Shown here: piece after piece, positions 1-44,517 of the stretch
Layout of the letters: each line of letters begins with the position of its first letter
Position numbering within the stretch: the first letter of the stretch is position 1
Assembly (NCBI GenBank): GCA_038065755.1
Contig: JBBTQJ010000020.1
Location: forward strand, 1 to 44,517
Reading direction: 5' to 3'
DNA: 44,517 nucleotides
From: Patescibacteria group bacterium
Lineage (GTDB): Bacteria > Patescibacteriota > Minisyncoccia > Minisyncoccales > Staskawiczbacteraceae
Notes under the pieces: model-generated
Told to the model about the DNA's origin: nothing
Seen by the model: only the letters and a program-made list of their open reading frames with translations
Databases searched by the model: none
Translations under genes and position numbers: made by a program

Positions 1-120
1 TTCAGCGAAACACTAATTTGAAAAGAACAACGAGGGAACAACTTTGTTTAAGTGATTTTAAATCACATTCATATCTAAGTTCCCTCTTTGGAATCCCGTC
101 TAAGCGGGGCTCCAAAAAAG

Positions 121-314
121 GGGCGAGACACTTTTTTTTATAGTTTTTTTTAAACAAGCCCTAGACAGTCTCGCCCATATACGAAAAGAGCAAAGAAGAA
201 TAAGACACCTCGACACTAGTTTTTTAAAACAGCTGAAGTTTAGTCTTATCCTTAAAGAAGCAATCGGACACCGAGGGGGTAGTTTTTTAAAAAAAACATT
301 AGATCTCAAGTCCG
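121..314 (-). repeat. three tandem 50-56 nt hairpin modules (121-176, 200-249, 265-314); candidate structured ncRNA or 5' leader
   Basis: Stems gggcgagac/gtctcgccc, ataagac/gtcttat and cggac/gtccg differ in sequence but stay complementary. The loops share GACAC-N8-TAGTTTTTT(TT)AAA. TTGACG (350-355 rc) plus extended -10 TGTTATTTT (327-335 rc) point a minus-strand transcript into the array. Confidence 0.5.
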
Positions 315-379
315 CTTGTACTTATCAAAATAACATAAATAATTTACTGCGTCAACTTGCGCCGCAATTTTTATCGCAT

Positions 380-414
380 AATAAAATACACCCGTGCGCT
401 AGTGCGCGGGTGTA
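380..414 (-). terminator. intrinsic terminator downstream of mraY
   Basis: GC hairpin tacacccgtgcgc/gcgcgggtgta (387-414), followed on the minus strand by TTTTATT. Confidence 0.6.
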
Positions 415-442
415 TTTGCCACACAATACGCTCAACGAATAA

Positions 443-1537
443 TTAATTAAGCAGGCGGATGGCTGTTCCTATGATGGCCAGCACAATGCCGATAATCCAA
501 AAACGCATTGTTATTTTATACTGGGGCCAGCCAATGGCTTCGAGGTGATGATGAATAGGAGAGGAAAGAAAAATTTTCTTTTTTCTAAATTTTTTAGATA
601 AAAGCTGTAAAATTATAGAGCCGGTTTCAATTACCAAAAGGCCGGCAATAATAGGCAGAACAAAAACCGAATCAGTTAAAAAAGCAACAACAGACATTAC
701 CGTTGTAAGTCCTAAAATTCCGGTTTCGCCCATATAAAAACGGGCTGGCGGAATATTAAACCATAAAAAAGCAAATAATGTCCCCACAATAACCGCGCAA
801 AAAGCCGCCAAGTCAACCTTTCCCTGAGAAAAAGCGATAATTGTAAAAGCTCCAAAAATTGAGGCAAACGTCCCACCGGCTAAGCCGTCTAATCCGTCTA
901 TTATACCCCCCGACCAGCAGGCAATCATCACAACAATAAAAAGGGGAATATAAAAAAATCCCAAAGAAACCGGTCCAAGTAAAGGAATAGTTATTACATC
1001 CCATCCTAATTTCTGATAAAACCAAATACTGCCTATCAGCCCAATAAGGGTAATGATTAAAAGTCTTTTTTTAAGAGAAAGTCCGCCGCCAATATATTTG
1101 CCCACTAAAGTTTTTCCAAAAAAAAGCCTGCCAGACGAATTAGAAACAACCAAGATATCGTCTACAAGCCCTAATACCGAAGCAGATATCAAAGTAAAAA
1201 AAGGCAGCCAGGTTTGACTTCTTGATAAAAAATTAAGTTGCGATATTCTAGAATTAGGAAATATCAAAGAAAGCAAAAAAAATAAAAATATCATTGCAGT
1301 TGTCGTAATCCATATTAATAATCCTCCCATGCGCGGCGCCCTTGTTTCTCTTTCTTTGTGCAAACTGTTAAAAACAGTGGCCTCTTCTCCGCTTATTGTT
1401 TTTGTTCTTGCCTCCTTTTTCCAAAGTTTATGTTTATATAAAAAATTAATCAGCAAAGGGCACCAAAAAACAGCTGCAACAGAAGCCATAGCCGCCAATC
1501 CTAAAACTTTAATAATATTAAAAGTAAAAAAAGTCAT
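443..1537 (-). CDS. mraY: phospho-N-acetylmuramoyl-pentapeptide transferase
   Basis: 364 aa polytopic membrane protein with the DGLDGLAGG motif and overall MraY-like sequence. Confidence 0.9.
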   Translation of the reverse strand: MTFFTFNIIKVLGLAAMASVAAVFWCPLLINFLYKHKLWKKEARTKTISGEEATVFNSLHKERETRAPRMGGLLIWITTTAMIFLFFLLSLIFPNSRISQLNFLSRSQTWLPFFTLISASVLGLVDDILVVSNSSGRLFFGKTLVGKYIGGGLSLKKRLLIITLIGLIGSIWFYQKLGWDVITIPLLGPVSLGFFYIPLFIVVMIACWSGGIIDGLDGLAGGTFASIFGAFTIIAFSQGKVDLAAFCAVIVGTLFAFLWFNIPPARFYMGETGILGLTTVMSVVAFLTDSVFVLPIIAGLLVIETGSIILQLLSKKFRKKKIFLSSPIHHHLEAIGWPQYKITMRFWIIGIVLAIIGTAIRLLN

Positions 1538-1540
1538 TTT

Positions 1541-2521
1541 TTATTGCCACTTATACGCTGTTTCCACCCACTCAATCATTTTTTTCATTTCTAAAAATCT
1601 GTCGTTTGACCCCAAAATTACATTTATCAGATAACTGCCCTTTTTTGAATTTTTAACAGCCAAAAGAAGGCATTCTTTGGCGTCTTCGGTAAAGCCGGTT
1701 TTTCCTGCCACCGCTTCTGGAATATCTACGTCTAATAAAAGCTTATTGGTGTTTATAAGTTTTTTATACAAACTATTGTCTTCGTTATATAAATCAAATT
1801 CCTTTGTTCTGCTGATTTCTGCAATTACGGGATAATTATTTAAAAAATATTTTGTTAAAATGATTAAATCTTCGGCTGTGGAATAATTTTCTTTATCTAA
1901 TCCCGTTGAATCAATAAAATAAGTGTTTTTAAGCCCTATGGCCATTGCTTTTTTATTCATCAGGTCCACAAACTTTCCGTCTTCCATTGCTTCTGACAAA
2001 CTATATGATGCATGATTACTTGATTCAATAAGCATTAAATATAAAAGATTTTCCACAGACATATTTTTAACTGCAATCAACGGCCCCTGTTCGTCGGTTT
2101 TCATTGTTGTTTCCTCGCTGATTGCTATTTCTTCAGACAAGTCATAATTTTCCAAAGAAACAATGGCTGTCATCAGTTTTGCAAGGCTGGCTATAGTCAG
2201 TTTTTTTTGTTCGTCTTTTTTAAAAAGAATTTTATCTGGATTTTTAAGGTCGGTTTCAACCGATATAGCTGATTCTGAATCAATTTTCAGATCCTCTATC
2301 TGCCAGTTTCTTAACGGCAACTGGCTTTCTTCAAAAACTTTTTGCTGAACAGATGCCGCGTTGCCGGAAATGTTTCCCAAAAAAATATCTTTTTTTTGCC
2401 GGCTTATTTTCCATTCGGAAAAATCTATCAAGCCGTCAAAAAACCACTGCATCCCCCACCCTAAAATTAAAACGCATATGCAAAAAAAGAAAAAATTTTT
2501 GAACAAATTTTTATAATTCAT
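1541..2521 (-). CDS. serine-type D-Ala-D-Ala carboxypeptidase (PBP5-like, S11)
   Basis: N-terminal TM segment; SxxK (SLAK), SxN (SSN) and KTG (KTGFT) motifs. Confidence 0.8.
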   Translation of the reverse strand: MNYKNLFKNFFFFCICVLILGWGMQWFFDGLIDFSEWKISRQKKDIFLGNISGNAASVQQKVFEESQLPLRNWQIEDLKIDSESAISVETDLKNPDKILFKKDEQKKLTIASLAKLMTAIVSLENYDLSEEIAISEETTMKTDEQGPLIAVKNMSVENLLYLMLIESSNHASYSLSEAMEDGKFVDLMNKKAMAIGLKNTYFIDSTGLDKENYSTAEDLIILTKYFLNNYPVIAEISRTKEFDLYNEDNSLYKKLINTNKLLLDVDIPEAVAGKTGFTEDAKECLLLAVKNSKKGSYLINVILGSNDRFLEMKKMIEWVETAYKWQ

Positions 2522-2627
2522 TTTTTATTTTTTTTACGTTTTTCAGAAATTTTAAGTTGCGCTAATTTTATAAAAGTTACTAAAATAACAAGTCCGTATA
2601 TTATAGGTTTTATTGACTTTGCGCTGA

Positions 2628-4100
2628 TCATTTTTTAGCTGGCCTTTTTGCGGGCTTTTTTGCTTTATCTAATTTTTTCGCTTTTGTATTTGTAATAGAA
2701 ACCGTCTTAATCTGCAATTCTTTTAATTGTTTTATATCAACCTCCGAGGGGGCTTGCATCATTAAATCTGTAGCGTCTCCTGTTTTTGGAAACGCAATAA
2801 CTTCGCGAATTGACGGCTCGTTGTTTAAAATCATTAAAAATCTGTCTATACCTGGGGCAATTCCGCCGTGGGGCGGCGCGCCATATTTAAAAGCCTCCAG
2901 CATGTGGGAAAATTGGTTTTTTTGTTCACTGGTGAATCCAATCAAATTAAAAATTTTATTTTGTATTTTTGGATCGTGAATTCTGATGCTCCCGCCTCCA
3001 ATTTCGTAACCGTTTAAAATAAAATCGTGCTGATATGACTTGGCTTTCAATGGATCTGAATCAAGCAATGAAACATCTTCTTTTTTGGGGGCTGTAAACA
3101 TATGATGCGAAGGCGCTAATTTTTCGCCCGCTCCATAGAAAAAATCTTCTTTAGTCTGTTGCACAAAGAGCGGAAAGTCAACAACAAATGCAAACGCCAA
3201 TTCGTTTGGATCGTTTTTATTTTTTCTCAAGTCTGGCTTATCGCTATTGTACTTTTTTATCACCTCGGAATAAGGAATGCGCGGAAAAGGAACTTGCTGG
3301 ATTTTCTTTTCTGGAGCTATTATTTTTACGATTGCTGTGTATAATCTTTCTATTAAATCTAAAATATCTTCCTGATCTACAAAGCTCATTTCAAGGTCTA
3401 ATTGGGTAAATTCTGGCTGTCTGTCTCCCCTGGGGTCTTCGTCTCTGAAACACCTGGCTATTTGAAAATATTTTTCAAATCCTGCAACTTGCAAAAGTTG
3501 TTTATATTGCTGAGGAGATTGCGGAAGCGCATAAAACTTACCGTGATTTAATCTTGAAGGAACTAAATAATCTCTTGCTCCTTCTGGCGTTGGTTTTGTT
3601 AAAATTGGCGTTTCAATTTCAATAAAACCTTCTTTGTCCAAAAAATCCCTGATAAATTTTATAACTTTATGTCGCGCAATAAGATTGTTTTTCATTCTTT
3701 CCCGCCTTAAATCCAAATATCTGTATTTCATTCTGACCTCTTCTCCAATATCGTAACCGTCTCCTTCAATAGACAGGGGCAAGGTTTCTGCTTTTGATAA
3801 AACATTTAAAGATTCCACAGAAAGCTCAACCTGGCCTGTTTCCATTTTTGGATTTACCATTTGCTCGGGCCTTTTGACAATTTGGCCGATAATTTCCACC
3901 ACCCACTCGGGCCTTAATTGGCCGGCCAATTCATAGGTTTCTTTGTTTGAAGGGGTAAAAACCGTCTGCAAAATTCCGCTTCTGTCTCTAAGGTCAATGA
4001 ATAAAATTTTACCATGGGCCCTTCTGCTGTTTACCCACCCTGCCACTTTCACTTTTTCTCCGATATGTTTTGCTGTTTCGTTTATTAAAAACCTGTACAT
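2628..4100 (-). CDS. aspS: aspartyl-tRNA synthetase, bacterial-type core without a GAD insertion, Lys-rich C-terminal tail
   Basis: OB-fold N-terminus; class II motif 2 (FRDEDPRGDRQPEFTQLD); motif 3 (GIAPGIDRF). SDKPDLR runs almost directly into VVDFPLF. Confidence 0.9.
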   Translation of the reverse strand: MYRFLINETAKHIGEKVKVAGWVNSRRAHGKILFIDLRDRSGILQTVFTPSNKETYELAGQLRPEWVVEIIGQIVKRPEQMVNPKMETGQVELSVESLNVLSKAETLPLSIEGDGYDIGEEVRMKYRYLDLRRERMKNNLIARHKVIKFIRDFLDKEGFIEIETPILTKPTPEGARDYLVPSRLNHGKFYALPQSPQQYKQLLQVAGFEKYFQIARCFRDEDPRGDRQPEFTQLDLEMSFVDQEDILDLIERLYTAIVKIIAPEKKIQQVPFPRIPYSEVIKKYNSDKPDLRKNKNDPNELAFAFVVDFPLFVQQTKEDFFYGAGEKLAPSHHMFTAPKKEDVSLLDSDPLKAKSYQHDFILNGYEIGGGSIRIHDPKIQNKIFNLIGFTSEQKNQFSHMLEAFKYGAPPHGGIAPGIDRFLMILNNEPSIREVIAFPKTGDATDLMMQAPSEVDIKQLKELQIKTVSITNTKAKKLDKAKKPAKRPAKK

Positions 4101-4104
4101 AAAA

Positions 4105-5325
4105 TTATGAATTTTTTATTTTAATTTTTATAAATCTTCTTTTTCCGACCCTAATTATCTCTTTGTCTTTAATATATATTTCTTTTTTCCAATCAGTAAT
4201 TATCTCTTCTTTCCCGTCGGTGATTACGGCCGTACTGCCAGCATTAATCAACCTTTTTGCTTCGTTTTTTGACGGCGCCAACTTTGTGTCGCACAATAAA
4301 CCTAAAATAGAATAGATTTTTTTATCTGTTTCAAAAATTTCAATTTCCGAGGGTGTTTGCTTATCTCTGAAAATTTTATTGAATTCTTCTTCTGCTTTCA
4401 GCGCTTCTTTTTCTCCGTGATAAATTTTTACAACCTCTCTTGCCAATATGCTTTTTATATCTCGGGGAGAAGTTAAAAATTTTTGTTTTTCTTCTTTTAT
4501 TTTTTCTATTTCTTCTAAAGACATATCTGTTAGTAAATTAAAATATTTCCACATTAATTCATCTGGCAAAGACATAACCTTACTATACATTTGAAACGAG
4601 GATTCGTTTAGTCCAATATAATTTCCGTAGCTCTTGCTCATTTTTTTAACCCCATCGGTGCCCTCGAGAAGAGGAAGCGTAATAATATCCTGCTCTTGTA
4701 TATTGTATTTTTTTTGAACTTTTCTTCCCATAAGTAGATTAAACTTTTGATCTCTTCCGCCTATTTCTACATCCGATTTTAACTCAACTGAATCGTATCC
4801 TTGCAATAGAGGATAAATAAGCTCTAACATGCTTACATCTATGTCATTTTTGATTCGTTCTTTAAAGTCGTCTCTTTCTATAACTCTGGCAAATGTAAAT
4901 TTTGAGAATAACTCCATTAAAAACGCTACGCCCTTCTTTTTATACCATTCGTTATTATATCTTATTTCTGCTTTTTTTATTTCTAAAATCTTACTCGCTT
5001 GCCTTATGTAATCTTTCATGTTTTGTTTTACCTGTTTTTCCGTAAGCAGTTGTCTTTGAGCCGCCCTTCCGGAAGGATCGCCAATTGTAGCGGTAAAATC
5101 GCCTATAAGTAAAATAACTTTGTGGCCAATATCCTGAAATTGCCTTAATTTTTTAAGAGGTATAGAATGACCAATGTGCAAATCTGGAGATGTAGGATCA
5201 ATACCAAATTTAACTCTTAATTGCCTTCCTGACTTCAATTCTTTCTCTAGGTGATTTTTATCTATAATTTCGTCTACTCCCCTATTTAATATCTCCTCTA
5301 TTTTTTTTGCGTCTGTGTTTATCAT
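4105..5325 (-). CDS. tyrS: tyrosyl-tRNA synthetase
   Basis: HIGH (HIGH at DLHIGHS) and KMSKS motifs; S4-like C-terminus. Stop lies 4 nt before the aspS start. Confidence 0.9.
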   Translation of the reverse strand: MINTDAKKIEEILNRGVDEIIDKNHLEKELKSGRQLRVKFGIDPTSPDLHIGHSIPLKKLRQFQDIGHKVILLIGDFTATIGDPSGRAAQRQLLTEKQVKQNMKDYIRQASKILEIKKAEIRYNNEWYKKKGVAFLMELFSKFTFARVIERDDFKERIKNDIDVSMLELIYPLLQGYDSVELKSDVEIGGRDQKFNLLMGRKVQKKYNIQEQDIITLPLLEGTDGVKKMSKSYGNYIGLNESSFQMYSKVMSLPDELMWKYFNLLTDMSLEEIEKIKEEKQKFLTSPRDIKSILAREVVKIYHGEKEALKAEEEFNKIFRDKQTPSEIEIFETDKKIYSILGLLCDTKLAPSKNEAKRLINAGSTAVITDGKEEIITDWKKEIYIKDKEIIRVGKRRFIKIKIKNS

Positions 5326-5392
5326 ATTTTTTATTATATCTATATACTTATCATTATACCTGTTTTATAAAAAAATAAAATAACTATCCAAG

Positions 5393-5420
5393 ATTGACAT
5401 AAAACGCAAAACGGGTATAA
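5393..5420 (+). promoter_or_regulatory. near-consensus sigma70-type promoter
   Basis: TTGACA (5393-5398), 16-nt spacer, TATAAT (5415-5420), upstream of the 83-aa ORF. Confidence 0.6.
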
Positions 5421-5502
5421 TTAAAATTATTCTAAATAAATCTGCGTATGATTTGTTTGGAATAAATTGCTCTTTCCCAACTTTTTTTGAAAGGAATCTA
5501 AG

Positions 5503-5754
5503 ATGGGATCGTCAAGATTAAATGTTAAAAAAAAACAAAAACAGGAAAAAGAGGTTGAACTTCCAAATCAATGCTTAGGCAACCGTAAAGATGGCGGACG
5601 GTGTAAAAAAAGACTTCCAGAAAACATACACTTATGCAATAGTCACCAAAAAATATTTAATGCAGCCGGTAAAATGGAGATGCAAATGTCATTTGCCGGC
5701 GGAAACCACCGTCGTGTTTTAAAAAACCCTTCAGATCCCAGCTCCGAAATTTAA
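5503..5754 (+). CDS. small Lys-rich Cys/His (zinc-ribbon-like) protein
   Basis: 83 aa with C-x9-C-x12-C-x2-H spacing, its own promoter and terminator, and AAAGGAAT before the ATG. Confidence 0.5.
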   Translation: MGSSRLNVKKKQKQEKEVELPNQCLGNRKDGGRCKKRLPENIHLCNSHQKIFNAAGKMEMQMSFAGGNHRRVLKNPSDPSSEI

Positions 5755-5786
5755 AGTACAGTGAAATTCCTTTCTTCATATTTTAT

Positions 5787-5812
5787 GCCGGCGCTTTGTC
5801 GGCTTTTTTTTA
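5787..5812 (+). terminator. intrinsic terminator
   Basis: gccggc-gcttt-gtcggc hairpin followed by a 9-T run. Confidence 0.65.
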
Positions 5813-5827
5813 TATAAAACTAAAACC

Positions 5828-7159
5828 TTAAAACCTGTCTGCTAATTTATAAATATCGCCGGCGCCCATTATTATTAAAACATCTATTTCTTTTATGTTT
5901 TTTTTAACAAAACTTTCAATTTCATTTGTCGCACAATAAAAAATGCTCTTCCGATGAATTTTTTCAACAAGTTTTTGCGAATTTATTTTCCTGCTTATTC
6001 CTTTTTCTTCCCGGCCGGCAACGTCATAAATATCAGTGATTATAATGTTGTCAACCGGCGCCAAGCGAAAAACTTTAACAAAATCCAAAAATAAATAATG
6101 TGTTCTCTGGCGCTGGTGCGGTTGAAAAACGCACAAAATTTTCTTGTTTAAATACTTTTCTCTTGCGGCTTTCAACGTTGCCGAAATTTCATTGGGATGA
6201 TGGGCATAATCGGAAATAACTATTATTTTTTTGCCGTTAACTTTGGCTTTTTTCTCTTCAAACCTTCTCCATGTTCCTTTAAATTCTGAAAGCGCTTTAA
6301 AAATTGTTTTATCTGGAATTTTTAATATCCTTGATGCCTGCAAAGTGGCTAAAGCATTAGAAACATTATGCTGTCCGGGAACTTTTATAATCTTTTTTAT
6401 TTTTTTTGTTTCATTGTCGTTGCGGGCGAAGCGAAACAATCTCAACCGCGGGGATTGCTTTATCGCTGCGCTCCTCGCAATGACGCTTAAATTTTTATCG
6501 TCGCCGTTAAAAACTAAAAATCCGTCTGCCGGCAGCCGCATAATAAAATTTTTAAATGCTTTTTTGACATTGGCAAACGATTTAAAATAATCCAAGTGTT
6601 CTTTGTCTATATTTGTAATCACAATTATATTAGGCGAATAATGCAAAAAAGAAGAGTCATATTCGCATGCCTCAATTACTAAAAACCTGCCCTTTCCATT
6701 CCTAAAATTACCGCCCCCGAACTCTTTGACTTTTGTGCCTACAATAACAGTAGGGTCAAGCCCGGCCTTAATCAAAACCAGAGCAATTATTGCGGTTGTG
6801 GTGCTTTTGCCGTGAGCTCCCGCAACAGCAACGGTAAAATATTGTTTTGTCAGCTCGCCAAGCGCTTGGGGATAGCTTTGCATTTTAATGCCCAATTTTT
6901 TTGCTTTTTTATATTCTAAATTATCAGATTTTACTGCCGGACTGTAAACAACTAAATCAATATCTGGCTTAATATTTTCTGCTTTTTGCCCGATATTTAT
7001 TTTTATTCTTTTGTCCGCCCGTAGGGGCAGGTTTTTCAAAAAATCTGTAGTTTCTGAAGCAGCCAAATCAGACCCCGAAACTTCGTGGCCTTTTGAAAAA
7101 TAATACTGAGCCAAAGCCGACACCCCAATCCCCCCAATGCCAATAAAATATATCTTCAT
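5828..7159 (-). CDS. murC: UDP-N-acetylmuramate--L-alanine ligase carrying an in-frame palindromic-repeat insertion
   Basis: N-terminal GIGGIGVS Rossmann motif; GAHGKSTT P-loop; Mur ligase middle and C-terminal domains. Repeat-encoded segment IARSAAIKQSPRLRLFRFARNDN. Confidence 0.9.
   Translation of the reverse strand: MKIYFIGIGGIGVSALAQYYFSKGHEVSGSDLAASETTDFLKNLPLRADKRIKINIGQKAENIKPDIDLVVYSPAVKSDNLEYKKAKKLGIKMQSYPQALGELTKQYFTVAVAGAHGKSTTTAIIALVLIKAGLDPTVIVGTKVKEFGGGNFRNGKGRFLVIEACEYDSSFLHYSPNIIVITNIDKEHLDYFKSFANVKKAFKNFIMRLPADGFLVFNGDDKNLSVIARSAAIKQSPRLRLFRFARNDNETKKIKKIIKVPGQHNVSNALATLQASRILKIPDKTIFKALSEFKGTWRRFEEKKAKVNGKKIIVISDYAHHPNEISATLKAAREKYLNKKILCVFQPHQRQRTHYLFLDFVKVFRLAPVDNIIITDIYDVAGREEKGISRKINSQKLVEKIHRKSIFYCATNEIESFVKKNIKEIDVLIIMGAGDIYKLADRF
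6411..6485. repeat. 'cgcaatgac' imperfect palindromic element, copy inside murC
   Basis: tcattgtcgttgcgggcgaagcgaaacaatc ... gattgctttatcgctgcgctcctcgcaatgacg. Its arms match those of the element at 31610-31692. Confidence 0.8.
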
Positions 7160-7177
7160 AAATATATTATAGTTATT

Positions 7178-7771
7178 TTAATCTTTTAAAATATGCGATT
7201 CTAAAATTGTATAAACTGGCCCTCCGCGTTTTAATTCTGACTCCATTATTTCAACAGATTCAACAGAAAACAATAAATCTATATTTTCATCAACTTCCGG
7301 CCTTTCTTCGGGCTCAATTTTTTTCCATTCCCATTCTAAAATTCTGGCCAAAGTGGCATGTGGAACAAACTTTCTGTTTTCTGGCGTAAAACGGACCGAC
7401 TCTAATAATGACTCTTGCAAATCATTTTTCAAATCGGCCAGCTCTTTAACATCTTGGCCTATTGCCCAAATCATTTTCGGGGTTTTCGGGGTCAGACGAG
7501 GGTCAGACCCCGGCCTGACCCCGCCGTATGCAATTTTATTTAGATTTATTGAAAAAGAGCCGTATCTCTTGGCTACTTCTTTTACAACCATGCAAACTTC
7601 GCCCAATTCCTCGTCTGTTAAATAACCCAAAAACTCCAGAGTAATATGAATATTCTCCTGGCTCACCCATTTTGCCGGAAGCTCCTGCCATTTTTTTTGG
7701 TAAGAAGCCAACTTTTTTTTAACATCTTCGGGTAAATTTATAGCAATAAAAATCCGATGTCTTTTGTTCAT
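7178..7771 (-). CDS. thpR: RNA 2',3'-cyclic phosphodiesterase / 2'-5' RNA ligase family (2H)
   Basis: Two HxT motifs (HITLEFLG, HATLARI); 197 aa. Confidence 0.8.
   Translation of the reverse strand: MNKRHRIFIAINLPEDVKKKLASYQKKWQELPAKWVSQENIHITLEFLGYLTDEELGEVCMVVKEVAKRYGSFSINLNKIAYGGVRPGSDPRLTPKTPKMIWAIGQDVKELADLKNDLQESLLESVRFTPENRKFVPHATLARILEWEWKKIEPEERPEVDENIDLLFSVESVEIMESELKRGGPVYTILESHILKD
7478..7526. repeat. GC-rich hairpin element in-frame inside thpR
   Basis: cggggttttcggggtcagacgagggtcagaccccggcctgaccccgccg. The gggtcag/ctgaccc stem encodes GVRPGSDPRLTPKTP. Confidence 0.6.
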
Positions 7772-7823
7772 AATAATTGAATTTTAACATAAAAAGAGTT
7801 AAAATCAAACCACGAACAAAAAA

Positions 7824-8507
7824 ATGAATAAAGAAATAGCGAAAATTTTTAATGAGATTGCCAAGCTTTTGGAAATCAAGGGCGATAGCGCTTTTCATAT
7901 TTTTCCATATAAAAAAGCGGCCTCATATTTAGAAAATTTGAAAACCGATGTTTTTGAAATTTATAAAGAAAAAGGGGTTGAGGGATTAAAGGTTCCAAAA
8001 ATAATCGGAGATAAAAACGCAAAAAAAATTGAAGAGTATATAAAATCCGCCAGCCATGGCGGGGGCAAAATTAAATATTATGAAGAATTAAAACAAGAGA
8101 CGGCCATAAAACAGATAATAACCCAATACTTTAAATCCAAGGGATTATCCTTGCAAGAACTGAAAGAAAATGCTAAAAAGAGAAAGATAATATATTCCAG
8201 ATTCACCAAACCCGCAAAACAGCTTTTGGAGCTGGCCGGTTCAATTGAAAAAGCAATAGAGGCCTTAAACAAGGTGGCTGAATGGGCAAATACAAGAAAA
8301 CTAGACTACGCCATTGAAACAGTTTTTAAAAAATGGCTGGAATTAGACCGTTTAAAACCTAAAGAAATTGTGAAAAAACCATTTTACAAAGGCGACCCTA
8401 TGGTTTGGTCAGAATCAAAGAAAAAATGGTTTGTCATTTCCAAATACGGCGAGTGGCTGGAATTTGCCGACAAAAAAGAAACCATAGAGTGGCGAGTAAT
8501 TGAATAA
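7824..8507 (+). CDS. hypothetical protein with PolX-like N-terminal helix-hairpin-helix segment
   Basis: NKEIAKIFNEIAKLLEIKGDSAFHIFPYKKAA resembles the PolX/Pol-beta 8-kDa domain. The rest is not recognised. Confidence 0.5.
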   Translation: MNKEIAKIFNEIAKLLEIKGDSAFHIFPYKKAASYLENLKTDVFEIYKEKGVEGLKVPKIIGDKNAKKIEEYIKSASHGGGKIKYYEELKQETAIKQIITQYFKSKGLSLQELKENAKKRKIIYSRFTKPAKQLLELAGSIEKAIEALNKVAEWANTRKLDYAIETVFKKWLELDRLKPKEIVKKPFYKGDPMVWSESKKKWFVISKYGEWLEFADKKETIEWRVIE

Positions 8508-8520
8508 ATAACTTTTGATT

Positions 8521-8626
8521 AGTCAGAAAATGTAATTTTGAAAGACCCCCACAGCCCCGCCCCAGCGGGGCGAGGACAGAGCCCCGCCAAGGCGGGGCGT
8601 GTCTGAAAAAATTACATTTTCTGACT
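8521..8626. repeat. 106-bp compound palindrome (19-bp perfect outer stem plus two GC hairpins)
   Basis: agtcagaaaatgtaatttt (8521-8539) pairs with aaaattacattttctgact (8608-8626). Inner hairpins gccccgc-ccca-gcggggc and gccccgcc-aa-ggcggggc. Confidence 0.8.
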
Positions 8627-8641
8627 AAAATTATTTAAACT

Positions 8642-9202
8642 ATGTTGACGCATACTGATTTAAAAAAAGGAGTGCAGTTTATTTTTGAGGGACAGCCCTG
8701 GGAGGTTTTAGAGGCCCAGGCAATGAAAATGGCCCAAAGAAGGCCTGTAATACAAAGCAAAATAAGAAACCTGATTGACGGCCGGGCGCAGGAAAGAAAC
8801 TTTCAGCAGGGAGATATTTTTGAAGAAGCCAGCCTGGAAAAAAAAGAGATTAAATTTTTGTACCAAAACAAAGGCCAGTACTTTTTTTGTGAAAAAAACG
8901 ACCCTTCAAAAAGATTTTCTTTTACAGAATCGCAAATTGGCGTCCAGGCAAAATATTTAAAGCCAAATGAGTTTGTAACGGGAATTGTTTTTGAAGAAAA
9001 AATTATAAATTTTAGCCTGCCTATAAAGGTTCAACTAAAAGTCAAAGAGTCTGCCCCCGGGGTCAAGGGCGACCGGGCGCAAGGCGGAACAAAAGAAGCA
9101 ATATTAGAATCTGGCGTGGCCATTCAGGTTCCCCTATTTGTCGAAGAAGGCGACATTATTGAAATAAACACCGAAACCTGCGAATATGTAAGACGGGTAT
9201 AA
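8642..9202 (+). CDS. efp: elongation factor P
   Basis: 186 aa, EF-P-like across all three domains. Confidence 0.9.
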   Translation: MLTHTDLKKGVQFIFEGQPWEVLEAQAMKMAQRRPVIQSKIRNLIDGRAQERNFQQGDIFEEASLEKKEIKFLYQNKGQYFFCEKNDPSKRFSFTESQIGVQAKYLKPNEFVTGIVFEEKIINFSLPIKVQLKVKESAPGVKGDRAQGGTKEAILESGVAIQVPLFVEEGDIIEINTETCEYVRRV

Positions 9203-9215
9203 TTTTAACTACAAC

Positions 9216-9250
9216 AAAAAAACCTCCACTTCAAGGCGGAGGTTTTTTTG
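9216..9250. terminator. bidirectional terminator between the convergent efp and ATPase genes
   Basis: A-run, cctcc...ggagg hairpin, T-run. Confidence 0.6.
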
Positions 9251-9251
9251 T

Positions 9252-11705
9252 TTATTTTAATGGTGGAGTTTGCGTTGGCTGTGTTTCCGCGAAAGAACGT
9301 TGGCTGATTTCTTTTTCAACTTCTTCTTTGGGTTTTCCGTATTTTAATTTTGATATTTTTTTTAAAGACTCCACGATTTCCGGCCTGCCCTGCCGCGTAT
9401 TTACTGTTTCTATTTTGAAAGGAGTGGAAGTTTTGTTATTTAACATCATTTTTATTATCAAACTGCGGTTATCCAAATTAACCAAGTCAAATCTGGAAAA
9501 CTCCGGCTCAAATTGTTTTTCCAAAAATTCTGCGTCTTCCGCCCCTATGCGAAAGCTGGCCATTGTTCCCACATTTCCAAAAACAGCGTTCTTGATTTGG
9601 TCGGTTAATTGGGGAATATACTGGTGGGCCATTATTAAATTTAACTTATATTTTCTGGCCTCAGAAAGAATTGTGGCGATTGAGTCTGTGGTAAAATTTT
9701 GGAATTCGTCAATATATAAATAAAAATCTTTTCTCTCTTCTTCTGCAATTCTTGCTCTTTTCATAGCGGCCATTTGTATTTTTGAAACCAAAATCAAGCC
9801 AAGCAAAGAGCTGTTCACTTCTCCGGTTAGGCCCTTTGACAAATTGGCCAGAAAAATTTTCCTTTCGTCCATAATTTTTGACAAATCAAAAGAAGAGCGG
9901 GACTGCCCGATAATATTTCTCATCATTTCGTTTTCAATAAATCTTCCTACCTTTGAAACAACATAACCCAGCATATCAGATTTTGTAGAACCCGTTGTCT
10001 GCTGCCATTCTTTAAGCCAAAAATTTCTTACAATCGGGTCTGAAACTTTTGCTATTTTTTGCTGCAAAAAGGCGCTATCGGTAAACATTTTTGGTATTTC
10101 CACCAATGTGCCGGAGTTATCTTTGTCTGCCATTAATGCCAGCATAGCGTTTCTCATATAATGCTCAAACATAGGGCCGATAATTTCGGGGGGGAAAAGT
10201 TTGTAAAATATGGCTATCATTTCCTGAACCGCAAAATCTTTTTGTTCAGGACTATCGTGCTCTAACATATTCAAACCCATTGGCCTCTCCTGGTCAAAGG
10301 GTTCAAACAAAACAACATCTTCCATCCTTTCTTTGGTAATGCAAGACAAGGTATATTCAACTAACTCTCCGTGGGGATCTACCACCGCTACCCCTTCACC
10401 GCTTTCAATATCCTGCCTTATCATTTCTTTTAATAGGCCCGTTTTTCCAGTGCCTGTCTGCCCGATAATATAAAAATGCCTTCTTCTGTCGTCTCTGGTG
10501 GCAAAATAAATTTTCTTTTCCTCGTCGCGAAACACGGCCTTGCCAATTAAATTAACGCCCAATTCCGGCAAATCTGAAGGCGGAGCAACAACTCCCGATT
10601 TAACCGATTTAATATATGGAGTTTCTATGAACTGGGTTGGAAAATGATAAATACTGGCAATTTCCTCTAAGTTTAAAATATTTTTTTGCTTTGGATTAAA
10701 ATTCCTAAAACTAAAATCATAAACAAGTTTTCTTAGCTCTCTGCTGTAAACATTTATCGGCTCAAAGCTGTTTATGGCCGACAAAGAAAACTGGCTAAAA
10801 GAACCCGCTAGGTGATTTAAAATTTCTTCCGCCCTTTCTTGGGTTTTTGCAGAAGCAACTAAACGTATATTTGCCTGAAATGCCTGTTTTTGAATTTTAT
10901 TTTGTATAGCGTCATAGTCTTTTTGGTCTATATGCGTTTCTTTCTTTTTTGCGTCTTCAATGTCCTTTTTTTTCGGATCCTGATGGCTTTTAAATATTTC
11001 TGAAAAAATTTCCATTAATGCCGACTGCGAAGCCTCAGATACCGCTGTTCTTGTTGGCTTTCCTTCTCTTATTTTTTTTAAAGCTTTTTCTCCTTTTGCC
11101 CTAAAATTTTCAGCCAATGGCCTGATTATCAGCTGAATAGCCGCTCCTTCATCAGATTTTATTTTGCTTAGATTGTTGGTTATGGCAGAAAGCGGATCTT
11201 TTTCCAGATTCTGGTAAGTGCTGATAGGAAACAGGCTGTTTTCTTTTAGTTTTAAATAAGCGCCTGCTGTTGCCCCTTGCGGTTCAAAAATAGTGTAATC
11301 TTGGGGAATTTTATCCACTATTGCCCTTGGGTAAATTCCCTGCACATATTTTTCAAAAACTGTTTCTAAATATCTGGGAACCGCAACATAAAAAGAAATA
11401 TCCGAGCTTCCAAGTTGAGAGGCAATTTCAAGGGCTGCGCAAGGAATAGGCTGAAACAGTTTTGGTTTTTTTAAATATAAAAAATTGGCAAGAACTTGTT
11501 CCATTTGAGAAATCATTTCTTTTTCCTGCTTTTGCATCAAATCGTCTTTTTTAAAATCGTTTTTTGGCATCATTACCAAAAAAACAGGCATTTCCAGCCC
11601 TCCAAAAACAGCGCTTTTCTGCCGCGCTTCAATATTTATCATTACAGCAAAACCCAACAGGGTCAGAAAAAAGAGCAGAACTAAAATATAAACAACAATA
11701 ATCAT
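9252..11705 (-). CDS. membrane-anchored VirD4/TraD/HerA-like P-loop ATPase
   Basis: N-terminal TM segment; Walker A GQTGTGKTG; Walker B LYIDEFQNF; SEARKYKLNLIMAHQ. Confidence 0.7.
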   Translation of the reverse strand: MIIVVYILVLLFFLTLLGFAVMINIEARQKSAVFGGLEMPVFLVMMPKNDFKKDDLMQKQEKEMISQMEQVLANFLYLKKPKLFQPIPCAALEIASQLGSSDISFYVAVPRYLETVFEKYVQGIYPRAIVDKIPQDYTIFEPQGATAGAYLKLKENSLFPISTYQNLEKDPLSAITNNLSKIKSDEGAAIQLIIRPLAENFRAKGEKALKKIREGKPTRTAVSEASQSALMEIFSEIFKSHQDPKKKDIEDAKKKETHIDQKDYDAIQNKIQKQAFQANIRLVASAKTQERAEEILNHLAGSFSQFSLSAINSFEPINVYSRELRKLVYDFSFRNFNPKQKNILNLEEIASIYHFPTQFIETPYIKSVKSGVVAPPSDLPELGVNLIGKAVFRDEEKKIYFATRDDRRRHFYIIGQTGTGKTGLLKEMIRQDIESGEGVAVVDPHGELVEYTLSCITKERMEDVVLFEPFDQERPMGLNMLEHDSPEQKDFAVQEMIAIFYKLFPPEIIGPMFEHYMRNAMLALMADKDNSGTLVEIPKMFTDSAFLQQKIAKVSDPIVRNFWLKEWQQTTGSTKSDMLGYVVSKVGRFIENEMMRNIIGQSRSSFDLSKIMDERKIFLANLSKGLTGEVNSSLLGLILVSKIQMAAMKRARIAEEERKDFYLYIDEFQNFTTDSIATILSEARKYKLNLIMAHQYIPQLTDQIKNAVFGNVGTMASFRIGAEDAEFLEKQFEPEFSRFDLVNLDNRSLIIKMMLNNKTSTPFKIETVNTRQGRPEIVESLKKISKLKYGKPKEEVEKEISQRSFAETQPTQTPPLK

Positions 11706-11727
11706 TTTAATTTCAAATTCGAAAAAT

Positions 11728-12108
11728 TTATTTCATAAATTTTTTGTAGTACCCCTCTTGCGCTAAAACATCGTGAAAAACATCTAATAAAAAAGGGTCT
11801 TTCATATCTTTGGCAACCCCTACTGCAAAAATTATCCCCTTTTCTCCCGCAATCTCCAACAGGCGCTCTATTTTTTCTTTTTCTCCCAAAAACTCAATTT
11901 TTTTCGCTTTCTTTTTTGCCTCTTCTTTTAAATTTTCGTCCAGCTCCATTTCTTCTATTTCCCTTTTCAGATGATCTGTAATGATTTTTTCCTTTTCTGC
12001 GGCGCTCTCTCTTTTTTTTGCAGTTTCTGTTTCTTCTTTTAAAAACTCCACCCCCTGTTCTCCCAAAAAAATCTCTTTTTTAGTTTTTTCTGTTTTTTTT
12101 TCGTTCAT
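11728..12108 (-). CDS. small acidic coiled-coil protein
   Basis: Start moved to MNEKK (ATG 12108), 2 nt after the stop of the upstream gene. The longer ORF form would overlap that gene by 160 nt. Confidence 0.5.
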   Translation of the reverse strand: MNEKKTEKTKKEIFLGEQGVEFLKEETETAKKRESAAEKEKIITDHLKREIEEMELDENLKEEAKKKAKKIEFLGEKEKIERLLEIAGEKGIIFAVGVAKDMKDPFLLDVFHDVLAQEGYYKKFMK

Positions 12109-12110
12109 AT

Positions 12111-12692
12111 TTAGTTGGTTACAATTAAATCTATTAACGCACTTTTGCCAAAGCTTGTAACTCTTATTTTTAATCCAGCGGAAATTCTTGAAACCTCGTA
12201 AATTTTTGCGCAGGGAATAGGAGCAAAATCCGGCTTTAGCAGATTTCCGCATAAATTTTTTTCTGGCAGCCATTGGTCAACCCCGTTCATTGGAACATAA
12301 TTTCTTCCTTCGGAATCCACTATGTTTTCAATATCCCAGTTGCCGCTCCTGGTGTTTTCTTTTTCTTTGTTTTGCGCCGCTACGGTTACTTTAATAAATT
12401 TTTCTGTGGTTTTTATATCTTCCTGCCATTGAGGATTTTTACTTTGAGACCCCTTTAAAACACTGCCGAAATCTTTTGCTTCCTGAAATATAATCCTAAT
12501 GCCTTCTATTGTTTGTTCGTAAATGGGCTGAGGAACTATATCGTCTGGCGGACGGGTGGATTTTGGCGGGTTTTCAGCTATTCTTATTATAGCATAAGAA
12601 ATTGCCACCGCCACCAAAATTATTATTGCTATTATTAAAAGCGTTCTTGACGCCGCCACTCCAGATGATTTGTTTATTTTGTTTTTAAACAT
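12111..12692 (-). CDS. membrane-anchored extracytoplasmic protein (DUF4352-like)
   Basis: N-terminal TM anchor followed by a beta-rich ectodomain. First gene of the ATPase operon. Confidence 0.5.
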   Translation of the reverse strand: MFKNKINKSSGVAASRTLLIIAIIILVAVAISYAIIRIAENPPKSTRPPDDIVPQPIYEQTIEGIRIIFQEAKDFGSVLKGSQSKNPQWQEDIKTTEKFIKVTVAAQNKEKENTRSGNWDIENIVDSEGRNYVPMNGVDQWLPEKNLCGNLLKPDFAPIPCAKIYEVSRISAGLKIRVTSFGKSALIDLIVTN

Positions 12693-12821
12693 ATTAAAAG
12701 AGTTAAAAGTCTAAAATCAAAAGTTAAAAATATAATATTAAGTTTAAAATTTAATACTTTTAATTTTTGACTTTTAACTTTTAATTTAATAAGTCTGACT
12801 ATTTATTTATTTTACCACACT

Positions 12822-14069
12822 CTATTCATATCTCAAAGCGTCAACTGGTTTTAGTTTGGCGGCGGCTCTGGCTGGAAAAAATCCGGAAATACAACCTATT
12901 AAAAAAGAAAATGTTAAGCTAAACAATATAAGGCCTGGGCCCACGTCTGCTTTTAAGTAAAAAAGCGGATGTATTTGAAAATAGATTTCAATTCCTTTAG
13001 CAAGAAGCATGCCAAGCAATGTTCCGCCTATTCCGCCCAACATCCCAAAAATTCCCGATTCAATTAAAAATATAGTTACTATGGTTTTATTTTTGGCTCC
13101 AATGGCTTTCATAATTCCTATTTCTTTGGTTCTTTCTGAAACCGAGGTGTACATAGTATTCATAATGCCAACTCCGCCGACAATTATGGCAATAGAAGCA
13201 AACCCTATTATTACAGCCTGTATCACCCCCATAACATTTCCCACAATATCTGTTATTTTTTCTGCGGTTAAAATAGTATAAGAAGAATCGCTTTCTCCTT
13301 CTCCTATTCTTCTTTTTCTGTTATACTCAAGCTCTTTTTTTAGATTATCAACAACATTGTCCGCTAAATAACCGTCTTTTATTTTTACAAAAGCCATTCT
13401 TGCCCCTTCCCTTTCTCCAGTAAGCGACTTAAAAATATTTAAATCAACTCCAACCATTGAATCATCTTGTTTTTCTCCTACAGAATTCAAAATGCCAACT
13501 ACTTCAAACTTCCTACCCTTCATCACCAATTCTGACCCTATTTTTATTCCAGAAAACATTTCATTAGCCACTATGCTTCCAATAACCGCTTCATTTTTAC
13601 CCGGTATAGGCCATCTGCCATAATTTATAGACCAGCCCATATCATTTTTATAAATATCCATAGCATTTCTCCAGTCGTTTCCATATATCATAACTGTCTT
13701 TTTTTCATTTTTATACCTAGCTGTAATTGAAGTATGGTTTATCGGAACCACAACTGCCACGCCCTCAGTTTTTTTTATTATTTTTATGTCGTCTTCTGAA
13801 AGTTTTTCTCCGGCAAAAGATGCAATTATATTGCTTGAGTCGCCAGGCAATATTGTAATTAAATCCTTACCCATTTTACCGAGTTGCTGCAAAACAGCGT
13901 TCTTCAACCCTTGGCTTAAAGAAAGCAAAGAAACAATTAGAAAAACGCCAATAACAATGCCAACCGTAGTAAGCCAAGATCGAACCTTTCTGGTAACAAG
14001 GTTTTTAAAAGCTATTTTAAAATATTCTTTTACCCCGTTAGAAAACTCGCTTATATTAAAAATGGGCAT
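12822..14069 (-). CDS. ABC transporter permease, MacB/FtsX family
   Basis: TM1, a large external domain, then three C-terminal TM segments (FtsX-like). Confidence 0.8.
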   Translation of the reverse strand: MPIFNISEFSNGVKEYFKIAFKNLVTRKVRSWLTTVGIVIGVFLIVSLLSLSQGLKNAVLQQLGKMGKDLITILPGDSSNIIASFAGEKLSEDDIKIIKKTEGVAVVVPINHTSITARYKNEKKTVMIYGNDWRNAMDIYKNDMGWSINYGRWPIPGKNEAVIGSIVANEMFSGIKIGSELVMKGRKFEVVGILNSVGEKQDDSMVGVDLNIFKSLTGEREGARMAFVKIKDGYLADNVVDNLKKELEYNRKRRIGEGESDSSYTILTAEKITDIVGNVMGVIQAVIIGFASIAIIVGGVGIMNTMYTSVSERTKEIGIMKAIGAKNKTIVTIFLIESGIFGMLGGIGGTLLGMLLAKGIEIYFQIHPLFYLKADVGPGLILFSLTFSFLIGCISGFFPARAAAKLKPVDALRYE

Positions 14070-14154
14070 ATAATTATGTTTTCAATTACCCGCTATTATT
14101 TTCTAACGGGGTTTAAATTGTTAAAATTTATTTTGAACATTTATTTAGTGAATT

Positions 14155-14868
14155 TTACTTCTCCCACAGCACCTCTTTATCTTTAAAGTGGTTGGCAACG
14201 ATTTCTCCGTCTTGTATATGAATTATATTTTGACTGTAATGAGCAATGTTTGGGTCGTGGGTCACCACTACAATTGTTTTACCCTGCTCTTTGTGCAGTT
14301 TTGTTAAAATTTCCATAACTGTTTTTCCGGTGGAAGAATCCAAGTTTCCGGTCGGCTCGTCGGCAATTAGTATTTCCGGGTCGTTTACTAAAGATCTGGC
14401 TATTGCAATTCTTTGCTGTTCTCCGCCAGAAAGCTCTGTGGGCTTGTGTTTTATTCTGTGTTCTAAATTTACCGAATCTAATAATTTCTTTGCTCTTTCT
14501 TTTCTTCTTGATTCCGGCACGCCCTGAAAAATCATAGGCAACATTACGTTTTCTAAGGCAGAAAAATTTTGAAAAAGATCAAATTGTTGAAAAATAAAAC
14601 CAATTTTCTTTCCTCTTATCTGGGCCAGCTTATCTTCAGAAAATTTAGACACATCTTTATTTTCCAAATATATTTTTCCCAAAGACGGCGTGTCTAAGAG
14701 ACCCAAAAGATACATTAATGTTGATTTGCCCGAACCCGAAGGCCCCATTATGGTCACAAAAGAACCTGGAAGTATTTCCAGGTTTATCCCCTTTAAAACT
14801 TGAAGCTCTAATTTGCCAAGCTTATAGTTTTTGCAGACATTTTCTAACTTTATTAAGGCCTCTGCCAT
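14155..14868 (-). CDS. ABC transporter ATP-binding protein, MacB/LolD type
   Basis: Walker A GPSGSGKST; signature LSGGEQQR; Walker B ILIADEP. Confidence 0.9.
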   Translation of the reverse strand: MAEALIKLENVCKNYKLGKLELQVLKGINLEILPGSFVTIMGPSGSGKSTLMYLLGLLDTPSLGKIYLENKDVSKFSEDKLAQIRGKKIGFIFQQFDLFQNFSALENVMLPMIFQGVPESRRKERAKKLLDSVNLEHRIKHKPTELSGGEQQRIAIARSLVNDPEILIADEPTGNLDSSTGKTVMEILTKLHKEQGKTIVVVTHDPNIAHYSQNIIHIQDGEIVANHFKDKEVLWEK

Positions 14869-14871
14869 ATA

Positions 14872-16380
14872 TTATTTCTTTCCAATAATAACTTCGTCGC
14901 CGATCTTAAGCCCGGAAATAACCTCAAAATAATCATCTCCCTCAAGTCCTGTTTTAATTTCCTTGTTTTCAATTTTATCTGCTTTTTTAATCTGCGCCAA
15001 TTCTATGTTATTTATGCTCTCTACCGCGCTTTTAGAAACCCTCAAAACATTTTCTTTTTCGTTTGTTTTAATAACAATGTCAGCTGTCATTCCGGATTTT
15101 ACTTTATCTTTATTGCCGTCAAAATCTATTGTTATTTCATAATAGACAATATTGTCAATTATTTTTTCTGCCGGATCAACAGAAATAACCTTTCCTGAAA
15201 AAACTTCCCTTGGAAAAGCAATCAGAGAAATCTCTACGGGGTCGTTTACTTTAATATTCACTATGTCCTGTTCATATATATCTGATTTTATTTGAAAAGG
15301 ATTAGAGGAAAGCAAATTAATCGCAGATTCGTTAACCGAAACCACCTCTCCTCTTTTACTATTGATTTTAGTGACTTTCCCGTCTATGGGGCTTCTTAAG
15401 CGCGTATCTTCAATTTGGCTTTGCAATAAACTGACATTTGCTTCTGCTTGTCTTATCTGGGCCTGATATAAATCAACATCTTCCTGCCTTGGTTTTGCCG
15501 TTTTTAAAATTAAGTTGCTTTCTGCTTTTTGAAGAGCTATTTTATACGAAGAAATATTTTGCTGAGAAGTTGTGGCATTAGTTATGGCGGTATTGATGTT
15601 TGTTTTTTGAGTGTCTAAAGATGTTTTGTCTGTTGAAGAAACCTTGGAGTAGTATGTTCCTTCGTCGCACATATCTCGCGCAATTTTTAAAGCGTCATAA
15701 ACATTATTAAAAATTGAAAGCATGCCGGAAACAGCAAGGTCAATATCTTCTTTTTTAGAGCTATTTTTTGCCTTATCTAAATAACTCTTAGCGTCTGCGA
15801 GTTTATTTTGAATAATATTTTTGTTGTCTATTACTTTAATTCCCTGCTGGTCGGTTAAAGAAAAATAACTGCTTTGGATTGAGTTGACCGTCGTATAAGC
15901 GTTATATATTTTAGTATATCCGTCGCTTAGAGTATTAATAGCCGAAGCATAAGCGCTGTTTAAATCGTCTTCTGCCGCATTTTTTGAATCTTCAACGATT
16001 TTAATATCTTCTATGGTAGCGCCATTTAATAATTTATCATACTGCTTGTTAATAACATCCAGGGCAGCCATTGATTCCTGCAACTGTATGCTTAATTGGC
16101 TTGTATTCAGCTTTGCCAAAAGATCTCCTTTTTTTACGTCTTGGCCAACTACAACGTTTATTGTTTCAATTCTTCCGGAATTCTTAAAACCAAGCTCTAT
16201 ATTGTCTGTTGCCCTTACGCTGCCGGTTTCCGAAACCGTCTGAGACACAAGCCCTGTGTTTATTTTTTCTGTAATATAGCCGTTTGTATTTTTCTTGAAA
16301 ATTAAATTAGAAACAAAATATATGGCGATTATTAAAATAATTGCTACTATAAAAAACCACCCTTTTTTAATCTTAAACAT
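14872..16380 (-). CDS. HlyD/MacA-type periplasmic adaptor (membrane fusion protein)
   Basis: N-terminal TM segment, lipoyl-like segments, long coiled coil, beta-barrel C-terminus. Adjacent to the ABC pair. Confidence 0.75.
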   Translation of the reverse strand: MFKIKKGWFFIVAIILIIAIYFVSNLIFKKNTNGYITEKINTGLVSQTVSETGSVRATDNIELGFKNSGRIETINVVVGQDVKKGDLLAKLNTSQLSIQLQESMAALDVINKQYDKLLNGATIEDIKIVEDSKNAAEDDLNSAYASAINTLSDGYTKIYNAYTTVNSIQSSYFSLTDQQGIKVIDNKNIIQNKLADAKSYLDKAKNSSKKEDIDLAVSGMLSIFNNVYDALKIARDMCDEGTYYSKVSSTDKTSLDTQKTNINTAITNATTSQQNISSYKIALQKAESNLILKTAKPRQEDVDLYQAQIRQAEANVSLLQSQIEDTRLRSPIDGKVTKINSKRGEVVSVNESAINLLSSNPFQIKSDIYEQDIVNIKVNDPVEISLIAFPREVFSGKVISVDPAEKIIDNIVYYEITIDFDGNKDKVKSGMTADIVIKTNEKENVLRVSKSAVESINNIELAQIKKADKIENKEIKTGLEGDDYFEVISGLKIGDEVIIGKK

Positions 16381-16435
16381 TTTATTCGTTATTAATTATT
16401 GATAGATTTTACCAAATAATCATTAAAAAAACAAC

Positions 16436-17233
16436 TTATTTTTTAACAATTATCCAGCGCCATTTATTGTATTGGTCTTTGTGAAATTTAAAATTATTGT
16501 ATCCGAATTTTTTTAACATTTTCACAATTTCTTTTTTCTGGAACGGGTCAAATTCCATAAAAATTATTCCGTTTTTATTAAGATGACTTTTTGCATTTTT
16601 CAAAAATTTTCTTATATAAAAAAGCCCGTCCTCTCCCCCAAATAGGGCTGATTTTGGCTCATATTTCAAAACCGATTTTTGAATTTTATTTTTTCTTTTT
16701 TTGGCAATATACGGCGGGTTGACAAAAATTAAATCGTATTTATTTTTTATATTTTTAAAAATATCCGATTGAATTATTTTATATCTTTCCGGTTTAATTT
16801 TGTTTATTTTTAAATTTATCTTTATCTGCTCTAAACAATTTTTATCATTGTCTGCAAAATAAACTTGGCAGTTTTTTATTTTTTTAAAAATTGCAATTCC
16901 AATACACCCTGAACCTGCAAAAATATCCAAAACTTTTATTTTGTTGCTTAATTTTACATCGTCCACCGTATCTTTCTTCATGTTTTTTATGATTTCAATG
17001 GCTTTTTCGGTCCAAAATTCGGTTTCTTGCCTGGGAATCAATGGTCTTTTTGACAAATCAATTTTACATCCCAAAAACTCGGTAAATCCTATTACATAGT
17101 CTATCGGCTCTCCTTTTTTTAAGCGTTCTAAATCTTTTTTAATTTTTTTTGTAAGATAATTTACCCCGCGATGAGCGTCAGTGAATTTTGCGAGGTATTT
17201 TTCTTTTAAAAGCCACTCGATTTCTTTTTTCAT
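16436..17233 (-). CDS. prmC: release factor glutamine N5-methyltransferase
   Basis: [12 protein letters not shown] motif and NPPY motif. Confidence 0.85.
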
Positions 17234-17261
17234 ATTCTATTTTACTTTATCTTAATTTTTA

Positions 17262-17290
17262 AATAAAAAAAAGACCCAATTTTTGGGTCT
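17262..17290 (-). terminator. intrinsic terminator after pyrB
   Basis: agacccaa-ttt-ttgggtct hairpin with an 8-nt U-run on the minus strand. Confidence 0.7.
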
Positions 17291-17331
17291 GCGTTAGCAT
17301 AAATTAACGAAACGCCACTTCTTTAATGTAT

Positions 17332-18288
17332 TTAACTGTCCGGGCTGATAATCATTTTTAGTAATGCCATTCTTGTAAACAATCCGCTGTCAATTTGGTG
17401 CGTAAGATATACTGCCCTCGGGTCGTCATCAACCTCTGGGGTTATTTCGTCTACCTTTGGCAGGGGGTGCATAATAATCGCGTTGCTTCCCATTAAATCA
17501 AGAATTGTTCTGTCAACAATAAAATATCCTAAACTGTGATCGTTTCTATCAAAAGATGTTCCACATTCTTTTTGCGTTCTGGTTTGATAAATAACATCTG
17601 CAAAAGGAGCGACATCTCTCAAATCGGATAATTCTGTAAACCAGACATTGTGGCGCCTGAGATAATCTTTTACATCTTCCCTCATCCTCGCAGATTCCGG
17701 CGAAACAAAATAAATTTTTACGCCGTCAAATTTTCCCAAAAGATACGAAAGCGACCTTACCGTCCTGCCATTGAATAAGTCGCCGACCATAACAAAATCT
17801 TTATTATCTATCTCCGACAACAATTTCAATATGGTTCTTAAATCTAACAATGCCTGCGTTGGATGCTGTCCGGGATGCCGGTCTCCCGCATTTAAAATGG
17901 GAACCTGCGAAACATTAGCTGCTATTTCAGCTCCAATTTCCTGATCGTATCTTAAAACAATAACATCGGGTTTATAACGATTCAAAACTTTAATTGTGTC
18001 TCTTAATGTCTCTCCTTTTTTTGCCGAAGAAAACTCTCTGGCGTTTTCAGTTGAAAATACAACCTTTCCGCCTAAATAATCCATAGCAAATTCAAAAGAT
18101 GATCTTGTGCGAGTGCTTGGCTCATAAAAAAACGATACCATTCTTTTGCCACTTAACAAATTATTTCCGCCTTTGTCAAAAACTTTTTCCATTTCGTCAG
18201 TTAAGGGAAAAAATTCTTGTTCAAGCCACAGTCGGCTGAATTGTTGGGCATAAATAACATGCGGCCATTCTTCAAATTTTATGCACAT
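17332..18288 (-). CDS. pyrB: aspartate carbamoyltransferase catalytic chain
   Basis: STRTR, HPTQ and HPLP motifs. Start set at MCIK (ATG 18288), preceded by AGGAGGG. Confidence 0.8.
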   Translation of the reverse strand: MCIKFEEWPHVIYAQQFSRLWLEQEFFPLTDEMEKVFDKGGNNLLSGKRMVSFFYEPSTRTRSSFEFAMDYLGGKVVFSTENAREFSSAKKGETLRDTIKVLNRYKPDVIVLRYDQEIGAEIAANVSQVPILNAGDRHPGQHPTQALLDLRTILKLLSEIDNKDFVMVGDLFNGRTVRSLSYLLGKFDGVKIYFVSPESARMREDVKDYLRRHNVWFTELSDLRDVAPFADVIYQTRTQKECGTSFDRNDHSLGYFIVDRTILDLMGSNAIIMHPLPKVDEITPEVDDDPRAVYLTHQIDSGLFTRMALLKMIISPDS

Positions 18289-18340
18289 AATTCCCTCCTT
18301 TTCTATTGTCAACGAACACCTGAAAGAACATATTAATTAT

Positions 18341-18501
18341 TAGACCTGTTGCGAAATAAGATTCGCAACGAAATTTTCAGATTTTGAAGCGAAAATTTGA
18401 TAAAATGAGGAGGTTTGCCTATGGCAAGCCGACGAATTTTAGCAAATTTGTAGCCAAAATATGAAAATTGCAGTAGAAATATTATTTCGCAACAGGTCTA
18501 T
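18341..18501. repeat. 161-bp long imperfect palindrome, family C copy 1 (pyrB 5' region)
   Basis: Perfect 19-bp terminal stem tagacctgttgcgaaataa/ttatttcgcaacaggtcta. The internal core matches the element at 43875-44044. Confidence 0.85.
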
Positions 18502-18502
18502 T

Positions 18503-18550
18503 ATTCTATTCTTTATTTTAAAAATATCAATAGTTTGTCGCATAATATAA
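18503..18550 (-). promoter_or_regulatory. promoter (TTGATA-16-TAGAAT) with upstream TGCGACAAA motif
   Basis: tatcaa 18525-18530 rc and attcta 18503-18508 rc; motif tttgtcgcataatataa at 18534-18550. Confidence 0.5.
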
Positions 18551-18557
18551 ATATATT

Positions 18558-18869
18558 TTAGTTTTTAATTCCTGTGATTTCAATTTCTGTGTACGGCTGT
18601 CTGTGGCCGATTTTTCTGCTGTATCTTTTTTTCGGCTTATATTTAAAAACAATTATCTTGTCACCTTTTGCATGCTTTAGCACTTTTGCCGAAACATTGG
18701 CTTCTTTCACTGTCGGATTTCCTATATCAATTTTTTTGTTTTTTTCTATCAACAAAACATCAGAGAAGACAATTTCTTCCCCTTCTTTTTTTTCTATTTT
18801 TTCAATTTTTAATTTGTCTCCCGGTTTGACAATGTATTGTTTTCCGCCGGTTTTTATAACAGCTAACAT
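18558..18869 (-). CDS. rplU: 50S ribosomal protein L21
   Basis: MLAVIKTGGKQYIVKPGD... is a typical L21 sequence. Confidence 0.9.
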   Translation of the reverse strand: MLAVIKTGGKQYIVKPGDKLKIEKIEKKEGEEIVFSDVLLIEKNKKIDIGNPTVKEANVSAKVLKHAKGDKIIVFKYKPKKRYSRKIGHRQPYTEIEITGIKN

Positions 18870-18896
18870 GGTATTTGAATTTTAGCAAAATATATT

Positions 18897-19943
18897 CTAT
18901 TCGTCAAGCATAGGACGCTCCACTTCATCTATTTCAATCTTCGTCTCCCCCGATGTAAGTTTTACCACATCCTTGTCTATTTTTTCCAACTCTTTGCCGG
19001 CTTTATTATAACTGCCAACCGTGGCGTCTAAATGCTGTCCTAATCTTTTCATATATTCTGAATACGTGAACAAATGCTTTCCAAGGCGTTCCACCTCTTT
19101 TATAATTTGCTGCGCTTGTTCTGAAATTTTTTGATTTTTTAATCCTTGCAAAACCGTCTGCAAATAAGCTAAAAAAGAAGTAGGTGAAACAACAACAACT
19201 TTTTTCTTTGAAGCGTAATAAATCAAATTATTGGTATCTTCTGCGATAACCCCTACCTTATTTATTAATAAATCATAATAAACTGCCTCAGAGGGTATAA
19301 ACATAAAAGCAAAATCCATTGTTTTTTCTTCTGGTTTCACATATTTTGAAGTTTCGTCAATTCTTAATTTTAAATCATTAATAAATGCTGTTTCCAGCCG
19401 TTTTTTTTCATTTGTGTCTCTTGTTTCTACCATTCTGTTATAATTTTCCAAGCTGAATTTTGAATCAATGGGAATTATTCTTTTATCAATAAAAACCACT
19501 GCGTCTACAATCAAACCGTCGTCAAAAGAATACTGCATCTGATAAGAGCCCGGGGGCAGAACATTTTTTAAAACTGTTTCCAAATAATATTCGCCTAAAA
19601 TTCCTCTTTGTTTTGGATTTTTTAAAATATCCTGCAGGCTTCTCAGCTGGTCGGCAAATCCTATGACCTGCTTATTGGTTTCATCTAAACGGGTTAATTT
19701 TTCCGTCACATTTCTTATAATATTAGCAGACTGCGAGAACTGCTGCTGCAGGCTTTTGTTTGATTCAGATAACTTAGAATCTAAAACTTGGGAAATATGA
19801 TTTATCTGCTGAGAAAGCATTAATAAAGAATTATTGTCCTTGCTATCTGCATTCGGTTTTTTTCTTAAAAGCAAAAAAAATACCGCAGCCAACCCCGTTG
19901 TTATTGTGATTAAAATAATTAAAAATATTATTATTAAATCCAT
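18897..19943 (-). CDS. rmuC: DNA recombination protein RmuC
   Basis: N-terminal TM segment, coiled coil and RmuC nuclease-like C-terminus (QRGILGEYYLE). Confidence 0.8.
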   Translation of the reverse strand: MDLIIIFLIILITITTGLAAVFFLLLRKKPNADSKDNNSLLMLSQQINHISQVLDSKLSESNKSLQQQFSQSANIIRNVTEKLTRLDETNKQVIGFADQLRSLQDILKNPKQRGILGEYYLETVLKNVLPPGSYQMQYSFDDGLIVDAVVFIDKRIIPIDSKFSLENYNRMVETRDTNEKKRLETAFINDLKLRIDETSKYVKPEEKTMDFAFMFIPSEAVYYDLLINKVGVIAEDTNNLIYYASKKKVVVVSPTSFLAYLQTVLQGLKNQKISEQAQQIIKEVERLGKHLFTYSEYMKRLGQHLDATVGSYNKAGKELEKIDKDVVKLTSGETKIEIDEVERPMLDE

Positions 19944-20071
19944 TGTTTTTATTTTACATCAAAAATAAATTTTTTACAAAAAAAGGCTCTGTCACAGACA
20001 AAGCCTAAATACAATTTATATAATCCTTTTAGGGTCAACCTTCTTGTTCGGAGGCCTCCTGCGAAAGCACC

Positions 20072-20293
20072 TTAATCGTTAACTCCACTTGACATGGAAC
20101 TAATTCGTAAAAAAATATCGCTGATGCCAGCTGTGCCAACTTGTTTTTCCTTGGCAGTAAGCAAATTATTTTCTGCTAATTCTTTTAATACTTTTGCAAT
20201 ATCTTCCCAGTGCAAAGCGCTTTTGTCTCTAAGTTCGTCTCTTGTTATTCCATAACAGCAATAGCCGGAATTTCCGGCGATAGTTGACAACAC
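20072..20293 (-). CDS. hypothetical small protein (possible winged-helix)
   Basis: 73-aa ORF inside a promoter-to-terminator unit (TTGACA-17-TAGCAT about 20415-20443 rc; terminator about 19985-20010). Coding status is uncertain. Confidence 0.3.
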   Translation of the reverse strand: MLSTIAGNSGYCCYGITRDELRDKSALHWEDIAKVLKELAENNLLTAKEKQVGTAGISDIFLRISSMSSGVND

Positions 20294-20464
20294 TTTTACA
20301 AAAATACAATTTTTGCTTACATCTAAAAAAAATTATTTAGAAGGTTCCGGTTTGCCTTTTAGGGCTCCCATAAGGATCTTCTTTCAAAGAGCTGTTTCAA
20401 ATTCAAGTTTAATGCTATAAAAACAAACCCTAATTGTCAATATCTTTTTAATTTACAAAAAGAA

Positions 20465-20487
20465 ATTGGGACGTATGACGTCCCAAT
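20465..20487. repeat. REP-like 23-nt palindrome attgggacgtatgacgtcccaat, copy downstream of the RAYT gene
   Basis: 10-bp perfect stem, 3-nt loop, 8 nt after the stop codon. Identical to the copy at 20995-21017. Confidence 0.85.
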
Positions 20488-20494
20488 AACTATT

Positions 20495-21214
20495 CTAATC
20501 TAAAACAATGTCGCCAAAATTTTTTATTTCTTTCTTATAAACAACCCAATTATCAACTATATTTTTACAGCCCCTAACCCCACCCATCGCTTCTAAAAGA
20601 AATTCTCTTTGTGTAACATAAAAAAAATTCTTTTTACCGAGATAATCGGGGTAGCTGTGCCGTTTGTTATTCTCTAAAAACTCAACTACTTTTTCTGGAT
20701 TTTTAATACCTTTCTCTTTCCAGCCAGGCTCAATCAATGATATTAAATTAGTGTGAATATATGCAAAAACATTTTTTAGTTGTTCCTCGGTTTTAATATG
20801 AACTACCTGAAATCTGCTAAAAAGATGTCCTTTACGATCATATTTATCATTAAAATATTTTGCGTAACCACCGCTGACTTTTTTCATAAAATTAGTAATT
20901 CCATCATCTTTCAATTGTCGTAATAATAGGTGCAGATGATTGGGCATAAAAGAAAAACTTAAAACCTCTACCATTCTATCCCTTTTGTCTAGATATTGGG
21001 ACGTATGACGTCCCAATGTTTCTAATAATTTTTCTTTTTTGCGCTGAAGACGACGCAACCATATTTCTGTAGGTTTAGTATTATTAAACTCGTAAATTGA
21101 AAAAATTCCACGATAAAAATCTTTTTCTTCGCTAAAAACCAACGTGTCGCCTACGGCTCGAATAACAGTATGATAGATTTCATCATTTACTAATTGTGGT
21201 CGTTGAATTGACAT
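20495..21214 (-). CDS. REP-associated tyrosine transposase (RAYT / IS200-like Y1 HUH)
   Basis: HUH motif MPNHLHLLL and catalytic-Tyr region AYIHTN; 239 aa. Confidence 0.75.
   Translation of the reverse strand: MSIQRPQLVNDEIYHTVIRAVGDTLVFSEEKDFYRGIFSIYEFNNTKPTEIWLRRLQRKKEKLLETLGRHTSQYLDKRDRMVEVLSFSFMPNHLHLLLRQLKDDGITNFMKKVSGGYAKYFNDKYDRKGHLFSRFQVVHIKTEEQLKNVFAYIHTNLISLIEPGWKEKGIKNPEKVVEFLENNKRHSYPDYLGKKNFFYVTQREFLLEAMGGVRGCKNIVDNWVVYKKEIKNFGDIVLD
20995..21017. repeat. REP-like palindrome, copy inside the RAYT coding sequence
   Basis: Identical 23-mer, read in-frame as LGRHTSQ. Confidence 0.85.
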
Positions 21215-21221
21215 AAGGTTT

Positions 21222-22193
21222 TTAGAAAAAATAGGGTTTGAATATTTCGGTTACCAAAAAAGCAATATAAATAAATAATAAAATCAATGCCTCTTTTTTG
21301 GTTATTTTTTCCCCTGTTTTAATGGCAAGAAGAAAAACCAGCGAGGCAATTATGGCATAAGCCCTGGCAATTAAAAACGGAGAAAAATCTTCAATTTCAA
21401 AAGGGGAAATTATGGCCACAATTCCTAAAACCAAAGTGGCGCAAATAATCACAGAGCCCATTATGTCGCCCAGCACCATCCACCCCTCGCCCTTTCTGGC
21501 TGAAATAATTGAAAAATAAGCTTCCGGAAAACAATTTCCCAGGCCAACAATTAAAATGCCAACTAACGAAAGAGGAATTCCCAGTTTAACAGAAAATAAT
21601 TTAGCGCTGTCAATAATCGCCCACGAGGCCAATAAAAGAAAAATTAAAATAACAGTTATTTTTATTAAATCTTTTAAAAATAAAAGCAGTAATAATTTTT
21701 TTGGTTTTTCTTTTTTTCTTTCTTTATAAATTTTTTTAAACCTGTCTCTTTTTGAAAAAAGCCAATATGAATAAAAAACAAAACTCAAAAGCAAAATTAC
21801 TCCGTCTATTCTGTTGATATTGCCGTCAAAAATCAAGAGCAAAGGCAAAATCACAATTGCCGAGGTAAAAATAGCGCTTGTTTGCACCATATTGCTTTCA
21901 GCTTGCAAATGTTTTTTTGAAAACAGCACGGCCAGGGCCATAATTATAGTTAAATCAATCAAGTTCCCGCCAATAATATCTCCAAAAGCAAGCTGGGGCA
22001 TGCCGTTTATAGCGGCGTTAATATCAACAAAAAGATTAGGCAAAGAAGTGGCAAACGCCATTACGAAAAAAGCGGTCACAAACTCCCGCCAGCGCAAAAA
22101 TTTTGCTATATCCGCCAGGGTCTTAACCAAATGAGAGCTCAGCCACGAAAGAGCAAGGCAGGAAACTATAAAAATAATAATATTTAAAACCAT
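21222..22193 (-). CDS. Na+/Ca2+ exchanger family (CaCA, YrbG-like) membrane protein
   Basis: Two alpha-repeat-like halves (GDIIGGNLIDLT and GDIMGSVIICAT); about 10 TM segments. Confidence 0.7.
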   Translation of the reverse strand: MVLNIIIFIVSCLALSWLSSHLVKTLADIAKFLRWREFVTAFFVMAFATSLPNLFVDINAAINGMPQLAFGDIIGGNLIDLTIIMALAVLFSKKHLQAESNMVQTSAIFTSAIVILPLLLIFDGNINRIDGVILLLSFVFYSYWLFSKRDRFKKIYKERKKEKPKKLLLLLFLKDLIKITVILIFLLLASWAIIDSAKLFSVKLGIPLSLVGILIVGLGNCFPEAYFSIISARKGEGWMVLGDIMGSVIICATLVLGIVAIISPFEIEDFSPFLIARAYAIIASLVFLLAIKTGEKITKKEALILLFIYIAFLVTEIFKPYFF

Positions 22194-23311
22194 AAATTTA
22201 TAAAAAATACATTAATTTGATATGCAATCCCCAGCAAAAATATCAACGCCAAAGGATAAATAATCATTTTATTTCCGCCGAGTTTTTTATACATCAGCAA
22301 AATTAAAATTCCGTCTATTGAAAGCAAAACCCCGCCGACAAAAGATATCAGAGTAATAAAAGAATTAAGGCCTATCAAAAACAAAACAAGGGGCGCAAAA
22401 CAGGTGATAAGCCATGCTTGAGTTTTTCTAACGCCCAAATCGTACATAAAAACTTTTTTTAAAGTAAAGCCCAGCATAATAAAAGCCGTAAAAGTCGTTA
22501 TCACTCCCAAAAACAGGCTGAAAGAAAAAAATACGGGCCCCAAATAATTTTTTAATCCCGTCAGGGCGGTTTCTGTTGTGTTTGTCCCCGTAATGCCCAA
22601 TATTAAAAAAATAAAAAAAAGGTAAACGACCGACACCGTTGCCAAAGAAATGGCGATTATTTTTTTTAAATTTTTTCTTTTTTTCCCAAGCATTTCTTCT
22701 ATTTCTGGAATAATGCCCATTCCCCACAAAGAAAAAATAATGGGCCCATAGGGCAATAATAAATTTGAAATTTTTAATTCAAAATTAGAAATGAAAATAT
22801 TTTCTAATTTTATCTGGGAAAATCCGTTTATAAAAATTAAAAATAAAACTAAAAAAAGAAAGATCATCACCCCGAATTCAATTTTGGAAACTATTTTTAT
22901 TCCAAAATAAATAATGGCTGTCACCAGCGCCCAAAAAATAAGGGCGTAAAATAATTGACTGCCCCCGAATATGTTTGTTAAAAAATCACTGCCAATAATC
23001 AAATAAACCAAAAGCACCCCAAAAGAGCCCAAAATCATAGAAAGCAAATATAAATATCCCAGCCATTTTCCCAAGTGAAACTTAACAAATCCAGGAAACC
23101 TTTTAAAGTCTGGGGTTAAAAGCGCTATTTCTCCAAATATCAAATGAACCGAAATCACCAATGACCCCAATACAAAAAAATAAAAAATCATCTGCCATAT
23201 GCCAACCTGCAAAGCGATATACGGCAAAGAAAAAAAACCCACCCCAACAATAGCCCCAGATAGGGTTGCTACGGGCAAAACATAATCTTGAAATATATTT
23301 TTTCCAAACAT
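22184..23311 (-). CDS. polytopic permease, amino-acid transporter-like
   Basis: About 11 TM segments; N-terminal GAIVGVGFFSLP resembles Trp/Tyr-type permeases. Confidence 0.5.
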   Translation of the reverse strand: MFGKNIFQDYVLPVATLSGAIVGVGFFSLPYIALQVGIWQMIFYFFVLGSLVISVHLIFGEIALLTPDFKRFPGFVKFHLGKWLGYLYLLSMILGSFGVLLVYLIIGSDFLTNIFGGSQLFYALIFWALVTAIIYFGIKIVSKIEFGVMIFLFLVLFLIFINGFSQIKLENIFISNFELKISNLLLPYGPIIFSLWGMGIIPEIEEMLGKKRKNLKKIIAISLATVSVVYLFFIFLILGITGTNTTETALTGLKNYLGPVFFSFSLFLGVITTFTAFIMLGFTLKKVFMYDLGVRKTQAWLITCFAPLVLFLIGLNSFITLISFVGGVLLSIDGILILLMYKKLGGNKMIIYPLALIFLLGIAYQINVFFINLWF

Positions 23312-23483
23312 TATTATATTTTACATCCGCGTCGCAAAATTTACAATTTTAAACATGGAGATAATTAAAAAATGTTTAATCTTTTATTTTATATTTTTTT
23401 ATGTTATAATTTTAAAATCACGCAATTGAAAGTTGTAAATTAAAAATTAAAAATTCCAGTTTTGCGATAGCAAAATATGGCTT

Positions 23484-23558
23484 GGCCCTATCGTCTAGTC
23501 TGGTCTAGGACATCAGATTCTCAATCTGGTAACACCGGTTCAAATCCGGTTGGGGCCA
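23484..23558 (+). tRNA. tRNA-Glu (anticodon CTC)
   Basis: Cloverleaf folded by hand: acceptor GGCCCTA/TGGGGCC, anticodon loop TTCTCAA, T-arm ACCGG-TTCAAAT-CCGGT. No encoded CCA. Confidence 0.85.
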
Positions 23559-23567
23559 CTTTCAATT

Positions 23568-25265
23568 CTATTTATGGTCTGGGGGGATTTTCCAATAATT
23601 AATTATATATTGCGCCAGGTCTTTAAAAATAGGGGCGGCAGAAAGACTGGACTTGGGAACTTTTGGGTCGTCTAATTTTACCAATATTAAAAACTGGGGA
23701 TTTAAGGCCGGGCCAAACCCTATAAAACTCTGAATAGTTTTATCTAGATAATATCCTCTTTTGTCTTCAAAAGGAACTTCGGCTGTGCCTGTTTTTCCGG
23801 CAATATAGTAGCCGGGAACTTTGGCCTCTGATCCAAACCCTTTTTCAACAACCGAAATCAGCATTGCCGTAATCTGAGAAGCGGTTTGCTGTGAAATAAC
23901 CTGATTTTGAATTTGGGGTTTTGTGTTTGTTTCTTTTTTTCCTTGAACAATTTTTTCTGCTATATACGGTTTTACCAGCTTGCCTCCGTTGGCAAAAGCG
24001 CAAAATCCGCTTACAATTTGAATGGGTGTTAATTCAATTCCCTGCCCAAAGCTGGCCGTGGCAAATTCCACATCGGTTCCGCTTTTTAAATTTTCGTTGC
24101 GCGAATAAACTTCTCCTTGCAGGTCAATGCCTGTTTTTTTGGTAAAGCCAAAATTATCAATATAATTTAAATATATTTTGCGCGGTACCTGCTGGGAAAC
24201 AAACACCGCCCCCGTATTGATTGATTTTTCTAAAACTTCCATCATTGTCCTCTCGCCGTATTTTTTTCTGTCAAAGTTATAAATAGTTTTAAGTCCAATC
24301 TTAACAAACCCTTCGTCTGTGAATGTTGTATTGGGTGTTATTTTTCCTTCGTTTAAAGCGGCGGCCATGGTAAAGGGTTTTAAAATAGAGCCCGGCTCAA
24401 AAAGTTTTTGAACAACCGAGTTTTGAAAAATAGAAAAATAAACTTCTTTTGAATAATTATTAGGATTAAACGAAGGAAAATTTGCCATAGCCAAAACTCT
24501 TCCTGAATCCGGTTTTATTACTATTATCTGTCCTGTTTTTATATCTAATTCTTCTTTGGCTTTTTTTAATAACAATTCCGCTTCAAACTGAATATTATAA
24601 TCAATGGTTAGATAAATATCAGCGCCGTCTAAAAAATTTTCTTCCTGGCCGGAGAAAATCAAGTCCAGTCCTCTTTTTTCTTCTTTAATGCCGGTTTTAC
24701 CTTTTAAAATATCTTCGTAATATCCCTCAAGCCCGTATTGGCCAATTCCGTCTCCGCCTAAAAATCCTATTATATGAGAAGCTAGTTCTTCTTGGGGATA
24801 ATATCTGTTTTGGTCCGAGCTCCAATAAAGCCCCCTTAAATTTAACAATTTTATTTTATCTAATTCTTCTGATGGCAAATTTTTCTTTATAACAACGTAG
24901 TCATTTTCCCCTTCTATTTTAGAAAGTATCAAGTCGTATGGCTCGTTTATATTTTTTGATAAAATTTCTGCAAAAGATTTTTTATTTTCAATTTCTTTTA
25001 CGGTGGCTAAAATATTCCAGTTGTTTTTGTTTATGGCAATGCTTTTTATTTCTCCTTTTCCTTCGTTTCCCATATTTTCCTGGCTGTTATTTAAAAAAAC
25101 CTCTCCTCTTTCCCCTTCTACATCCTGAAACCCAGCTCTTTGGCCCAATGCCTGCGCCTGATAATATTTATGATTTATTATCTGCAAAAAAAACAAGCGG
25201 CTAATAATAGCTGCTCCCATAATAAAAACTAAAAATAAAATTATATTTATACGCCAGTTTTTCAT
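23568..25265 (-). CDS. ftsI: penicillin-binding protein 2/3-type transpeptidase
   Basis: N-terminal TM segment, SxxK (SILK), SxN (SIN), KTG (KTGT). Sits in the dcw position after ftsL. Confidence 0.85.
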   Translation of the reverse strand: MKNWRINIILFLVFIMGAAIISRLFFLQIINHKYYQAQALGQRAGFQDVEGERGEVFLNNSQENMGNEGKGEIKSIAINKNNWNILATVKEIENKKSFAEILSKNINEPYDLILSKIEGENDYVVIKKNLPSEELDKIKLLNLRGLYWSSDQNRYYPQEELASHIIGFLGGDGIGQYGLEGYYEDILKGKTGIKEEKRGLDLIFSGQEENFLDGADIYLTIDYNIQFEAELLLKKAKEELDIKTGQIIVIKPDSGRVLAMANFPSFNPNNYSKEVYFSIFQNSVVQKLFEPGSILKPFTMAAALNEGKITPNTTFTDEGFVKIGLKTIYNFDRKKYGERTMMEVLEKSINTGAVFVSQQVPRKIYLNYIDNFGFTKKTGIDLQGEVYSRNENLKSGTDVEFATASFGQGIELTPIQIVSGFCAFANGGKLVKPYIAEKIVQGKKETNTKPQIQNQVISQQTASQITAMLISVVEKGFGSEAKVPGYYIAGKTGTAEVPFEDKRGYYLDKTIQSFIGFGPALNPQFLILVKLDDPKVPKSSLSAAPIFKDLAQYIINYWKIPPDHK

Positions 25266-25284
25266 TTATTAAACTTGTTGTTTA

Positions 25285-25638
25285 TTATTTTGCGGCTGCA
25301 AGAGGGTCGTCTAATGTTTGTATTTGTATATATTTTATTTTTTTGGTTTTTTCAAAGCTTAATTCTTTGGTTTTAGTTTCCAAATTGCCCATAAATCCGC
25401 TCTTGGCAAAATCTACTTCCAAATTTTTATTTTTCTGCAAAAGATTGTTTTGCTGTTTTTCATAATTTTTAATCAAGTAAGCTCCCCTTGTCAACTCGTT
25501 AATGCTGTATATGTAAAAAAATAATGAAAACACTATCATAATGAAACTAACAAAGCAAAGAGAAGGAAATTTTAATATTTTTGTTTTGCTCTGCGCCTTG
25601 TTGTTTATATGAAAATATTTTAACATTGCTGTTGTCAT
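25285..25638 (-). CDS. ftsL: FtsL-like cell-division membrane protein
   Basis: 117 aa, single TM segment plus coiled coil. Lies between rsmH and ftsI, with an ATGA overlap with rsmH. Confidence 0.6.
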   Translation of the reverse strand: MTTAMLKYFHINNKAQSKTKILKFPSLCFVSFIMIVFSLFFYIYSINELTRGAYLIKNYEKQQNNLLQKNKNLEVDFAKSGFMGNLETKTKELSFEKTKKIKYIQIQTLDDPLAAAK

Positions 25639-26546
25639 ATCGGTTTTATTGCGGCTCTTAATTTTGCCGACCTTGACCTTGGGTTTATTTTTATTTCCTC
25701 AAAATCAGCCGTTATCGGCTTTTTAGTTAATATTTTTAATGCTTTATTTTTTTCTTCTTCTTTAAAAAAGTTTTTAACAATTCTGTCTTCTAAAGAATGA
25801 AATGAAATTATTACTGTTCTTCCTCCGGGAGCCAAAACCGAAATAATTTGAGGCAAAACTTTAATCAGATTATTCAACTCGTCGTTAACTTCAATTCTCA
25901 AGGCCTGAAATATTCTTGTTGCGCAGTGAATTCTTCCACGCTGAAATTTTAAGGGAACCGCTTTTTTAATGATTTTAACCAGATGAAGGGTGCTTTCAAT
26001 TTTTTTAATTTTTCTCTCTTCTATGATTTTATTTGCAATTTGCCTGCTAAACCTTTCTTCTCCGTATTCTTTAAAAATTCTTTCTAAATCATCTTGCCTA
26101 CACTCGTTCACAATTTCCTCCGCTGTTAAATATTTTTGGTTTTTGGTTTTTGGTTTTTGGTTTTCTGTGCCGTATCTCATATCAAGTGGCTCGTTTTTTA
26201 AAAATGTAAATCCCTTGCCTGAGTTTTCCAGCTGTTCTGACGAAAATCCCAAATCCAATAAAATTCCGTTCACCGGCTCAAACTTTTTCTCTTCAATTAT
26301 ATTTTTTAAATTAGAATAAGAATCGTTTGTTAAAATTATTCTTTCTTTGAAATCCGCCAACTGTAATTTTGTATTTTCTATTTGACTGGGATCTAAATCA
26401 ATTCCTAAAACTTTTCCATATGGCCCTGTTTTTTCTAAAATAAATTTTGTATGCCCGCCCTGCCCTATGGTGCAGTCAATAAAATTTTCGTTGGGCTTTG
26501 GGTCTAAATATTTTATAACCTCTTTTGTAAGAACCGGAACGTGCAT
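25635..26546 (-). CDS. rsmH: 16S rRNA (cytosine1402-N4)-methyltransferase
   Basis: MHVPVL..., GQGGH, GFSSEQL and PLDMR motifs. Confidence 0.9.
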   Translation of the reverse strand: MHVPVLTKEVIKYLDPKPNENFIDCTIGQGGHTKFILEKTGPYGKVLGIDLDPSQIENTKLQLADFKERIILTNDSYSNLKNIIEEKKFEPVNGILLDLGFSSEQLENSGKGFTFLKNEPLDMRYGTENQKPKTKNQKYLTAEEIVNECRQDDLERIFKEYGEERFSRQIANKIIEERKIKKIESTLHLVKIIKKAVPLKFQRGRIHCATRIFQALRIEVNDELNNLIKVLPQIISVLAPGGRTVIISFHSLEDRIVKNFFKEEEKNKALKILTKKPITADFEEIKINPRSRSAKLRAAIKPI

Positions 26547-26575
26547 TATAGTTTCAATTATTTTTAATCCATTCT

Positions 26576-26662
26576 AAGCGAGGCAATAAATTTTTCGAGC
26601 GCAAGGGCTGGCTCCCCTGAAAGAGAGTATCCCTCGCCGAGAAAAATTTGATTGCCGAGCGT
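26576..26662 (-). repeat. intercistronic structured element, family B copy 1 (mraZ-rsmH spacer)
   Basis: The 20-nt 5' block aagcgaggcaataaattttt and 3' block gagaaaaatttgattgccgagcgt are shared with 36873-36951. The blocks are mutually complementary and the centre is variable. Confidence 0.8.
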
Positions 26663-26664
26663 AG

Positions 26665-27096
26665 CTATATACCCAAGGGCCCTAATTTTGAAACAATCTC
26701 CTCTATTCCCTTTTCTGCTTTCTTTCTGTATTCTTCCCATTTTTCCGCATCCCAAATTTCTAATCTGTTTGACAATCCGCACACAACCACGCTCTTTTTT
26801 AAACCGGCATAATTTTTTAAATAATCAGGAATAAGTATCCTGCCCAATTTATCTAAAGCAACCTCCATGGCGCTTGCCAAAATAACCCTGGGAAGAGATC
26901 TGGCCTCGCTTTGCGATATGGGGAGATTCCCCAATTTTTCAGACATTATCTGCCATTCTTTTTGTGTATAAACAACCAAACAACTATCAATGCCTTTTGT
27001 TATTATCACCTTATCTCCCAATTCTCCCCTAAATTTAGCTGGCAAAGCCAATCGTTTTTTATTGTCAATTGTATGTTCGTATTGGCCAATAAGCAT
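26665..27096 (-). CDS. mraZ: transcriptional regulator MraZ
   Basis: 143 aa; MLIGQYEHTIDNKKRLALPAKFR; duplicated SpoVT/AbrB-like halves. Confidence 0.9.
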   Translation of the reverse strand: MLIGQYEHTIDNKKRLALPAKFRGELGDKVIITKGIDSCLVVYTQKEWQIMSEKLGNLPISQSEARSLPRVILASAMEVALDKLGRILIPDYLKNYAGLKKSVVVCGLSNRLEIWDAEKWEEYRKKAEKGIEEIVSKLGPLGI

Positions 27097-27114
27097 GTTT
27101 TTAAGATTTAAAAG

Positions 27115-27163
27115 TTATCCACAGCAAACTTGAATTATCCCACATTTATCCACAACTACCCAC
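27115..27163 (-). promoter_or_regulatory. putative MraZ operator: GTGG(G/A) direct repeats at 10-bp phase in the mraZ leader
   Basis: On the minus strand: GTGGGTAGTT GTGGATAAAT GTGGGATAAT (27163-27134), plus TGTGGATAA at 27123-27115. Confidence 0.55.
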
Positions 27164-27172
27164 TACATCTCA

Positions 27173-27202
27173 TTTATAACCTTTTTTATGGCACTCAGTC
27201 AA
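27173..27202 (-). promoter_or_regulatory. candidate mraZ promoter
   Basis: TTGACT (27197-27202 rc), 17-18 nt spacer, TATAAA (27173-27178 rc). Confidence 0.5.
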
Positions 27203-27511
27203 CACTTTTTATATATATCCCATTTTGTTCGTAAATGAGCATATTTTTCCACTCTTTATCCACACCCCACATATTATAATTTCATCACATAATAAAACAC
27301 ATCCACGCATCAACGCGTAGATGTATTTGTCGCATAATAAAACTTTTGCGAAAAAAACATGCCCTTATGTGTTTGCTATTCGCCCAAAGGATATAACACT
27401 ATAAATAACTATAAATAAAAAGTAATAATATAAAATCTGCCAAAACTACTACGATCGTAGTTTTTTTGTCAAATTTTGTTCTTAAAATATCGGATAATAA
27501 TAGTTTTACGT

Positions 27512-27536
27512 AAAAAAGCTCCACAATGTGGAGCTT
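27512..27536 (-). terminator. intrinsic terminator
   Basis: agctccaca-a-tgtggagct hairpin followed by a U-run on the minus strand. Confidence 0.6.
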
Positions 27537-27566
27537 AAATTACAATAAAGCAATCCTTATTTTTGA

Positions 27567-27836
27567 TTATTTTGACAAAACAGCTCTCTTTTTCAAAGCC
27601 AAATGATTCATAGCTTCTGCTTCGTTTTCAAATTCTCTAAACGGGCCTGATGTCTGCACAGAGTTGCAGCTGTATTCTGGATTTTCAATCCATAATATGT
27701 TTATACGATATACAAAAATTTCCTGGCCGTTCATTTTTTGCAAATACCGGCCGCTAATAATTTCGCCAATCCACCAGCCAAGCTTGGCATCTGGCTTTAA
27801 AGGAACAACAAATTTTTCTCCGCGACTATTGCACAT
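27567..27836 (-). CDS. hypothetical protein
   Basis: 89-aa ORF with a downstream terminator. No recognisable motif. Confidence 0.4.
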   Translation of the reverse strand: MCNSRGEKFVVPLKPDAKLGWWIGEIISGRYLQKMNGQEIFVYRINILWIENPEYSCNSVQTSGPFREFENEAEAMNHLALKKRAVLSK

Positions 27837-28150
27837 AGCGTTCTCCCTTCTTGGCGTTTTGCCAAAAAATCTGAAAAATTGTTAAGGTGCTATTAAAATC
27901 AAAAATCCTCTTTTGGGAGGATTTTTGATTTTTTATTTTTTAAAATTTCTGTTCTTTTATTTTTTATTTATCAAAAACCTCCCGGGCTTATATCCCAATA
28001 AAAGCAAATTCAACAACAAGCTGGCCAGAAGATTTGCTTGATTAAATAATTTTACCTCTTTCATATTATTTTATTTATTTTATATTTTTATTTTACTTTT
28101 TTAAACAATAATGTCAACTCTGCGGGAAAATTTTTGTGTTAATTTATACG

Positions 28151-28182
28151 AAAAAACCCCGCTAATTAAAAAATTAGCGGGG
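28151..28182 (-). terminator. intrinsic terminator
   Basis: ccccgctaatt...aattagcgggg hairpin flanked by A and T runs. Confidence 0.65.
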
Positions 28183-28217
28183 TTTTGTTATTGCTATAAT
28201 TCTTATTGCTATAAATT

Positions 28218-28541
28218 TTAAAAAAGACAGGTTACGGTGTTGACGGGAAACATATAATAGCAACTTTGTATACAAGCTGTGCGCACTACTTCTTCAATAA
28301 ATCCTCCCTCGTCTTCTCTGTCACATTCGGAAAAACATGATCCAAGAGCAACCAAAACACAATAGAAAAAATTACCAGAATCTGAAAAAGGTTCTGGATT
28401 GGGAATTATTGATTCGTCGGAAGATGTTGGAAAACTGCCTTTTAAATAATTCTTATCTATGACATTAAAAAAAATAGCCACTGAAAAAACGCTTGTTAAA
28501 ATAAGAATTAAACCGATTATTTTATTTGTCTTATTTTCCAT
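28218..28541 (-). CDS. small exported or membrane-anchored Cys-rich protein
   Basis: 107 aa; N-terminal hydrophobic anchor; 7 Cys in the C-terminal half. Last gene after the AAA+ gene. Confidence 0.45.
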   Translation of the reverse strand: MENKTNKIIGLILILTSVFSVAIFFNVIDKNYLKGSFPTSSDESIIPNPEPFSDSGNFFYCVLVALGSCFSECDREDEGGFIEEVVRTACIQSCYYMFPVNTVTCLF

Positions 28542-28595
28542 TTTTATTGTTTTTTAAATAATCTATATTTATCTTCGACCTTTTTTACAAATATT

Positions 28596-31199
28596 TTAAA
28601 GGTTGGTTTTTGTTACTTCAAAAGTTTCGGGGTTAATTTCAATTTTGTCGCCTTTTTTTATTGTTTCTGAAATTAGGGCCTCTGCAATATTATTTTCTAC
28701 TTTGTCCTGAATTACCCTTCTCATTTCTCTGGCGCCAAAGGCCGGCTTGTAAGAAAGCTCAACGATTTTTTGCTTTAAGGGCTCTGTAATTTCAAGATCA
28801 ATTTCTTTTTCTTTTAGATTTTTTTGAAGGGTTTTTAACATTAATCCGGCTATGTCTAAAAGATTTTCTTTGGTCAGGGGGTTAAAGGTTATAGTGGCGT
28901 CAAAACGGTTTATAAATTCCGGCCTAAAAATTCCTTTGTCAAAAAGAGAATTTAAAAGTTCGTCCTTATTTATTTTTCTTCCCGCCTGCACTTCTTTAAA
29001 AATATAATCTGCTCCGGCGTTAGAGGTGCAGATGATTATTGTGTTTGTAAAAACAACTTTTCTGCCCTGTCCGTCGGTAATGTGGCCTTCGTCTAAAATT
29101 TGCAAAAATAAATTTAAAATATTAGAGTGGGCTTTTTCAACCTCGTCAAATAAAATTAAAGAAAAAGGCGTCTCTCTTACCGGTGTTGTTAAAAGCCCTT
29201 GCATTTCTACCGGGCTCATAGAGCCAATCAACCGCGGAATATCTGAAATAGCCTGAAATTCCGACATATCAATTCTGATCATTTTTTCTTCTGCTTCAAC
29301 AGAGCCGGCTTTTTTAAATTTTTTAGAATCTTTTGTAAATTGGTTGCCAAAATAAATTTGAGATAAAGCTTTTGAAGTTTCTGTTTTACCCACTCCTGTG
29401 GGTCCTAAAAATAAAAAAGTTCCCATTGGCCTTTTTTTATGGCTAATACCAGCCCTTGCCCTTCTCATGGCAATAGATATTTCTTTTACCGCCTCTTCCT
29501 GGTTTATAATTCTCTGATGAATTAAATTTTCCAAATTAAGCAGAACTTCTTTTTCTTTAAATTCCATTTTTCCTATTGGTATTTCGGTTCTGTCGGAAAT
29601 AATTTTGGCAATATGGTGGGGCAAAACAGTTTTTTCTTTTATGGTCTGAATATATACCACCGCCTCGTCTAAAATATCTATGGCTTTTTTAGGAAAAGGA
29701 GTGCTTGGAAAATAACGGGATGTTAAATTTACTATTTCCCGTATACTGGGATACAAAATTAAAATTTTATACTTTTGCTCAAATTCTAGGGCTGAATTTT
29801 GTAAAATCCTGATTGTTTCTTCTTCTGTTACTTCTGATACTTCTATTTTTCTGAACAAATCGGCAAAAGAAGAATTTTTTTCTATATTTCTATGAAGGCC
29901 GTCGTAAGAAGTAATGCCTATAAACTGAAAACTTGGTATTGGCAGATATTTTGACAATATGCCGGAGATATCAATCATTCCCGGCTTTTGAATATCTTGC
30001 CCCACAAAGTTATGCAAATCTTCAATCACTAAAATAACATTGCCGGCCGCAACCACATCTTGAAATATCTGGTCTAAGGTCAGTTCCAGTTTTTCTGAAT
30101 CCTGAATTCTTGAAAGCAAAGAAGTCATATTTAATTCCACCACCCTTTTGTCGTTTAGTTCGGGCAAAGATTTGCCAAAATAACATTTTTGAGCAATTGC
30201 CTCTATAATGCTTTTTCTTCCGGTTCCCGGTTCGCCTATTAATAAAACATTAGACAGATTAGATCTTGATAAAATCATTTCTGTTTCTTCTATTTCTTTT
30301 TGGTGCCCCACAACTTCTCTAAATATCCATTTTTTAACTATGTTTCTCCAGTCTGTGGAAAATTGGTCTAAATTAATAGTGTATCCTGAAGCCCAATCTT
30401 TTCCCAAAGACCCCTGCTTTGACAAATTTTCCTGCGTCCAAAACTTTTTACTTAATTGTAAAATATTTTCTGCAGAATCCAGCCACAATGATATATTTTC
30501 CACATCTTTGTCTTTTAGATCATATTCAATTAAAACTTTTTTAAAAAATTCATTTTTCCTGGCAAGGGCAATGAAAATTTCTTTTTCTCCGATTGTTTTG
30601 TGCTTTATTTCGTTGGAAATGGCCAGCGCCTCTTTTATCAACTCTTCAAAATCAGGAGAAAATAATTCTGTAAATTTTTTCTGCCTTTGCTGTTTCTCTA
30701 AATAATTTTTCGAATCTGCCTGAATTTTTGCAACATCCAGGCCCAGCCTTAAAGAAAGAAGCTGTATATTTTTGCTTGTTTTTAATGCTCCATAAAAAAG
30801 AGCCGTTGAATTAATTTCTGAAATTTTTCTCTTTTTACAAAATTTTACAGCTTCTTCAACAATTTCGGCCGACTCTATGCTTAAAAAATCCGCCAAATTG
30901 TATTTTTCTAAATCTGAAACCACGTCAGACAGCTGTATTTTAATTTCCGGATTTTTAATTTTTAATTTTAAAAACAAAGATAGTTCCCAAAAAAATAGAA
31001 ACAAGATCAAAAAAACAGCCTCTATTTTTACGGCCAAAGAGCTTAAAATAAGCCCCCAATAAACCAACGGAATTAAAAACAAAGAAAGGGCGAATAAATA
31101 TAAAAACAAATTATACAAAAAGCCGGAAAACTCAAAAAATGGATTCTTCCCTGTTTTTACCGCATAATAAACTGCTGTGGTTTTAATGTTAAAATTCAT
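28596..31199 (-). CDS. membrane-anchored ClpB/ClpC-like double-AAA+ protein with degenerate first nucleotide-binding domain
   Basis: Start set at MNFNIK (ATGA overlap with the upstream stop). N-terminal TM helices and two Clp_N-like repeats. NBD1 has GEPGTGRKS and VIEDLH; NBD2 has canonical GPTGVGKTE and LFDEVEKAH. Confidence 0.7.
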   Translation of the reverse strand: MNFNIKTTAVYYAVKTGKNPFFEFSGFLYNLFLYLFALSLFLIPLVYWGLILSSLAVKIEAVFLILFLFFWELSLFLKLKIKNPEIKIQLSDVVSDLEKYNLADFLSIESAEIVEEAVKFCKKRKISEINSTALFYGALKTSKNIQLLSLRLGLDVAKIQADSKNYLEKQQRQKKFTELFSPDFEELIKEALAISNEIKHKTIGEKEIFIALARKNEFFKKVLIEYDLKDKDVENISLWLDSAENILQLSKKFWTQENLSKQGSLGKDWASGYTINLDQFSTDWRNIVKKWIFREVVGHQKEIEETEMILSRSNLSNVLLIGEPGTGRKSIIEAIAQKCYFGKSLPELNDKRVVELNMTSLLSRIQDSEKLELTLDQIFQDVVAAGNVILVIEDLHNFVGQDIQKPGMIDISGILSKYLPIPSFQFIGITSYDGLHRNIEKNSSFADLFRKIEVSEVTEEETIRILQNSALEFEQKYKILILYPSIREIVNLTSRYFPSTPFPKKAIDILDEAVVYIQTIKEKTVLPHHIAKIISDRTEIPIGKMEFKEKEVLLNLENLIHQRIINQEEAVKEISIAMRRARAGISHKKRPMGTFLFLGPTGVGKTETSKALSQIYFGNQFTKDSKKFKKAGSVEAEEKMIRIDMSEFQAISDIPRLIGSMSPVEMQGLLTTPVRETPFSLILFDEVEKAHSNILNLFLQILDEGHITDGQGRKVVFTNTIIICTSNAGADYIFKEVQAGRKINKDELLNSLFDKGIFRPEFINRFDATITFNPLTKENLLDIAGLMLKTLQKNLKEKEIDLEITEPLKQKIVELSYKPAFGAREMRRVIQDKVENNIAEALISETIKKGDKIEINPETFEVTKTNL

Positions 31200-31582
31200 A
31201 TAAAAATAAATAATAATCCGCCTATTATAATAAAGGGAATTAAAAGCCATAATAAAATTATGACAGCTCCTGCTAAAAAAATAATAATTTGTCCCAAAAT
31301 TCCTGTTATAATCAAGGCAATTCTTAATAAAAAACCTATAATCCTTGAAAAAATATTGGAAACCAAGGCGTTAAAAAACTCCCCTACTTCAAATATATTG
31401 GGATATTTCCAGTTATATCTTCTCCATGGAGAAAAAAGCGTTTTAAAAAGTATGTGGACTGAAAAATAATTTAATCCGAATAAAATATAATTTTTCCAAA
31501 CTTGTATCAAAAAATCCGGCATTTCATAAAAATGCCACACCATCCAAGAAAGTATTATATTTTGCTTTTCTGACGCTTCCAT
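31196..31582 (-). CDS. small polytopic membrane protein, translationally coupled to the AAA+ gene
   Basis: 128 aa, 3-4 TM segments. Its TGA stop overlaps the downstream ATG. Confidence 0.5.
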   Translation of the reverse strand: MEASEKQNIILSWMVWHFYEMPDFLIQVWKNYILFGLNYFSVHILFKTLFSPWRRYNWKYPNIFEVGEFFNALVSNIFSRIIGFLLRIALIITGILGQIIIFLAGAVIILLWLLIPFIIIGGLLFIFI

Positions 31583-31609
31583 AGTTAAATAATTTACAAC
31601 TTCACCATT

Positions 31610-31692
31610 TTGTCATTGCGAGGAGCCACAGCGACGAAACAATCTTTTTAATATTTTTGAGATTGCTTCACCTGCGGGCTCGCAATGACGAA
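31610..31692. repeat. 'cgcaatgac' imperfect palindromic element, intergenic copy
   Basis: gtcattgcgaggagccacagcgacgaaacaatc ... gagattgcttcacctgcgggctcgcaatgac. Confidence 0.8.
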
Positions 31693-31709
31693 ACATGCAT
31701 AAATCGTGA

Positions 31710-32051
31710 TTATTTAATCATCTTAATCCCCAGTCCTGCTATCTGCCCTCCCCCCAAAATCAAAATTCCCGCCAAAATTGACCAGCTTATCAAATTCAAA
31801 AGATCAATTATGGCGCTGGCCGGAATTATCTGGCCTATCTGTTGTTTTACGGCTTCTTCCATTTGTTTTTGCAATTGCTCTTGTAAATTCAAATTCTTGT
31901 TGCTTCCCGGTATTTCTGAAACTGGCTGTGTTTTAAAAACCAAGGGCGCAGAAATTTTACCAATAAAAATATTATACGACTGAAATAGTGTCCAGCCAAT
32001 TATTATCAACCCCGCTATTAATAAAACATACCCCAAAATTTTATTCACCAT
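31710..32051 (-). CDS. small membrane protein
   Basis: 113 aa with TM helices at both ends. Confidence 0.45.
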   Translation of the reverse strand: MVNKILGYVLLIAGLIIIGWTLFQSYNIFIGKISAPLVFKTQPVSEIPGSNKNLNLQEQLQKQMEEAVKQQIGQIIPASAIIDLLNLISWSILAGILILGGGQIAGLGIKMIK

Positions 32052-32144
32052 ATTTTATTTTACATCTACGCATCTACGCATTGATGCGTAGATGCAGGTG
32101 TTGTTTGCGTGCCTGTGTATTAGTATTGTTTAACGACCGCAACC

Positions 32145-32813
32145 TCACCTTTCGTTATCTTCAAACACGTCTTCTACTGTTTTTTTAACAATATCTGTAA
32201 ATTTATCCCAATCCGGTTTTATCCCAATTTTTTCTTTTTTTATTTCTTCGGTAATCTTTTTGAATTCTTCGCCCTTTTCAGAAAAAAACTTTTTTCGCCT
32301 TTCTTTTAATAATATATCTTTTTCTTCTTTTGTTAAATTGTCTAAGGCGCCCGGCTCCAAATACATTTCCTTACTTAAATCAGTTGCTTGCATATAAAGA
32401 TCTCTTATCTTATCAAAAGATTGCTTAATTTTTAAAGACGTTTCTGGGTTGTCTTCATAATATTCGCCAAGATGTTTTTGCAGATATTCCCAGCCCCTAT
32501 CCCAAGCCCTTTGTTCTTCTGAACGAACGGCTTGAAAATTATCCAAATCAGCGTCGTAATTTTTCCCCTCTTCAATAAGATGACCGACCTCGTGGCTGGC
32601 AACGGCAAAGGAAATCGCCTCGTCGGAATCTGGCAAATAAATGTCATCGGGCGAATAGGCTCTTCCCCACAGCTCACTGTCAAAAGAAGGGATTTCTTTA
32701 ACTTCTTGCGGCGCATTGCTGGACTTTTTGATAATAATCACTGGTTTTTCTTCTTTTTCGGGACTTTCTCCTTTGGGGTTTTCTTTAGAATTAAAAAATT
32801 TTTCTGAAAACAT
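32145..32813 (-). CDS. putative zinc metallopeptidase (HExxH)
   Basis: HEVGH motif in a 222-aa acidic protein. No further family assignment. Confidence 0.45.
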   Translation of the reverse strand: MFSEKFFNSKENPKGESPEKEEKPVIIIKKSSNAPQEVKEIPSFDSELWGRAYSPDDIYLPDSDEAISFAVASHEVGHLIEEGKNYDADLDNFQAVRSEEQRAWDRGWEYLQKHLGEYYEDNPETSLKIKQSFDKIRDLYMQATDLSKEMYLEPGALDNLTKEEKDILLKERRKKFFSEKGEEFKKITEEIKKEKIGIKPDWDKFTDIVKKTVEDVFEDNER

Positions 32814-32903
32814 ATTTATTTTTATTTGTGATAGCTTATGTCAAACCTAACCCGTCTCTTAATCTAACTCTTTTATTATTTGTCGCATAATAAATACTGG
32901 GTA

Positions 32904-32996
32904 TTGACAACAAATTATGATTTGCTATAATAATAATATCACGATGAGAGGATTACCAAAGGGTTTTGTCCCGAGGGAATGCCTCTCTTTTTTTTT
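32904..32996 (+). ncRNA. candidate ~60-nt sRNA with its own promoter and terminator
   Basis: TTGACA (32904-32909), 16-nt spacer, TATAAT (32926-32931). Then hairpin GAGAGG...CCTCTC (32946-32987) and a 9-T run. Confidence 0.45.
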
Positions 32997-33483
32997 ATTT
33001 CTCTAATTTATTCTTGAATAACTGAATATTAACAATAAAATTGCTGAACTTTTTTAATAACGAAGAATACTTTTTATTTGGAACAATTATTTTTAATAAT
33101 TTATCGTTATTAATTAAATGCTCAACTAAACAATAAAAATCACCGTCGCCAGAAACGATAATTGCCTTGTCATAATTATTATATTCAATCATTGTATGCA
33201 ATACCAGCTCCGCATCAACATTTCCTTTTATTTTTATTTTACCATTTTCTTTTATCTCCATTGTCGGCTTAAACACACAGATAAATCCTGCTTTTTGCAA
33301 TTCGGTATATATAGATTGATTATAAAAAACATATCCGATAAATAAAAACGCTTTTTCAATTTTATACTTATCTTTCAAAAATACTCTAAAGCGGCGAAAA
33401 TTTAATTTCCACCCCTGGCTTTTTACGCCCAAATTTAAATTCTGACTGTCTATAAATGCATAATTATTTTCCTTGGGGTCCAT
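32995..33483 (-). CDS. NYN-domain (LabA/DUF88-like) putative RNase
   Basis: AFIDSQNL near the N-terminus and VSGDGDF motif. Confidence 0.7.
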   Translation of the reverse strand: MDPKENNYAFIDSQNLNLGVKSQGWKLNFRRFRVFLKDKYKIEKAFLFIGYVFYNQSIYTELQKAGFICVFKPTMEIKENGKIKIKGNVDAELVLHTMIEYNNYDKAIIVSGDGDFYCLVEHLINNDKLLKIIVPNKKYSSLLKKFSNFIVNIQLFKNKLEK

Positions 33484-33583
33484 AATATATTTTATTTTTA
33501 TTTTAAATTTTTATATTCGTCGCATAATAGTACCACCGATGGGTCGGTAGCACTAAAATGTCGCGTAATAAAATACACATAAA

Positions 33584-33958
33584 CTATTCAAAAATTTTGC
33601 CGCTTATAATTTCCTGCCTTATGTCTTCGGGGATTGGAATTTCTTCACCGGGTTTTGATATGCCGGGATATCGCCAGGCGCTGATTATTTTTCTTAGATC
33701 TTTGGCGTCTTTATACATTATCCATATTTCGCCAGGCGCTCTTTTGGGCTTTTGCCAAGCGCGAGCCAATGTTATTTTTTTTTCTTTAAAAAACACTTTA
33801 TTTGTTCTCATTACAGCTGTGGTTCCCGGCGCTATCCCTTTTTCTTTTCTTTCGGGCTTGTAAAGTATGTTTAATAATTTTTGTTTTGAAAGTCCGTATT
33901 GCTTCATTTTTATTTTTGAGTGCTCTGTCCAGTGTAATTTTCTGAAAGAAATAGACAT
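33584..33958 (-). CDS. small protein, DUF4258-like
   Basis: WTEHSKIKMKQYGLSKQKLLNIL resembles the DUF4258 N-terminal motif. Starts 12 nt after tRNA-Val. Confidence 0.4.
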   Translation of the reverse strand: MSISFRKLHWTEHSKIKMKQYGLSKQKLLNILYKPERKEKGIAPGTTAVMRTNKVFFKEKKITLARAWQKPKRAPGEIWIMYKDAKDLRKIISAWRYPGISKPGEEIPIPEDIRQEIISGKIFE

Positions 33959-33969
33959 AATTAAATTTG

Positions 33970-34042
33970 TGGACGGGACAGGATTCGAACCTGTAACCCC
34001 TGCAATGTGAATGCAGTGCTCTGACCATTGAGCTACTCGTCC
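33970..34042 (-). tRNA. tRNA-Val (anticodon CAC)
   Basis: Hand fold: GGACGAG/CCCGTCC acceptor (one A-C mismatch), D-arm GCTC-AATGGTCA-GAGC, anticodon loop TTCACAT, T-arm ACAGG-TTCGAAT-CCTGT. Confidence 0.8.
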
Positions 34043-34151
34043 GCTTGTTTTATATATTTATCTATTTTACCATTTTTTAAGTAAAAAGCACAAGAAAAAA
34101 ATCACACCCCCCCATTGTGGAGAATGTGATTTATAATTAATCGTTGGTTGG

Positions 34152-34625
34152 CTATTCGTCAGGGAAGCCCTTAATTTCAATTTTAGGATATTTTTTAAAC
34201 TCGCGCTTTTTTTCTTTGACCCGGCTTTGGTAGGTCAAAACAAAAATTTTATCAAAACCAAGATAAGCGGTAAGCGCAAAAATATCTCCATTAACGTGGC
34301 AAAGAACAGACCCAATGTCTAAAACCGGAATCACCACTGTAGCTATAACTCCTCTTGATGCCAGCAGATCCTGAACTTTTTCCTGATTTTCCTCCAATAT
34401 ATCCCTGGCTAACTGAGATTCTTTAAAACTCTCTGTCTCTCTGCCCAATGGCCCGTGTTTGCCAACTTTAAAGCCTGCTTTTTCAAAGGCTTCATTTATC
34501 TGTTTGCCCCCGCCCACAAGGATTACGGTAAAATATTCTGCTGAAATTCTTCTTATCCACTCAAGGACATCATCTCTTTCGCATAAATCACCGGAAATTT
34601 TTACAAGCGCTGTTTGCCTCGCCAT
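34152..34625 (-). CDS. short amino-acid-kinase-fold protein (157 aa)
   Basis: VKISGD and VGGGKQIN motifs of the AAK family. Start set at MARQ (ATG 34625) after GGGAGG. Confidence 0.5.
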   Translation of the reverse strand: MARQTALVKISGDLCERDDVLEWIRRISAEYFTVILVGGGKQINEAFEKAGFKVGKHGPLGRETESFKESQLARDILEENQEKVQDLLASRGVIATVVIPVLDIGSVLCHVNGDIFALTAYLGFDKIFVLTYQSRVKEKKREFKKYPKIEIKGFPDE

Positions 34626-34785
34626 CTCTTTTGCCTCCCAAAAAGATTTGAAAAGAACCAAATAAAAATTAACAAAAAATTAGAAAAATGTCAATATTTG
34701 TCGCACAATAAAATACGGGTAAAACAATAAAACAACGGCTTATTTAATTTTAACTTTTTATGCAACGGATTCAAATTATTGAATT

Positions 34786-36321
34786 TTAAATTTTAAACAA
34801 AGCAGCTGTTTTTTTAAGGGTTTTTCCGCCAGCTCCCCAGACGGATAAAAAATCATTGATGAATTTTTGCGGCAAATGCTTGTCTTCTAAAAAAGACGAT
34901 AAGGTTAAGGCAACGGAAAGAATTATGTGATACTCTTCTAAATTTTCCTGTTTAGCTTTTATATAAGCTGGATGAAAATTATTTATCCAAATTTTATTTT
35001 CTAACATTCTAGCAACCGGATCTTTTACGCTTCTATTTTCAAAACCAATAATTAAAGAGGGTAATTTATTGCCTTTCTTTTCTGGAGAAATATTCTTTTT
35101 TACTTCCTGTTTTTCTTTTTCTTTTTTAACGCCTTCCTGACCGCCATTATTATTATCCATTGTTTTGTTTTCTGGCGGCAGATTGTCTTTAACTATGCTT
35201 ACTAGCTGTGCCTCTGTTGATTCAGAAAAAACCGACTCTTTTTGTCTGCTGGTTTTTAAGCCTAATAACGGAGTTAATTCCGGAAAGTTTTTTAAAACGC
35301 TTCTTAAGGTTTTTTCAATTTCCTTAGACAATAATTTGTATTGTTTTTGAGAAGATTCCAGTTCTAAATTTTCTCCAAACTCTTTTAAAATGGGAATTAC
35401 TGCTTCTTGAATAGATTTTCTGTGCAAATAATATTTTTTCAAACTTGCAGCGTCTTTTAAAAAATCCATTTTATTGGTTGTTAAAATTTCTGACAATTCA
35501 GGTATTTCCGCCATTCCATAAATCTGTCCGTGTTCTTTTGGCCAGATGCCAAGCCACTCCCACCCTGATTTAATGACCTTTCCGTAAGTTGAAACGCCCA
35601 ACCCCTGAAAGGGCGCAGTGGCTGCGCCGTCGTATTTAGCCAAAAAACCGGTTCCTGCTAATCGTCTGTTTAAACGTATTTGAAATGTTTTAGACGCAGC
35701 AGGTAAATTATATTCAAAAGAAATTTTTTTGCCGTTTATAAAAAATTCCACTCCTTTTTTATAAACGTGTTTTAAAATCGAACTAAACGGCTCTTGGTGA
35801 AAAAGGGGATAAAAATGATTATATGTTGTTTCTGCAATAAACTTTTCTGACAACAGCGGAGAATTTGAATTTTTAAAAAAAATACTTACGGCGGTTCCTT
35901 TTTCGGGCAGGTTTTTCCCTGAAAACGGAATAAATTTCCAGGGGGCCGATGTTTCGTTTTTTAAATGCCATTCCGCGGCGCATCTCGAGCCGTAGCTACC
36001 CCTTGTTTCTGTTTGCACTTTTTCAGCTATTAACAAAGAAAGCTTGGCGCCGATTCCGGCAAACCCAATTCCCCTGCCCTTTATTTTTGTAGTAGCGGCA
36101 ATGTTGTGATAATTTGTCAGCTCACCCCTTTTCATCCCCTTGCCGTTATCTGCCGCAGTTAAAGTATTGTTCAAACAATCAACATAAAAAGAAATACGGC
36201 TAGCTTTAGAATCTAGCGCGTTGGCGATTAATTCCAATAAAATAATCTCTTCTATTGTAATGGTGTAGCTATCCTTGATGTCTTCTAAAAGATGTTTTAA
36301 ATTAACCTTTGTCTCACGCAT
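34786..36321 (-). CDS. GHKL-superfamily ATPase (HATPase_c_3/MORC-like N-terminal domain) with uncharacterised C-terminus
   Basis: N-box ELIANALDS; G1 DNGKGM; G2 GRGIGFAGIG; 511 aa. Confidence 0.65.
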   Translation of the reverse strand: MRETKVNLKHLLEDIKDSYTITIEEIILLELIANALDSKASRISFYVDCLNNTLTAADNGKGMKRGELTNYHNIAATTKIKGRGIGFAGIGAKLSLLIAEKVQTETRGSYGSRCAAEWHLKNETSAPWKFIPFSGKNLPEKGTAVSIFFKNSNSPLLSEKFIAETTYNHFYPLFHQEPFSSILKHVYKKGVEFFINGKKISFEYNLPAASKTFQIRLNRRLAGTGFLAKYDGAATAPFQGLGVSTYGKVIKSGWEWLGIWPKEHGQIYGMAEIPELSEILTTNKMDFLKDAASLKKYYLHRKSIQEAVIPILKEFGENLELESSQKQYKLLSKEIEKTLRSVLKNFPELTPLLGLKTSRQKESVFSESTEAQLVSIVKDNLPPENKTMDNNNGGQEGVKKEKEKQEVKKNISPEKKGNKLPSLIIGFENRSVKDPVARMLENKIWINNFHPAYIKAKQENLEEYHIILSVALTLSSFLEDKHLPQKFINDFLSVWGAGGKTLKKTAALFKI

Positions 36322-36419
36322 AATTTTTAAATTTATTCAAAAACAATAACGCAATCCCTATTTTTAGAGTATATCTTATTTCTCCAATATTTCAATAATA
36401 ATATTGTCGCACAATAAAA

Positions 36420-36441
36420 CAGTCCCGCCTTGGCGGGACTG
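36420..36441 (-). terminator. intrinsic terminator after rplL
   Basis: cagtcccgcc-tt-ggcgggactg hairpin followed by TTTTATT on the minus strand. Confidence 0.7.
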
Positions 36442-36454
36442 TTTTAAATAATTC

Positions 36455-36862
36455 TTATTTTATCTCAACTTTGGCGCCGGCGGTTTCAAATTTTTTCTTT
36501 ATCTCTTCGGCTTCTTCTTTTTTAACGCTTTCTTTAACAAGTTGGGCTGTTCCAGCTGCCGCCGCGTCAACTAAATCTTTTGATTCTTTTAATCCTTTTG
36601 CCGTAACATCTCTTACCGCTTTAATAACTTCAATTTTTTGAGCCCCTACTTCTTTTAATTCAACATTAAAAGAAGTTTTTTCTTCTACAAGGGTGGCCGC
36701 TCCAGCTGAACCTGCCACAGCTACCGGAACCGAAGCCGAAACGCCAAATTTATCTTCTAAAACTTTTACCAGTTCCGCCAATTCTACAATTGGCATTTTT
36801 TCTATTTCTCCAACTAATTTTTCAAATTTAGCTGACACTTCAACTTTTTTTTCTTCTGCCAT
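36455..36862 (-). CDS. rplL: 50S ribosomal protein L7/L12
   Basis: Typical L7/L12 N-terminal dimerisation region, Ala-rich hinge and C-terminal domain. Confidence 0.95.
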
Positions 36863-36872
36863 ATTTTTTTAT

Positions 36873-36951
36873 AAGCGAGGCAATAAATTTTTTGAAGGCC
36901 TCAGGACACGAAGTGCCTGATAGCCGGAGAAAAAATTTGATTGCCGAGCGT
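36873..36951 (-). repeat. intercistronic structured element, family B copy 2 (rplJ-rplL spacer)
   Basis: Same terminal blocks as 26576-26662, with a different apical hairpin (tcaggacac-gaa-gtgcctga). Confidence 0.8.
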
Positions 36952-36963
36952 TTAATTGTAATT

Positions 36964-37467
36964 TTATTGTTTTTCTTTATTTTCTCTTATTTTATCTAAC
37001 ACCCTCACAAAGCTTGCTATAGGGCCCGAAAGTGAGCCGACCAATCTGCTTAATAATTCAGGTCTTGGCGGTATGCTGGCCAAAGCCAAAACCCTGTCTT
37101 TTTCTATAAATTTATTTTCAAATAATCCGCCTAAAATTTTAAAATTTTCCTGCTCTTTAGCAAATTTGTTTGAAATTCTAGCCGGAGCAATTTCGTCGTC
37201 TATGCCGAAAACCAATGCCAGCTGACCGGGAATATTTTCTTTTATTTTCTGCCAAAAAGAAATGTTTGACTGGCCAAAGGCAATTCTTACCAATGTTTTC
37301 TTGGCGATTTTTAAAGAGCAACCGGCTTCTTTCAAATTCTTTCTTAAACCAAACATATCTTTTGAGCTTACTTTGGAAAAATCAACAAAAACCAATGATT
37401 TTTGTTTTGAAATATTTTCTTTTAAGCTATTAATTTGATTTTGCTTTTGTTCTTTTGTTAATGCCAT
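36964..37467 (-). CDS. rplJ: 50S ribosomal protein L10
   Basis: 167 aa, L10-like, directly upstream of rplL. Confidence 0.9.
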   Translation of the reverse strand: MALTKEQKQNQINSLKENISKQKSLVFVDFSKVSSKDMFGLRKNLKEAGCSLKIAKKTLVRIAFGQSNISFWQKIKENIPGQLALVFGIDDEIAPARISNKFAKEQENFKILGGLFENKFIEKDRVLALASIPPRPELLSRLVGSLSGPIASFVRVLDKIRENKEKQ

Positions 37468-37587
37468 ATAATAAAAAATCTGCTTACGCAGACAAATTAA
37501 AAATTATTTTAATTTTTAACCTCGGCAGGATTTATTCCCTTGACTACACTCGGGACACCTGCTGTCTGCGGCTTAATTAATTCTATA
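37468..37587 (-). promoter_or_regulatory. rplJ leader with terminator/antiterminator alternative (L10-leader-like)
   Basis: TCTGC-GTAA-GCAGA plus U6 (37479-37492 rc) just before the ATG. Upstream CCGCAGACA can pair with TGTCTGCG. Confidence 0.55.
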
Positions 37588-37593
37588 TAATAT

Positions 37594-37622
37594 ATCTTAA
37601 TCTAATTGTCAAAATATGTCAA
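37594..37622 (-). promoter_or_regulatory. rplJ promoter
   Basis: TTGACA (37617-37622 rc), 17-nt spacer, TAAGAT (37594-37599 rc). Confidence 0.6.
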
Positions 37623-37661
37623 TGATTTTGTCGCACCTGCCTGCGCAGGCAGGCAATAAAA

Positions 37662-38693
37662 CTATCTTAAATATTTTGCTATTGCCGCGTTGTGCTCTTT
37701 TAAGGTTTTGCTGAAAATTGTTTTGCCGCTGTCAGCAGACAAATAATACCAGTATTTTGATTCTGTGGGATAAATAGCGGCCAAAATTGAATCTATTCCC
37801 GGGTTTGAAATGGGTCCCAAGGGCAATCCTTGATATTTATATGTATTATAAGGAGAATTTATTTTAAGGTCTGCAAGCAGGGCGCTTTTATGATTTTTTC
37901 CTGTAATATAATTTATAGTAGCGTCCACCTGCAAGGGCATGCCATCTTCTAATCTCTTCCACAATATTCCTGAAACAATCTTTTTATCGTTAATTGTTTT
38001 TACTTCTTTTTCAATCATAGAGGCCATTGTGATTATTTCAAAAACAGATTTATTTTTCAAGGCAATTGCTTCTTTTAATTCCCTTGTAATCTTTTTTTCA
38101 AAATTAACAAGGATGTTTTTTATTATATCTTCTGGCGACTCCCCTTCTGATATTTCATATGTGTCAGGAAAAAGATAGCCCTCCAAACTTGCTGTTTCTG
38201 GCAATTCAGACAAAAAATCAAACTCCTGGCTATAATCTTGGCTGGCAAGACCTATAAATTCATTTTTGCTGCATATGTTTTTTTCTTCAAAATATTCGGC
38301 TACGTCTTTTATATCCCACCCCTCAATAATGGTGATCTTGTCTTTTATTATGTCTCCTTTGACAAATTTTTTGACAATTTGATAAACAGACATACCAGGG
38401 CCTAAAATATATTTGCCTGCCTGCAACCTTGAGTGCTGAAAAGAAAAGACAACATAAGCCTCAAAAAAATATCTGTTTTTAATTATTCCCTGCTTTTCCA
38501 ATTCCCATGCAATATCTTCGTCTCCCATTCCTTTTTCCGCAACATATGTAATTGTTTCGCGAGACCCAACGTTCTTGGGCGCATAAATTTCTTGCCAAAC
38601 CAAAAAACAAAAAACCGCAAATAATAAAAAACAAAAAATAACAGCCAGTTTTATGATATTTGATTTTTTTATTATAATATTTATATTTTTCAT
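37662..38693 (-). CDS. mltG: endolytic murein transglycosylase MltG (YceG family)
   Basis: N-terminal TM segment, YceG-like domain, NSPYNTYKYQGLPLGPISNPG motif. Confidence 0.85.
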   Translation of the reverse strand: MKNINIIIKKSNIIKLAVIFCFLLFAVFCFLVWQEIYAPKNVGSRETITYVAEKGMGDEDIAWELEKQGIIKNRYFFEAYVVFSFQHSRLQAGKYILGPGMSVYQIVKKFVKGDIIKDKITIIEGWDIKDVAEYFEEKNICSKNEFIGLASQDYSQEFDFLSELPETASLEGYLFPDTYEISEGESPEDIIKNILVNFEKKITRELKEAIALKNKSVFEIITMASMIEKEVKTINDKKIVSGILWKRLEDGMPLQVDATINYITGKNHKSALLADLKINSPYNTYKYQGLPLGPISNPGIDSILAAIYPTESKYWYYLSADSGKTIFSKTLKEHNAAIAKYLR

Positions 38694-38913
38694 ATCTTAA
38701 AAAGCTCGTCTGTTATAATAAAAGCAGACAACCTCGGTCTGGAACGCTGATTTCAGGAACAAATTAAGGGTTTTCTGCCGGTCCCATAGCGAGGCATCTC
38801 GGTCTTGGTTCAGTATACCAAATTCAGCCAAAATTGGAAATTATTTTAATACGAAATTTTACCCAAAACAAAAAGGGTTGAAAAAACAAATCTTTTTATG
38901 ATAGTATGATTAA

Positions 38914-39726
38914 ATGAAAAAACATTATAAAAATAAAATTATAATTTTGAAACTTGGCGGCAGCATAATTACCAAAAAAAATAGCGGCCGGCCGCAAATC
39001 AAAAAAACGGTTGTTAAACAATTAGCCAAAGAGTTAAAATTATTCACTGGTCGCTTTCCTAAAAATAAACTTATTCTTCTCCATGGCGCTGGGTCTTTCG
39101 GCCACCCTTTGGTTTATAAGCATAAATTACTTGAAATGCCTTTGGCCGGCACCCAACTTTTAGCTTTTTCTGAAATTATCCGCTCAATGCGCCATATGGC
39201 CAATTTGCTAACAGATATTTTTCGATCCGCTAAATTACCAATTTTGCCTATCCAAACAAGCGCAATTTTAAATCAAAACAAAAATAAACTGAGTATTTCT
39301 AATGCTCAACAGCTAAAACAAGTGTTAAGTGCTGGTTTTATTCCTCTACTGGGCGGCGATATGGGCTTAACTAAAAAAAATAAAACTATTGTTGTTTCAG
39401 CCGACAAATTAGCTGTTTTACTAACTGAAACTTTTTCTATATCTGAAATAGTTTTTGCAACAGACGTCGATGGCGTATTTGAAGAATTTCCACCGCCAAA
39501 CAACATACAGCCATTTTCCCTTCTTTACAGAAAAAATCTAAAACGTATGCTCAAAAAAATGAGTAAACAAAAAAACCAATATGATGTAACCGGAGGCATG
39601 GCAGGAAAACTCCAAACATTGCTCGACCTCAAAGAAAAAAAAGTAATTATATTTAATGGCTTAAAATCAGGTAACTTAATCAAAGCCCTAATGAATAAGC
39701 CTGTTGGAACTCGCATAATCCTTTAA
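38914..39726 (+). CDS. isopentenyl phosphate kinase (AAK family)
   Basis: ILKLGGSIITKK and LLHGAGSFGH motifs, typical of IPK. Confidence 0.75.
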   Translation: MKKHYKNKIIILKLGGSIITKKNSGRPQIKKTVVKQLAKELKLFTGRFPKNKLILLHGAGSFGHPLVYKHKLLEMPLAGTQLLAFSEIIRSMRHMANLLTDIFRSAKLPILPIQTSAILNQNKNKLSISNAQQLKQVLSAGFIPLLGGDMGLTKKNKTIVVSADKLAVLLTETFSISEIVFATDVDGVFEEFPPPNNIQPFSLLYRKNLKRMLKKMSKQKNQYDVTGGMAGKLQTLLDLKEKKVIIFNGLKSGNLIKALMNKPVGTRIIL

Positions 39727-39786
39727 AAATAAGCCCTGCAAACATATAAAAAAGCGGGTAACTAGCATAAAGTTACCCACTATGTT

Positions 39787-40266
39787 TTATTTGTTCTGTT
39801 CAGGGGCGCAGCAATATCTGCATAGCACCCCTTTTTTATTACTCATAAAATCATTAATCATTTCTCGGGCACCCTGTCGTAGCCAAAGATTAAGCGCTTT
39901 TTCAGGGTTCATCCATTGATAATTACCCACCTCTTTATTTTTTGAATTTTCTGAATCCGGAAGATAGGCATTGTTTGCCTTAATAAGAAAAAGTTTAACC
40001 CAGACGCCAGAAACAATCCGATAATCCCCAATGTATGCTTTAAGCACACCGTCAATAGGAAGGTCGAGCCCGGGAAGTTCTTCGCCAATCAAACGCACAA
40101 CGGTGGAATAATTTGACTCATTGGGCTTGGATGTTTCCATTGGAATAGAAAACATCCCAGAGTATTTGCCAAAATGCGGCTTTGATTCGTGCTCTTGTAA
40201 AACAAGAATCTTCCCTTCCGGATTCTGGACAATCAATGCCACACCACGAACGCGTTGAACAGTCAT
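39787..40266 (-). CDS. Nudix-family hydrolase (divergent Nudix box)
   Basis: E-x7-RLIGEELPG box; 159 aa; strong GGAGGT SD; GC-rich relative to the window. Confidence 0.55.
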   Translation of the reverse strand: MTVQRVRGVALIVQNPEGKILVLQEHESKPHFGKYSGMFSIPMETSKPNESNYSTVVRLIGEELPGLDLPIDGVLKAYIGDYRIVSGVWVKLFLIKANNAYLPDSENSKNKEVGNYQWMNPEKALNLWLRQGAREMINDFMSNKKGVLCRYCCAPEQNK

Positions 40267-40293
40267 TCCTCACCTCCTACCTCCTTTTTATAG

Positions 40294-40992
40294 TTAGGCT
40301 CCAAAACGGCGCTCACGTCCCTGAAAATCTGCCACAGCCTCTTCAAGATCCTCGGGCGTAAACTCTGGCCAAAGCTTTTTCAGAAAAACCATCTGGGCAT
40401 CCGCAATATCCCACATCATAAACCCAGCTGAAAGATGCGGCTCCCCTCCTGTGCGAATTAGAAGATCTACAGGAGGCAAATCTTTAGTTAAAAGCTGTCT
40501 TTTAATCATCTCTCTGCTAACGATGAAAGAGCTATCCTTTTTAGCTTCATCGGCAACCATCTGAAATACCTGAAGCATTTCTTCTATCCCATCATAAGCA
40601 ATAAGGAAATTAAGCATGCCACGCTTGTGCATAGCTGTTGTTTTAACCGCTTCCTTTATGTTTTGTTGGGCCTCTTCGCTCAAGAACGAAGACCAAAACC
40701 CTAAAACGCGAACCCGAATCTGATGCTGATGAATGATCTGACTCTTTGCAAGAGCGCGGAATTGATCGGCAAATAATTTGTCAAGAAAGTTGATTTCTTC
40801 TGAAGGACGCTTTGTCAAATTAGTCATTGAAGCGCCCCAGAAAGTGAAACAATCAATCTTTAGCTCAATTATTTTCTCAACGAGCTGCCCCAACACTTCG
40901 CCGCCTTTTTTATGCCCTGCTATAACAGGGAGCCCATGCATTTTAGCCCAACGGCGATTCCCGTCTGGAATGACTGCTACGTGGAAATTCAT
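40294..40992 (-). CDS. uppS: undecaprenyl-diphosphate synthase (cis-prenyltransferase)
   Basis: IPDGNRRWA and RTGGE...LS motifs. Confidence 0.9.
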   Translation of the reverse strand: MNFHVAVIPDGNRRWAKMHGLPVIAGHKKGGEVLGQLVEKIIELKIDCFTFWGASMTNLTKRPSEEINFLDKLFADQFRALAKSQIIHQHQIRVRVLGFWSSFLSEEAQQNIKEAVKTTAMHKRGMLNFLIAYDGIEEMLQVFQMVADEAKKDSSFIVSREMIKRQLLTKDLPPVDLLIRTGGEPHLSAGFMMWDIADAQMVFLKKLWPEFTPEDLEEAVADFQGRERRFGA

Positions 40993-41004
40993 TTTTTTCT
41001 CCTT

Positions 41005-42087
41005 CTAAAAAGTCCGTTCCACGATATAGTCTGCCAATTCTTCAAGAACCTGCTTTGTATCTGCGCCAATAGGCAGCTTTTTGAGTTCTACTTTCCCGTC
41101 CTCTACTAAAGATTTAGCACGCGAACGAGCGTAATCGAGGGCGCTGCTCAGCCTCATAATTTCTCTAACCTCTTCAATATCAGCCGGACTAACTTGAGGA
41201 TTGCCAAGCAAAAACTTTAGCCGTTCACGCTGAATTGCAGTACCTAATCTGTAAGCTGCCACAGTAAGCAATGTCTGTTTTCCTTCTTTGATATCAGAGG
41301 TAACAGACTTGCCCAATTCTTCCTCGGTCCCAAAAACGCCGAGGATATCATCTTGAATTTGAAAAGCAATGCCCACTGGGATAGCATACCTACTTATCTT
41401 TTCTAATAAATTTTGGTCAGCTCCTGCCAAGATTAACCCAACATGAAGTGGACCCTCAATTGTGTACTTGGCGGTTTTTAAAAGGTAAATCTGCATTACT
41501 GATTCTTCAGAGACTTCCTGCTCAAGGGGCAAAACAACATCAAGCCCTTGGCCGATTACCGTATCTCTGCCTATCTTATACATCTTTTGAAATGCCTGTA
41601 CTATCCTCTCTGCTGGCAGATTGGCCAAAGTTAGTGCTTCAGTAGCCATCACGCAACTCAAATCGCCAACCAATATTGCCATAGAGTGGCAAAAGTGCTG
41701 ACTTTGGGCGCTGTTTTCAAAAACTTGACCAGACCAAGCTTCAAACATTTTATGCATGGTAGGCCGAGCTCTTCTGATATCAGACAAATCAATGATATCG
41801 TCGTGAATTAACAAAAAATTGTGCAGTAACTCAATTGCAACTGCCGCTGAAAAAATATCCTCTGATTTCTCTCCACCGCCAGCCTGATATCCAAGTGCCA
41901 CGAGAACCGCACGGATTCGCTTTCCGCCCCCAACTGAAAAATCAATCATTTTTTCAGTTAAAAGTTGACCCATGGTGTCTATTTCTGTAAATTCCCCGAG
42001 TTTCTCTTCAAGATACCGGTTAAAATAAGGCTCGAAAGCCACCTTAAACTCTTTAAAATACTGCTGAATTCTCTCTGACGTTTCCAT
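41005..42087 (-). CDS. trans-polyprenyl diphosphate synthase (FPP/GGPP synthase family)
   Basis: First DDxxD-type motif HDDIIDLSDIRR and second motif QIQDDILG. Confidence 0.85.
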   Translation of the reverse strand: METSERIQQYFKEFKVAFEPYFNRYLEEKLGEFTEIDTMGQLLTEKMIDFSVGGGKRIRAVLVALGYQAGGGEKSEDIFSAAVAIELLHNFLLIHDDIIDLSDIRRARPTMHKMFEAWSGQVFENSAQSQHFCHSMAILVGDLSCVMATEALTLANLPAERIVQAFQKMYKIGRDTVIGQGLDVVLPLEQEVSEESVMQIYLLKTAKYTIEGPLHVGLILAGADQNLLEKISRYAIPVGIAFQIQDDILGVFGTEEELGKSVTSDIKEGKQTLLTVAAYRLGTAIQRERLKFLLGNPQVSPADIEEVREIMRLSSALDYARSRAKSLVEDGKVELKKLPIGADTKQVLEELADYIVERTF

Positions 42088-42290
42088 TCTCCGTTCCCTT
42101 CAATTTTCTACCCATATTCATTTGTCAAGGGCGGAAAACCGCTTCCCGCCGTGCTGTTTTTAATCTAATGCATATATTTGATTTAGTCAAATAAACTTGA
42201 GTAATTAAACTAAAAATCGTCCCGCAAGCGTGACGATTTTTAGTTTTACTTTTTAGTTGAGGCGTCTCGGTCTAAAGAACGCGCTCAAGC

Positions 42291-42364
42291 TGGCAGGGGC
42301 GCCTGGACTCGAACCAGGGACAAAGATTTTGGAGATCTTTATGATACCACTTCACCACGCCCCC
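42291..42364 (-). tRNA. tRNA-Trp (anticodon CCA), CCA end encoded
   Basis: Hand fold: GGGGGCG/CGCCCCT acceptor, anticodon arm AAGAT-CTCCAAA-ATCTT, T-arm CCTGG-TTCGAGT-CCAGG, discriminator G plus CCA. Confidence 0.85.
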
Positions 42365-42510
42365 ATTCTATCCTGTATCCTATATCCTACATATGTTTTT
42401 TATATCACAATAAACGCCGCTTTTCAATCATTTTAAAATAAAAAGCCCAAGAAACTTTCCTTGTTTCCCGGGCTATGCGTTTTTCTAAAAAACACTTCCG
42501 TGCGAGGGGC

Positions 42511-43872
42511 CTACTTGTCGGCGCCCATGCCGTCTTTAAAAACCCCCTTTCTAATCCACCTCTGCCATCCCATTCTTTTTTTTGTTGTTATGTAATAAAT
42601 ACTTTTTACAATTGCCTGAAACTCAACAAAGTCCATAACATAAAAAAGCAACCATGCTATGGGCGCCAACGGAAGAAGATTTTTGTGATATTTTTTACTT
42701 GAATCGGAAGAAATCTGAAAAACGATTACTATCGTCAAGAACCCTATAAAAAACAGCAGTGGGAAAAAATCATTGGTATAAAATGTATAGAAATAAAACA
42801 CTGTCAAAAGCGGATACTCCATTAGAAGCAATAATTCATTAAAAAGGGCTATTGGCAGAATGAGAAAGCTTAAATAAGCATTATGTTTCTTGTCTAAACT
42901 AAAAAACAGTCTGCGGTATTTATAAAATGTCATCAACCTGCCGTATTTCCACCTCAAACGTTGCTTTATCAAACTCTTCATATCCGACGGACCCTCGGTG
43001 TAAACTACTGCATTATCGGCGTATTTTACCGAATACCCCAAATATTGCAAACGAGTTGAAAGTTCAATATCTTCGGTTATTATGTTTTCGTCAAATCCGC
43101 CCGAGCCAACAATAACTCTTTTTCTATACGCTGCCGCAGCGCCACCCACAATGTAAACCGCGCTTAAAATTGAATCCGCCCTTTTAAAATAAAATCCATA
43201 AAGATATTCAAGTTGTTGTAGCAGCCCAAGTGTTCTTCTTTTGTTTCCTATAATCACATTACCTGCCACTCCGGCAACTTTAGGATTAATAAAGTGCGTT
43301 ACTATATTCCCGATAAACCGTTTGTCCATAACGCTGTCGGCATCAATTGTAACAATAATTTCGTTTCGCGCCATAGATAAGCCCCTGTTTAGGGCATAAG
43401 ATTTTCCATTGTTAGCGATTTTTTTGTACTTTATTGGCACATTGCCATTTTTTTTAAGATAATTCCTTATAAAAGCATTAACGATTTTATCGGTTGAATC
43501 GGTTGAGCCATCGTTAACTATAATGATTTCAAGGCGGGGGTAATTCGTTCTAATAACCGAACTTATCGTTAGCGCAATACCCACTTCTTCGTTGTGAGCT
43601 GATATAAGAACCGATACGGAAGGATAATATAAACGGCCGTATTTTGTCAATTTAAAAAATTTTTGTACGGGATAAAAAGGAGCCACAAAAAGATAAAGAA
43701 CATATTTAAATAAAATCGGAGTGAATAGTAGCAGTATAAAAAGGCGGATACTTGAGAAAAGGTTTGTTGAATTATATCTTTCCGATGCGCCAAGGTAAAA
43801 AAACCATATAGTAATGATATAAAATATGGTTATCAGAACAACTTTTGATAATAATTCTTTTCTTAAATTCAT
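42511..43872 (-). CDS. processive family-2 glycosyltransferase with integral membrane domains (PgaC/NodC/cellulose-synthase-like)
   Basis: NDGSTD, DADS (DxD) and QRLRW (QxxRW) motifs, with flanking TM helices. Confidence 0.8.
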   Translation of the reverse strand: MNLRKELLSKVVLITIFYIITIWFFYLGASERYNSTNLFSSIRLFILLLFTPILFKYVLYLFVAPFYPVQKFFKLTKYGRLYYPSVSVLISAHNEEVGIALTISSVIRTNYPRLEIIIVNDGSTDSTDKIVNAFIRNYLKKNGNVPIKYKKIANNGKSYALNRGLSMARNEIIVTIDADSVMDKRFIGNIVTHFINPKVAGVAGNVIIGNKRRTLGLLQQLEYLYGFYFKRADSILSAVYIVGGAAAAYRKRVIVGSGGFDENIITEDIELSTRLQYLGYSVKYADNAVVYTEGPSDMKSLIKQRLRWKYGRLMTFYKYRRLFFSLDKKHNAYLSFLILPIALFNELLLLMEYPLLTVFYFYTFYTNDFFPLLFFIGFLTIVIVFQISSDSSKKYHKNLLPLAPIAWLLFYVMDFVEFQAIVKSIYYITTKKRMGWQRWIRKGVFKDGMGADK

Positions 43873-43874
43873 CT

Positions 43875-44044
43875 AATTACCTTGAATTACGAAATGACCT
43901 TCAATTCTTTATATTTTAGTTTTAGCTGCAAATTTGCTATAACTCGTCGGCGTATCCTGCGGATATGCCTCCTCGTTCTATCAAATTTTCGCTTCAAAAC
44001 CAAAATAAAATAATTCGGAAGGCATTTCGTAACTCAAGGTAATT
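43875..44044. repeat. 170-bp long imperfect palindrome, family C copy 2 (abuts the GT2 start codon)
   Basis: 28-29 nt terminal stem taattaccttgaattacgaaatgaccttc/gaaggcatttcgtaactcaaggtaatta. The core matches 18341-18501 in the opposite orientation. Confidence 0.85.
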
Positions 44045-44146
44045 ATAAAGTTTAAAATCATAACGCTATTATTTTAAATGGTGTTTGTTAAAATTTCAAT
44101 GAAATGAAGCGTTAATTTTCATATTTATAAACGAGAAATAAAAACA

Positions 44147-44179
44147 AATAGAGGTTATTTATCATAAATAACCTCTATT
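44147..44179 (-). terminator. intrinsic terminator after rpmG
   Basis: 15-bp perfect palindrome aatagaggttattta-tca-taaataacctctatt, followed by TGTTTTTATTT on the minus strand. Confidence 0.65.
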
Positions 44180-44200
44180 AACTTCTGGTTAAAAACGCTA

Positions 44201-44362
44201 TTATTTGCGACTTTCCTTATGCAGAGTGTGTTTTTTGCAGGATTTGCAAAATTTGCTCAGTTCTAATTTTTTTTCCGCGGTTTTTTTGGTTTTTTTAGTA
44301 AAATAATTCGTCATTTTGCAAGCCGTGCACTGCATTTTTAAAAACGGTTTTTTTGTTGCCAT
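44201..44362 (-). CDS. rpmG: 50S ribosomal protein L33 (53 aa; too short for the supplied ORF track)
   Basis: Manual translation: MATKKPFLKMQCTACKMTNYFTKKTKKTAEKKLELSKFCKSCKKHTLHKESRK. CxxC...CxxC and KLEL.KFC..C.KHT.HKE are typical of L33. Confidence 0.85.
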   Translation of the reverse strand: MATKKPFLKMQCTACKMTNYFTKKTKKTAEKKLELSKFCKSCKKHTLHKESRK

Positions 44363-44457
44363 AACAATTTTAAACAAAGTTTAAAATTGAATTTTTAATT
44401 TTAAATTTTCAATTTTAAAACAATTTTTAATTTTTTAATTTTTAATTTTGAAACGTG

Positions 44458-44517
44458 AGCCGATGACCAGATTTGAACTGGTGACCTTTCCCTTACCATG
44501 GGAGTGCTCTACCAGCT
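44458..44517 (-). tRNA. tRNA-Thr (anticodon GGT), 5' end cut by the window edge
   Basis: rc reads AGCTGGTAGAGC-ACTCCC-ATGGTAA-GGGAA-AGGTC-ACCAG-TTCAAAT-CTGGT-CATCGGC-T. Confidence 0.75.

Follow-up and report, generated by a model that had tools for sequence, protein, structure and literature searches.

A dispersed, oriented 17-nt repeat of Candidatus Staskawiczbacteria as a possible recognition site of a domesticated, autoregulated LAGLIDADG protein

REP repeats lie after genes and not in divergent promoter regions. In Gram-positive bacteria, WhiA is a homing-endonuclease scaffold kept as a conserved chromosomal DNA-binding protein, which has many sites and controls its own expression. The RAYT (TnpA_REP) gene is single-copy, vertically inherited and housekeeping-like, derives from a mobile-element nuclease and has REP copies adjoining it (PMC8266576). 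The window analysed here, a stretch of 44,517 nt from a Staskawiczbacteraceae genome, carries a repeated motif which, paired with a LAGLIDADG gene of related genomes, appears to resemble a REP/RAYT "REPtron" or WhiA.

When the window was searched with TTTGTCGCAYAATAAAA at up to 3 mismatches, 13 matches were obtained, all on the plus strand, against 1.66 expected, and none of 100 shuffles of the window reached this number. Together with one split copy on the same strand, this bears out the roughly 12 same-orientation copies reported in the first-pass annotation. The 13-mer GTCGCACAATAAA, which had been considered beyond chance, indeed occurs four times exactly and six times at one mismatch (0.11 expected). 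The core ATTRTGCGAC has 14 of its 15 matches on the minus (coding) strand, where the element reads tTTTATTRTGCGACAAa. It is 17 nt long and sharply bounded; a logo built on 42 intergenic copies, taken from many genomes, showed no conservation outside these positions, which speaks against the copies being part of a larger mobile repeat. The information content is about 24 bits, and the motif is largely asymmetric, being palindromic only in TTGT-GCG-ACAA, with conservation peaking at the centre. The 17-nt motif is real, a dispersed, oriented and mostly extragenic repeat. All motif coordinates given earlier were recovered, and two extra weak copies (3668-3684 and 31156-31172) were added. The features are listed below.

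370..386, minus strand: motif copy TTTTATTATGCGATAAA with 1 mismatch, downstream of mraY, directly adjoining a GC hairpin on its 3' side
387..414, minus strand: GC hairpin TACACCCGCGCACTAGCGCACGGGTGTA between two motif copies; in relative L065 a motif copy adjoins a related hairpin
415..431, minus strand: degenerate upstream copy gcgTATTGTGTGGCAAA, 11 nt past the mraY stop codon
3668..3684, minus strand: weak copy TCTTATTGCGCGACATA with 3 mismatches within a class II aminoacyl-tRNA synthetase gene, possibly a chance match
4285..4301, minus strand: copy on the tyrS sense strand with 2 mismatches, 180 nt before the stop codon; relative L078 has a tyrS copy at the same site
5925..5941, minus strand: exact copy on the murC sense strand, 97 nt before the stop codon
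18534..18550, minus strand: motif copy 7 nt past the stop codon of rplU; TTGATA (18525-18530) follows 3 nt downstream
27281..27297, minus strand: degenerate copy TTTTATTATGTGATGAA; in relatives this position, just upstream of the MraZ boxes, retains the palindromic core ATTGTGCGACAAT
27298..27325, minus strand: hairpin TACATCTACGCGTTGATGCGTGGATGTG between two copies, with a terminator-like score; its tail is the T-run of the next copy
27326..27342, minus strand: exact copy, the upstream one of the motif-hairpin-motif arrangement that precedes mraZ
31156..31172, minus strand: degenerate copy GTTTATTATGCGGTAAA, 23 nt past the stop codon of a 128-aa gene and upstream of a clpB-like gene
32879..32895, minus strand: motif copy with 1 mismatch between an NYN gene and a 222-aa gene
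33516..33532, minus strand: degenerate copy TACTATTATGCGACGAA, overlapping the hairpin 3' arm, upstream of the NYN gene
33530..33553, minus strand: hairpin GTGCTACCGACCCATCGGTGGTAC; L078 and L241 have its reverse complement directly beside a motif copy
33557..33573, minus strand: motif copy TTTTATTACGCGACATT, 10 nt past the stop codon of a conserved 124-aa gene
34697..34713, minus strand: exact copy, 73 nt past the stop codon of the HATPase gene; TTGACA (34689-34694) follows 2 nt downstream
36403..36419, minus strand: motif copy lying 7 nt upstream of TTGAAA-16-TATACT; the rplL terminator hairpin (about 36420-36441) has the T-run of this copy as its tail
37594..37622, minus strand: rplJ promoter TTGACA-N17-TAAGAT; 7 genomes conserve it, whether the motif is present or not, and relative to it the motif is anchored at about -40 to -74
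37627..37661, minus strand: split copy TTTTATTG / CCTGCCTGCGCAGGCAGG / TGCGACAAA (halves 37627-37635 and 37654-37661), starting directly after the mltG stop codon and ending 4 nt upstream of the conserved rplJ -35

About 16 Staskawiczbacteria assemblies and related MAGs also contain the 17-mer, and Staskawiczbacteria L10 proteins share 75-88% identity with that of the window. The motif is common to uncultured groundwater Candidatus Staskawiczbacteria and sister Parcubacteria; in the sister lineage L281 the dispersed motif takes a lineage-specific ACAGG variant. A copy occurs about every 3-7 kb, close relatives differ greatly in density, and relative L132 has no copy within 20 kb. Every intergenic copy in the window lies between co-directional genes, and copies in relatives follow a co-oriented stop codon, in agreement with the earlier statement that the motif marks transcription-unit boundaries. 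Among non-ascertained copies outside the window, the upstream gene was co-oriented with the copy in 40 cases and not in 8 (p = 3e-6), while the downstream gene showed no bias (21:30). A stop codon lay within 21 nt of 25/50 copies and within 3 nt of 10/50. Copies were present in 23% of convergent, 10% of co-directional and 7% of divergent spacers. The core was found 20 times in sense and once in antisense across 166 kb of syntenic loci, and copies within coding sequences were 11 sense and 2 antisense. A copy inside gltX is exact in 6/7 non-ascertained genomes with divergent flanks, and 5/7 genomes retain the palindromic core ahead of the MraZ boxes; we count both as suggesting selection on the DNA.

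The proposed motif-hairpin-motif arrangements were found at 370-431, 27281-27342 and 33516-33573, each pair with at least one degenerate copy; at 33516-33573 both copies have 3 mismatches. The 18-bp palindrome CCTGCCTGCGCAGGCAGG (37636-37653) occurs once in the window. Its deletion restores the 17-mer, as had been noticed, and the orthologous rplJ promoter of L129 has an intact copy. The identical GC palindrome splits motif copies in 4 independent loci (the window and three others) and occurs nowhere else in those genomes, so the suggested hotspot for hairpin insertion is supported; the palindrome split is a recurrent variant of the motif. Motif-insert-motif arrangements were seen in L129 (mltG-M-2 ORFs-M-rplJ, M = motif), in L254 (xer-M-4 kb-M-LAGLIDADG) and in the window, where the accessory genes (HATPase, 169 aa, NYN, 222 aa) each have a copy before them and are absent from relatives. 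The two L129 copies that flank a hairpin share one private variant.

The tandem-copy (doublet) architecture is the key new result. In 60 unique doublets the gaps peaked at 9-11 nt (29/60, p = 2e-14) and at 18-22 nt; tandem copies are helically phased. For about 40 of the 60, the gene directly downstream is a LAGLIDADG_1 gene (E = 1e-12 to 1e-15), and an Xer-like gene often ends 7-30 nt from these doublets. Since the loci were found by motif pattern, the identity of the neighbouring gene is the sole independent evidence there. The consensus of 46 LAGLIDADG promoters was TTGTCGCAyAATtaaataTtTg.TAtAAT, in which the copies are antisense and the proximal one supplies the -35 (TTGTCG-17-TATAAT). As an unbiased check, loci were picked by the LAGLIDADG protein alone. 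L284 showed the identical doublet arrangement, L254 a single copy on the -35, and L281, with a protein about 45% identical, one copy at about +5 to +21. Two observations count against the link. One lineage, L283, in which an operon joins xer and the LAGLIDADG gene, had no clean copy at the immediate promoter, and the LAGLIDADG gene was not seen on the window's own contig, and L255 ends after gltX. The xer-LAGLIDADG synteny is kept between lineages with LAGLIDADG proteins only about 40-50% identical.

The doublet-associated gene encodes a conserved single-domain LAGLIDADG protein of about 165 aa, which presumably forms a homodimer. Of 666 homologues, the top 120 were 70-100% identical and as conserved as L10. 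The block GCFDLQFRKDTRHERT.SPTYYRWK.QF was nearly invariant and corresponds to the predicted first beta-strands, whose counterparts in solved LAGLIDADG enzymes contact DNA. An AF2 model (pLDDT 82) matched I-OnuI/I-LtrI domains and the I-TnaI homodimer in Foldseek (TM 0.70-0.78 to I-TnaI). The catalytic acidic residue is lost in sister clusters, which favours a DNA-binding and not a cutting role.

Because of the phased doublets at the LAGLIDADG promoter, their overlap with the -35 and the protein-first locus, we read the motif as a recognition site of this protein. The proposal that the protein is domesticated and autoregulated, and that its site was dispersed as a gene-boundary mark, has in our estimate a probability of about 0.5. 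The repeat with its limits, distribution and orientation rule, the operator-like layout and the fold of the protein are what the analysis shows; both the binding and its effect are what we infer, the link between protein and motif being drawn from promoter architecture and co-distribution. The reader would be a vertically inherited, single-copy, LAGLIDADG-fold protein derived from a homing endonuclease, with its gene downstream of the xer-like recombinase gene. It would regulate itself through its promoter, which has one copy or two in helical phase, the proximal TTGTCG acting as, or overlapping, the -35. The hundreds of other copies, in sense orientation just past stop codons at transcription-unit junctions, would be protein-bound marks insulating neighbouring units, possibly as a polar barrier that lets sense polymerase pass to the terminator and bars entry from the opposite direction. 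Copies 0-8 nt past a stop codon would stall polymerase within the coding sequence, which makes a simple roadblock-terminator role unlikely. In this view the sites are also fragile or recombinogenic, taking up the specific GC palindrome at their centre, duplicating locally around hairpins and flanking accessory genes. Against this reading, a symmetric 22-bp homodimer site would differ from the largely asymmetric, centre-conserved motif, and a symmetric dimer leaves the T-run and strict orientation unexplained.

Alternatively, a conventional dimeric helix-turn-helix protein (GntR-like or other) could act as global regulator with the motif as its operator, the LAGLIDADG gene being just one strongly regulated target. 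The core TTGT-N3-ACAA is a short palindrome of the shape TnGTnnnACnA and alone is conserved upstream of the MraZ boxes, and phased tandem sites suggest cooperative binding. However, Pfam/NCBIfam searches of scanned window ORFs and the genes flanking the fetched doublets revealed no such linked regulator, and the LAGLIDADG family is the only one consistently with operator-like copies, phased in its own promoter; on these two grounds the GntR-type operator first suggested is not supported. The central GCG and the T-run are asymmetric and invariant, and 24 bits far exceed the needs of a global regulator. Overall we regard a helix-turn-helix operator, GntR-like or other, as rather unlikely. Also unlikely is an att-like site of the adjacent Xer-like tyrosine recombinase, perhaps with LAGLIDADG as specificity factor, at which gene and motif units are exchanged loosely like integron cassettes. 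The xer-LAGLIDADG synteny, the motif-insert-motif loci, the private variant in L129 and GTCGCATAAT, which we take to resemble the dif XerC arm, would fit such exchange. Yet tyrosine-recombinase core sites have inverted arms and a 6-8 bp spacer, which the motif lacks; the recombinase has its best match in XerD/XerC and reaches 95 bits with the integron-integrase model, whose cut-off is 265; and many copies are at conserved orthologous positions or inside essential genes. In insertion-free relatives the empty sites that follow rplL and the 124-aa gene have no copy, so insertion there was not site-by-site recombination.

That the element acts at the RNA level seems to us improbable. Here UUUUAUUGUGCGACAAA would be a 3'-UTR signal that governs mRNA stability or processing or is bound by a protein, and the LAGLIDADG-promoter copies would be a separate use. 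Such a role agrees with the sense orientation after genes and inside coding sequences, the proximity of half of the copies to stop codons, and the fold of the split copy, which brings its two halves together. A terminator hairpin within 40 nt downstream of 14% of copies, against 4% of controls, indicates that many copies are transcribed. Several window copies, though, come after a terminator hairpin, so that only their T-run would be transcribed; the LAGLIDADG-promoter copies are antisense and on the -35, G/A variation at position 8 breaks the small stem in sense RNA, and no Rfam family matched. Repeated evolution of a fused terminator T-tract and UP-element-like promoter enhancer, with no dedicated protein, is very unlikely. 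The layout of T-run, GC core and A-run would suit it, six copies lie 2-4 nt upstream of TTGACA, and four window copies abut terminator hairpins. The -35-like hexamers proposed at 34689-34694, 37617-37622, 18525-18530 and 36390-36395 are present, 2-7 nt after the motif. The terminator/promoter module proposed earlier stands for some copies, which are terminator T-tracts or sit just upstream of a -35, but not in general: the rplJ promoter is conserved without the motif in 5/7 genomes, many ordinary terminators and promoters have no motif, promoter distances vary, abutting hairpins are not enriched overall, and 20/48 non-ascertained intergenic copies are in convergent spacers with no downstream promoter. 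The invariant GTGCGAC is also left unexplained. Least probable is a DNA uptake signal, also raised at first, accumulated through uptake bias in naturally competent Patescibacteria. The motif is, as would be expected of one, sharply defined, rich in information and shared across the family, with a GC core, AT flanks and turnover at orthologous sites, but the strong gene orientation, stop-codon proximity, sparse density uneven between close relatives and operator-like phased copies at one gene speak against it, and the literature search gave no support.

Taken as the site of a LAGLIDADG protein, the motif compares with known systems as follows. Like REP/BIME elements, it is a high-copy, short extragenic repeat dispersed genome-wide, with copies after genes and not in divergent promoter regions; unlike them, it is 17 nt long with only a 4-bp internal palindrome and without the GTAG/CGTC tag. 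As in a REPtron, repeat copies adjoin a single-copy, vertically inherited, housekeeping-like gene derived from a mobile nuclease. The protein, however, has the LAGLIDADG fold where RAYT is an HUH Y1 transposase, it probably recognises duplex DNA, and the gene-proximal copies are direct, helically phased and on the gene's -35, and thus look like operators and not transposon ends. As in WhiA, the LAGLIDADG scaffold is kept, here without the catalytic acidic residue in sister clusters; WhiA has two LAGLIDADG domains and a C-terminal HTH whereas the present protein is a single 165-aa domain, and the motif is long, a near-invariant 17-mer located at gene ends. The predicted fold matches homodimeric enzymes such as I-CreI/I-TnaI, and the motif shares with homing endonuclease targets AT-rich flanks, a GC centre, partial dyad symmetry and insertions exactly at its centre. 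It differs from I-CreI/I-TnaI targets in being asymmetric and most conserved at the centre, and from homing systems in that hundreds of intact sites persist in the host's own genome and the gene is free-standing (no intron or intein) with ribosomal-protein-like conservation. Integron attC sites are likewise co-oriented with genes near stop codons, in runs of accessory gene-site units, and a Xer-related recombinase gene lies beside a site pair here; but the motif has no R''-L''...L'-R' architecture (57-141 bp), the recombinase is XerC/D-like and not IntI, and sites are chromosome-wide, also inside essential genes. With Neisseria DUS and Pasteurellaceae USS it has in common a short, exact, family-specific sequence with a GC core enriched near gene ends, while differing in its strong gene orientation, lower and uneven density and operator-like placement at one gene.

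The window was searched for TTTGTCGCAYAATAAAA with up to three mismatches, and 13 matches were found, all of them on the plus strand, compared with 1.66 expected; no shuffled sequence reached 13. The 13-mer GTCGCACAATAAA occurred four times exactly against 0.11 expected, and 14 of the 15 matches to the core ATTRTGCGAC were on the minus strand. Since nearly all genes of the window are on the minus strand, the motif reads tTTTATTRTGCGACAAa on the coding strand. The first-pass annotation had reported about 12 recurrent copies in one orientation and had considered the four occurrences of the 13-mer to be beyond chance. Both statements agreed with our counts, every coordinate proved correct on re-check, and the 18-bp palindrome described as dividing one copy exactly was found once in the window, at 37636-37653. 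The window has a low GC content (about 34%), derives from Hainich groundwater assemblies and encodes an L10 protein 75-88% identical to L10 proteins named Ca. Staskawiczbacteria, an uncultured group. The genes identified in it are the following.

Genes of the window
dcw cluster: mraZ, rsmH, PBP, murC, mraY
Other genes: tyrS, pyrB, rplU, a clpB-like gene, rplJ-rplL with an L10 leader
Also present: uppS, isopentenyl-phosphate kinase

All intergenic copies in the window were located between co-directional genes, 0 to 225 nt past the upstream stop codon, and neither the two divergent spacers nor the two convergent ones contained any. The motif was also missing from many of the window's ordinary terminators and TTGACA-17-TAnnnT promoters. 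Rfam scans of the window and 10 related loci returned only tRNAs and the L10 leader, with no RNA family over the motif or over the G-rich stretch beside some copies.

In species-representative genomes, the exact 17-mer was detected in at least about 16 Staskawiczbacteria stretches, a Parcubacteria genome and several mislabelled Patescibacteria MAGs; the other exact matches, among the matches listed, were scattered singles. Some exact matches in other phyla were rejected as coding coincidence, as the UvrB peptide LSHNKTLA encodes the antisense 17-mer, and a conserved gene probably explains those in Pelagibacteraceae in the same way. Viral contigs gave 25 single matches only and no enrichment, and no copy was present in 20 kb of L132, the locus of a relative. 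The logo built from 42 intergenic copies, taken from many genomes of 32-44% GC, contained about 17 informative positions and nothing beyond. The absence of conservation outside the 17 nt indicated that the copies are not fragments of one larger mobile repeat, an explanation that the first-pass annotation had itself raised. No description of the 17-nt motif was found in the literature searched.

The 9-nt core was found in the sense orientation 20 times and in the antisense orientation once in 166 kb of syntenic loci. Position relative to genes was then determined from 67 additional copies in 481 kb of loci picked by another criterion, the doublet scan described below.

Orientation of motif copies in the 481-kb set
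Upstream gene, co-oriented versus opposite: 40 versus 8 (p = 3e-6)
Downstream gene, co-oriented versus opposite: 21 versus 30 (no bias)
Copies within coding sequence, sense versus antisense: 11 versus 2

The stop codon of the upstream gene was no more than 21 nt from the start of half of the intergenic copies, and no more than 3 nt from the start of ten of them. Spacers with a copy amounted to 23% among convergent, 10% among co-directional and 7% among divergent ones (Fisher p = 0.004, convergent versus divergent). The co-oriented upstream gene, the proximity to the stop codon and the excess in convergent spacers tie the element to the 3' end of the gene before it, not to promoters or replication direction. 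The orientation of the motif follows GC skew, and a replication-oriented signal of the Chi or KOPS kind was considered; it was rejected because the copies are mainly intergenic, are more frequent in convergent than in divergent spacers and take their orientation from the upstream gene, not from the two neighbours alike. One copy lies within gltX (ALLLCDK), about 240 nt ahead of its stop codon, and is also found in the window's own genome; it was exact in six of seven genomes unselected for it, with flanks that diverge freely. Judging from this example, gene-internal copies are under DNA-level constraint.

Metagenomes were scanned for two copies 8-38 nt apart, which gave 119 loci. Among 60 unique low-GC doublets, the gap lengths had one peak of 9-11 nt (29/60; p = 2e-14) and another of 18-22 nt, which puts the copies about 24 or about 34 bp apart from centre to centre, the distances expected of proteins bound to one helix face. 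For about 40 of the 60, the opposite strand carried, with its start 25-50 nt from the doublet, a gene for the same conserved protein of about 165 aa, Pfam LAGLIDADG_1 (E = 1e-12 to 1e-15), and on the other side a gene for an Xer-like tyrosine recombinase of about 320 aa often ended 7-30 nt away. In the direction of the LAGLIDADG gene, the consensus of 46 unique promoters was TTGTCGCAyAATtaaataTtTg.TAtAAT, the TTGTCG of the proximal copy lying exactly 17 nt from an extended -10. Gap-20 doublets had TTGACA between the copies and a spacer filled by the proximal copy. This arrangement is the one classically seen for a DNA-binding protein under autoregulation. Among the few copies antisense to both neighbours are some at the LAGLIDADG locus; two that were checked (L065-604 and L053-6402) were both there.

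Starting from the protein instead, we found the same doublet in L284 and a single copy at the -35 in L254. The protein of L281 was only about 45% identical and had lost the catalytic residue; here a single copy spans about +5 to +21, and the five dispersed copies of this locus end in ACAGG, a variant specific to the lineage. In L283, where xer is fused with the LAGLIDADG gene in one operon, dispersed copies were present and a clean promoter copy was not. The link between motif and LAGLIDADG gene is read from the loci of relatives; on the window's own contig (L255), which ends after gltX, the gene was not seen. A C/T-rich stretch of about 45 nt (TTTTTAGTACTCTCACTTCCCC...) without Rfam match was also seen beside or bracketed by motif copies, between uppS and the LAGLIDADG gene in L140, L148, L160, L199, L232, L234 and L247, and in L184, L216 and L246.

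The LAGLIDADG protein had 666 homologues, and the best 120 of these 666 were 70-100% identical, similar to L10 divergence; several are annotated as Staskawiczbacteria LAGLIDADG endonucleases. The alpha-beta-beta-alpha-beta-beta-alpha fold was found with Pfam (E = 1e-15), a PDB profile (E = 3e-19) and an AF2 model (pLDDT 82), and Foldseek matched I-OnuI and I-LtrI domains and the homodimeric I-TnaI. A block, GCFDLQFRKDTRHERT.SPTYYRWK.QF, is nearly invariant across the homologues and was set by the AF2 model in the first beta-strands, which in solved LAGLIDADG enzymes contact DNA. More than 90% of the members of the Staskawiczbacteria family have D16 (NNDG), the acidic residue at the helix end; the homologues P0240 and P0241 have N instead, and in all nearer sister clusters (AS, KL, AA, ES and others) the catalytic acidic residue is replaced. 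The gene order murD-ftsW-murG-gltX-...-xer-LAGLIDADG-uppS is kept across lineages. Taken together, these features are those of a host protein that has been domesticated and not those of a selfish endonuclease. In the literature searched, LAGLIDADG work on Parcubacteria or the wider CPR dealt solely with rRNA-intron endonucleases, and no regulator of this family encoded by a free-standing gene was found.

The best-supported reading, drawn from sequence, is that this LAGLIDADG-fold protein, the candidate reader, recognises the 17-mer as its site. The protein would repress its own promoter via the proximal copy, and the remaining dispersed copies would be protein-bound sites marking gene ends. 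As to the effect of binding at gene ends, which we infer, the copies 0-8 nt past the stop codon make a plain roadblock terminator unlikely, as polymerase would then be stalled while still within the gene. Acting as a polar barrier, a bound site would let the sense polymerase pass to the terminator and block one that approaches from the ACAAA side; where xer meets the LAGLIDADG gene, the reversed orientation would block read-through from xer. This proposal is self-consistent with the enrichment of copies in convergent spacers. The weak points of recognition by the LAGLIDADG protein are the asymmetry of the site, its centre-weighted conservation, the T-run, which is left unexplained, the LAGLIDADG gene not seen on the window's own contig, and L132, copy-free over 20 kb.

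The relation of the motif to promoters was evaluated around rplJ in the window and six syntenic relatives. The promoter TTGACA-N17-TAAGAT (with ATAGATTAAGAT; window 37594-37622; L127-L134 at about 9800-9900) was kept in all seven Staskawiczbacteria genomes and coincides with the start of the Rfam L10 leader. The motif was directly upstream of it in two of the seven, as the split copy in the window and as an intact copy (TTTTATTGTGCGACAGG-gtg-TTGACA) in L129, whereas the other five had the promoter alone, indicating that the motif is an add-on and not part of the promoter. L129 and the window thus provide orthologous spacers without and with the hairpin, a comparison proposed in the first-pass annotation, and the split copy of the window arose by insertion into a previously intact one. 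The motif as promoter itself, with TATTRT as -10 or with TTGTCG on the other strand as an antisense -35, was rejected except at the LAGLIDADG gene, since the L10 leader and the conserved TTGACA-17-TAAGAT put the real start downstream and no -10 follows TTGTCG on the plus strand of the window copies.

A fused terminator/promoter module had also been suggested. At the window copies 370, 27281, 33516 and 36403, a GC hairpin is indeed followed directly by the T-run, and a terminator hairpin was present within 40 nt after 14% of copies versus 4% of controls. Although frequent in the window, hairpins that abut the T-run were not enriched over controls in 78 copies, and five of seven rplJ promoters were free of the motif; the fused module is supported in part. 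Five of seven genomes had the palindromic core ATTGTGCGACAAT at the same place ahead of the MraZ operator boxes, and L129 had two copies there, either side of a terminator hairpin and both with the private variant ATTGCGCGACAAT. The boxes themselves, in the window at 27100-27330 on the minus strand upstream of mraZ, form two GTGG[GA] clusters with 10 bp spacing and resemble MraZ operators; a TTGACT-17-TATAAA promoter immediately precedes one cluster, and the other is about 100 nt upstream. Both clusters were kept in L127, L129, L131, L133 and L134. Two other promoters were observed in the course of this analysis.

32904-32995, plus strand: perfect sigma-70 promoter (TTGACA-16-TATAAT with TG), then hairpin and T9, predicting a small RNA of about 55 nt opposite genes, beside the NYN gene 3' end; motif copy 32879-32895 is 8 nt upstream of its -35
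1-370, minus strand, and L255 11096-11584: promoter TTGACG-17-TATTTT, then about 300 nt of non-coding sequence with three TTTTAAAAAACTA repeats and an inverted repeat GGGCGAGAC...GTCTCGCCC, then a 446-aa ORF

The palindrome CCTGCCTGC..GCAGGCAGG was found to divide copies at four independent loci.

Position of the palindrome within divided copies
Split after ATTG: window, L156
Split after ATTGTG: L167; L168/L226/L139 locus

Outside motif copies, the palindrome was absent from the Staskawiczbacteria sequence examined, in support of the earlier suggestion of a hotspot for hairpin insertion. The split copy can fold with its two halves pairing, and tandem partial duplications of the motif were common. 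Accessory DNA was bracketed by copies (M) in L129 (mltG-M-two ORFs-M-rplJ) and L254 (xer-M-4 kb-M-LAGLIDADG). In the window, 28218-28541 and 32145-36321 contain five genes absent from syntenic relatives (HATPase_c_3, 511 aa; NYN, 162 aa; ORFs of 169, 222 and 107 aa), which look like accessory insertions. The HATPase, 169-aa, NYN and 222-aa genes each have a copy before them, which explains the cluster at 32.8-37.7 kb. For these accessory genes, the PADLOC matches were weak and uninformative. The recurrent palindrome insertions and motif-flanked accessory genes suggest that the sites also shape genome plasticity. Other features recorded in the window were the following.

9252-11705: gene for an 817-aa HerA/TrwB-like (coupling-protein-like) ATPase, with a weak PADLOC mad8/HerA match
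33530-33553: hairpin GTACCACCGATGGGTCGGTGGTAC, its loop inverted relative to the motif; the hairpin is also beside motif copies in other genomes (L078 near 353, L241 near 9260)
26547-26664 (spacer downstream of mraZ) and 36863-36963 (rplJ-rplL spacer): long-hairpin MITE-like repeat (CGCTCGGCAATCAAATTTTT...AAAAATTTATTGCCTCGCTTA), RNA fold -29.7 kcal/mol, z = -6.6
18313-18557 (long pyrB leader) and, in opposite orientation, 43873-44517 (near the window end): inverted-repeat element (GTTGCGAAATAA...TTATTTCGCAAC around CAAATTTGCTAAAATTCGTCGGC)

Sequence upstream of the LAGLIDADG gene in L171 was similar to the MITE-like repeat, and a three-way alignment gave no confirmation of kinship.

The rival readings are a conventional HTH regulator, a Xer recombination site, an element acting in the RNA 3'-UTR, a terminator/UP hybrid and an uptake signal. 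As the operator of a GntR-type regulator, proposed in the first-pass annotation, TTGTGCGACAA does fit the dyad TnGTnnnACnA; the shape alone does not identify the binding protein, and no GntR or winged-helix gene was present among the annotated window ORFs or beside the motif doublets, where the gene that looks autoregulated is the LAGLIDADG gene. A DNA-uptake signal, which had also been offered, disagrees with the 20:1 strand bias in syntenic loci, the density of about 1 copy per 3-7 kb and the empty 20 kb of L132, as DNA uptake sequences occur about equally in both orientations and at roughly one copy per kb. The neighbouring recombinase brings integrons to mind, but these have an IntI-type integrase, and the Xer-like protein scored 95 bits against an integron-integrase cut-off of 265 (best XerD/XerC about 220 bits); their attC sites are imperfect palindromes with R''/L''/L'/R' boxes, a structure that the 17-nt motif does not have. 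A dif site was rejected as no 11-6-11 structure was found, and we take the resemblance of the motif to a XerC arm to be that of a half-site only. TIGR-Tas guide arrays occur in Staskawiczbacteria, where they flank tas genes and carry box C/D (bioRxiv 10.64898/2026.09.09.750476); they were rejected because no Nop/Tas protein was found among about 38 of the about 46 window ORFs scanned and because the motif is dispersed.

Candidate Phyla Radiation bacteria have tiny genomes and few recognisable regulators, and we know of almost no experimentally defined cis-elements in them. A genome-wide, family-conserved 17-nt element with a specific candidate protein, small and easily expressed, and with a short, exact site, is a testable entry to gene punctuation and insulation in this group. 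In its full form, to which we give about one chance in five, the proposal is a 'LAGLIDADG REPtron': the domesticated protein and the Xer-like recombinase would maintain, read and possibly spread a 17-bp gene-end site across the chromosomes of Staskawiczbacteria and related Parcubacteria, and the site would serve as a polar transcription boundary and as the place where accessory genes and small palindromes land or are exchanged.

The closest analogues of the element are the REP/RAYT REPtrons and WhiA. In REPtrons, a single-copy domesticated nuclease gene adjoins its dispersed extragenic repeats (PMC8266576). REP/RAYT shares with the motif the placement of copies after genes, evident here in the spacer percentages (23, 10 and 7) and the 40:8 co-orientation with the upstream gene. 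However, a REP is a 20-40 nt imperfect-palindrome stem-loop with a terminal GTAG or CGTC tetranucleotide, whereas only TTGT/ACAA of the 17-nt motif is pairable, a long hairpin exists only in split variants and the logo has neither tetranucleotide; the cognate single-copy gene is HUH Y1 transposase-like, and the gene flanked here is Pfam LAGLIDADG_1, not Y1_Tnp. WhiA is likewise a domesticated LAGLIDADG regulator, but combines two degenerate LAGLIDADG domains with a C-terminal HTH, whereas the protein described here is a single 165-aa domain in which no HTH was found. Homing endonucleases have the same fold, yet the LAGLIDADG gene is free-standing, in no intron, intein or mobile cassette interrupting a single target, and each genome contains many intact sites. 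As defining features of REP/RAYT and WhiA are missing, the resemblance is functional and not one of membership. If the link between motif and protein is true, it would be the second selfish nuclease independently tamed together with a dispersed repeat, after REP/RAYT, and a new use of the LAGLIDADG scaffold, after WhiA.

What the first reader, a model, noticed from the sequence alone, without database searches (positions are those of the whole stretch)
6411..6485. Palindromic repeat inserted in-frame in essential murC (same family as intergenic 31610-31692)
A ~75-nt GC-rich imperfect palindrome of the 'gtcattgcgagg...cctcgcaatgac' type lies inside murC and is read through without stops, giving IARSAAIKQSPRLRLFRFARNDN. 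It sits in the variable segment between the GDD region and the PGxHN motif. Its arms match those of the intergenic element at 31610-31692 (gtcattgcgaggagc-cagcga-aa-caatc versus gtcattgcgaggagcgcagcgataaagcaatc). This parallels the Rickettsia palindromic elements, which insert in-frame into protein genes. In this window the same pattern recurs in thpR and in the RAYT gene.
Basis: partly seen in the sequence, partly recalled or inferred. Interest (0 to 1): 0.7.

Follow-up and report, generated by a model that had tools for sequence, protein, structure and literature searches.

The report
Hairpin repeat translated inside murC
A 69-base copy of a hairpin-forming repeat found in many bacterial phyla sits in frame inside the cell-wall gene murC of a tiny Patescibacteria (CPR) bacterium, where it replaces a dispensable loop. 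This extends the 'selfish DNA inside protein genes' pattern known from Rickettsia to a new lineage and a new repeat family.

Summary
Window 6416-6484 (minus strand) is a 69-nt imperfect palindrome translated as MurC residues 226-248. Its 5' arm matches the intergenic copy at 31612-31689. It also matches a profile built from 124 copies in other phyla.

It is not a plain insertion. The element's 25 codons replace about 18 ancestral codons, a net gain of 7 residues, in the most variable MurC segment.

Six other Staskawiczbacteria MurCs carry the element at the same codon and in the same orientation. Each is nearer to element-free MurCs than to the other carriers. One carrier is 91% identical to a non-carrier outside a patch of about 120 nt.

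The family has termini GTCATTGCGAG/CTCGCAATGAC. It occurs in Proteobacteria, Bacteroidota, Chloroflexi, Cyanobacteria, Planctomycetota and CPR. It has no target-site duplication, no linked gene and no Rfam or RPE-domain match. Copies also sit in frame in GuaA and UvrA.

Each arm has the layout of the Ssn-related hairpin motifs (NTS/SRM, Chenal 2025). Near-identical hairpin pairs flank an ssn homologue in Planktothrix. The arms fail the published SRM pattern, and no ssn gene was seen here.

Verdict: a new variant of known kinds. It behaves like RPEs and is built like SRMs. Interest is moderate.

The parts
5828..7159 (-). murC host gene (443 aa), intact
   Evidence: ORF listing. Pfam Mur_ligase, Mur_ligase_M and Mur_ligase_C. 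TIGR01082 at 432.7 bits. AF2 model with pLDDT 87 that superposes on 1P3D with TM 0.88.
6416..6484 (-). 69-nt hairpin-pair element read in frame as MurC residues 226-248 (VIARSAAIKQSPRLRLFRFARND)
   Evidence: Sequence, fold, orthologue comparison.
6453..6484 (-). 5' (long) arm, GTCATTGCGAGGAGCGCAGCGATAAAGCAATC, well preserved. Encodes VIARSAAIKQS, predicted to lie within helix 222-235.
   Evidence: nhmmer against the cross-phylum arm profile, E 8.6e-6. 15/15 match to 31612-31626. AF2 secondary structure.
6442..6452 (-). Loop or spacer, CCCGCGGTTGA. Differs completely between carriers.
6416..6441 (-). 3' (short) arm, GATTGTTTCGCTTCGCCCGCAACGAC, decayed. Encodes RLRLFRFARND; predicted strand 240-244 stands in for the ancestral strand.
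   Evidence: Not detected by the arm profile. Two terminal-stem mismatches. AF2 models of the carrier and of element-free P0014.
31612..31689 (+). Second copy of the same family, 78 nt, in the 127-nt spacer between two small membrane-protein genes
   Evidence: Both arms detected. Fold -16.5 kcal/mol, z = -5.0.

Best explanation
Window 6416-6484 is a decaying copy of a repeat family of about 70-95 nt that occurs in many phyla and has no coding capacity of its own. Each copy is a pair of inverted hairpin modules with the layout Y-GTCAT / stem / GAG..CGA-type loop / stem / ATC-C. One arm is about 33 nt and the other about 27 nt.

The copy lies in the peripheral, hypervariable segment of the MurC middle domain, between GDD and PGxHN. 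There it replaced about 18 codons. Translation runs through it because its length is a multiple of three and two of the three reading frames of the consensus are open in either orientation. The 5'-arm peptide is predicted to form a helix. The 3'-arm peptide is predicted to occupy the position of the ancestral beta-strand. The enzyme is therefore expected to stay functional, and the element is tolerated rather than needed.

Shown: family membership, in-frame read-through, replacement of the ancestral segment, polyphyly of carriers, wide phyletic spread, absence of target-site duplication, and in-frame copies in other housekeeping genes.

Inferred:
(a) The element entered this site once or a few times. 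The element-bearing patch, together with its flanking codons, then moved between Staskawiczbacteria murC alleles by short-patch homologous recombination.
(b) The arms are variants of the Ssn-related hairpin motifs, and are bound, cut or spread by a small GIY-YIG Ssn-type single-strand nuclease acting in trans.
For: Family and read-through.

Replacement rather than insertion: the segment is 31 aa in 59 of the 84 proteins whose segment could be extracted (out of 120), and 38 aa here. Some orthologues lack the segment altogether (P0101, P0078, P0025, P0066).

Polyphyly: the five nearest MurC neighbours of every one of the seven carriers lack the element; the only carrier-carrier pairings among the six nearest listed are at rank 5 (P0005-P0003 and P0008-P0004). 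Identity between carriers is 70-79%. P0003 (carrier) and P0105 (non-carrier) are 91.3% identical outside the segment.

Patch exchange: the DNA of P0003 and P0105 is nearly identical on both sides of a patch of about 120 nt. The patch includes non-element codons. P0003 reads GDDKNLS, like the other carriers, where P0105 reads QDNQKIS. All sequenced carriers share the same boundaries and the same long-arm-first orientation.

DNA-level conservation: among codons that encode the same amino acid, 69-93% use the same codon inside the element, against 55-60% in the rest of the gene, in all 10 carrier pairs.

At least 40 places were found in one Novosphingobium replicon.

No target-site duplication; flanks are Y|GTCAT..ATGAC|R.

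Other in-frame copies: GuaA and UvrA and a C-terminal protein tail.

Structure.

Ssn link: the NTS is CGTCATTCCCGCGMAVGCGGGAATCYRG and is cut by the GIY-YIG nuclease Ssn as single-stranded DNA (PMC11893778). Ssn homologues in Azospirillum, Spirosoma and Planktothrix are flanked by hairpin pairs of the same architecture. The Planktothrix arm, GTCATTCTGAGTGAAACGAAGAATC, matches the arm here at 21 of 27 positions, and both differing stem pairs are compensatory. A canonical SRM is nested in the loop of the P0006 murC element.
Against: The arms do not match the published degenerate SRM pattern (0 of 124).

No ssn or GIY-YIG gene is present in the window or in the 120 loci holding the element.

The one ssn homologue found in a replicon that also carries this element (Novosphingobium pNL2) is flanked by a different hairpin.

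The NJ tree is star-like and was not bootstrapped.

The recombination inference rests mainly on one close pair.

The loops of the carriers differ completely, which independent insertions would also produce.

Structure and tolerance are predictions; there is no expression or activity data.
Confidence: 0.75

Rival explanations
1. Each carrier lineage acquired the element independently, by orientation-specific and site-specific insertion into a murC hot spot. No allele exchange is involved.
For: Carriers are polyphyletic. Arms are near consensus while loops are unrelated. The same loop holds other inserts in other lineages: a single reversed arm in P0108 and a different GC-rich hairpin in P0012.
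Against: It requires the same boundaries, the same orientation and the same deletion of about 18 codons seven times. It also requires five flanking non-element residues in P0003 to change to the carrier consensus. No target-site signature was seen.
Confidence: 0.2
2. The segment has been taken over for a function. Either the peptide (helix plus strand) is now needed in this MurC, or the DNA/RNA hairpin inside murC has a regulatory or recombination-limiting role and is kept by selection.
For: Synonymous sites inside the element are more conserved than in the rest of the gene. The peptide is predicted to be structured, with pLDDT 73-88. Relatives keep near-perfect hairpins.
Against: The window's own copy has lost hairpin quality (z = -1.76). 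Close orthologues function with the ancestral segment or with the segment deleted. Conservation is equally explained by recent spread of the patch.
Confidence: 0.12
3. A single ancient insertion was inherited vertically and lost many times.
For: Position and orientation are identical in all carriers.
Against: Element-free neighbours carry the ancestral, canonical-type strand segment. That segment cannot be regenerated after it has been replaced.
Confidence: 0.03
4. The resemblance is chance, or the sequence is an assembly chimera, and this is ordinary coding sequence.
For: The fold z-score of the window's copy alone is weak.
Against: The 15/15 match, the profile E-values, the same element at the same codon in independent assemblies from JGI, ENA and NCBI, and an unrelated ancestral peptide in most orthologues.
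Confidence: 0.01

Closest known systems
Rickettsia palindromic elements (RPEs; Ogata et al. 2000 Science 290:347, as summarised in PMC10969869)
   Same: Both are palindromic repeats with no coding capacity of their own. Both are found in intergenic DNA and also in frame inside unrelated housekeeping genes, keep reading frames open, are read through as extra peptide, and occur in hosts with reduced genomes.
   Different: RPEs are about 100-150 bp and are described in Rickettsia. This element is 69-96 nt and occurs across many phyla, including CPR. No NCBIfam model of any kind, which would include any RPE-domain models in that library, matched the encoded peptides. Here the element replaces ancestral codons instead of simply adding residues.
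NTS / dRS3 / Ssn-related motifs (SRM) with Ssn GIY-YIG single-strand nucleases (Chenal et al. 2025, PMC11893778)
   Same: The arm layout is the same: Y-GTCAT, stem, short purine-rich loop, stem, ATC-C. Both have many dispersed copies, a wide phyletic range and no target-site duplication. Ssn homologues in Planktothrix, Spirosoma and Azospirillum are flanked by hairpin pairs built the same way. A canonical SRM is nested in one murC copy.
   Different: The arms fail the published SRM pattern (0 of 124). The stem is ATTGC/GCAAT with a longer GAG..GCGAAGC..GAA loop. No ssn gene was found near any copy examined. That paper reports no in-frame coding copies (no mention of 'intragenic').
REP/REPIN elements with RAYT (IS200/IS605-like Y1) transposases
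   Same: Both are hairpin pairs, have no target-site duplication, and are presumed to be mobilised in trans by an enzyme that recognises a single-strand hairpin. A RAYT-like gene is present in the window (20495-21214).
   Different: That gene is flanked by a different palindrome, TTGGGACGTCATACGTCCCAA. The element has no GTAG-type head. REPs are typically specific to a species, whereas this sequence is conserved across phyla.
Bacterial MITEs (Correia/NEMIS, ERIC, QMITE and others)
   Same: Both are short, non-autonomous and palindromic, and are sometimes intragenic with open frames (PMC10969869).
   Different: No target-site duplication, no terminal inverted repeats matching a known IS, and no linked transposase.

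Membership tests
Rickettsia palindromic elements (RPE) | Palindromic repeat present both in intergenic DNA and in frame inside protein genes | tested here: met
   In-frame copies in murC, GuaA and UvrA. Intergenic copy at 31612-31689.
Rickettsia palindromic elements (RPE) | Encoded peptide belongs to a recognised RPE family (RPE domain models) | tested here: not met
   No NCBIfam model matched the element peptides or the carrier MurCs beyond the Mur-ligase families at E <= 10. Short peptides and HMMER filters limit sensitivity.
Rickettsia palindromic elements (RPE) | About 100-150 bp, in Rickettsia genomes | tested here: not met
   69-96 nt. The host is Candidatus Staskawiczbacteria by the names of the MurC homologues.
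Ssn-related motif (SRM/NTS) | Hairpin with a conserved oriented 5' flank (H-GTC-W-Y) and a C directly after the stem | tested here: met
   Arms begin Y|GTCAT and end GCAAT-C(C). The flank is C or T in 117 of 124 copies.
Ssn-related motif (SRM/NTS) | Match to the published pattern HGTCWYN(0-2)YYVSBRHN(0-5)WNVSBRGN(0-2)RNCYNB | tested here: not met
   0 of 124 elements and 0 in the window. The only match is the nested motif in L004 10691-10718.
Ssn-related motif (SRM/NTS) | Located next to an ssn (single-domain GIY-YIG, cd10448) gene | tested here: inconclusive
   No ssn gene in the window or in the 120 element loci. A variant with 21/27 identity and compensatory stem changes flanks the Planktothrix ssn homologue on both sides. 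The protein query was written from memory. It was validated by hitting an N. gonorrhoeae locus surrounded by 10 NTS copies.
Ssn-related motif (SRM/NTS) | Bound and cleaved by Ssn as single-stranded DNA | not testable with these tools
   Needs biochemistry.
REP/REPIN-RAYT | The repeat flanks the RAYT gene of the same genome | tested here: not met
   The Y1_Tnp gene at 20495-21214 carries and is followed by an unrelated 21-nt palindrome.
REP/REPIN-RAYT | Inverted pair of hairpins forming a larger hairpin | tested here: met
MITE | Target-site duplication at the ends | tested here: not met
   Direct flank repeats are no more frequent than in shuffled controls at k = 1-6.

The most novel reading that the evidence does not exclude
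The GTCATTGCGAG-type hairpin pair may be an undescribed class of Ssn-related motif spread across phyla. Such hairpin pairs, rather than lineage-specific 'RPEs', may be a general source of in-frame peptide segments in housekeeping proteins: MurC in CPR, GuaA and UvrA in Gammaproteobacteria. On this reading, the scattered presence at one murC codon, with flanking codons carried along, reflects short-patch recombination that starts or ends at these hairpins. The repeats would then act as portable boundaries for recombination inside genes.
Probability: 0.25. Interest if true: 0.75.

Novelty: new variant of a known kind. Interest (0 to 1): 0.55.

Why it matters
If correct, this has three consequences.

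1. Protein-coding palindromes are not peculiar to Rickettsia. They also occur in CPR bacteria and in other phyla, through a repeat family I could not find in the library of papers searched here, in Rfam or in NCBIfam.

2. It ties the in-frame phenomenon to the hairpin architecture recently shown to be the substrate of Ssn single-strand nucleases. That makes the mechanism of spread testable.

3. It identifies a MurC loop that tolerates replacement, deletion and several different inserts. This is useful for annotation, because many short 'hypothetical proteins' are simply translations of this repeat. It is also useful for reasoning about protein evolution by short-patch exchange.

Tried and rejected
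- GIY-YIG or any other gene family enriched next to the element: none. phmmer, regex and tblastn found nothing in the 120 loci or the window, and all-against-all clustering of neighbouring ORFs gave only unrelated housekeeping families.
- The small GIY-YIG ORFs in L003 and L004 lie in or next to tRNA genes and are not flanked by this element.
- Rfam at E <= 1: no family at either copy.
- NCBIfam RPE or other domain models: no match.
- Full-text search for the nucleotide motifs and encoded peptides: nothing for this family. Only the NTS paper turned up, through GTCATTCCCGC.
The tandem-peptide query returned only short domain-less 'hypothetical proteins' and failed to recover the known MurC carriers. 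It therefore says nothing about how often real proteins carry the element.
- Metagenome scan for the murC/element junction TTAAGYGTCATTGCGAG: 123 matches in 120 stretches, of which only one is murC, the already known P0004 contig. TTAAG is not a murC-specific junction.
- Target-site duplication: none.
- The first fold, which included AT-rich flanks, gave an uninformative z of -0.86.

Full report
**Observation**

The window is AT-rich (35% GC). MurC homologues are named Candidatus Staskawiczbacteria or Patescibacteria.

ORF 5828-7159 (-) is an intact 443-aa MurC. It has three Mur-ligase Pfam domains and scores 432.7 bits against TIGR01082, whose cut-off is 335.1.

Read in the gene's sense, positions 6484-6416 are GTCATTGCGAGGAGCGCAGCGATAAAGCAATC / CCCGCGGTTGA / GATTGTTTCGCTTCGCCCGCAACGAC. 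This is 69 nt, codons 226-248, encoding VIARSAAIKQSPRLRLFRFARND.

The first 15 nt are identical to the start of the 78-nt intergenic copy at 31612-31689.

A profile of 227 arms taken from other phyla detects three arms in the window and nothing else: 31612-31645, 6484-6452 and 31689-31660, with E from 4.5e-7 to 7.8e-5.

The murC copy is decayed. Its fold z-score is -1.76. The intergenic copy scores -5.0, and the murC copies of relatives score -6.5 to -7.5.

**Replacement, not simple insertion**

I took the 120 closest MurC proteins. The pattern match could extract the segment between the GDD region and PGxHN in 84 of them, and it is 31 aa in 59 of those (KYPPKISKPKFKTIGYSVKQKEAKKIKSILK). In the window it is 38 aa. 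So 25 element-derived residues stand where about 18 ancestral residues were. Several orthologues lack the segment entirely (P0101, P0078, P0025, P0066).

In solved MurC structures this is the region where sequence alignments break.

AlphaFold models were made for the window's MurC (pLDDT 87; TM 0.88 to 1P3D) and for the element-free P0014 (pLDDT 91). They predict that the 3'-arm peptide LRLFR forms the strand that KAFSY forms in P0014. They also predict that the 5'-arm peptide forms a helix (222-235) where P0014 has coil. These are predictions only.

**Distribution among orthologues**

Six other proteins carry SVIARS..KQS..LRLLRFARND at the same place: P0003, P0004, P0005, P0006, P0008 and P0027.

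DNA could be fetched for four of them. It shows near-perfect copies with identical boundaries and the same orientation, long arm first. P0006 has in addition a canonical NTS-like hairpin nested in its loop.

Carriers are 70-79% identical to each other. The five nearest neighbours of each carrier all lack the element; carriers appear among the six nearest listed only twice, at rank 5 (P0005-P0003 and P0008-P0004).

P0003 is 91.3% identical to the non-carrier P0105 outside the segment. At the DNA level these two are almost identical on both sides of a patch of about 120 nt. The patch includes non-element codons: P0003 reads GDDKNLS, as other carriers do, and P0105 reads QDNQKIS.

Among codons that encode the same amino acid, the same codon is used in 69-93% inside the element and in 55-60% elsewhere, in all ten carrier pairs.

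Other lineages have other inserts in the same loop: a single reversed arm of this family (P0108) and an unrelated GC-rich hairpin (P0012).

My reading is that the loop is permissive, that the element entered once or a few times, and that the element-bearing patch then moved between alleles by short-patch recombination. Independent targeted insertion remains possible.

**What the element is**

Copies were found in Alpha- and Gammaproteobacteria, Bacteroidota, Chloroflexi, Planctomycetota, Cyanobacteria, Deltaproteobacteria, Patescibacteria and Berkelbacteria. About two chance matches would be expected in that collection.

- The conserved boxes are GTCATTGCGAG, GAAGCAATC, GATTGCTTCG and CTCGCAATGAC. 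The loop varies.
- Arms come in two main sizes, 27 nt and 33 nt.
- There is no target-site duplication. Flanks are Y before the element and R after it.
- No gene family recurs next to copies.
- Neither copy in the window matches an Rfam family.
- Public plasmid records that hold the element carry no annotation for it.
- Two of the three reading frames are open in each orientation of the consensus.
- In low-GC loci, 4 of 29 copies lie inside long ORFs. These include GMP synthase (L041) and UvrA (L047), both confirmed by Pfam. One copy supplies the C-terminal tail of a membrane protein (L020).

**Link to known systems**

By behaviour this resembles the Rickettsia palindromic elements (PMC10969869). 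No RPE domain model matched.

By architecture, each arm resembles the Neisseria NTS, CGTCATTCCCGCGMAVGCGGGAATCYRG, and the wider Ssn-related motifs. Small GIY-YIG Ssn nucleases bind and cut these as single-stranded DNA (PMC11893778).

I used an Ssn-like query written from memory. It was validated by its hit on an N. gonorrhoeae locus surrounded by ten NTS copies. With it I found homologues in Azospirillum, Spirosoma and Planktothrix that are flanked by hairpin pairs of the same layout.

- The Planktothrix arm, GTCATTCTGAGTGAAACGAAGAATC, matches the arm here at 21 of 27 positions. Both differing stem pairs are compensatory.
- The Spirosoma arm shares the GAGGAACGA loop with the Bacteroidota copies of this family.

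Against membership:
- The arms fail the published SRM pattern (0 of 124).
- No ssn gene was seen in the window or near any copy.
- The ssn homologue on Novosphingobium pNL2 is flanked by a different hairpin.
- The RAYT-like gene in the window (20495-21214) has its own, different palindrome.

**Verdict**

The element is a new variant of known kinds: it behaves like RPEs and is built like SRMs. The mechanism of spread is inferred, not shown.

Noticed in passing
window 7487-7523 (within thpR 7178-7771, minus strand): A GC-rich hairpin (GGGGTCAGGCCGGGGTCTGACCCTCGTCTGACCCC; fold z = -3.8) is read in frame as GVRPGSDPRLTP, adding about 8-10 residues relative to most orthologues. The L005 orthologue has it too. 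It belongs to a different sequence family from the murC element.
   Followed up: partly
window 20495-21214 (-), 20996-21016 and 20466-20486: A RAYT-like Y1 transposase (PF01797, E 2.8e-8) holds the 21-nt palindrome TTGGGACGTCATACGTCCCAA in frame (peptide LGRHTSQ). The identical palindrome recurs 9 nt after its stop codon. There are no other copies in the window.
   Followed up: partly
window 8519-8628: A long GC-rich inverted repeat (38-nt arms, 82% complementary, up to 82% GC) lies between the HHH_8 gene and efp.
   Followed up: no
window 18323-18518 and 43874-44045: Two copies of a repeat of about 190 nt, in opposite orientation and about 74% identical. Each copy is itself internally palindromic.
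   Followed up: partly
window 369-428 and 27280-27339: A 60-nt repeat (72% identical) centred on a GC-rich hairpin (ACACCCGTGCGC..GCGCGGGTGT). It looks like a terminator.
   Followed up: no
L003 19710-19964 and L004 1659-1937: Small single-domain GIY-YIG ORFs (84 and 92 aa) in related Staskawiczbacteria contigs lie in or next to tRNA genes, with the tRNA 3' end or flanking inverted repeats duplicated. They may be homing-type insertions.
   Followed up: partly
L041 4466-4543; L047 2835-2921; L020 3703-3793: The same element family is read in frame inside GMP synthase (GATase domain) and UvrA of low-GC gammaproteobacterial MAGs. It also forms the last ~40 residues (element-encoded stretch about 30) of a 524-aa membrane protein in a Patescibacteria MAG.
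   Followed up: partly
L004 10691-10718 (-), inside murC of P0006: A canonical NTS-like hairpin (TGTCATTCCCGCGAAAGCGGGAATCCAG), which matches the published SRM pattern, is nested in the loop of the murC element. The peptide of P0027 suggests a further nested copy.
   Followed up: partly
L131 (Planktothrix agardhii plasmid p1, NZ_LR882964.1 17356-20613): An ssn homologue sits between an MmeI-type restriction-modification gene and DISARM drmA. It is flanked on both sides by hairpin pairs plus tandem partial arms (TGTCATTCTGAGT repeated).
   Followed up: no
protein collection, P0121-P0182: Dozens of short (34-90 aa) domain-less 'hypothetical proteins' in public annotations match the translated repeat; I take them to be spurious gene calls over copies of it.
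   Followed up: no

Follow-up and report, generated by a model that had tools for sequence, protein, structure and literature searches.

MITEs are treated here as short non-coding derivatives of insertion sequences (IS) with DDE transposases, which would be moved by cut-and-paste with the transposase presumably supplied in trans. Described examples include RUP of Streptococcus pneumoniae and Nezha of cyanobacteria, both of which derive from IS630, an element that makes TA duplications. Transcripts of the Correia/NEMIS elements of Neisseria and of the ERIC elements of enterobacteria fold into long hairpins that are substrates of RNase III or RNase E. Within rRNA genes of Candidate Phyla Radiation (CPR) bacteria, a 2024 survey reports many uncharacterised ORF-less insertions of <200 bp and suggests that these short insertions are RNase III-processed intervening sequences (IVSs) (PMC11270868).

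Here we analyse two palindromic elements in a 44.5-kb stretch of DNA (the window, meaning throughout the whole stretch that was analysed) from the Hainich aquifer metagenome, well H43, whose closest PyrB relative (82% identity) is named Staskawiczbacteria. We consider it highly probable that both copies are ordinary MITEs, that is, non-autonomous DDE transposons, belonging to two families. The predicted parent of copy 1 is an element of the IS5 family (HTH_Tnp_4 plus DDE_Tnp_4), and that of copy 2 an element of the IS982 family. Both families lack coding capacity, carry the inverted termini (TIRs) of autonomous IS elements, are flanked by target-site duplications (TSDs) of fixed length and occur as dispersed, polymorphic copies. 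The original prediction, made from the sequence of the window, had preferred a fold selected in its own right and kept a MITE/ERIC-like mobile palindrome, ranked above a riboswitch, as its fallback. It is the fallback that proved correct. The preferred reading is not supported: copies have conserved termini and TSDs, their termini equal those of autonomous IS5-family and IS982-family elements, their orientation relative to genes is random and a G.U strand bias is absent. TSDs combined with shared termini, which that prediction had itself named as the mark of a plain MITE, were found. In the literature we found no description of these elements or of their TIR sequences, the supplement of PMC11270868 being without sequences, and both families appear to be undescribed.

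The two window copies and their relatives

The two copies (Table 1) have a ~80-nt centre in common and differ in their outer stems. Two blocks of this core, of 21 nt and 27 nt, occur at only these two places in the window, against chance expectations of 0.07 and 0.00 from shuffles. The alignment originally proposed, between 18341-18501 read on the minus strand and 43875-44044 read on the plus strand, was reproduced, and the hand counts given with it (28/32 matches in the 5' block, 30/32 in the 3' block) are right. Both loci are real, but the elements proper fill only the slightly narrower intervals of Table 1, the remaining bases being TSDs. Each copy is a single long hairpin, with minimum free energies of -57.0 kcal/mol (copy 1) and -59.6 kcal/mol (copy 2) and z-scores of -10.6 and -9.7 against dinucleotide shuffles. 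The fold bears out a perfect closing stem of 19 bp in copy 1; the closing stem of copy 2 has the expected length of ~28 bp and contains one mismatch and one bulge. As had been observed, the apical hairpins differ between the copies, yet both pair, and one T-A to C-G exchange is present.

Table 1. Coordinates of the two window copies, their duplications and core modules, and of the ~1.03-kb elements that share the terminus of copy 1.
Feature	Position	Strand	Basis or context
Copy 1, 158-bp class-A MITE, AGACCTGTTGCGAAATAA...TTATTTCGCAACAGGTCT	18342..18499	-	between rplU and pyrB; sequence and fold
Copy 1 TSD AAT, 5' side in element orientation	18500..18502	-	read from sequence
Copy 1 TSD AAT, 3' side	18339..18341	-	read from sequence; family statistics
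Copy 1 shared core hairpin module	18377..18465	-	covariance model R1: 92.6 bits, other strand 36 bits
Copy 2, 162-bp class-B MITE, ACCTTGAATTACGAAATGACC...GGCATTTCGTAACTCAAGGT	43879..44040	+	6 nt upstream of GT2 start codon; sequence and fold
Copy 2 TSD AATT, left	43875..43878	+	read from sequence
Copy 2 TSD AATT, right	44041..44044	+	read from sequence; family statistics
Copy 2 shared core hairpin module	43914..44004	+	covariance model R1: 97.1 bits, other strand 43.8 bits
Class-A ~1.03-kb elements	L161 143-1170; L207 4565-5602; L211 936-1959; also L229, L250, L269		bounded by class-A terminus

Copy 1 points in the same direction as both of its flanking genes, rplU (18558-18869, minus strand) and pyrB (17332-18312, minus strand), while copy 2 is oriented opposite to the GT2 glycosyltransferase gene beside it (42511-43872, minus strand). 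The sole Shine-Dalgarno-like AAGG upstream of the GT2 ATG (window 43873-43900) lies within the MITE terminus (CAAGGT); judged from this arrangement, the insertion of copy 2 may supply, or may have replaced, the GT2 ribosome-binding site. Elsewhere, the covariance model weakly matches an AT-rich hairpin with CTACGATCGTAG at its centre, at window 27423-27491 (E = 0.095) and L033 7720-7801 (E = 0.002); this hairpin is a different repeat, outside the MITE family.

The search for further copies that had been proposed, with a covariance model of the core, found many more. A gapped core pattern matches 23 genome contigs, nearly all Patescibacteria (Staskawiczbacteria, Nealsonbacteria and others), with at least 7 copies in one Nealsonbacteria MAG, as well as 116 metagenome contigs; no copies were found in the viral contigs searched with the same pattern. 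Applied to 973 kb of fetched loci, the core covariance model and an nhmmer profile together recover 179 copies, at most four per locus, of which 120 are unique. There are hundreds of copies across Patescibacteria genomes and groundwater metagenomes. Sense matches to the core model score ~80-100 bits and antisense matches ~40 bits, so that the polarity of an element is fixed.

Apart from two copies within one 23S rRNA gene the elements are intergenic, with three apparent overlaps with crudely called ORFs, and their neighbours are unrelated genes (rnc, nusB, atpB and uvrA, for example). No orientation bias relative to genes was detected in 112 unique copies, a result with which a smaller set agrees: co-directional contexts comprise 26 sense and 36 antisense copies, with 6 convergent and 6 divergent. 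Wobble pairs give no consistent strand bias, G.U (sense strand) and A.C (equivalent to G.U on the other strand) having similar counts (15 vs 27 and 212 vs 146). Neither strand of the 120 unique copies encodes a conserved peptide.

The interiors of these elements can be composite. In class-B copies at L024 466-673 and L028 3453-3657 the 3' arm contains an extra ~40-nt palindrome (GGTCGGGAAATTCTGC..GCAGAAATTTCTCGCGACC), and at L001 6689-6916 a class-B shell encloses other hairpin repeats; nesting of palindromic repeats seems to be common in these genomes. A 106-bp class-C element (L036 6370-6475) has lost the core between two direct AAATTT repeats and, from its sequence, appears to be an internal-deletion derivative. 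Several binchicken bins labelled 'Gammaproteobacteria' or 'Saccharibacteria' also carry these CPR MITEs, and assembly CAYRVC01 (L299, L041), labelled 'Candidatus Saccharibacteria' in the genome collection, has a PyrB named Staskawiczbacteria. Given both the MITEs and the conflicting PyrB, taxon labelling of such bins seems unreliable.

Termini, parent insertion sequences and mobility

The outer stems of the family sort into class A, AGACCTGTTGCG... (copy 1), class B/C, ACCTTGAATTACGAAATG... (copy 2), and a few others. The class-A terminus TAGACCTGTTGCGNAATAA, a 19-mer, matched more than 116 genome contigs, and among the matches listed it bounds ~1,030-bp elements in six loci, cyanobacterial MAGs included. 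These parents encode a ~300-aa transposase composed of HTH_Tnp_4 and DDE_Tnp_4, both above their Pfam cutoffs (DDE_Tnp_4 at 84-92 bits), for which the best NCBIfam match is transpos_IS5_4, at 54.6 bits against an equivalog cutoff of 140. Over ~19 nt, copy 1 and the ~1.03-kb IS5-family elements have the same termini. In one Patescibacteria MAG (L188) the class-A TIR is followed directly by a DDE_Tnp_4-type gene that is truncated by the locus edge.

The class-B/C 19-mer terminus matched more than 118 contigs, almost all of them Patescibacteria. A 1,003-bp element at L287 407-1409 has this terminus at its ends; it is the only full IS982-type element found in 2.6 Mb of fetched loci, its termini equal those of copy 2, and its 277-aa transposase scores 133.4 bits with NF033520 (NCBIfam IS982; cutoff 130) and 107 bits with PF13612. 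Cognate transposases of these MITEs would be bounded by AGACCTGTTGCG... ends for DDE_Tnp_4 and by ACCTTGAATTACG... ends for IS982. Identity between MITE and IS is confined to the ~19-21 terminal nucleotides, and no transposase of either the IS5 or the IS982 family was found in the window. The closing stems, which had been noted to differ completely between the copies, are the TIRs of two different IS families, and their difference is neither covariation of a single stem nor compensatory evolution.

TSDs were scored on unique copies only, with the element ends taken from the parent IS elements. Class-A copies are flanked by identical 3-bp direct repeats in 78 of 105 cases (permutation mean 28, maximum 43), with ATT occurring 34 times and AAT 33 times. 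Class-B/C copies have 4-bp repeats in 34/131 cases and 5-bp repeats in 38/131 (72/131 together), where permutations give means of 6.1 and 1.2. A TA duplication was considered and rejected, as it results from ends placed one or two bases off; the parent-IS ends give 3-bp and 4-5-bp duplications. On this scheme the insertion of copy 1 would have made the 3-bp duplication AAT, and that of copy 2 the 4-bp duplication AATT.

The class-A terminus also lies ~90-107 nt from the ends of very high-coverage Altiarchaeum contigs (L184, L189, L197, L217; positions 89-107) and in contigs labelled Methanosarcinales, Blastocatellia, Omnitrophota and others. Its proximity to contig ends and its occurrence under many taxon labels suggest a very widespread IS family that breaks assemblies.

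Occupied and empty sites can be compared directly. A sister genome (L040/L041; PyrB 82% identical) is syntenic with the window over Na/Ca exchanger - RmuC - rplU - pyrB - methyltransferase, and its rplU-pyrB spacer of 71 nt holds an intrinsic terminator and no element. Four further pairs of occupied and empty loci were found (L158/L147, L139/L063, L121/L019, L029/L028). The 161-nt stretch of copy 1 (the element with adjoining TSD bases) recurs with 100% identity at L137 1088-1248 and L133 203-363, on H43 contigs of similar coverage, and copy 1 is 98% identical at L157; copy 2 recurs at 99.4% identity at L133 and 98.8% at L072. The flanks are unrelated in every case. Of the window copies, the comparison with an empty site covers copy 1, the best GT2 homologue for the copy-2 site being only 62% identical. 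With respect to the sister spacer (L040 3929-4001), the terminator there (TCCGCAGTTGCGGAATTTTATTTT) is canonical and follows rplU immediately, and the corresponding segment of the window (18503-18557) has no such terminator, AT-rich sequence and the MITE standing in its place.

These results bear on genome annotation, in which such hairpins should be masked as MITEs and not called as RNA genes or regulatory elements. They also indicate that CPR episymbiont genomes of ~1 Mb carry recently active MITE families, the evidence being 100%-identical copies at different loci, with TIRs that match IS elements found in Cyanobacteria too.

Fold, shared core and rRNA insertions

Covariation was assessed on 14 full-length class-A copies, with 500 shuffles and slid controls. 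In this set 92.6% of cells pair, and 38 of the 53 pairs carry double changes, where shuffles average 19.5 and 0/500 reach the observed value. The covariation score is 0.46; shuffles give 0.146 and slid controls 0.06-0.10. At the level of the family the signal is therefore statistically strong and the covariation real. Its source differs along the element. Helix 1 consists of the two TIRs, and 16 of its 20 pairs show double changes; it covaries because one transposase recognises both ends, so that the TIRs must match, and not because of folding. Helices 2, 3 and 4, which comprise the remaining arm helix and the core, show double changes at 7/14, 9/12 and 6/7 pairs. The logic of the TIRs leaves this inner-helix covariation unexplained, along with the presence of one core in the MITEs of two IS families.

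When MITEs were located by their TIRs only, 27 of 63 in class A and 26 of 77 in class B/C proved to have the core, the others having different interiors that are often palindromic; the core is therefore a recurrent internal module and not the defining part of the element. Core identity of 84-85%, compared with 61% in the arms, is inflated, as the first scans selected copies on the core, and the extra conservation is in part an ascertainment effect of finding copies in this way. In both window copies the TIRs enclose one and the same palindromic ~80-nt core, which is one of several hairpin modules inside these MITE families. Between them, TIRs and palindromic core turn the whole element into a hairpin of ~70 bp on either strand, and we regard the fold as largely a by-product of inverted termini and a palindromic interior. 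When co-transcribed with genes or rRNA, the hairpin would form dsRNA that may be tolerated or trimmed, for instance by RNase III. Only the shared core and the rRNA insertions go beyond the routine.

The rRNA insertions lie on one metagenome contig, L054 (Ga0137429_1001080), where two family members sit within the 23S rRNA gene (8950-9416 and 3282-3682), one sense and one antisense to the rRNA. They form insertions of 170 nt and 154 nt at the tips of hairpin loops, at approximately positions 871 and 2820 of the Rfam LSU model. In L059 and L021 the orthologous loops are short and without insertion. Like IVSs, these relatives are stem-loops at 23S helix tips; the window copies do not sit in rRNA. 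The MITEs are a candidate source of some of the short rRNA insertions of CPR, and a MITE landing in 23S loops offers a concrete and testable origin for some such ORF-less insertions. The 23S rRNA gene of the related CPR contig L059 also contains two group I introns (9738-10005 and 11757-11956), the first of which is adjoined by one family member (10062-10152).

One extension of the MITE reading would account for these copies, and we consider it doubtful: the core hairpin may be an independently maintained module, acquired by MITEs of at least two unrelated IS families, that renders transcribed insertions harmless as an RNase III-cleavable, IVS-like dsRNA cassette. If true, this would explain the copies at 23S helix tips and would connect MITEs with the short rRNA insertions of CPR and perhaps with how bacterial rRNA IVSs arose. 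That elements from two IS families hold one core hairpin poses a minor but genuine puzzle over the assembly of MITE interiors.

More generally, the MITEs may merely carry a hairpin, or a ~80-nt core, that is selected by the host, be it as a cassette of the IVS type or for RNase III processing, as a terminator or insulator working in both directions, or as a hairpin that binds protein. Although compatible with the MITE reading, this seems rather unlikely to us. It would fit the recurrence of the core inside elements with TIRs from two IS families or from other terminal classes, the covariation of helices 2 to 4, the two copies in 23S hairpin loops and the position of copy 1 at the place of the sister genome's rplU terminator; in addition, the opposite-strand internal loop GAGGA/GACGA would form tandem G.A pairs, and single mismatches are conserved and asymmetric (356 Y.Y vs 19 R.R). 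These Y.Y mismatches are, however, inherited and not independent events, the core occurs in only the part of the TIR-found MITEs stated above, and orientation is unbiased. TCGTC is present in 46/120 unique copies, and CCTCCTC, which the original prediction had taken for a conserved feature, in 33/120, and so is not family-wide.

A strand-specific structured RNA, either a cis-regulatory leader or a small RNA whose exposed CCUCCUC would mimic an anti-Shine-Dalgarno sequence, is very improbable. The folds are very stable and covary strongly, and copy 1 lies upstream of pyrB with its ribosome-binding site AAGGAGGG, but copies are oriented at random with respect to genes, G.U pairs are about as numerous as A.C mismatches, neighbouring genes are unrelated and insertions are polymorphic between genomes. 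The unpaired CCUCCUC, to which meaning had been attached, is confined to about a quarter of copies (27%), again without a conserved peptide. Comparison with Rfam, at gathering and at permissive thresholds, produced no family match, only chance matches of the long hairpin to plant miRNA precursors. Two smaller candidates were also rejected. A promoter (TGnTATAAT in the 5' block) has C at the last -10 position in 32/120 copies, where it covaries with its pairing partner, and a promoter scan of the two window copies gave a single 9/12 site, which lies in copy 1; a small peptide would start from opposite-strand GAGGAGG plus a start codon, a combination present in only 19/120 copies, with no conserved peptide.

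Scarcely credible is a REP/REPIN-like origin, in which the hairpins would move as ssDNA through the action of a RAYT-like Y1 (HUH) transposase whose gene lies at a distance of 2 kb (20495-21214). In its favour, this Y1_Tnp or REP-associated tyrosine transposase-like gene is nearby, the sister genome lacks both it and copy 1, Y1 homologues occur in 4 other element-bearing loci and imperfect hairpins with fixed mismatches resemble HUH substrates. Against it, the TSDs measure 3 bp and 4-5 bp, the termini are those of DDE elements, Y1 genes occupy only 5 distinct loci of the 973 kb holding 179 copies, the 21-nt hairpin that goes with the Y1 gene is unrelated to the elements, and the orientation of elements versus genes is unbiased. 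Y1 transposases (IS200/IS605) are not known to make target-site duplications. The RAYT-like gene itself (minus strand, 239 aa) is associated with two copies of the 21-nt palindrome TTGGGACGTCATACGTCCCAA, one just after the stop codon (20466-20486) and one inside the coding sequence (20996-21016). In the sister genome (L040/L041), the gene and a 72-aa ORF are both lacking at the syntenic site.

Comparison with known systems

REP/REPIN systems with RAYT are likewise abundant extragenic hairpins, and a RAYT-like gene is present in the window; the elements described here differ from REPINs in their TSDs, their DDE-type TIRs and the lack of linkage to Y1 genes. Correia/NEMIS and ERIC resemble the present elements as whole-length imperfect palindromes of ~100-160 bp with modular subtypes that sit in operons in either orientation. 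There is, however, no sequence relation to them, and a cognate autonomous IS is identified here.

The IVSs and short CPR insertions (PMC11270868) are matched by the 154-nt and 170-nt stem-loops at 23S helix tips, which fall in the size range of <200 bp and are missing from the orthologous loops of related genomes. They differ in that most members of the family lie outside rRNA genes and that excision by RNase III is here only hypothetical; the L054 sites are placed by Rfam LSU model positions.

RUP and Nezha share with the present elements a length of 100-300 bp, the absence of an open reading frame, the TIRs of an autonomous IS, TSDs of fixed length and many dispersed, strain-polymorphic copies outside protein-coding genes. 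In contrast to both, the parents here belong to the IS5 family (DDE_Tnp_4; 3-bp ATT/AAT duplications) and the IS982 family (4-5-bp duplications), the hosts are Patescibacteria, and two MITE families with different TIRs have one internal hairpin in common.

What the first reader, a model, noticed from the sequence alone, without database searches (positions are those of the whole stretch)
20465..21214. RAYT-type HUH transposase with its 23-nt REP hairpin both downstream of and inside its own gene
The 239-aa protein has the HUH (NHLHLL) and Tyr (YIHTN) motifs of IS200-like/REP-associated tyrosine transposases. The perfect palindrome attgggacgtatgacgtcccaat occurs twice. One copy lies 8 nt after the stop (20465-20487). 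An identical copy lies within the CDS (20995-21017), translated in-frame as LGRHTSQ, upstream of the HUH strand. RAYTs are normally flanked by their REPs. A cognate REP interrupting yet not inactivating the gene is unusual. It could act as a self-regulatory hairpin or be a recent insertion.
Basis: partly seen in the sequence, partly recalled or inferred. Interest (0 to 1): 0.65.

Follow-up and report, generated by a model that had tools for sequence, protein, structure and literature searches.

The report
Transposase-like gene carrying its own hairpin
A transposase-like gene of an ultra-small groundwater bacterium carries, inside its own coding sequence and again just after its stop codon, the DNA hairpin its enzyme family probably recognises; this is an ancient feature of a very large gene family, not a recent accident.

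Summary
The 23-mer ATTGGGACGTATGACGTCCCAAT (10-bp stem, asymmetric 3-nt loop, so not a perfect palindrome) occurs exactly twice in the window. One copy lies 7 nt past the stop of the 239-aa gene 20495-21214(-). The other lies in frame inside it (LGRHTSQ).

The protein is a distant Y1/HUH enzyme. Its best fold match is the E. coli REP-associated transposase bound to its REP hairpin.

The in-gene copy is not recent. In about 80 related Patescibacteria loci the same disordered linker before the HUH strand encodes a hairpin. Stem sequences differ by lineage, with 11 of 12 pairs showing compensatory changes. They match hairpins placed before the start and after the stop of the same gene. A subfamily only ~40% identical has the same three-hairpin layout.

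The protein is under purifying selection (dN/dS 0.06-0.13). The hairpin arms stay identical where synonymous sites are saturated.

Dispersal is weak: no other copy in 44.5 kb. The few extra copies in relatives sit in frame inside housekeeping genes without adding length.

In-frame REPs inside RAYT genes are already described for subclass 2.4 (Quentin 2018). This is therefore a new variant of a known kind. What the in-gene copy does remains inferred.

The parts
20495..21214 (-). 239-aa Y1/HUH (RAYT-like) gene. It lies 7 nt downstream of a Na/Ca-exchanger gene (21222-22193, -) and is probably co-transcribed with it.
   Evidence: ORF; Pfam PF01797 34.4 bits; AF2 model pLDDT 80.7, top PDB match 4ER8; dN/dS 0.06-0.13; same neighbours in L119, L120 and L121.
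20995..21017 (.). In-gene hairpin (INT), 10-bp stem and 3-nt loop, translated as LGRHTSQ (residues 67-73).
   Evidence: Homologous position carries a hairpin in 46/78 genes at >=9/10 pairs, against 0-1/78 in control segments. Covariation.
20975..21028 (-). Hypervariable linker (about residues 63-80) between an extra basic helix (51-66) and the strand preceding the HUH strand. Predicted disordered.
   Evidence: Protein alignment A1; pLDDT below 50 at residues 69-74.
20465..20487 (.). Downstream hairpin (DOWN), identical to INT at 23/23 positions, 7 nt after the stop.
   Evidence: A hairpin 12-24 nt after the stop is present in about 40 of 44 related loci.
20455..20464 (-). T-rich tail (TTCTTTTTGT on the - strand) following the downstream hairpin. 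Together they look like an intrinsic terminator.
   Evidence: Terminator-like hit. T-tracts also follow the hairpin in L119 and L120 but not in L028.
20930..20941 (-). HUH motif, N92-H-L-H95.
   Evidence: Read directly from the sequence. Invariant N92, H93, H95 in A1.
20759..20761 (-). Catalytic-type tyrosine Y152 (YIHTNL).
   Evidence: Invariant Y152, H154, N156 in A1. Lies in helix 143-155 of the model.

Best explanation
The gene encodes a single-strand-DNA transesterase of a large RAYT-like Y1/HUH family found across Patescibacteria. The 23-nt hairpin is that enzyme's cognate DNA element. Family members normally keep three copies: one in the leader before the start codon, one inside the ORF, and one just after the stop. 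The in-gene copy lies in a disordered linker that tolerates any peptide. In this window the leader copy is missing because the gene abuts the upstream gene. The downstream copy also serves as an intrinsic terminator.

The in-gene copy is ancestral and actively maintained at the DNA level. The copies evolve in concert by copy-and-paste.

The following is inferred, not shown. The hairpins extrude on single-stranded DNA. The enzyme binds them and cuts and rejoins at their feet. That exchange keeps the copies alike. It also gives the enzyme a binding and cleavage site within its own gene, which could limit its own expression or activity.
For: Shown:
- Identical 23-mers at the gene.
- Y1 fold closest to the RAYT-REP complex 4ER8.
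- A hairpin in the same linker across 78 distinct genes: 46/78 reach >=9/10 pairs, against 0-1/78 in four control segments.
- On 37 in-gene hairpins, 82% of cells are paired, against 58% when shuffled and at most 40% when slid. 11 of 12 pairs show compensatory changes.
- The in-gene arm is identical to a flanking arm in 24/41 same-locus pairs, against 3.9% of cross-locus pairs.
- The same imperfection is shared by the upstream and in-gene copies in L062, L052/57/76 and L086.
- Two paralogs on one contig each have their own hairpin type.
- A subfamily ~40% identical has the same three hairpins.
- dN/dS is 0.06-0.13 and dS 1.6-2.6, yet the arms are identical in WIN, L028 and L040.
- The hairpin peptide lies in a loop with pLDDT below 50.
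- Three reading phases are used.
- G.T versus A.C mismatches show no sense-strand bias, which points to DNA rather than mRNA.
- The downstream copy with its T-tract scores as a terminator.
Against: - No biochemical evidence exists that this protein binds or cuts the hairpin.
- The protein lacks the W[QE] motif and the Y---NP signature of classical RAYTs. The hairpins lack the GTAG foot that E. coli RAYT reads.
- Copies outside the gene are rare, so a mobilising role is poorly supported.
- Assembled contigs from four runs show no rearrangement between the two copies. This is a weak test, because contigs drop rare variants.
- Loop orientation follows no consistent rule.
- Concerted evolution could come from ordinary short-patch gene conversion rather than from the enzyme.
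Confidence: 0.55

Rival explanations
1. Passive passenger. The in-gene copy does nothing for the gene or the enzyme. It is one more copy of a selfish hairpin sitting in a loop where it does no harm. It is kept similar to its neighbours by gene conversion or repeated overwriting.
For: - The loop is disordered and hypervariable.
- The same hairpin sits in frame in unrelated housekeeping genes in relatives.
- The in-gene site can hold an inverted doublet, a tandem duplication or a half-duplication.
- Quentin 2018 read the subclass 2.4 cases this way.
Against: The hairpin is retained at one fixed position in nearly every member of two subfamilies that are only ~40% identical, across saturated dS. 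That is hard to obtain without selection or a strongly biased process. An unmaintained hairpin should have decayed.
Confidence: 0.27
2. mRNA-level element. The three hairpins act in the transcript as a 5'-UTR structure, an internal translational brake or RNase site, and a 3' terminator. They do not act as DNA.
For: - All three lie within the probable transcript. The upstream copy is centred 16-87 nt before the start.
- The downstream copy looks like an intrinsic terminator.
- From my own knowledge, IS200 uses a leader hairpin to repress tnpA.
Against: - The in-gene hairpins show no preference for G.U-compatible mismatches on the sense strand (4 G.T vs 11 A.C).
- Loops flip to their complement between close relatives.
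- No U-tract follows the in-gene copy.
- Lineage-specific identity of the three stems is not needed for RNA stability alone.
Confidence: 0.1
3. The whole unit, from upstream hairpin through the gene to the downstream hairpin, is an IS200-like insertion sequence. The outer hairpins are its ends and the in-gene copy is an alternative end.
For: The hairpins are concentrated at the gene's two ends and dispersed copies are few. The unit is about 0.85 kb. More distant relatives have different neighbours.
Against: - Conserved synteny: WIN, L119, L120 and L121 share one context, and L124 and L127 share another.
- No identical multi-copy genes were seen. Paralogs on one contig are divergent.
- Strong purifying selection.
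- The NCBIfam IS200 model scores 14.5 bits against a cut-off of 55.
- There is no Y---Q motif and no tnpB.
Confidence: 0.06
4. Recent insertion of a REP into the gene in this lineage.
For: The in-gene and downstream copies are 23/23 identical in the window.
Against: Orthologs at 89%, 85% and 76% identity carry the hairpin at the same codons. So do about 80 further loci.
Confidence: 0.02

Closest known systems
TnpA-REP / RAYT subclass 2.4 (Bertels group 4) with REPs inserted in frame within the tnpA-REP gene (Quentin et al. 2018, PMC6006769)
   Same: A Y1/HUH gene flanked by cognate hairpins, with a further copy inside its own ORF that keeps the frame. The insertion lies in a peripheral, variable region of the protein.
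   Different: [quoted passage not shown] Here it lies before the HuH strand, in the linker that follows the first helix.
- There, the REPs carry a GT[AG]G foot or a 'double foot'. Here the hairpins have a GTC-N-GAC tip, A/T-rich feet and no GTAG.
- Hosts there are Cyanobacteria and Bacteroidetes. Here they are Patescibacteria.
- Motifs there are WQ and YIxNNP. Here they are HLF and YIHTNL.
- Here the in-gene copy is fixed at one position in essentially the whole family.
E. coli RAYT (TnpA-REP, YafM) and its REPtron; structure 4ER8
   Same: Best structural match (E 2.3e-6, target-normalised TM 0.67). A single-copy, vertically inherited Y1 enzyme whose gene is flanked by its cognate hairpins.
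   Different: - 13% sequence identity.
- The E. coli protein has 165 aa. This one has 239, with an extra basic helix, a loop and a C-terminal helical domain.
- From my own knowledge, E. coli has hundreds of extragenic REPs. Here there are only a handful of copies.
- No in-gene copy is described for the E. coli gene in what I read.
IS200/IS605 TnpA with subterminal left-end and right-end hairpins
   Same: The Y1 fold (ISDra2 and IS608 matches). Hairpins lie just outside both ends of the gene.
   Different: Those are about 150 aa with a Y---Q motif, occur as many identical copies, and often carry tnpB. None of these apply here.
Intragenic REPs and Rickettsia palindromic elements (Di Nocera 2013, PMC3733652)
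   Same: Palindromic repeats found in frame inside functional genes, as with the dispersed copies in relatives (DegT, GrpE, TsaD, YchF).
   Different: Those elements add residues. In the four cases I could test, the 23-nt hairpin adds no net length.
Rolling-circle HUH initiators whose origin lies inside their own gene (phiX174 gene A, pT181 repC). This comparison rests on my own knowledge and was not tested here.
   Same: An HUH enzyme with its cognate hairpin or nick site embedded in its own coding sequence, acting in cis.
   Different: Those are replicons with the nick site in a larger loop. Here the locus is chromosomal, the loop is 3 nt, and there are no replicon features.

Membership tests
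Y1/HUH transposase superfamily (Pfam PF01797, TnpA-Y1) | HUH motif and a catalytic Tyr on the Y1 fold | tested here: met
   NHLH at residues 92-95 and Y152, both invariant in A1. Pfam 34.4 bits against a cut-off of 23. Fold matches to 4ER8, ISDra2 and IS608 TnpA.
RAYT / TnpA-REP (class 2 of Quentin 2018; NCBIfam NF047646) | Score above the curated equivalog cut-off | tested here: not met
   32.3 bits against a cut-off of 80.
RAYT / TnpA-REP (class 2) | Y---NP tyrosine motif and W[QE] motif | tested here: not met
   The tyrosine motif is YIHTNL: N is kept, P is replaced by L. GHLFSRF stands where W[QE] is expected. Motif definitions.
RAYT / TnpA-REP (class 2) | Gene flanked by cognate hairpins (REPtron), each gene type with its own hairpin type | tested here: met
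   Upstream and downstream hairpins are present in about 38-40 of 44 loci and match the in-gene copy. Paralogs each have their own type. In the window only the downstream and in-gene copies are present.
RAYT / TnpA-REP (class 2) | Low copy number and vertical inheritance | tested here: met
   Synteny across WIN, L119 and L120, and across L124 and L127. dN/dS 0.06-0.13.
Canonical REP / REPIN | 5' GT[AG]G foot; tens to hundreds of extragenic copies, often as inverted doublets | tested here: not met
   No conserved foot motif. Only 2 copies in 44.5 kb. About 7 exact-arm copies in MAG JAHJTG01, and the 4 away from the gene lie inside ORFs. One in-gene inverted doublet, in L126.
RAYT subclass 2.4 (in-gene REP) | [quoted passage not shown] | tested here: not met
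   The in-frame in-gene hairpin is present but lies upstream of HuH (residues 67-73 against HuH 92-95). There is no GTAG.
IS200/IS605 TnpA (subclass 1.1) | About 150 aa, Y---Q motif, multiple near-identical copies, curated model score | tested here: not met
   239 aa with YIHTN. NF033573 scores 14.5 bits against 55. No identical paralogs in the loci examined.
Any Y1 enzyme-hairpin pair | The protein binds and cleaves its hairpin as single-stranded DNA | not testable with these tools
   Needs biochemistry.

The most novel reading that the evidence does not exclude
The enzyme does not insert hairpins. It overwrites: it cuts at both feet of a hairpin, or of a hairpin-like proto-site, and swaps in another copy without changing length. 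That one process would explain four things: the concerted evolution of the three gene-associated copies, the shared imperfections, the loop flips (CAT to ATG and back), and exact copies inside housekeeping ORFs at sites where orthologs have an equally long, partly similar sequence. If so, Patescibacteria would have an enzyme-driven, frame-preserving cassette replacement acting inside coding DNA, with the copy inside the enzyme's own gene as a protected master.
Probability: 0.15. Interest if true: 0.85.

Novelty: new variant of a known kind. Interest (0 to 1): 0.6.

Why it matters
RAYT-like Y1 enzymes are widespread, and what they do for their hosts is still unclear. This work shows that thousands of genes from Patescibacteria, which have tiny, densely packed genomes, keep the enzyme's presumed recognition hairpin at one fixed place inside the coding sequence as well as at both gene ends. 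The three copies change together. That gives a compact, natural enzyme-substrate set for testing what these enzymes do. It also shows selection or homogenisation acting on DNA structure inside an ORF. If the hairpins prove to be exchanged without changing length, it would be a new way for short sequences to be written into coding DNA. For genome annotation, the lineage-specific peptides in this family (LGRxTSQ, IATSDVA, EVGL) are translations of a hairpin, not protein motifs.

Tried and rejected
1. Deletion or excision between the two direct copies. Contigs from four groundwater runs show no such joint. One unrelated 91-nt skip came from a divergent contig. This is a weak test.
2. RNA evidence. 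No RNA run could be listed.
3. Modular exchange at the in-gene hairpin. Identity of the N-terminal and C-terminal parts across 94 proteins shows no clear chimeras (r 0.34, residual sd 0.064).
4. Programmed frameshifting at the A-rich run before the hairpin. I considered this from the sequence. The KKEK run is not conserved across the family, so I dropped it.
5. A fixed orientation rule for the three copies. Some loci suggest that the upstream and in-gene copies point one way and the downstream copy the other (L079, L086). L070 and the loop data contradict this.
6. A conserved cleavage or guide motif at the hairpin feet. I found only A/T-rich extension of the palindrome.
7. Rfam. Nothing at the locus.
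8. Literature. I found no paper on Y1 or RAYT hairpins in Patescibacteria. The relevant precedent is Quentin 2018.
9. Amycolatopsis palindromes with the same 10-nt arms. No Y1 homolog lies within those 8-kb loci, so I treat them as unrelated.
10. The profile of the family against PDB sequences gave no hit. Only fold comparison linked it to 4ER8.

Full report
**Observation.** The window is AT-rich DNA from a Patescibacteria (candidate phyla radiation) organism; the runs that hold it are groundwater metagenomes. The 23-mer ATTGGGACGTATGACGTCCCAAT occurs at 20465-20487 and 20995-21017. It occurs nowhere else, even with three mismatches allowed, and shuffled sequence gave none. It is a 10-bp inverted repeat around an asymmetric 3-nt loop, not a perfect palindrome. 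It folds strongly as single-stranded DNA on either strand (about -10.3 to -11.1 kcal/mol, z about -6 to -6.8). The ORF 20495-21214(-) encodes 239 aa. One copy begins after a 7-nt gap past the stop codon. The other is read in frame as LGRHTSQ (residues 67-73), upstream of NHLH (92-95) and Tyr152.

**The protein.**
- Pfam Y1_Tnp matches above its cut-off (34 bits). NCBIfam's RAYT and IS200 models match far below theirs (32 vs 80 bits, and 14.5 vs 55 bits).
- An AlphaFold model built on 42 homologs (pLDDT 80.7) shows the Y1 core, an extra basic helix (51-66), a low-confidence loop (67-81, pLDDT below 50 at 69-74) and a C-terminal helical domain.
- Its best match among solved structures is 4ER8, the E. 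coli REP-associated tyrosine transposase bound to a REP hairpin. ISDra2 and IS608 TnpA follow.
- The family is large. 1,222 proteins match at E<=1e-3 among 90%-identity clusters. 1,479 clusters at 50% identity match at E<=1e-10.
- It is under purifying selection, with dN/dS 0.06-0.13.
- The gene sits in the same context in relatives at 89% and 85% identity: amino-acid permease, Na/Ca exchanger, Y1 gene, RmuC, L21. It is therefore inherited vertically.

**The in-gene hairpin is a family feature, not a recent insertion.** The protein alignment is 60-90% identical everywhere except one hypervariable stretch, which is exactly where the hairpin lies. I fetched 80 metagenomic loci and several others.
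- In 78 distinct genes the linker holds a hairpin with at least 9 of 10 pairs in 46 cases, against 0-1 of 78 in four control segments of the same genes. Perfect stems of 9-22 bp occur in 30. Most of the rest have shorter or slightly imperfect versions.
- The stems differ between lineages, for example GGGACGT, GCAACGT, CAGACGT, TACGGACGT, GTGTGAAGTC and TTAAGTC. They keep a common GTC-N-GAC tip.
- On 37 in-gene hairpins centred by the tip motif, 82% of cells pair, against 58% when shuffled and at most 40% when slid. 11 of 12 pairs show compensatory changes.
- The hairpin is read in at least three phases, giving LGRPTSQ, IATSDVA and SCEVGLN. The constraint is therefore on the nucleic acid, not on the peptide.
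- Between the window and relatives with saturated synonymous divergence (dS 1.6-2.6) the arms are still identical or differ by one base.

**Three copies that evolve together.** In about 38-40 of 44 non-redundant loci a hairpin lies 16-87 nt before the start, one lies inside the gene (centre +196 to +232), and one lies 12-24 nt after the stop.
- The 10-nt arm of the in-gene copy is identical to a flanking copy in 24 of 41 same-locus comparisons, against 3.9% of cross-locus comparisons.
- Copies share the same imperfections, in L062, L052/57/76 and L086. This indicates copying rather than independent selection for pairing.
- Two divergent paralogs 18 kb apart on one contig each have their own hairpin type.
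- A second subfamily only ~40% identical to the window protein has the same three hairpins with yet other stems. It has 7,461 hits at E<=1e-20 and spans Brenner-, Wolfe-, Lipton- and Nealsonbacteria. 62 of 119 of its proteins carry 'EVGL', the translation of GAAGTCGGACTT.
- In the window lineage the leader copy is absent because the gene starts 7 nt after the upstream gene.
- The downstream copy is followed by TTCTTTTTGT and scores as an intrinsic terminator. The orthologs L119 and L120 also have T-tracts; L028 does not.

**Dynamics.** Among four close relatives the loop flips between CAT and its complement ATG, independently at the in-gene and downstream copies. There are 12-nt indels directly 5' of the in-gene hairpin. 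Elsewhere the in-gene site holds an inverted, REPIN-like doublet (L126), a 45-nt tandem duplication (L127) or a duplicated 3' arm (L098). G.T versus A.C mismatches show no sense-strand bias (in-gene copies: 4 vs 11). This argues for a symmetric, DNA-level constraint rather than an mRNA structure.

**Dispersal.** The hairpin is hardly 'repetitive'. A class-wide scan finds only the two copies in 44.5 kb. In relatives' flanks only a handful of extra copies appear. In the MAG that holds the 76%-identical homolog, the arms occur exactly six times on four contigs, plus the one-mismatch in-gene copy.
- The four copies away from the gene all lie in frame inside real genes: a DegT aminotransferase, GrpE, an AddB-like nuclease and a large beta-helix protein. 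Single copies lie in YchF and TsaD of other Patescibacteria.
- In the four cases I could test, these are not net insertions. The beta-helix site aligns without gaps to its ortholog, whose DNA already shares 14 of 23 bases, including the TTGG/CCAA feet. TsaD is 2 aa longer, DegT 1 aa shorter and YchF shorter than solved homologs at the site. I cannot explain this with the tools at hand.

**Mechanism.** The following are shown: the enzyme class, the conservation, the covariation, the concerted evolution and the DNA-level symmetry. The following are inferred. The enzyme recognises these hairpins on single-stranded DNA, as E. coli RAYT and IS608 TnpA do with theirs, and cuts and rejoins at their feet. 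That exchange homogenises the copies. The in-gene copy gives the enzyme a cis site in its own gene. The main rival is that the in-gene copy is a harmless passenger in a permissive loop. Its fixation at one position across two deeply diverged subfamilies argues against pure neutrality. An mRNA-level role, an IS-like mobile unit and a recent insertion are less likely, for the reasons given under each rival.

**Comparison with what is known.** Quentin et al. [quoted passage not shown] The principle is therefore known. The present family differs in several ways:
- host phylum;
- protein motifs (HLF in place of W[QE]; YIHTNL in place of Y---NP);
- length and C-terminal domain, which resemble subclass 2.1 in size;
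- hairpin type (no GTAG foot);
- the position of the in-gene copy, before HuH;
- its near-universal fixation;
- very low dispersal.

I found no paper describing this for Patescibacteria. I file it as a new variant of a known kind.

**Verdict.** The RAYT-plus-cognate-hairpin reading is broadly right, but 'recent or unusual insertion' is wrong. The feature is ancient, family-wide and maintained. The function of the in-gene copy is open, and the length-neutral intragenic copies are the most intriguing loose end.

Noticed in passing
L019:2423-2445, L024:4996-5018, L025:2044-2066, L038:6876-6898, L007:5227-5249, L035:88-110: Exact copies of the hairpin arms lie in frame inside housekeeping genes of related Patescibacteria (DegT, GrpE, AddB-like nuclease, beta-helix protein, YchF, TsaD). 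They use all three frames and both orientations. In the four testable cases they add no net length relative to orthologs or solved homologs.
   Followed up: partly
window 18323-18518 and 43874-44045: Two copies, in opposite orientation, of a 130-190-nt element. Each is itself an imperfect inverted repeat with a conserved core (TTTTGAAGCGAAAATTTGATAAAATGAGGAGG ... GCCGACGAATTTTAGCAAATTTGTAGCCAAAA). No Rfam match. It could be a miniature transposable element or a structured RNA.
   Followed up: partly
window 369-428 and 27280-27339: A 60-nt repeated element with conserved flanks (CATAATAAAA ... TGTATTTG) around a hairpin whose stem differs between the two copies by compensatory changes.
   Followed up: partly
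L120:9760-10170 and L121 (ortholog in Parcubacteria bacterium Licking1014_1): The 85%-identical, syntenic ortholog has a 1-nt insertion near codon 20, seen in two independent assemblies, so only a 215-aa product is called. Its leader holds a hairpin of a different type (TTACAGACGT ... ACGTCTGTAA). Its downstream hairpin has a duplicated 3' arm.
   Followed up: partly
L126:10198-10248; L127:4771-4836: In one relative the in-gene site holds an inverted doublet of two hairpins, like a REPIN, in frame. In another it holds a 45-nt tandem direct duplication.
   Followed up: partly
L001-L037 (Amycolatopsis spp., for example L002:1951-2054): High-GC Amycolatopsis genomes carry many copies of a palindrome with a stem of about 23 bp (GACGATGAAGGAATTGGGACGT-TSA-ACGTCCCAATTCCTTCATCGTC). 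Its core arms are identical to the window's hairpin. No Y1 homolog lies within those 8-kb loci.
   Followed up: partly
L128:9950-10880, L129:9880-10770: A second Patescibacteria Y1 subfamily, about 40% identical to the window protein and with more than 7,000 members, has the same layout of upstream, in-gene and downstream hairpins with its own stems. In L129 the in-gene copy differs from the flanking copies by one compensated base pair.
   Followed up: yes
window 37464-37589 (-), 23484-23559, 33969-34042, 42291-42364, 44458-44517: Ordinary features: a ribosomal protein L10 leader (Rfam, 59 bits) and tRNA genes (Glu, Val, Trp, and one cut by the window end).
   Followed up: no

Follow-up and report, generated by a model that had tools for sequence, protein, structure and literature searches.

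A lineage-restricted family of palindromic hairpin repeats in the intercistronic spacers of Candidatus Staskawiczbacteria

The hairpin repeat described here represents a previously undescribed, lineage-restricted family of the palindromic-repeat kind in Ca. Staskawiczbacteria, two copies of which lie in the mraZ-rsmH and rplJ-rplL spacers of the 44,517-nt stretch of DNA that was analysed (the window). New copies of the unit arise at unrelated loci without duplication of the target site, copies come and go or are exchanged between closely related genomes, and the unit nests into the apex of older copies; this turnover is the pattern of a mobile or actively recombining repeat and not that of a fixed operon-specific regulator. 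On balance, we consider it probable that the repeat is a non-autonomous palindromic element of the REP/ERIC/Correia/MITE kind, with an attC-like anatomy, that is co-transcribed with its neighbours as an intercistronic hairpin.

A sequence-only reading of the window had drawn attention to two blocks shared by the two spacers, and both were recovered exactly where it had placed them and nowhere else in the window. The 20-mer AAGCGAGGCAATAAATTTTT occurs at 26576-26595 and 36873-36892 and the 19-mer AAATTTGATTGCCGAGCGT at 26644-26662 and 36933-36951, two exact matches each, with no third match to either in the window at up to 3 mismatches (chance expectation 0.06 and 0.04, respectively), and the combined gapped pattern gives 2 matches in the window against 0.00 expected. 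Each copy folds into a single long imperfect hairpin in which the blocks pair with one another and a GC-rich hairpin sits on top, so that both the complementarity of the blocks and the unrelated GC-rich apices that had been proposed are seen in the predicted folds (Table 1); the apical module sequences of the two copies are indeed unrelated. Predicted RNA folding energies of the window copies lie between -29.7 and -38.7 kcal/mol (z-scores between -3.4 and -6.6), whichever strand is taken. Since mraZ, rsmH, rplJ and rplL all lie on the minus strand, the sequence quoted in the earlier reading is antisense to the mRNA: the same-orientation, intercistronic placement of the two copies stands, but the strand that was quoted is the complement of the message, and the bulged C that was described belongs to the mRNA strand, the unpaired base on the plus strand being a G. 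On the mRNA, copy 1 starts 3 nt past the mraZ stop and ends 29 nt before the rsmH ATG, and copy 2 starts 12 nt past the rplJ stop and ends 10 nt before the rplL ATG; an Rfam L10 leader is found upstream of rplJ, at 37464-37589. The two open reading frames that run into the element, 26564-26782 (minus strand) and 36693-36920 (plus strand), are mechanical, as had been supposed, and overlap the element together with out-of-frame or antisense parts of real genes.

Table 1. Genes and hairpin-repeat features in the window, in order of position.
Feature	Position	Strand	Basis
rsmH	25635..26546	-	Pfam Methyltransf_5, E = 8e-103
Copy 1, hairpin repeat with type B apical module	26576..26662	-	Exact blocks, covariance model, folds
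Copy 1 arm, plus-strand AAGCGAGGCAATAAATTTTTC: GC foot pair, GA of the 2x2 mismatch (26580-26581), GGCAAT, A/T helix	26576..26596	.	Sequence, fold, invariant alignment columns A1/A3
Copy 1 apical module, type B, core CCCCTGAAAGAGAG	26597..26640	.	Sequence, fold, typing
Copy 1 partner arm, plus-strand GAAAAATTTGATTGCCGAGCG: unpaired G (26650), GA of the 2x2 mismatch (26657-26658)	26641..26661	.	Sequence, fold, alignment
mraZ	26665..27096	-	Pfam MraZ, E = 7e-37
rplL (L7/L12)	36455..36862	-	Pfam Ribosomal_L12 and Ribosomal_L12_N
Copy 2, hairpin repeat with type A module (CAC-GAA-GTG hairpin)	36873..36951	-	Exact blocks, covariance model, fold
Copy 2 arm, plus-strand AAGCGAGGCAATAAATTTTTT: GA (36877-36878)	36873..36893	.	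Sequence, fold
Copy 2 apical module, type A	36894..36929	.	Pattern scan, typing, copy comparison
Copy 2 partner arm, plus-strand AAAAAATTTGATTGCCGAGCG: unpaired G (36939), GA (36946-36947)	36930..36950	.	Sequence, fold
rplJ (L10)	36964..37467	-	Pfam Ribosomal_L10

The two window copies are members of a much larger set. A first gapped scan, anchored on GC-rich 10-mers, was swamped by chance matches in GC-rich genomes and an AT-anchored gapped pattern took its place; a loose fuzzy-regex census returned too many false positives. Scanning contigs that represent one genome per species for the exact 20-mer gave 22 loci, about 15 of which also carry the partner block, all of them in MAGs of Ca. Staskawiczbacteria or Patescibacteria. 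The AT-anchored pattern gave 67 stretches. Almost all come from MAGs assigned by label to Staskawiczbacteria or Patescibacteria, with several Saccharibacteria and one Solirubrobacteraceae among the remaining labels. A covariance model built on the basal stem (R1) and run on 74 sources, 539 kb in total, settled the matter of further copies by identifying 95 of them at 54-84 bits, separated by a clear gap from the next scores (≤36 bits) and distributed over 27 assemblies (counted by accession prefix) plus the window, where copy 1 scores 72.6 bits (26576-26663) and copy 2 scores 74.6 bits (36873-36952). Among 80 other Parcubacteria, for which 1.12 Mb surrounding rsmH was scanned, there is a single significant match (L147, 35.6 bits), a divergent 147-nt member located exactly between mraZ and rsmH, and the weaker matches in Staskawiczbacteria loci are larger multi-hairpin relatives that share only GCGAGG...CCGAGC with the main family. 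The element itself is 39-100 nt long, divergent relatives reaching ~150 nt. The viral contigs and the phage and plasmid collections contained zero copies. For the window copies, Rfam 15 has no overlapping match at gathering score or at E ≤ 5, and for five loci with 16 copies of several types, no family resembling the element is among the Rfam matches listed at E ≤ 1. A search of the open literature produced no description of such elements in Candidate Phyla Radiation bacteria.

What unites the copies is a foot common to all, upon which sits an exchangeable apex that ranges from a 2-3 nt loop up to ~55 nt. Read on the non-mRNA strand, the foot is 5'-AAGC-GA-GGCAAT-(G)-AAATTTTT ... AAAAATTT-ATTGCC-GA-GCG-3': AAGC, which makes a GC pair with the 3' GC, is followed by a GA/GA 2x2 loop in a C-GA-G context, by the 6-bp GGCAAT/ATTGCC helix, by one extrahelical base or single mismatch, and finally by a 9-bp A/T helix. 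In a common variant, the unpaired G (in the plus-strand reading) is replaced by a T.G or G.T mismatch; the equivalents on the mRNA strand are a UC/UC loop, an unpaired C, and C.A or A.C mismatches. Typing of the apex in 94 distinct copies distinguished a minimal form (4 copies, elements of 39-47 nt with only a loop of 2-7 nt), type A (22 copies, a hairpin capped by C-GAA-G), type B (22 copies), type C (29 copies, an extended hairpin of ~50 nt), and other apical modules (18 copies).

The pairing proposed from two copies holds across the family. Standard pairs make up 93.4% of the basal stem and 7 pairs are altered on both sides, values matched by 0 of 500 shuffles, and slid controls fall to 38-62%. 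Compensatory variants of the foot convert GGCAA/TTGCC to GACAA/TTGTC and to GCCAA/TTGGC, the A/T helix has undergone a compensatory T-A to C-G exchange in ~43 copies, and compensatory change is also seen inside the modules (e.g., CTGGT/ACCAG to CAGGT/ACCTG). The covariance-model alignment places the bulge-less variant out of register; the T-A to C-G exchange is therefore undercounted there, and pairs 17/99 and 18/98 understate both pairing and covariation.

All 95 copies are intergenic, and their orientation is anything but random. Taking the element's own sense direction, the first ORF upstream shares its strand in 85 of the 87 copies for which this could be determined, and both neighbours do so in 74 of the 95; the only orientation found is that in which the adjacent upstream gene reads through the element. 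Even the 7 copies whose downstream neighbour is on the opposite strand are sense to the upstream gene, several of them abutting its stop codon (e.g., L225, L222 and L238), and at L235 two copies 7.5 kb apart have opposite orientations, each being sense to its own neighbour. The two antisense cases among the 87, both of them doubtful with ORFs that are 291 and 578 nt distant, represent a deficit relative to the ~10% of coding sequence in these loci that is on the minority strand (p = 0.006). L235 and this deficit indicate that orientation tracks transcription and not, or not solely, replication; replication strand as the cause of orientation is disfavoured by L235 and by the minority-strand cases.

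About half of the copies begin 0-8 nt past a stop codon and about half finish 5-21 nt ahead of the next start. Since empty spacers in these genomes are often just 5-40 nt, closeness to stops and starts is expected of any intergenic insert, and it is therefore not by itself evidence of function. The upstream genes are of mixed housekeeping character (RmuC, a CsoR-like repressor, ComM, L18, a sigma factor, S5, NusG, PduL, the ATP synthase c subunit), and copies are found among syntenic housekeeping genes such as rplJ/rplL, mraZ/rsmH, atpE, rpsE, rplR and nusG. The RNase III gene adjoins one copy. We also observed that one copy lies 82 nt upstream of an RNase P RNA, on the same strand. Shine-Dalgarno-like motifs precede ~5% of 425 genes and 0 of the 37 genes directly downstream of an element, and involvement of Shine-Dalgarno sites was rejected, as they are hardly used in these genomes. 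As the copies are embedded in operons, they must be transcribed; taken together, the pairing, the further copies and the shared orientation establish that the element is real, structured and transcribed within operons.

The sequence-only reading had implied that the element is a conserved cis-regulator of the mraZ-rsmH and rplJ-rplL operons, an implication that comparison with related genomes does not support. At the rplJ-rplL site the element is present in the window and in L018, whereas the spacer is empty and ~40 nt long in L257, which with 87% RplL identity is the closest relative that was recovered, and L005, L150 and L153 are likewise without the hairpin repeat between these genes; of 76 relatives, most have just 5-15 nt between mraZ and rsmH. 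The source metagenomes contain contigs of related strains that skip the element at both window loci, with a replacement sequence at rplJ-rplL that matches the empty spacer of L257. In the same metagenomes the arms are abutted by many different flanks, and summed contig depth over the copy 2 arms is ~5-8x that of its flanks, the excess being smaller over copy 1. Flank-anchored comparisons revealed many orthologous junctions at which some genomes have a copy and others an empty site. Between L237 and L228, for example, whose flanks are ~90-95% identical, the junction after atpE has a copy in just one of the two, and at another junction the module is of type C in L237 but of type B in L228, with differing variants of the basal stem.

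Copies also multiply and combine. Copies that are 100% identical are found at unrelated loci within one MAG, over 97 nt (L245/L252) and 76 nt (L008/L013), and in both pairs identity stops at AAGCG...GAGCG, with target-site duplication absent; the apical module of copy 2 is identical to that of L022, an unrelated locus in another MAG. Copies and half-copies frequently sit within another copy's apex or beside it (L131, L243, L129, L130, L066, L237 and L018), and the orphan arms in the loci examined are partial or nested copies adjoining complete elements. Such nesting, duplication and turnover, like the empty sites in co-occurring strains, run counter to a fixed regulator of the two operons. No transposase or recombinase linked to the element was found in the element-bearing loci, which are fragments of genomes: a tblastn search with an approximate IS200 TnpA query had no match in these 539 kb, and its sole match was in L219, an unrelated locus. 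Neither a transposition intermediate nor an exact excision footprint was seen, and gene conversion between copies could mimic mobility.

A further difficulty for an mRNA-level regulator of these operons is that the non-mRNA strand is favoured both by its fold and by the purine skew. The RNA minimum free energy is better for the non-mRNA strand in 40 of 45 copies, by a mean of 4.7 kcal/mol (Wilcoxon p = 2e-8), the alifold consensus energy is better for that strand for types A, B and C, and with DNA parameters it is better in 8 of 10 pairs, by 0.7-2.6 kcal/mol. Unpaired hairpin bases are 73% purine on the non-mRNA strand, which is to say 73% pyrimidine on the mRNA strand; the plus strand of the window is pyrimidine-rich overall. 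The C-GA-G/C-GA-G tandem mismatch and C-GNA-G loops are stabilising, particularly in DNA, and many C-GNA-G loops are found on the non-mRNA strand. The asymmetry is largely inherited from the family consensus and thus corresponds to few independent events. For single mismatches, the G.U versus A.C strand test looks 2:1 in raw counts but turns neutral when identical contexts are merged, G.U-type cases then numbering 11 for the non-mRNA strand and 9 for the mRNA strand. In type B and some type C apices, it is the mRNA strand that looks the better one, with UNCG-like loops and G.U pairs. Overall, we lean towards the non-mRNA strand as the one that matters.

How, then, should the RNA-level role proposed in the first reading be viewed? 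On such an account the hairpin would be a cis-acting RNA element that belongs to the host and works in polycistronic mRNAs, its usefulness having led to repeated recruitment. It might serve as an RNase III-type processing site, as a barrier to 3'-to-5' decay of the upstream message, or as a device for coupling or tuning downstream translation. We regard this as unlikely, if still deserving of serious weight. The strict sense orientation, maintained for minority-strand genes and at junctions with an opposite-strand downstream gene, is, like the proximity to stop codons, also expected of a selected RNA element; when inserts have only 5-40 nt of spacer to enter, however, each will adjoin a stop and a start, and the flanking genes share no theme. 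The 5-30 nt, A/U-rich leader that separates the element from the next ATG is suggestive in genomes that lack Shine-Dalgarno sites, as structure near starts should matter there, yet at no given junction is the element conserved. As RNA the hairpin is predicted to be stable, its pairing covaries, and C(UNCG)G-like loops and G.U pairs are present on the mRNA strand in type B and some type C apices, but that strand is the less stable and the pyrimidine-rich one, and its conserved 2x2 loop is UC/UC instead of the stable GA/GA. The presence of RNase III speaks for this view, as do the unrelated long hairpins that fill these two spacers in other Parcubacteria; the nesting and the identical copies at unrelated loci indicate spread at the level of DNA.

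The better-folding, purine-rich strand invites comparison with integron attC sites, which combine an unpaired central spacer, extrahelical base(s) and a variable terminal structure with a bottom strand that is more stable and purine-rich, and in which the sole sequence conserved in all sites is AAC/GTT within RYYYAAC...GTTRRRY (PMC5027507). The element likewise has paired outer boxes, a GA/GA spacer that is unpaired, an extrahelical G or a G.T mismatch, and a variable apex that extends from 2-3 nt to a complex terminus; it is likewise positioned directly 3' of an ORF in a fixed orientation, differing modules occupy one site in close relatives, and target duplications are absent. We nevertheless see very little likelihood that these are attC-like structure-specific recombination sites, at which a strand-selective recombinase acting on the folded non-mRNA strand exchanges modules or adjacent genes. 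The AAC/GTT core is missing from the consensus foot; copies are not in cassette arrays but are dispersed among syntenic and essential core genes whose order is conserved with or without the element, and an attI/intI context was not seen around them; and recombination between direct copies would delete essential genes. There is a small chance that the foot is instead the site of a strand-selective ssDNA recombinase or HUH enzyme, attC-like although lacking the integron consensus, which operates at gene boundaries throughout the core genome and swaps modules as tiny cassettes. Were such an enzyme at work, the fixed orientation would be imposed by its choice of strand, in addition to selection on the mRNA.

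It is scarcely credible that the element is a double-stranded DNA signal, either the palindromic operator of a dimeric DNA-binding protein or a pair of DNA-uptake sequences: the conserved 10-mers GCGAGGCAAT/ATTGCCGAGC do occur in inverted pairs and Patescibacteria encode competence machinery, but the distance between half-sites varies from ~20 to 70 nt, compensatory changes keep intrastrand pairing, the 10-mers are never single or inside genes in the window, density there is ~1 per 22 kb, and orientation is strand-specific relative to genes. A DNA uptake sequence was also rejected on the grounds that the arm motifs are confined to the two elements in 44.5 kb, even at 3 mismatches. An intrinsic terminator does not fit either, as there is a T-run before and an A-run after the GC-rich apex on both strands and no T-tract past the hairpin. 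By inspection, the TTGCCT in the 3' arm lacks a -10 box at workable spacing and is too near the ATG to be part of a promoter.

We therefore return to the non-autonomous palindromic repeat, and to how it compares with known systems. Like the REP/BIME sequences of proteobacteria, which typically flank the gene of their cognate RAYT (Y1/HUH) transposase, it is a short imperfect palindrome present in many copies, located in extragenic but transcribed spacers and often just past stop codons, non-coding, without target-site duplication, with a conserved irregularity in the stem, both kinds being known or expected to act as hairpins in the mRNA. Sequence similarity and a GTAG-type 5' tetranucleotide are missing, however, the foot reading AAGC-GA-GG / CC-GA-GCG and, on the other strand, CGC-TC-GG / CC-TC-GCTT. 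The element is also longer than a REP, and its apical module is exchangeable. It strictly follows the direction of transcription, while REPs can face either way and are often arranged in inverted pairs; the fragments examined yielded no RAYT gene. With ERIC/IRU, Correia (NEMIS) and MITEs it shares the form of a dispersed intergenic inverted repeat, ~70-150 bp, with insertion polymorphism between strains. Those repeats are co-transcribed with their neighbours, fold in the mRNA and, in known cases, are processed by RNase. The differences lie in the lack of a target-site duplication; in the whole element being one hairpin instead of two terminal repeats around a shared core; in an interior that is swapped for unrelated modules while the termini stay constant; and in the single orientation. 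A search confined to the fragments examined turned up no matching autonomous IS. Phage T7-type RNase III sites are also long hairpins with internal loops, placed between the cistrons of a polycistronic transcript, but the analogy is one of placement and shape only, and the conserved internal loop of this element on the mRNA strand is UC/UC.

The model that we favour is of a non-autonomous mobile or recombining DNA element whose folded single strand would be recognised by a putative enzyme of the HUH or recombinase type, with spread lacking target duplication, nesting within the apex and strand asymmetry all pointing to recognition of this kind. The strand recognised would be the better-folding, purine-rich non-mRNA strand, as in integron attC sites. 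It seems that the element persists only at sites, and in the orientation, that compact operons lacking Shine-Dalgarno sites can tolerate, and the strict sense orientation might stem from the enzyme's choice of strand, from counter-selection of the opposite orientation in transcripts, or from a combination of the two. Once inserted, the element would be co-transcribed to give an intercistronic RNA hairpin of predicted -20 to -43 kcal/mol, located a few nt past a stop codon, with 5-30 nt left to a start that lacks a Shine-Dalgarno site. An effect at the RNA level is plausible, because the hairpin is transcribed between a stop and a start: it probably modulates the processing of the mRNA or its 3' decay, for example through the encoded RNase III, and it may affect re-initiation at the next gene. 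The turnover data suggest that such putative effects are a consequence of the element and not the reason for its presence.

Candidate Phyla Radiation genomes are tiny, tightly packed, and thought to be poor in repetitive DNA. It is of some consequence that dozens of strong hairpins are able to invade the stop-to-start spacers of essential operons, among them those for ribosomal proteins, ATP synthase and cell division, and that they do so in one orientation only, with quick turnover between close relatives. In practical terms, the elements break assemblies, contigs ending at their arms, which makes them relevant for genome binning and strain tracking in this radiation. The attC-like anatomy and the strand asymmetry hint at a putative enzyme that recognises folded single-stranded DNA, and the family would gain in interest were that strand-selective, attC-like view of the DNA true. 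The family also offers a natural experiment in how intercistronic RNA structure is tolerated, or exploited, by translation that does without Shine-Dalgarno sites.

Shine-Dalgarno motifs are very rare: across positions -20 to -1 of about 460 genes from the window and 74 related loci, they occur in about 5% of genes, and the region upstream of the start codon is A/U-rich only. Another motif, TATTTGTCGCATAATAAA, has three copies in the window, each about 35-230 nt upstream of a minus-strand gene (mraZ and two others, whose starts are at 32813 and 34661), and resembles a promoter or operator.

Features of the window and of two loci fetched from other genomes (L-numbers)
Feature	Source	Position	Strand	Measure
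Hairpin	window	8519-8628		RNA -67 to -71 kcal/mol, z about -12.5
Inverted repeat	window	12688-12813		fold -24 to -27 kcal/mol, z -3.9 to -4.7
Inverted repeat	window	18323-18518		arms 64 nt, complementarity 75%
Spacer orthologous to L002/L034 junction	window	about 18857-18881		empty
TATTTGTCGCATAATAAA	window	27324-27350	+	
Spacer orthologous to L257 junction	window	about 31570-31710		about 140-160 nt
TATTTGTCGCATAATAAA	window	32877-32903	+	
TATTTGTCGCATAATAAA	window	34695-34721	+	
G+C-richer segment	window	40001-42000		G+C 0.44 (rest of window about 0.33-0.37)
RNase P RNA (bacterial class A)	L006	6965-7398	+	88 bits (Rfam gathering score 100)
IS200/IS605-type TnpA-like fragment	L219	8353-8550		tblastn E = 4e-6

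Two further spacers of the window are orthologous to junctions that bear the element in other genomes. Some contigs with copies belong to MAGs whose labels name other phyla: a 449-kb contig (L034, CAVRQK010000009.1) is labelled Solirubrobacteraceae, and L030, L223, L225, L233, L251, L256, L257, L261 and L263 come from MAGs labelled Saccharibacteria; all are low in G+C, and the taxonomic label or the binning is probably erroneous. In L006 a copy lies 82 nt upstream of an RNase P RNA, on the same strand, and the score of this RNA, being below the gathering threshold, hints that it is a divergent form of RNase P RNA from the CPR. The TnpA-like fragment, the sole one in all fetched DNA, is in a Parcubacteria genome without the element.

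The window also holds other structured spacers. The very stable hairpin at 8519-8628 is flanked by plus-strand genes on both sides (7824-8507 and 8642-9202). It has the architecture of the studied family, with an A/T-rich basal stem (TTAGTCAGAAAATGTAATTTT...) and a GC-rich apex above it, but is unrelated in sequence, and it is probably a member of a separate family of intergenic palindromic elements. Two long A/T-rich inverted repeats fill spacers, in both cases with co-oriented minus-strand genes on either side.

The two spacers that are occupied in the window are frequently expanded in other Parcubacteria, although they measure 5-15 nt in most relatives. Unrelated inserts with long inverted repeats, recognized by eye, give spacers of 80-200 nt both between mraZ and rsmH (L144, L145, L150, L168, L184, L186) and between rplJ and rplL (L005, L145, L150, L153, L217, L220). 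To judge from this visual comparison, the insertion of hairpins between cistrons seems to be a general habit of Parcubacteria.
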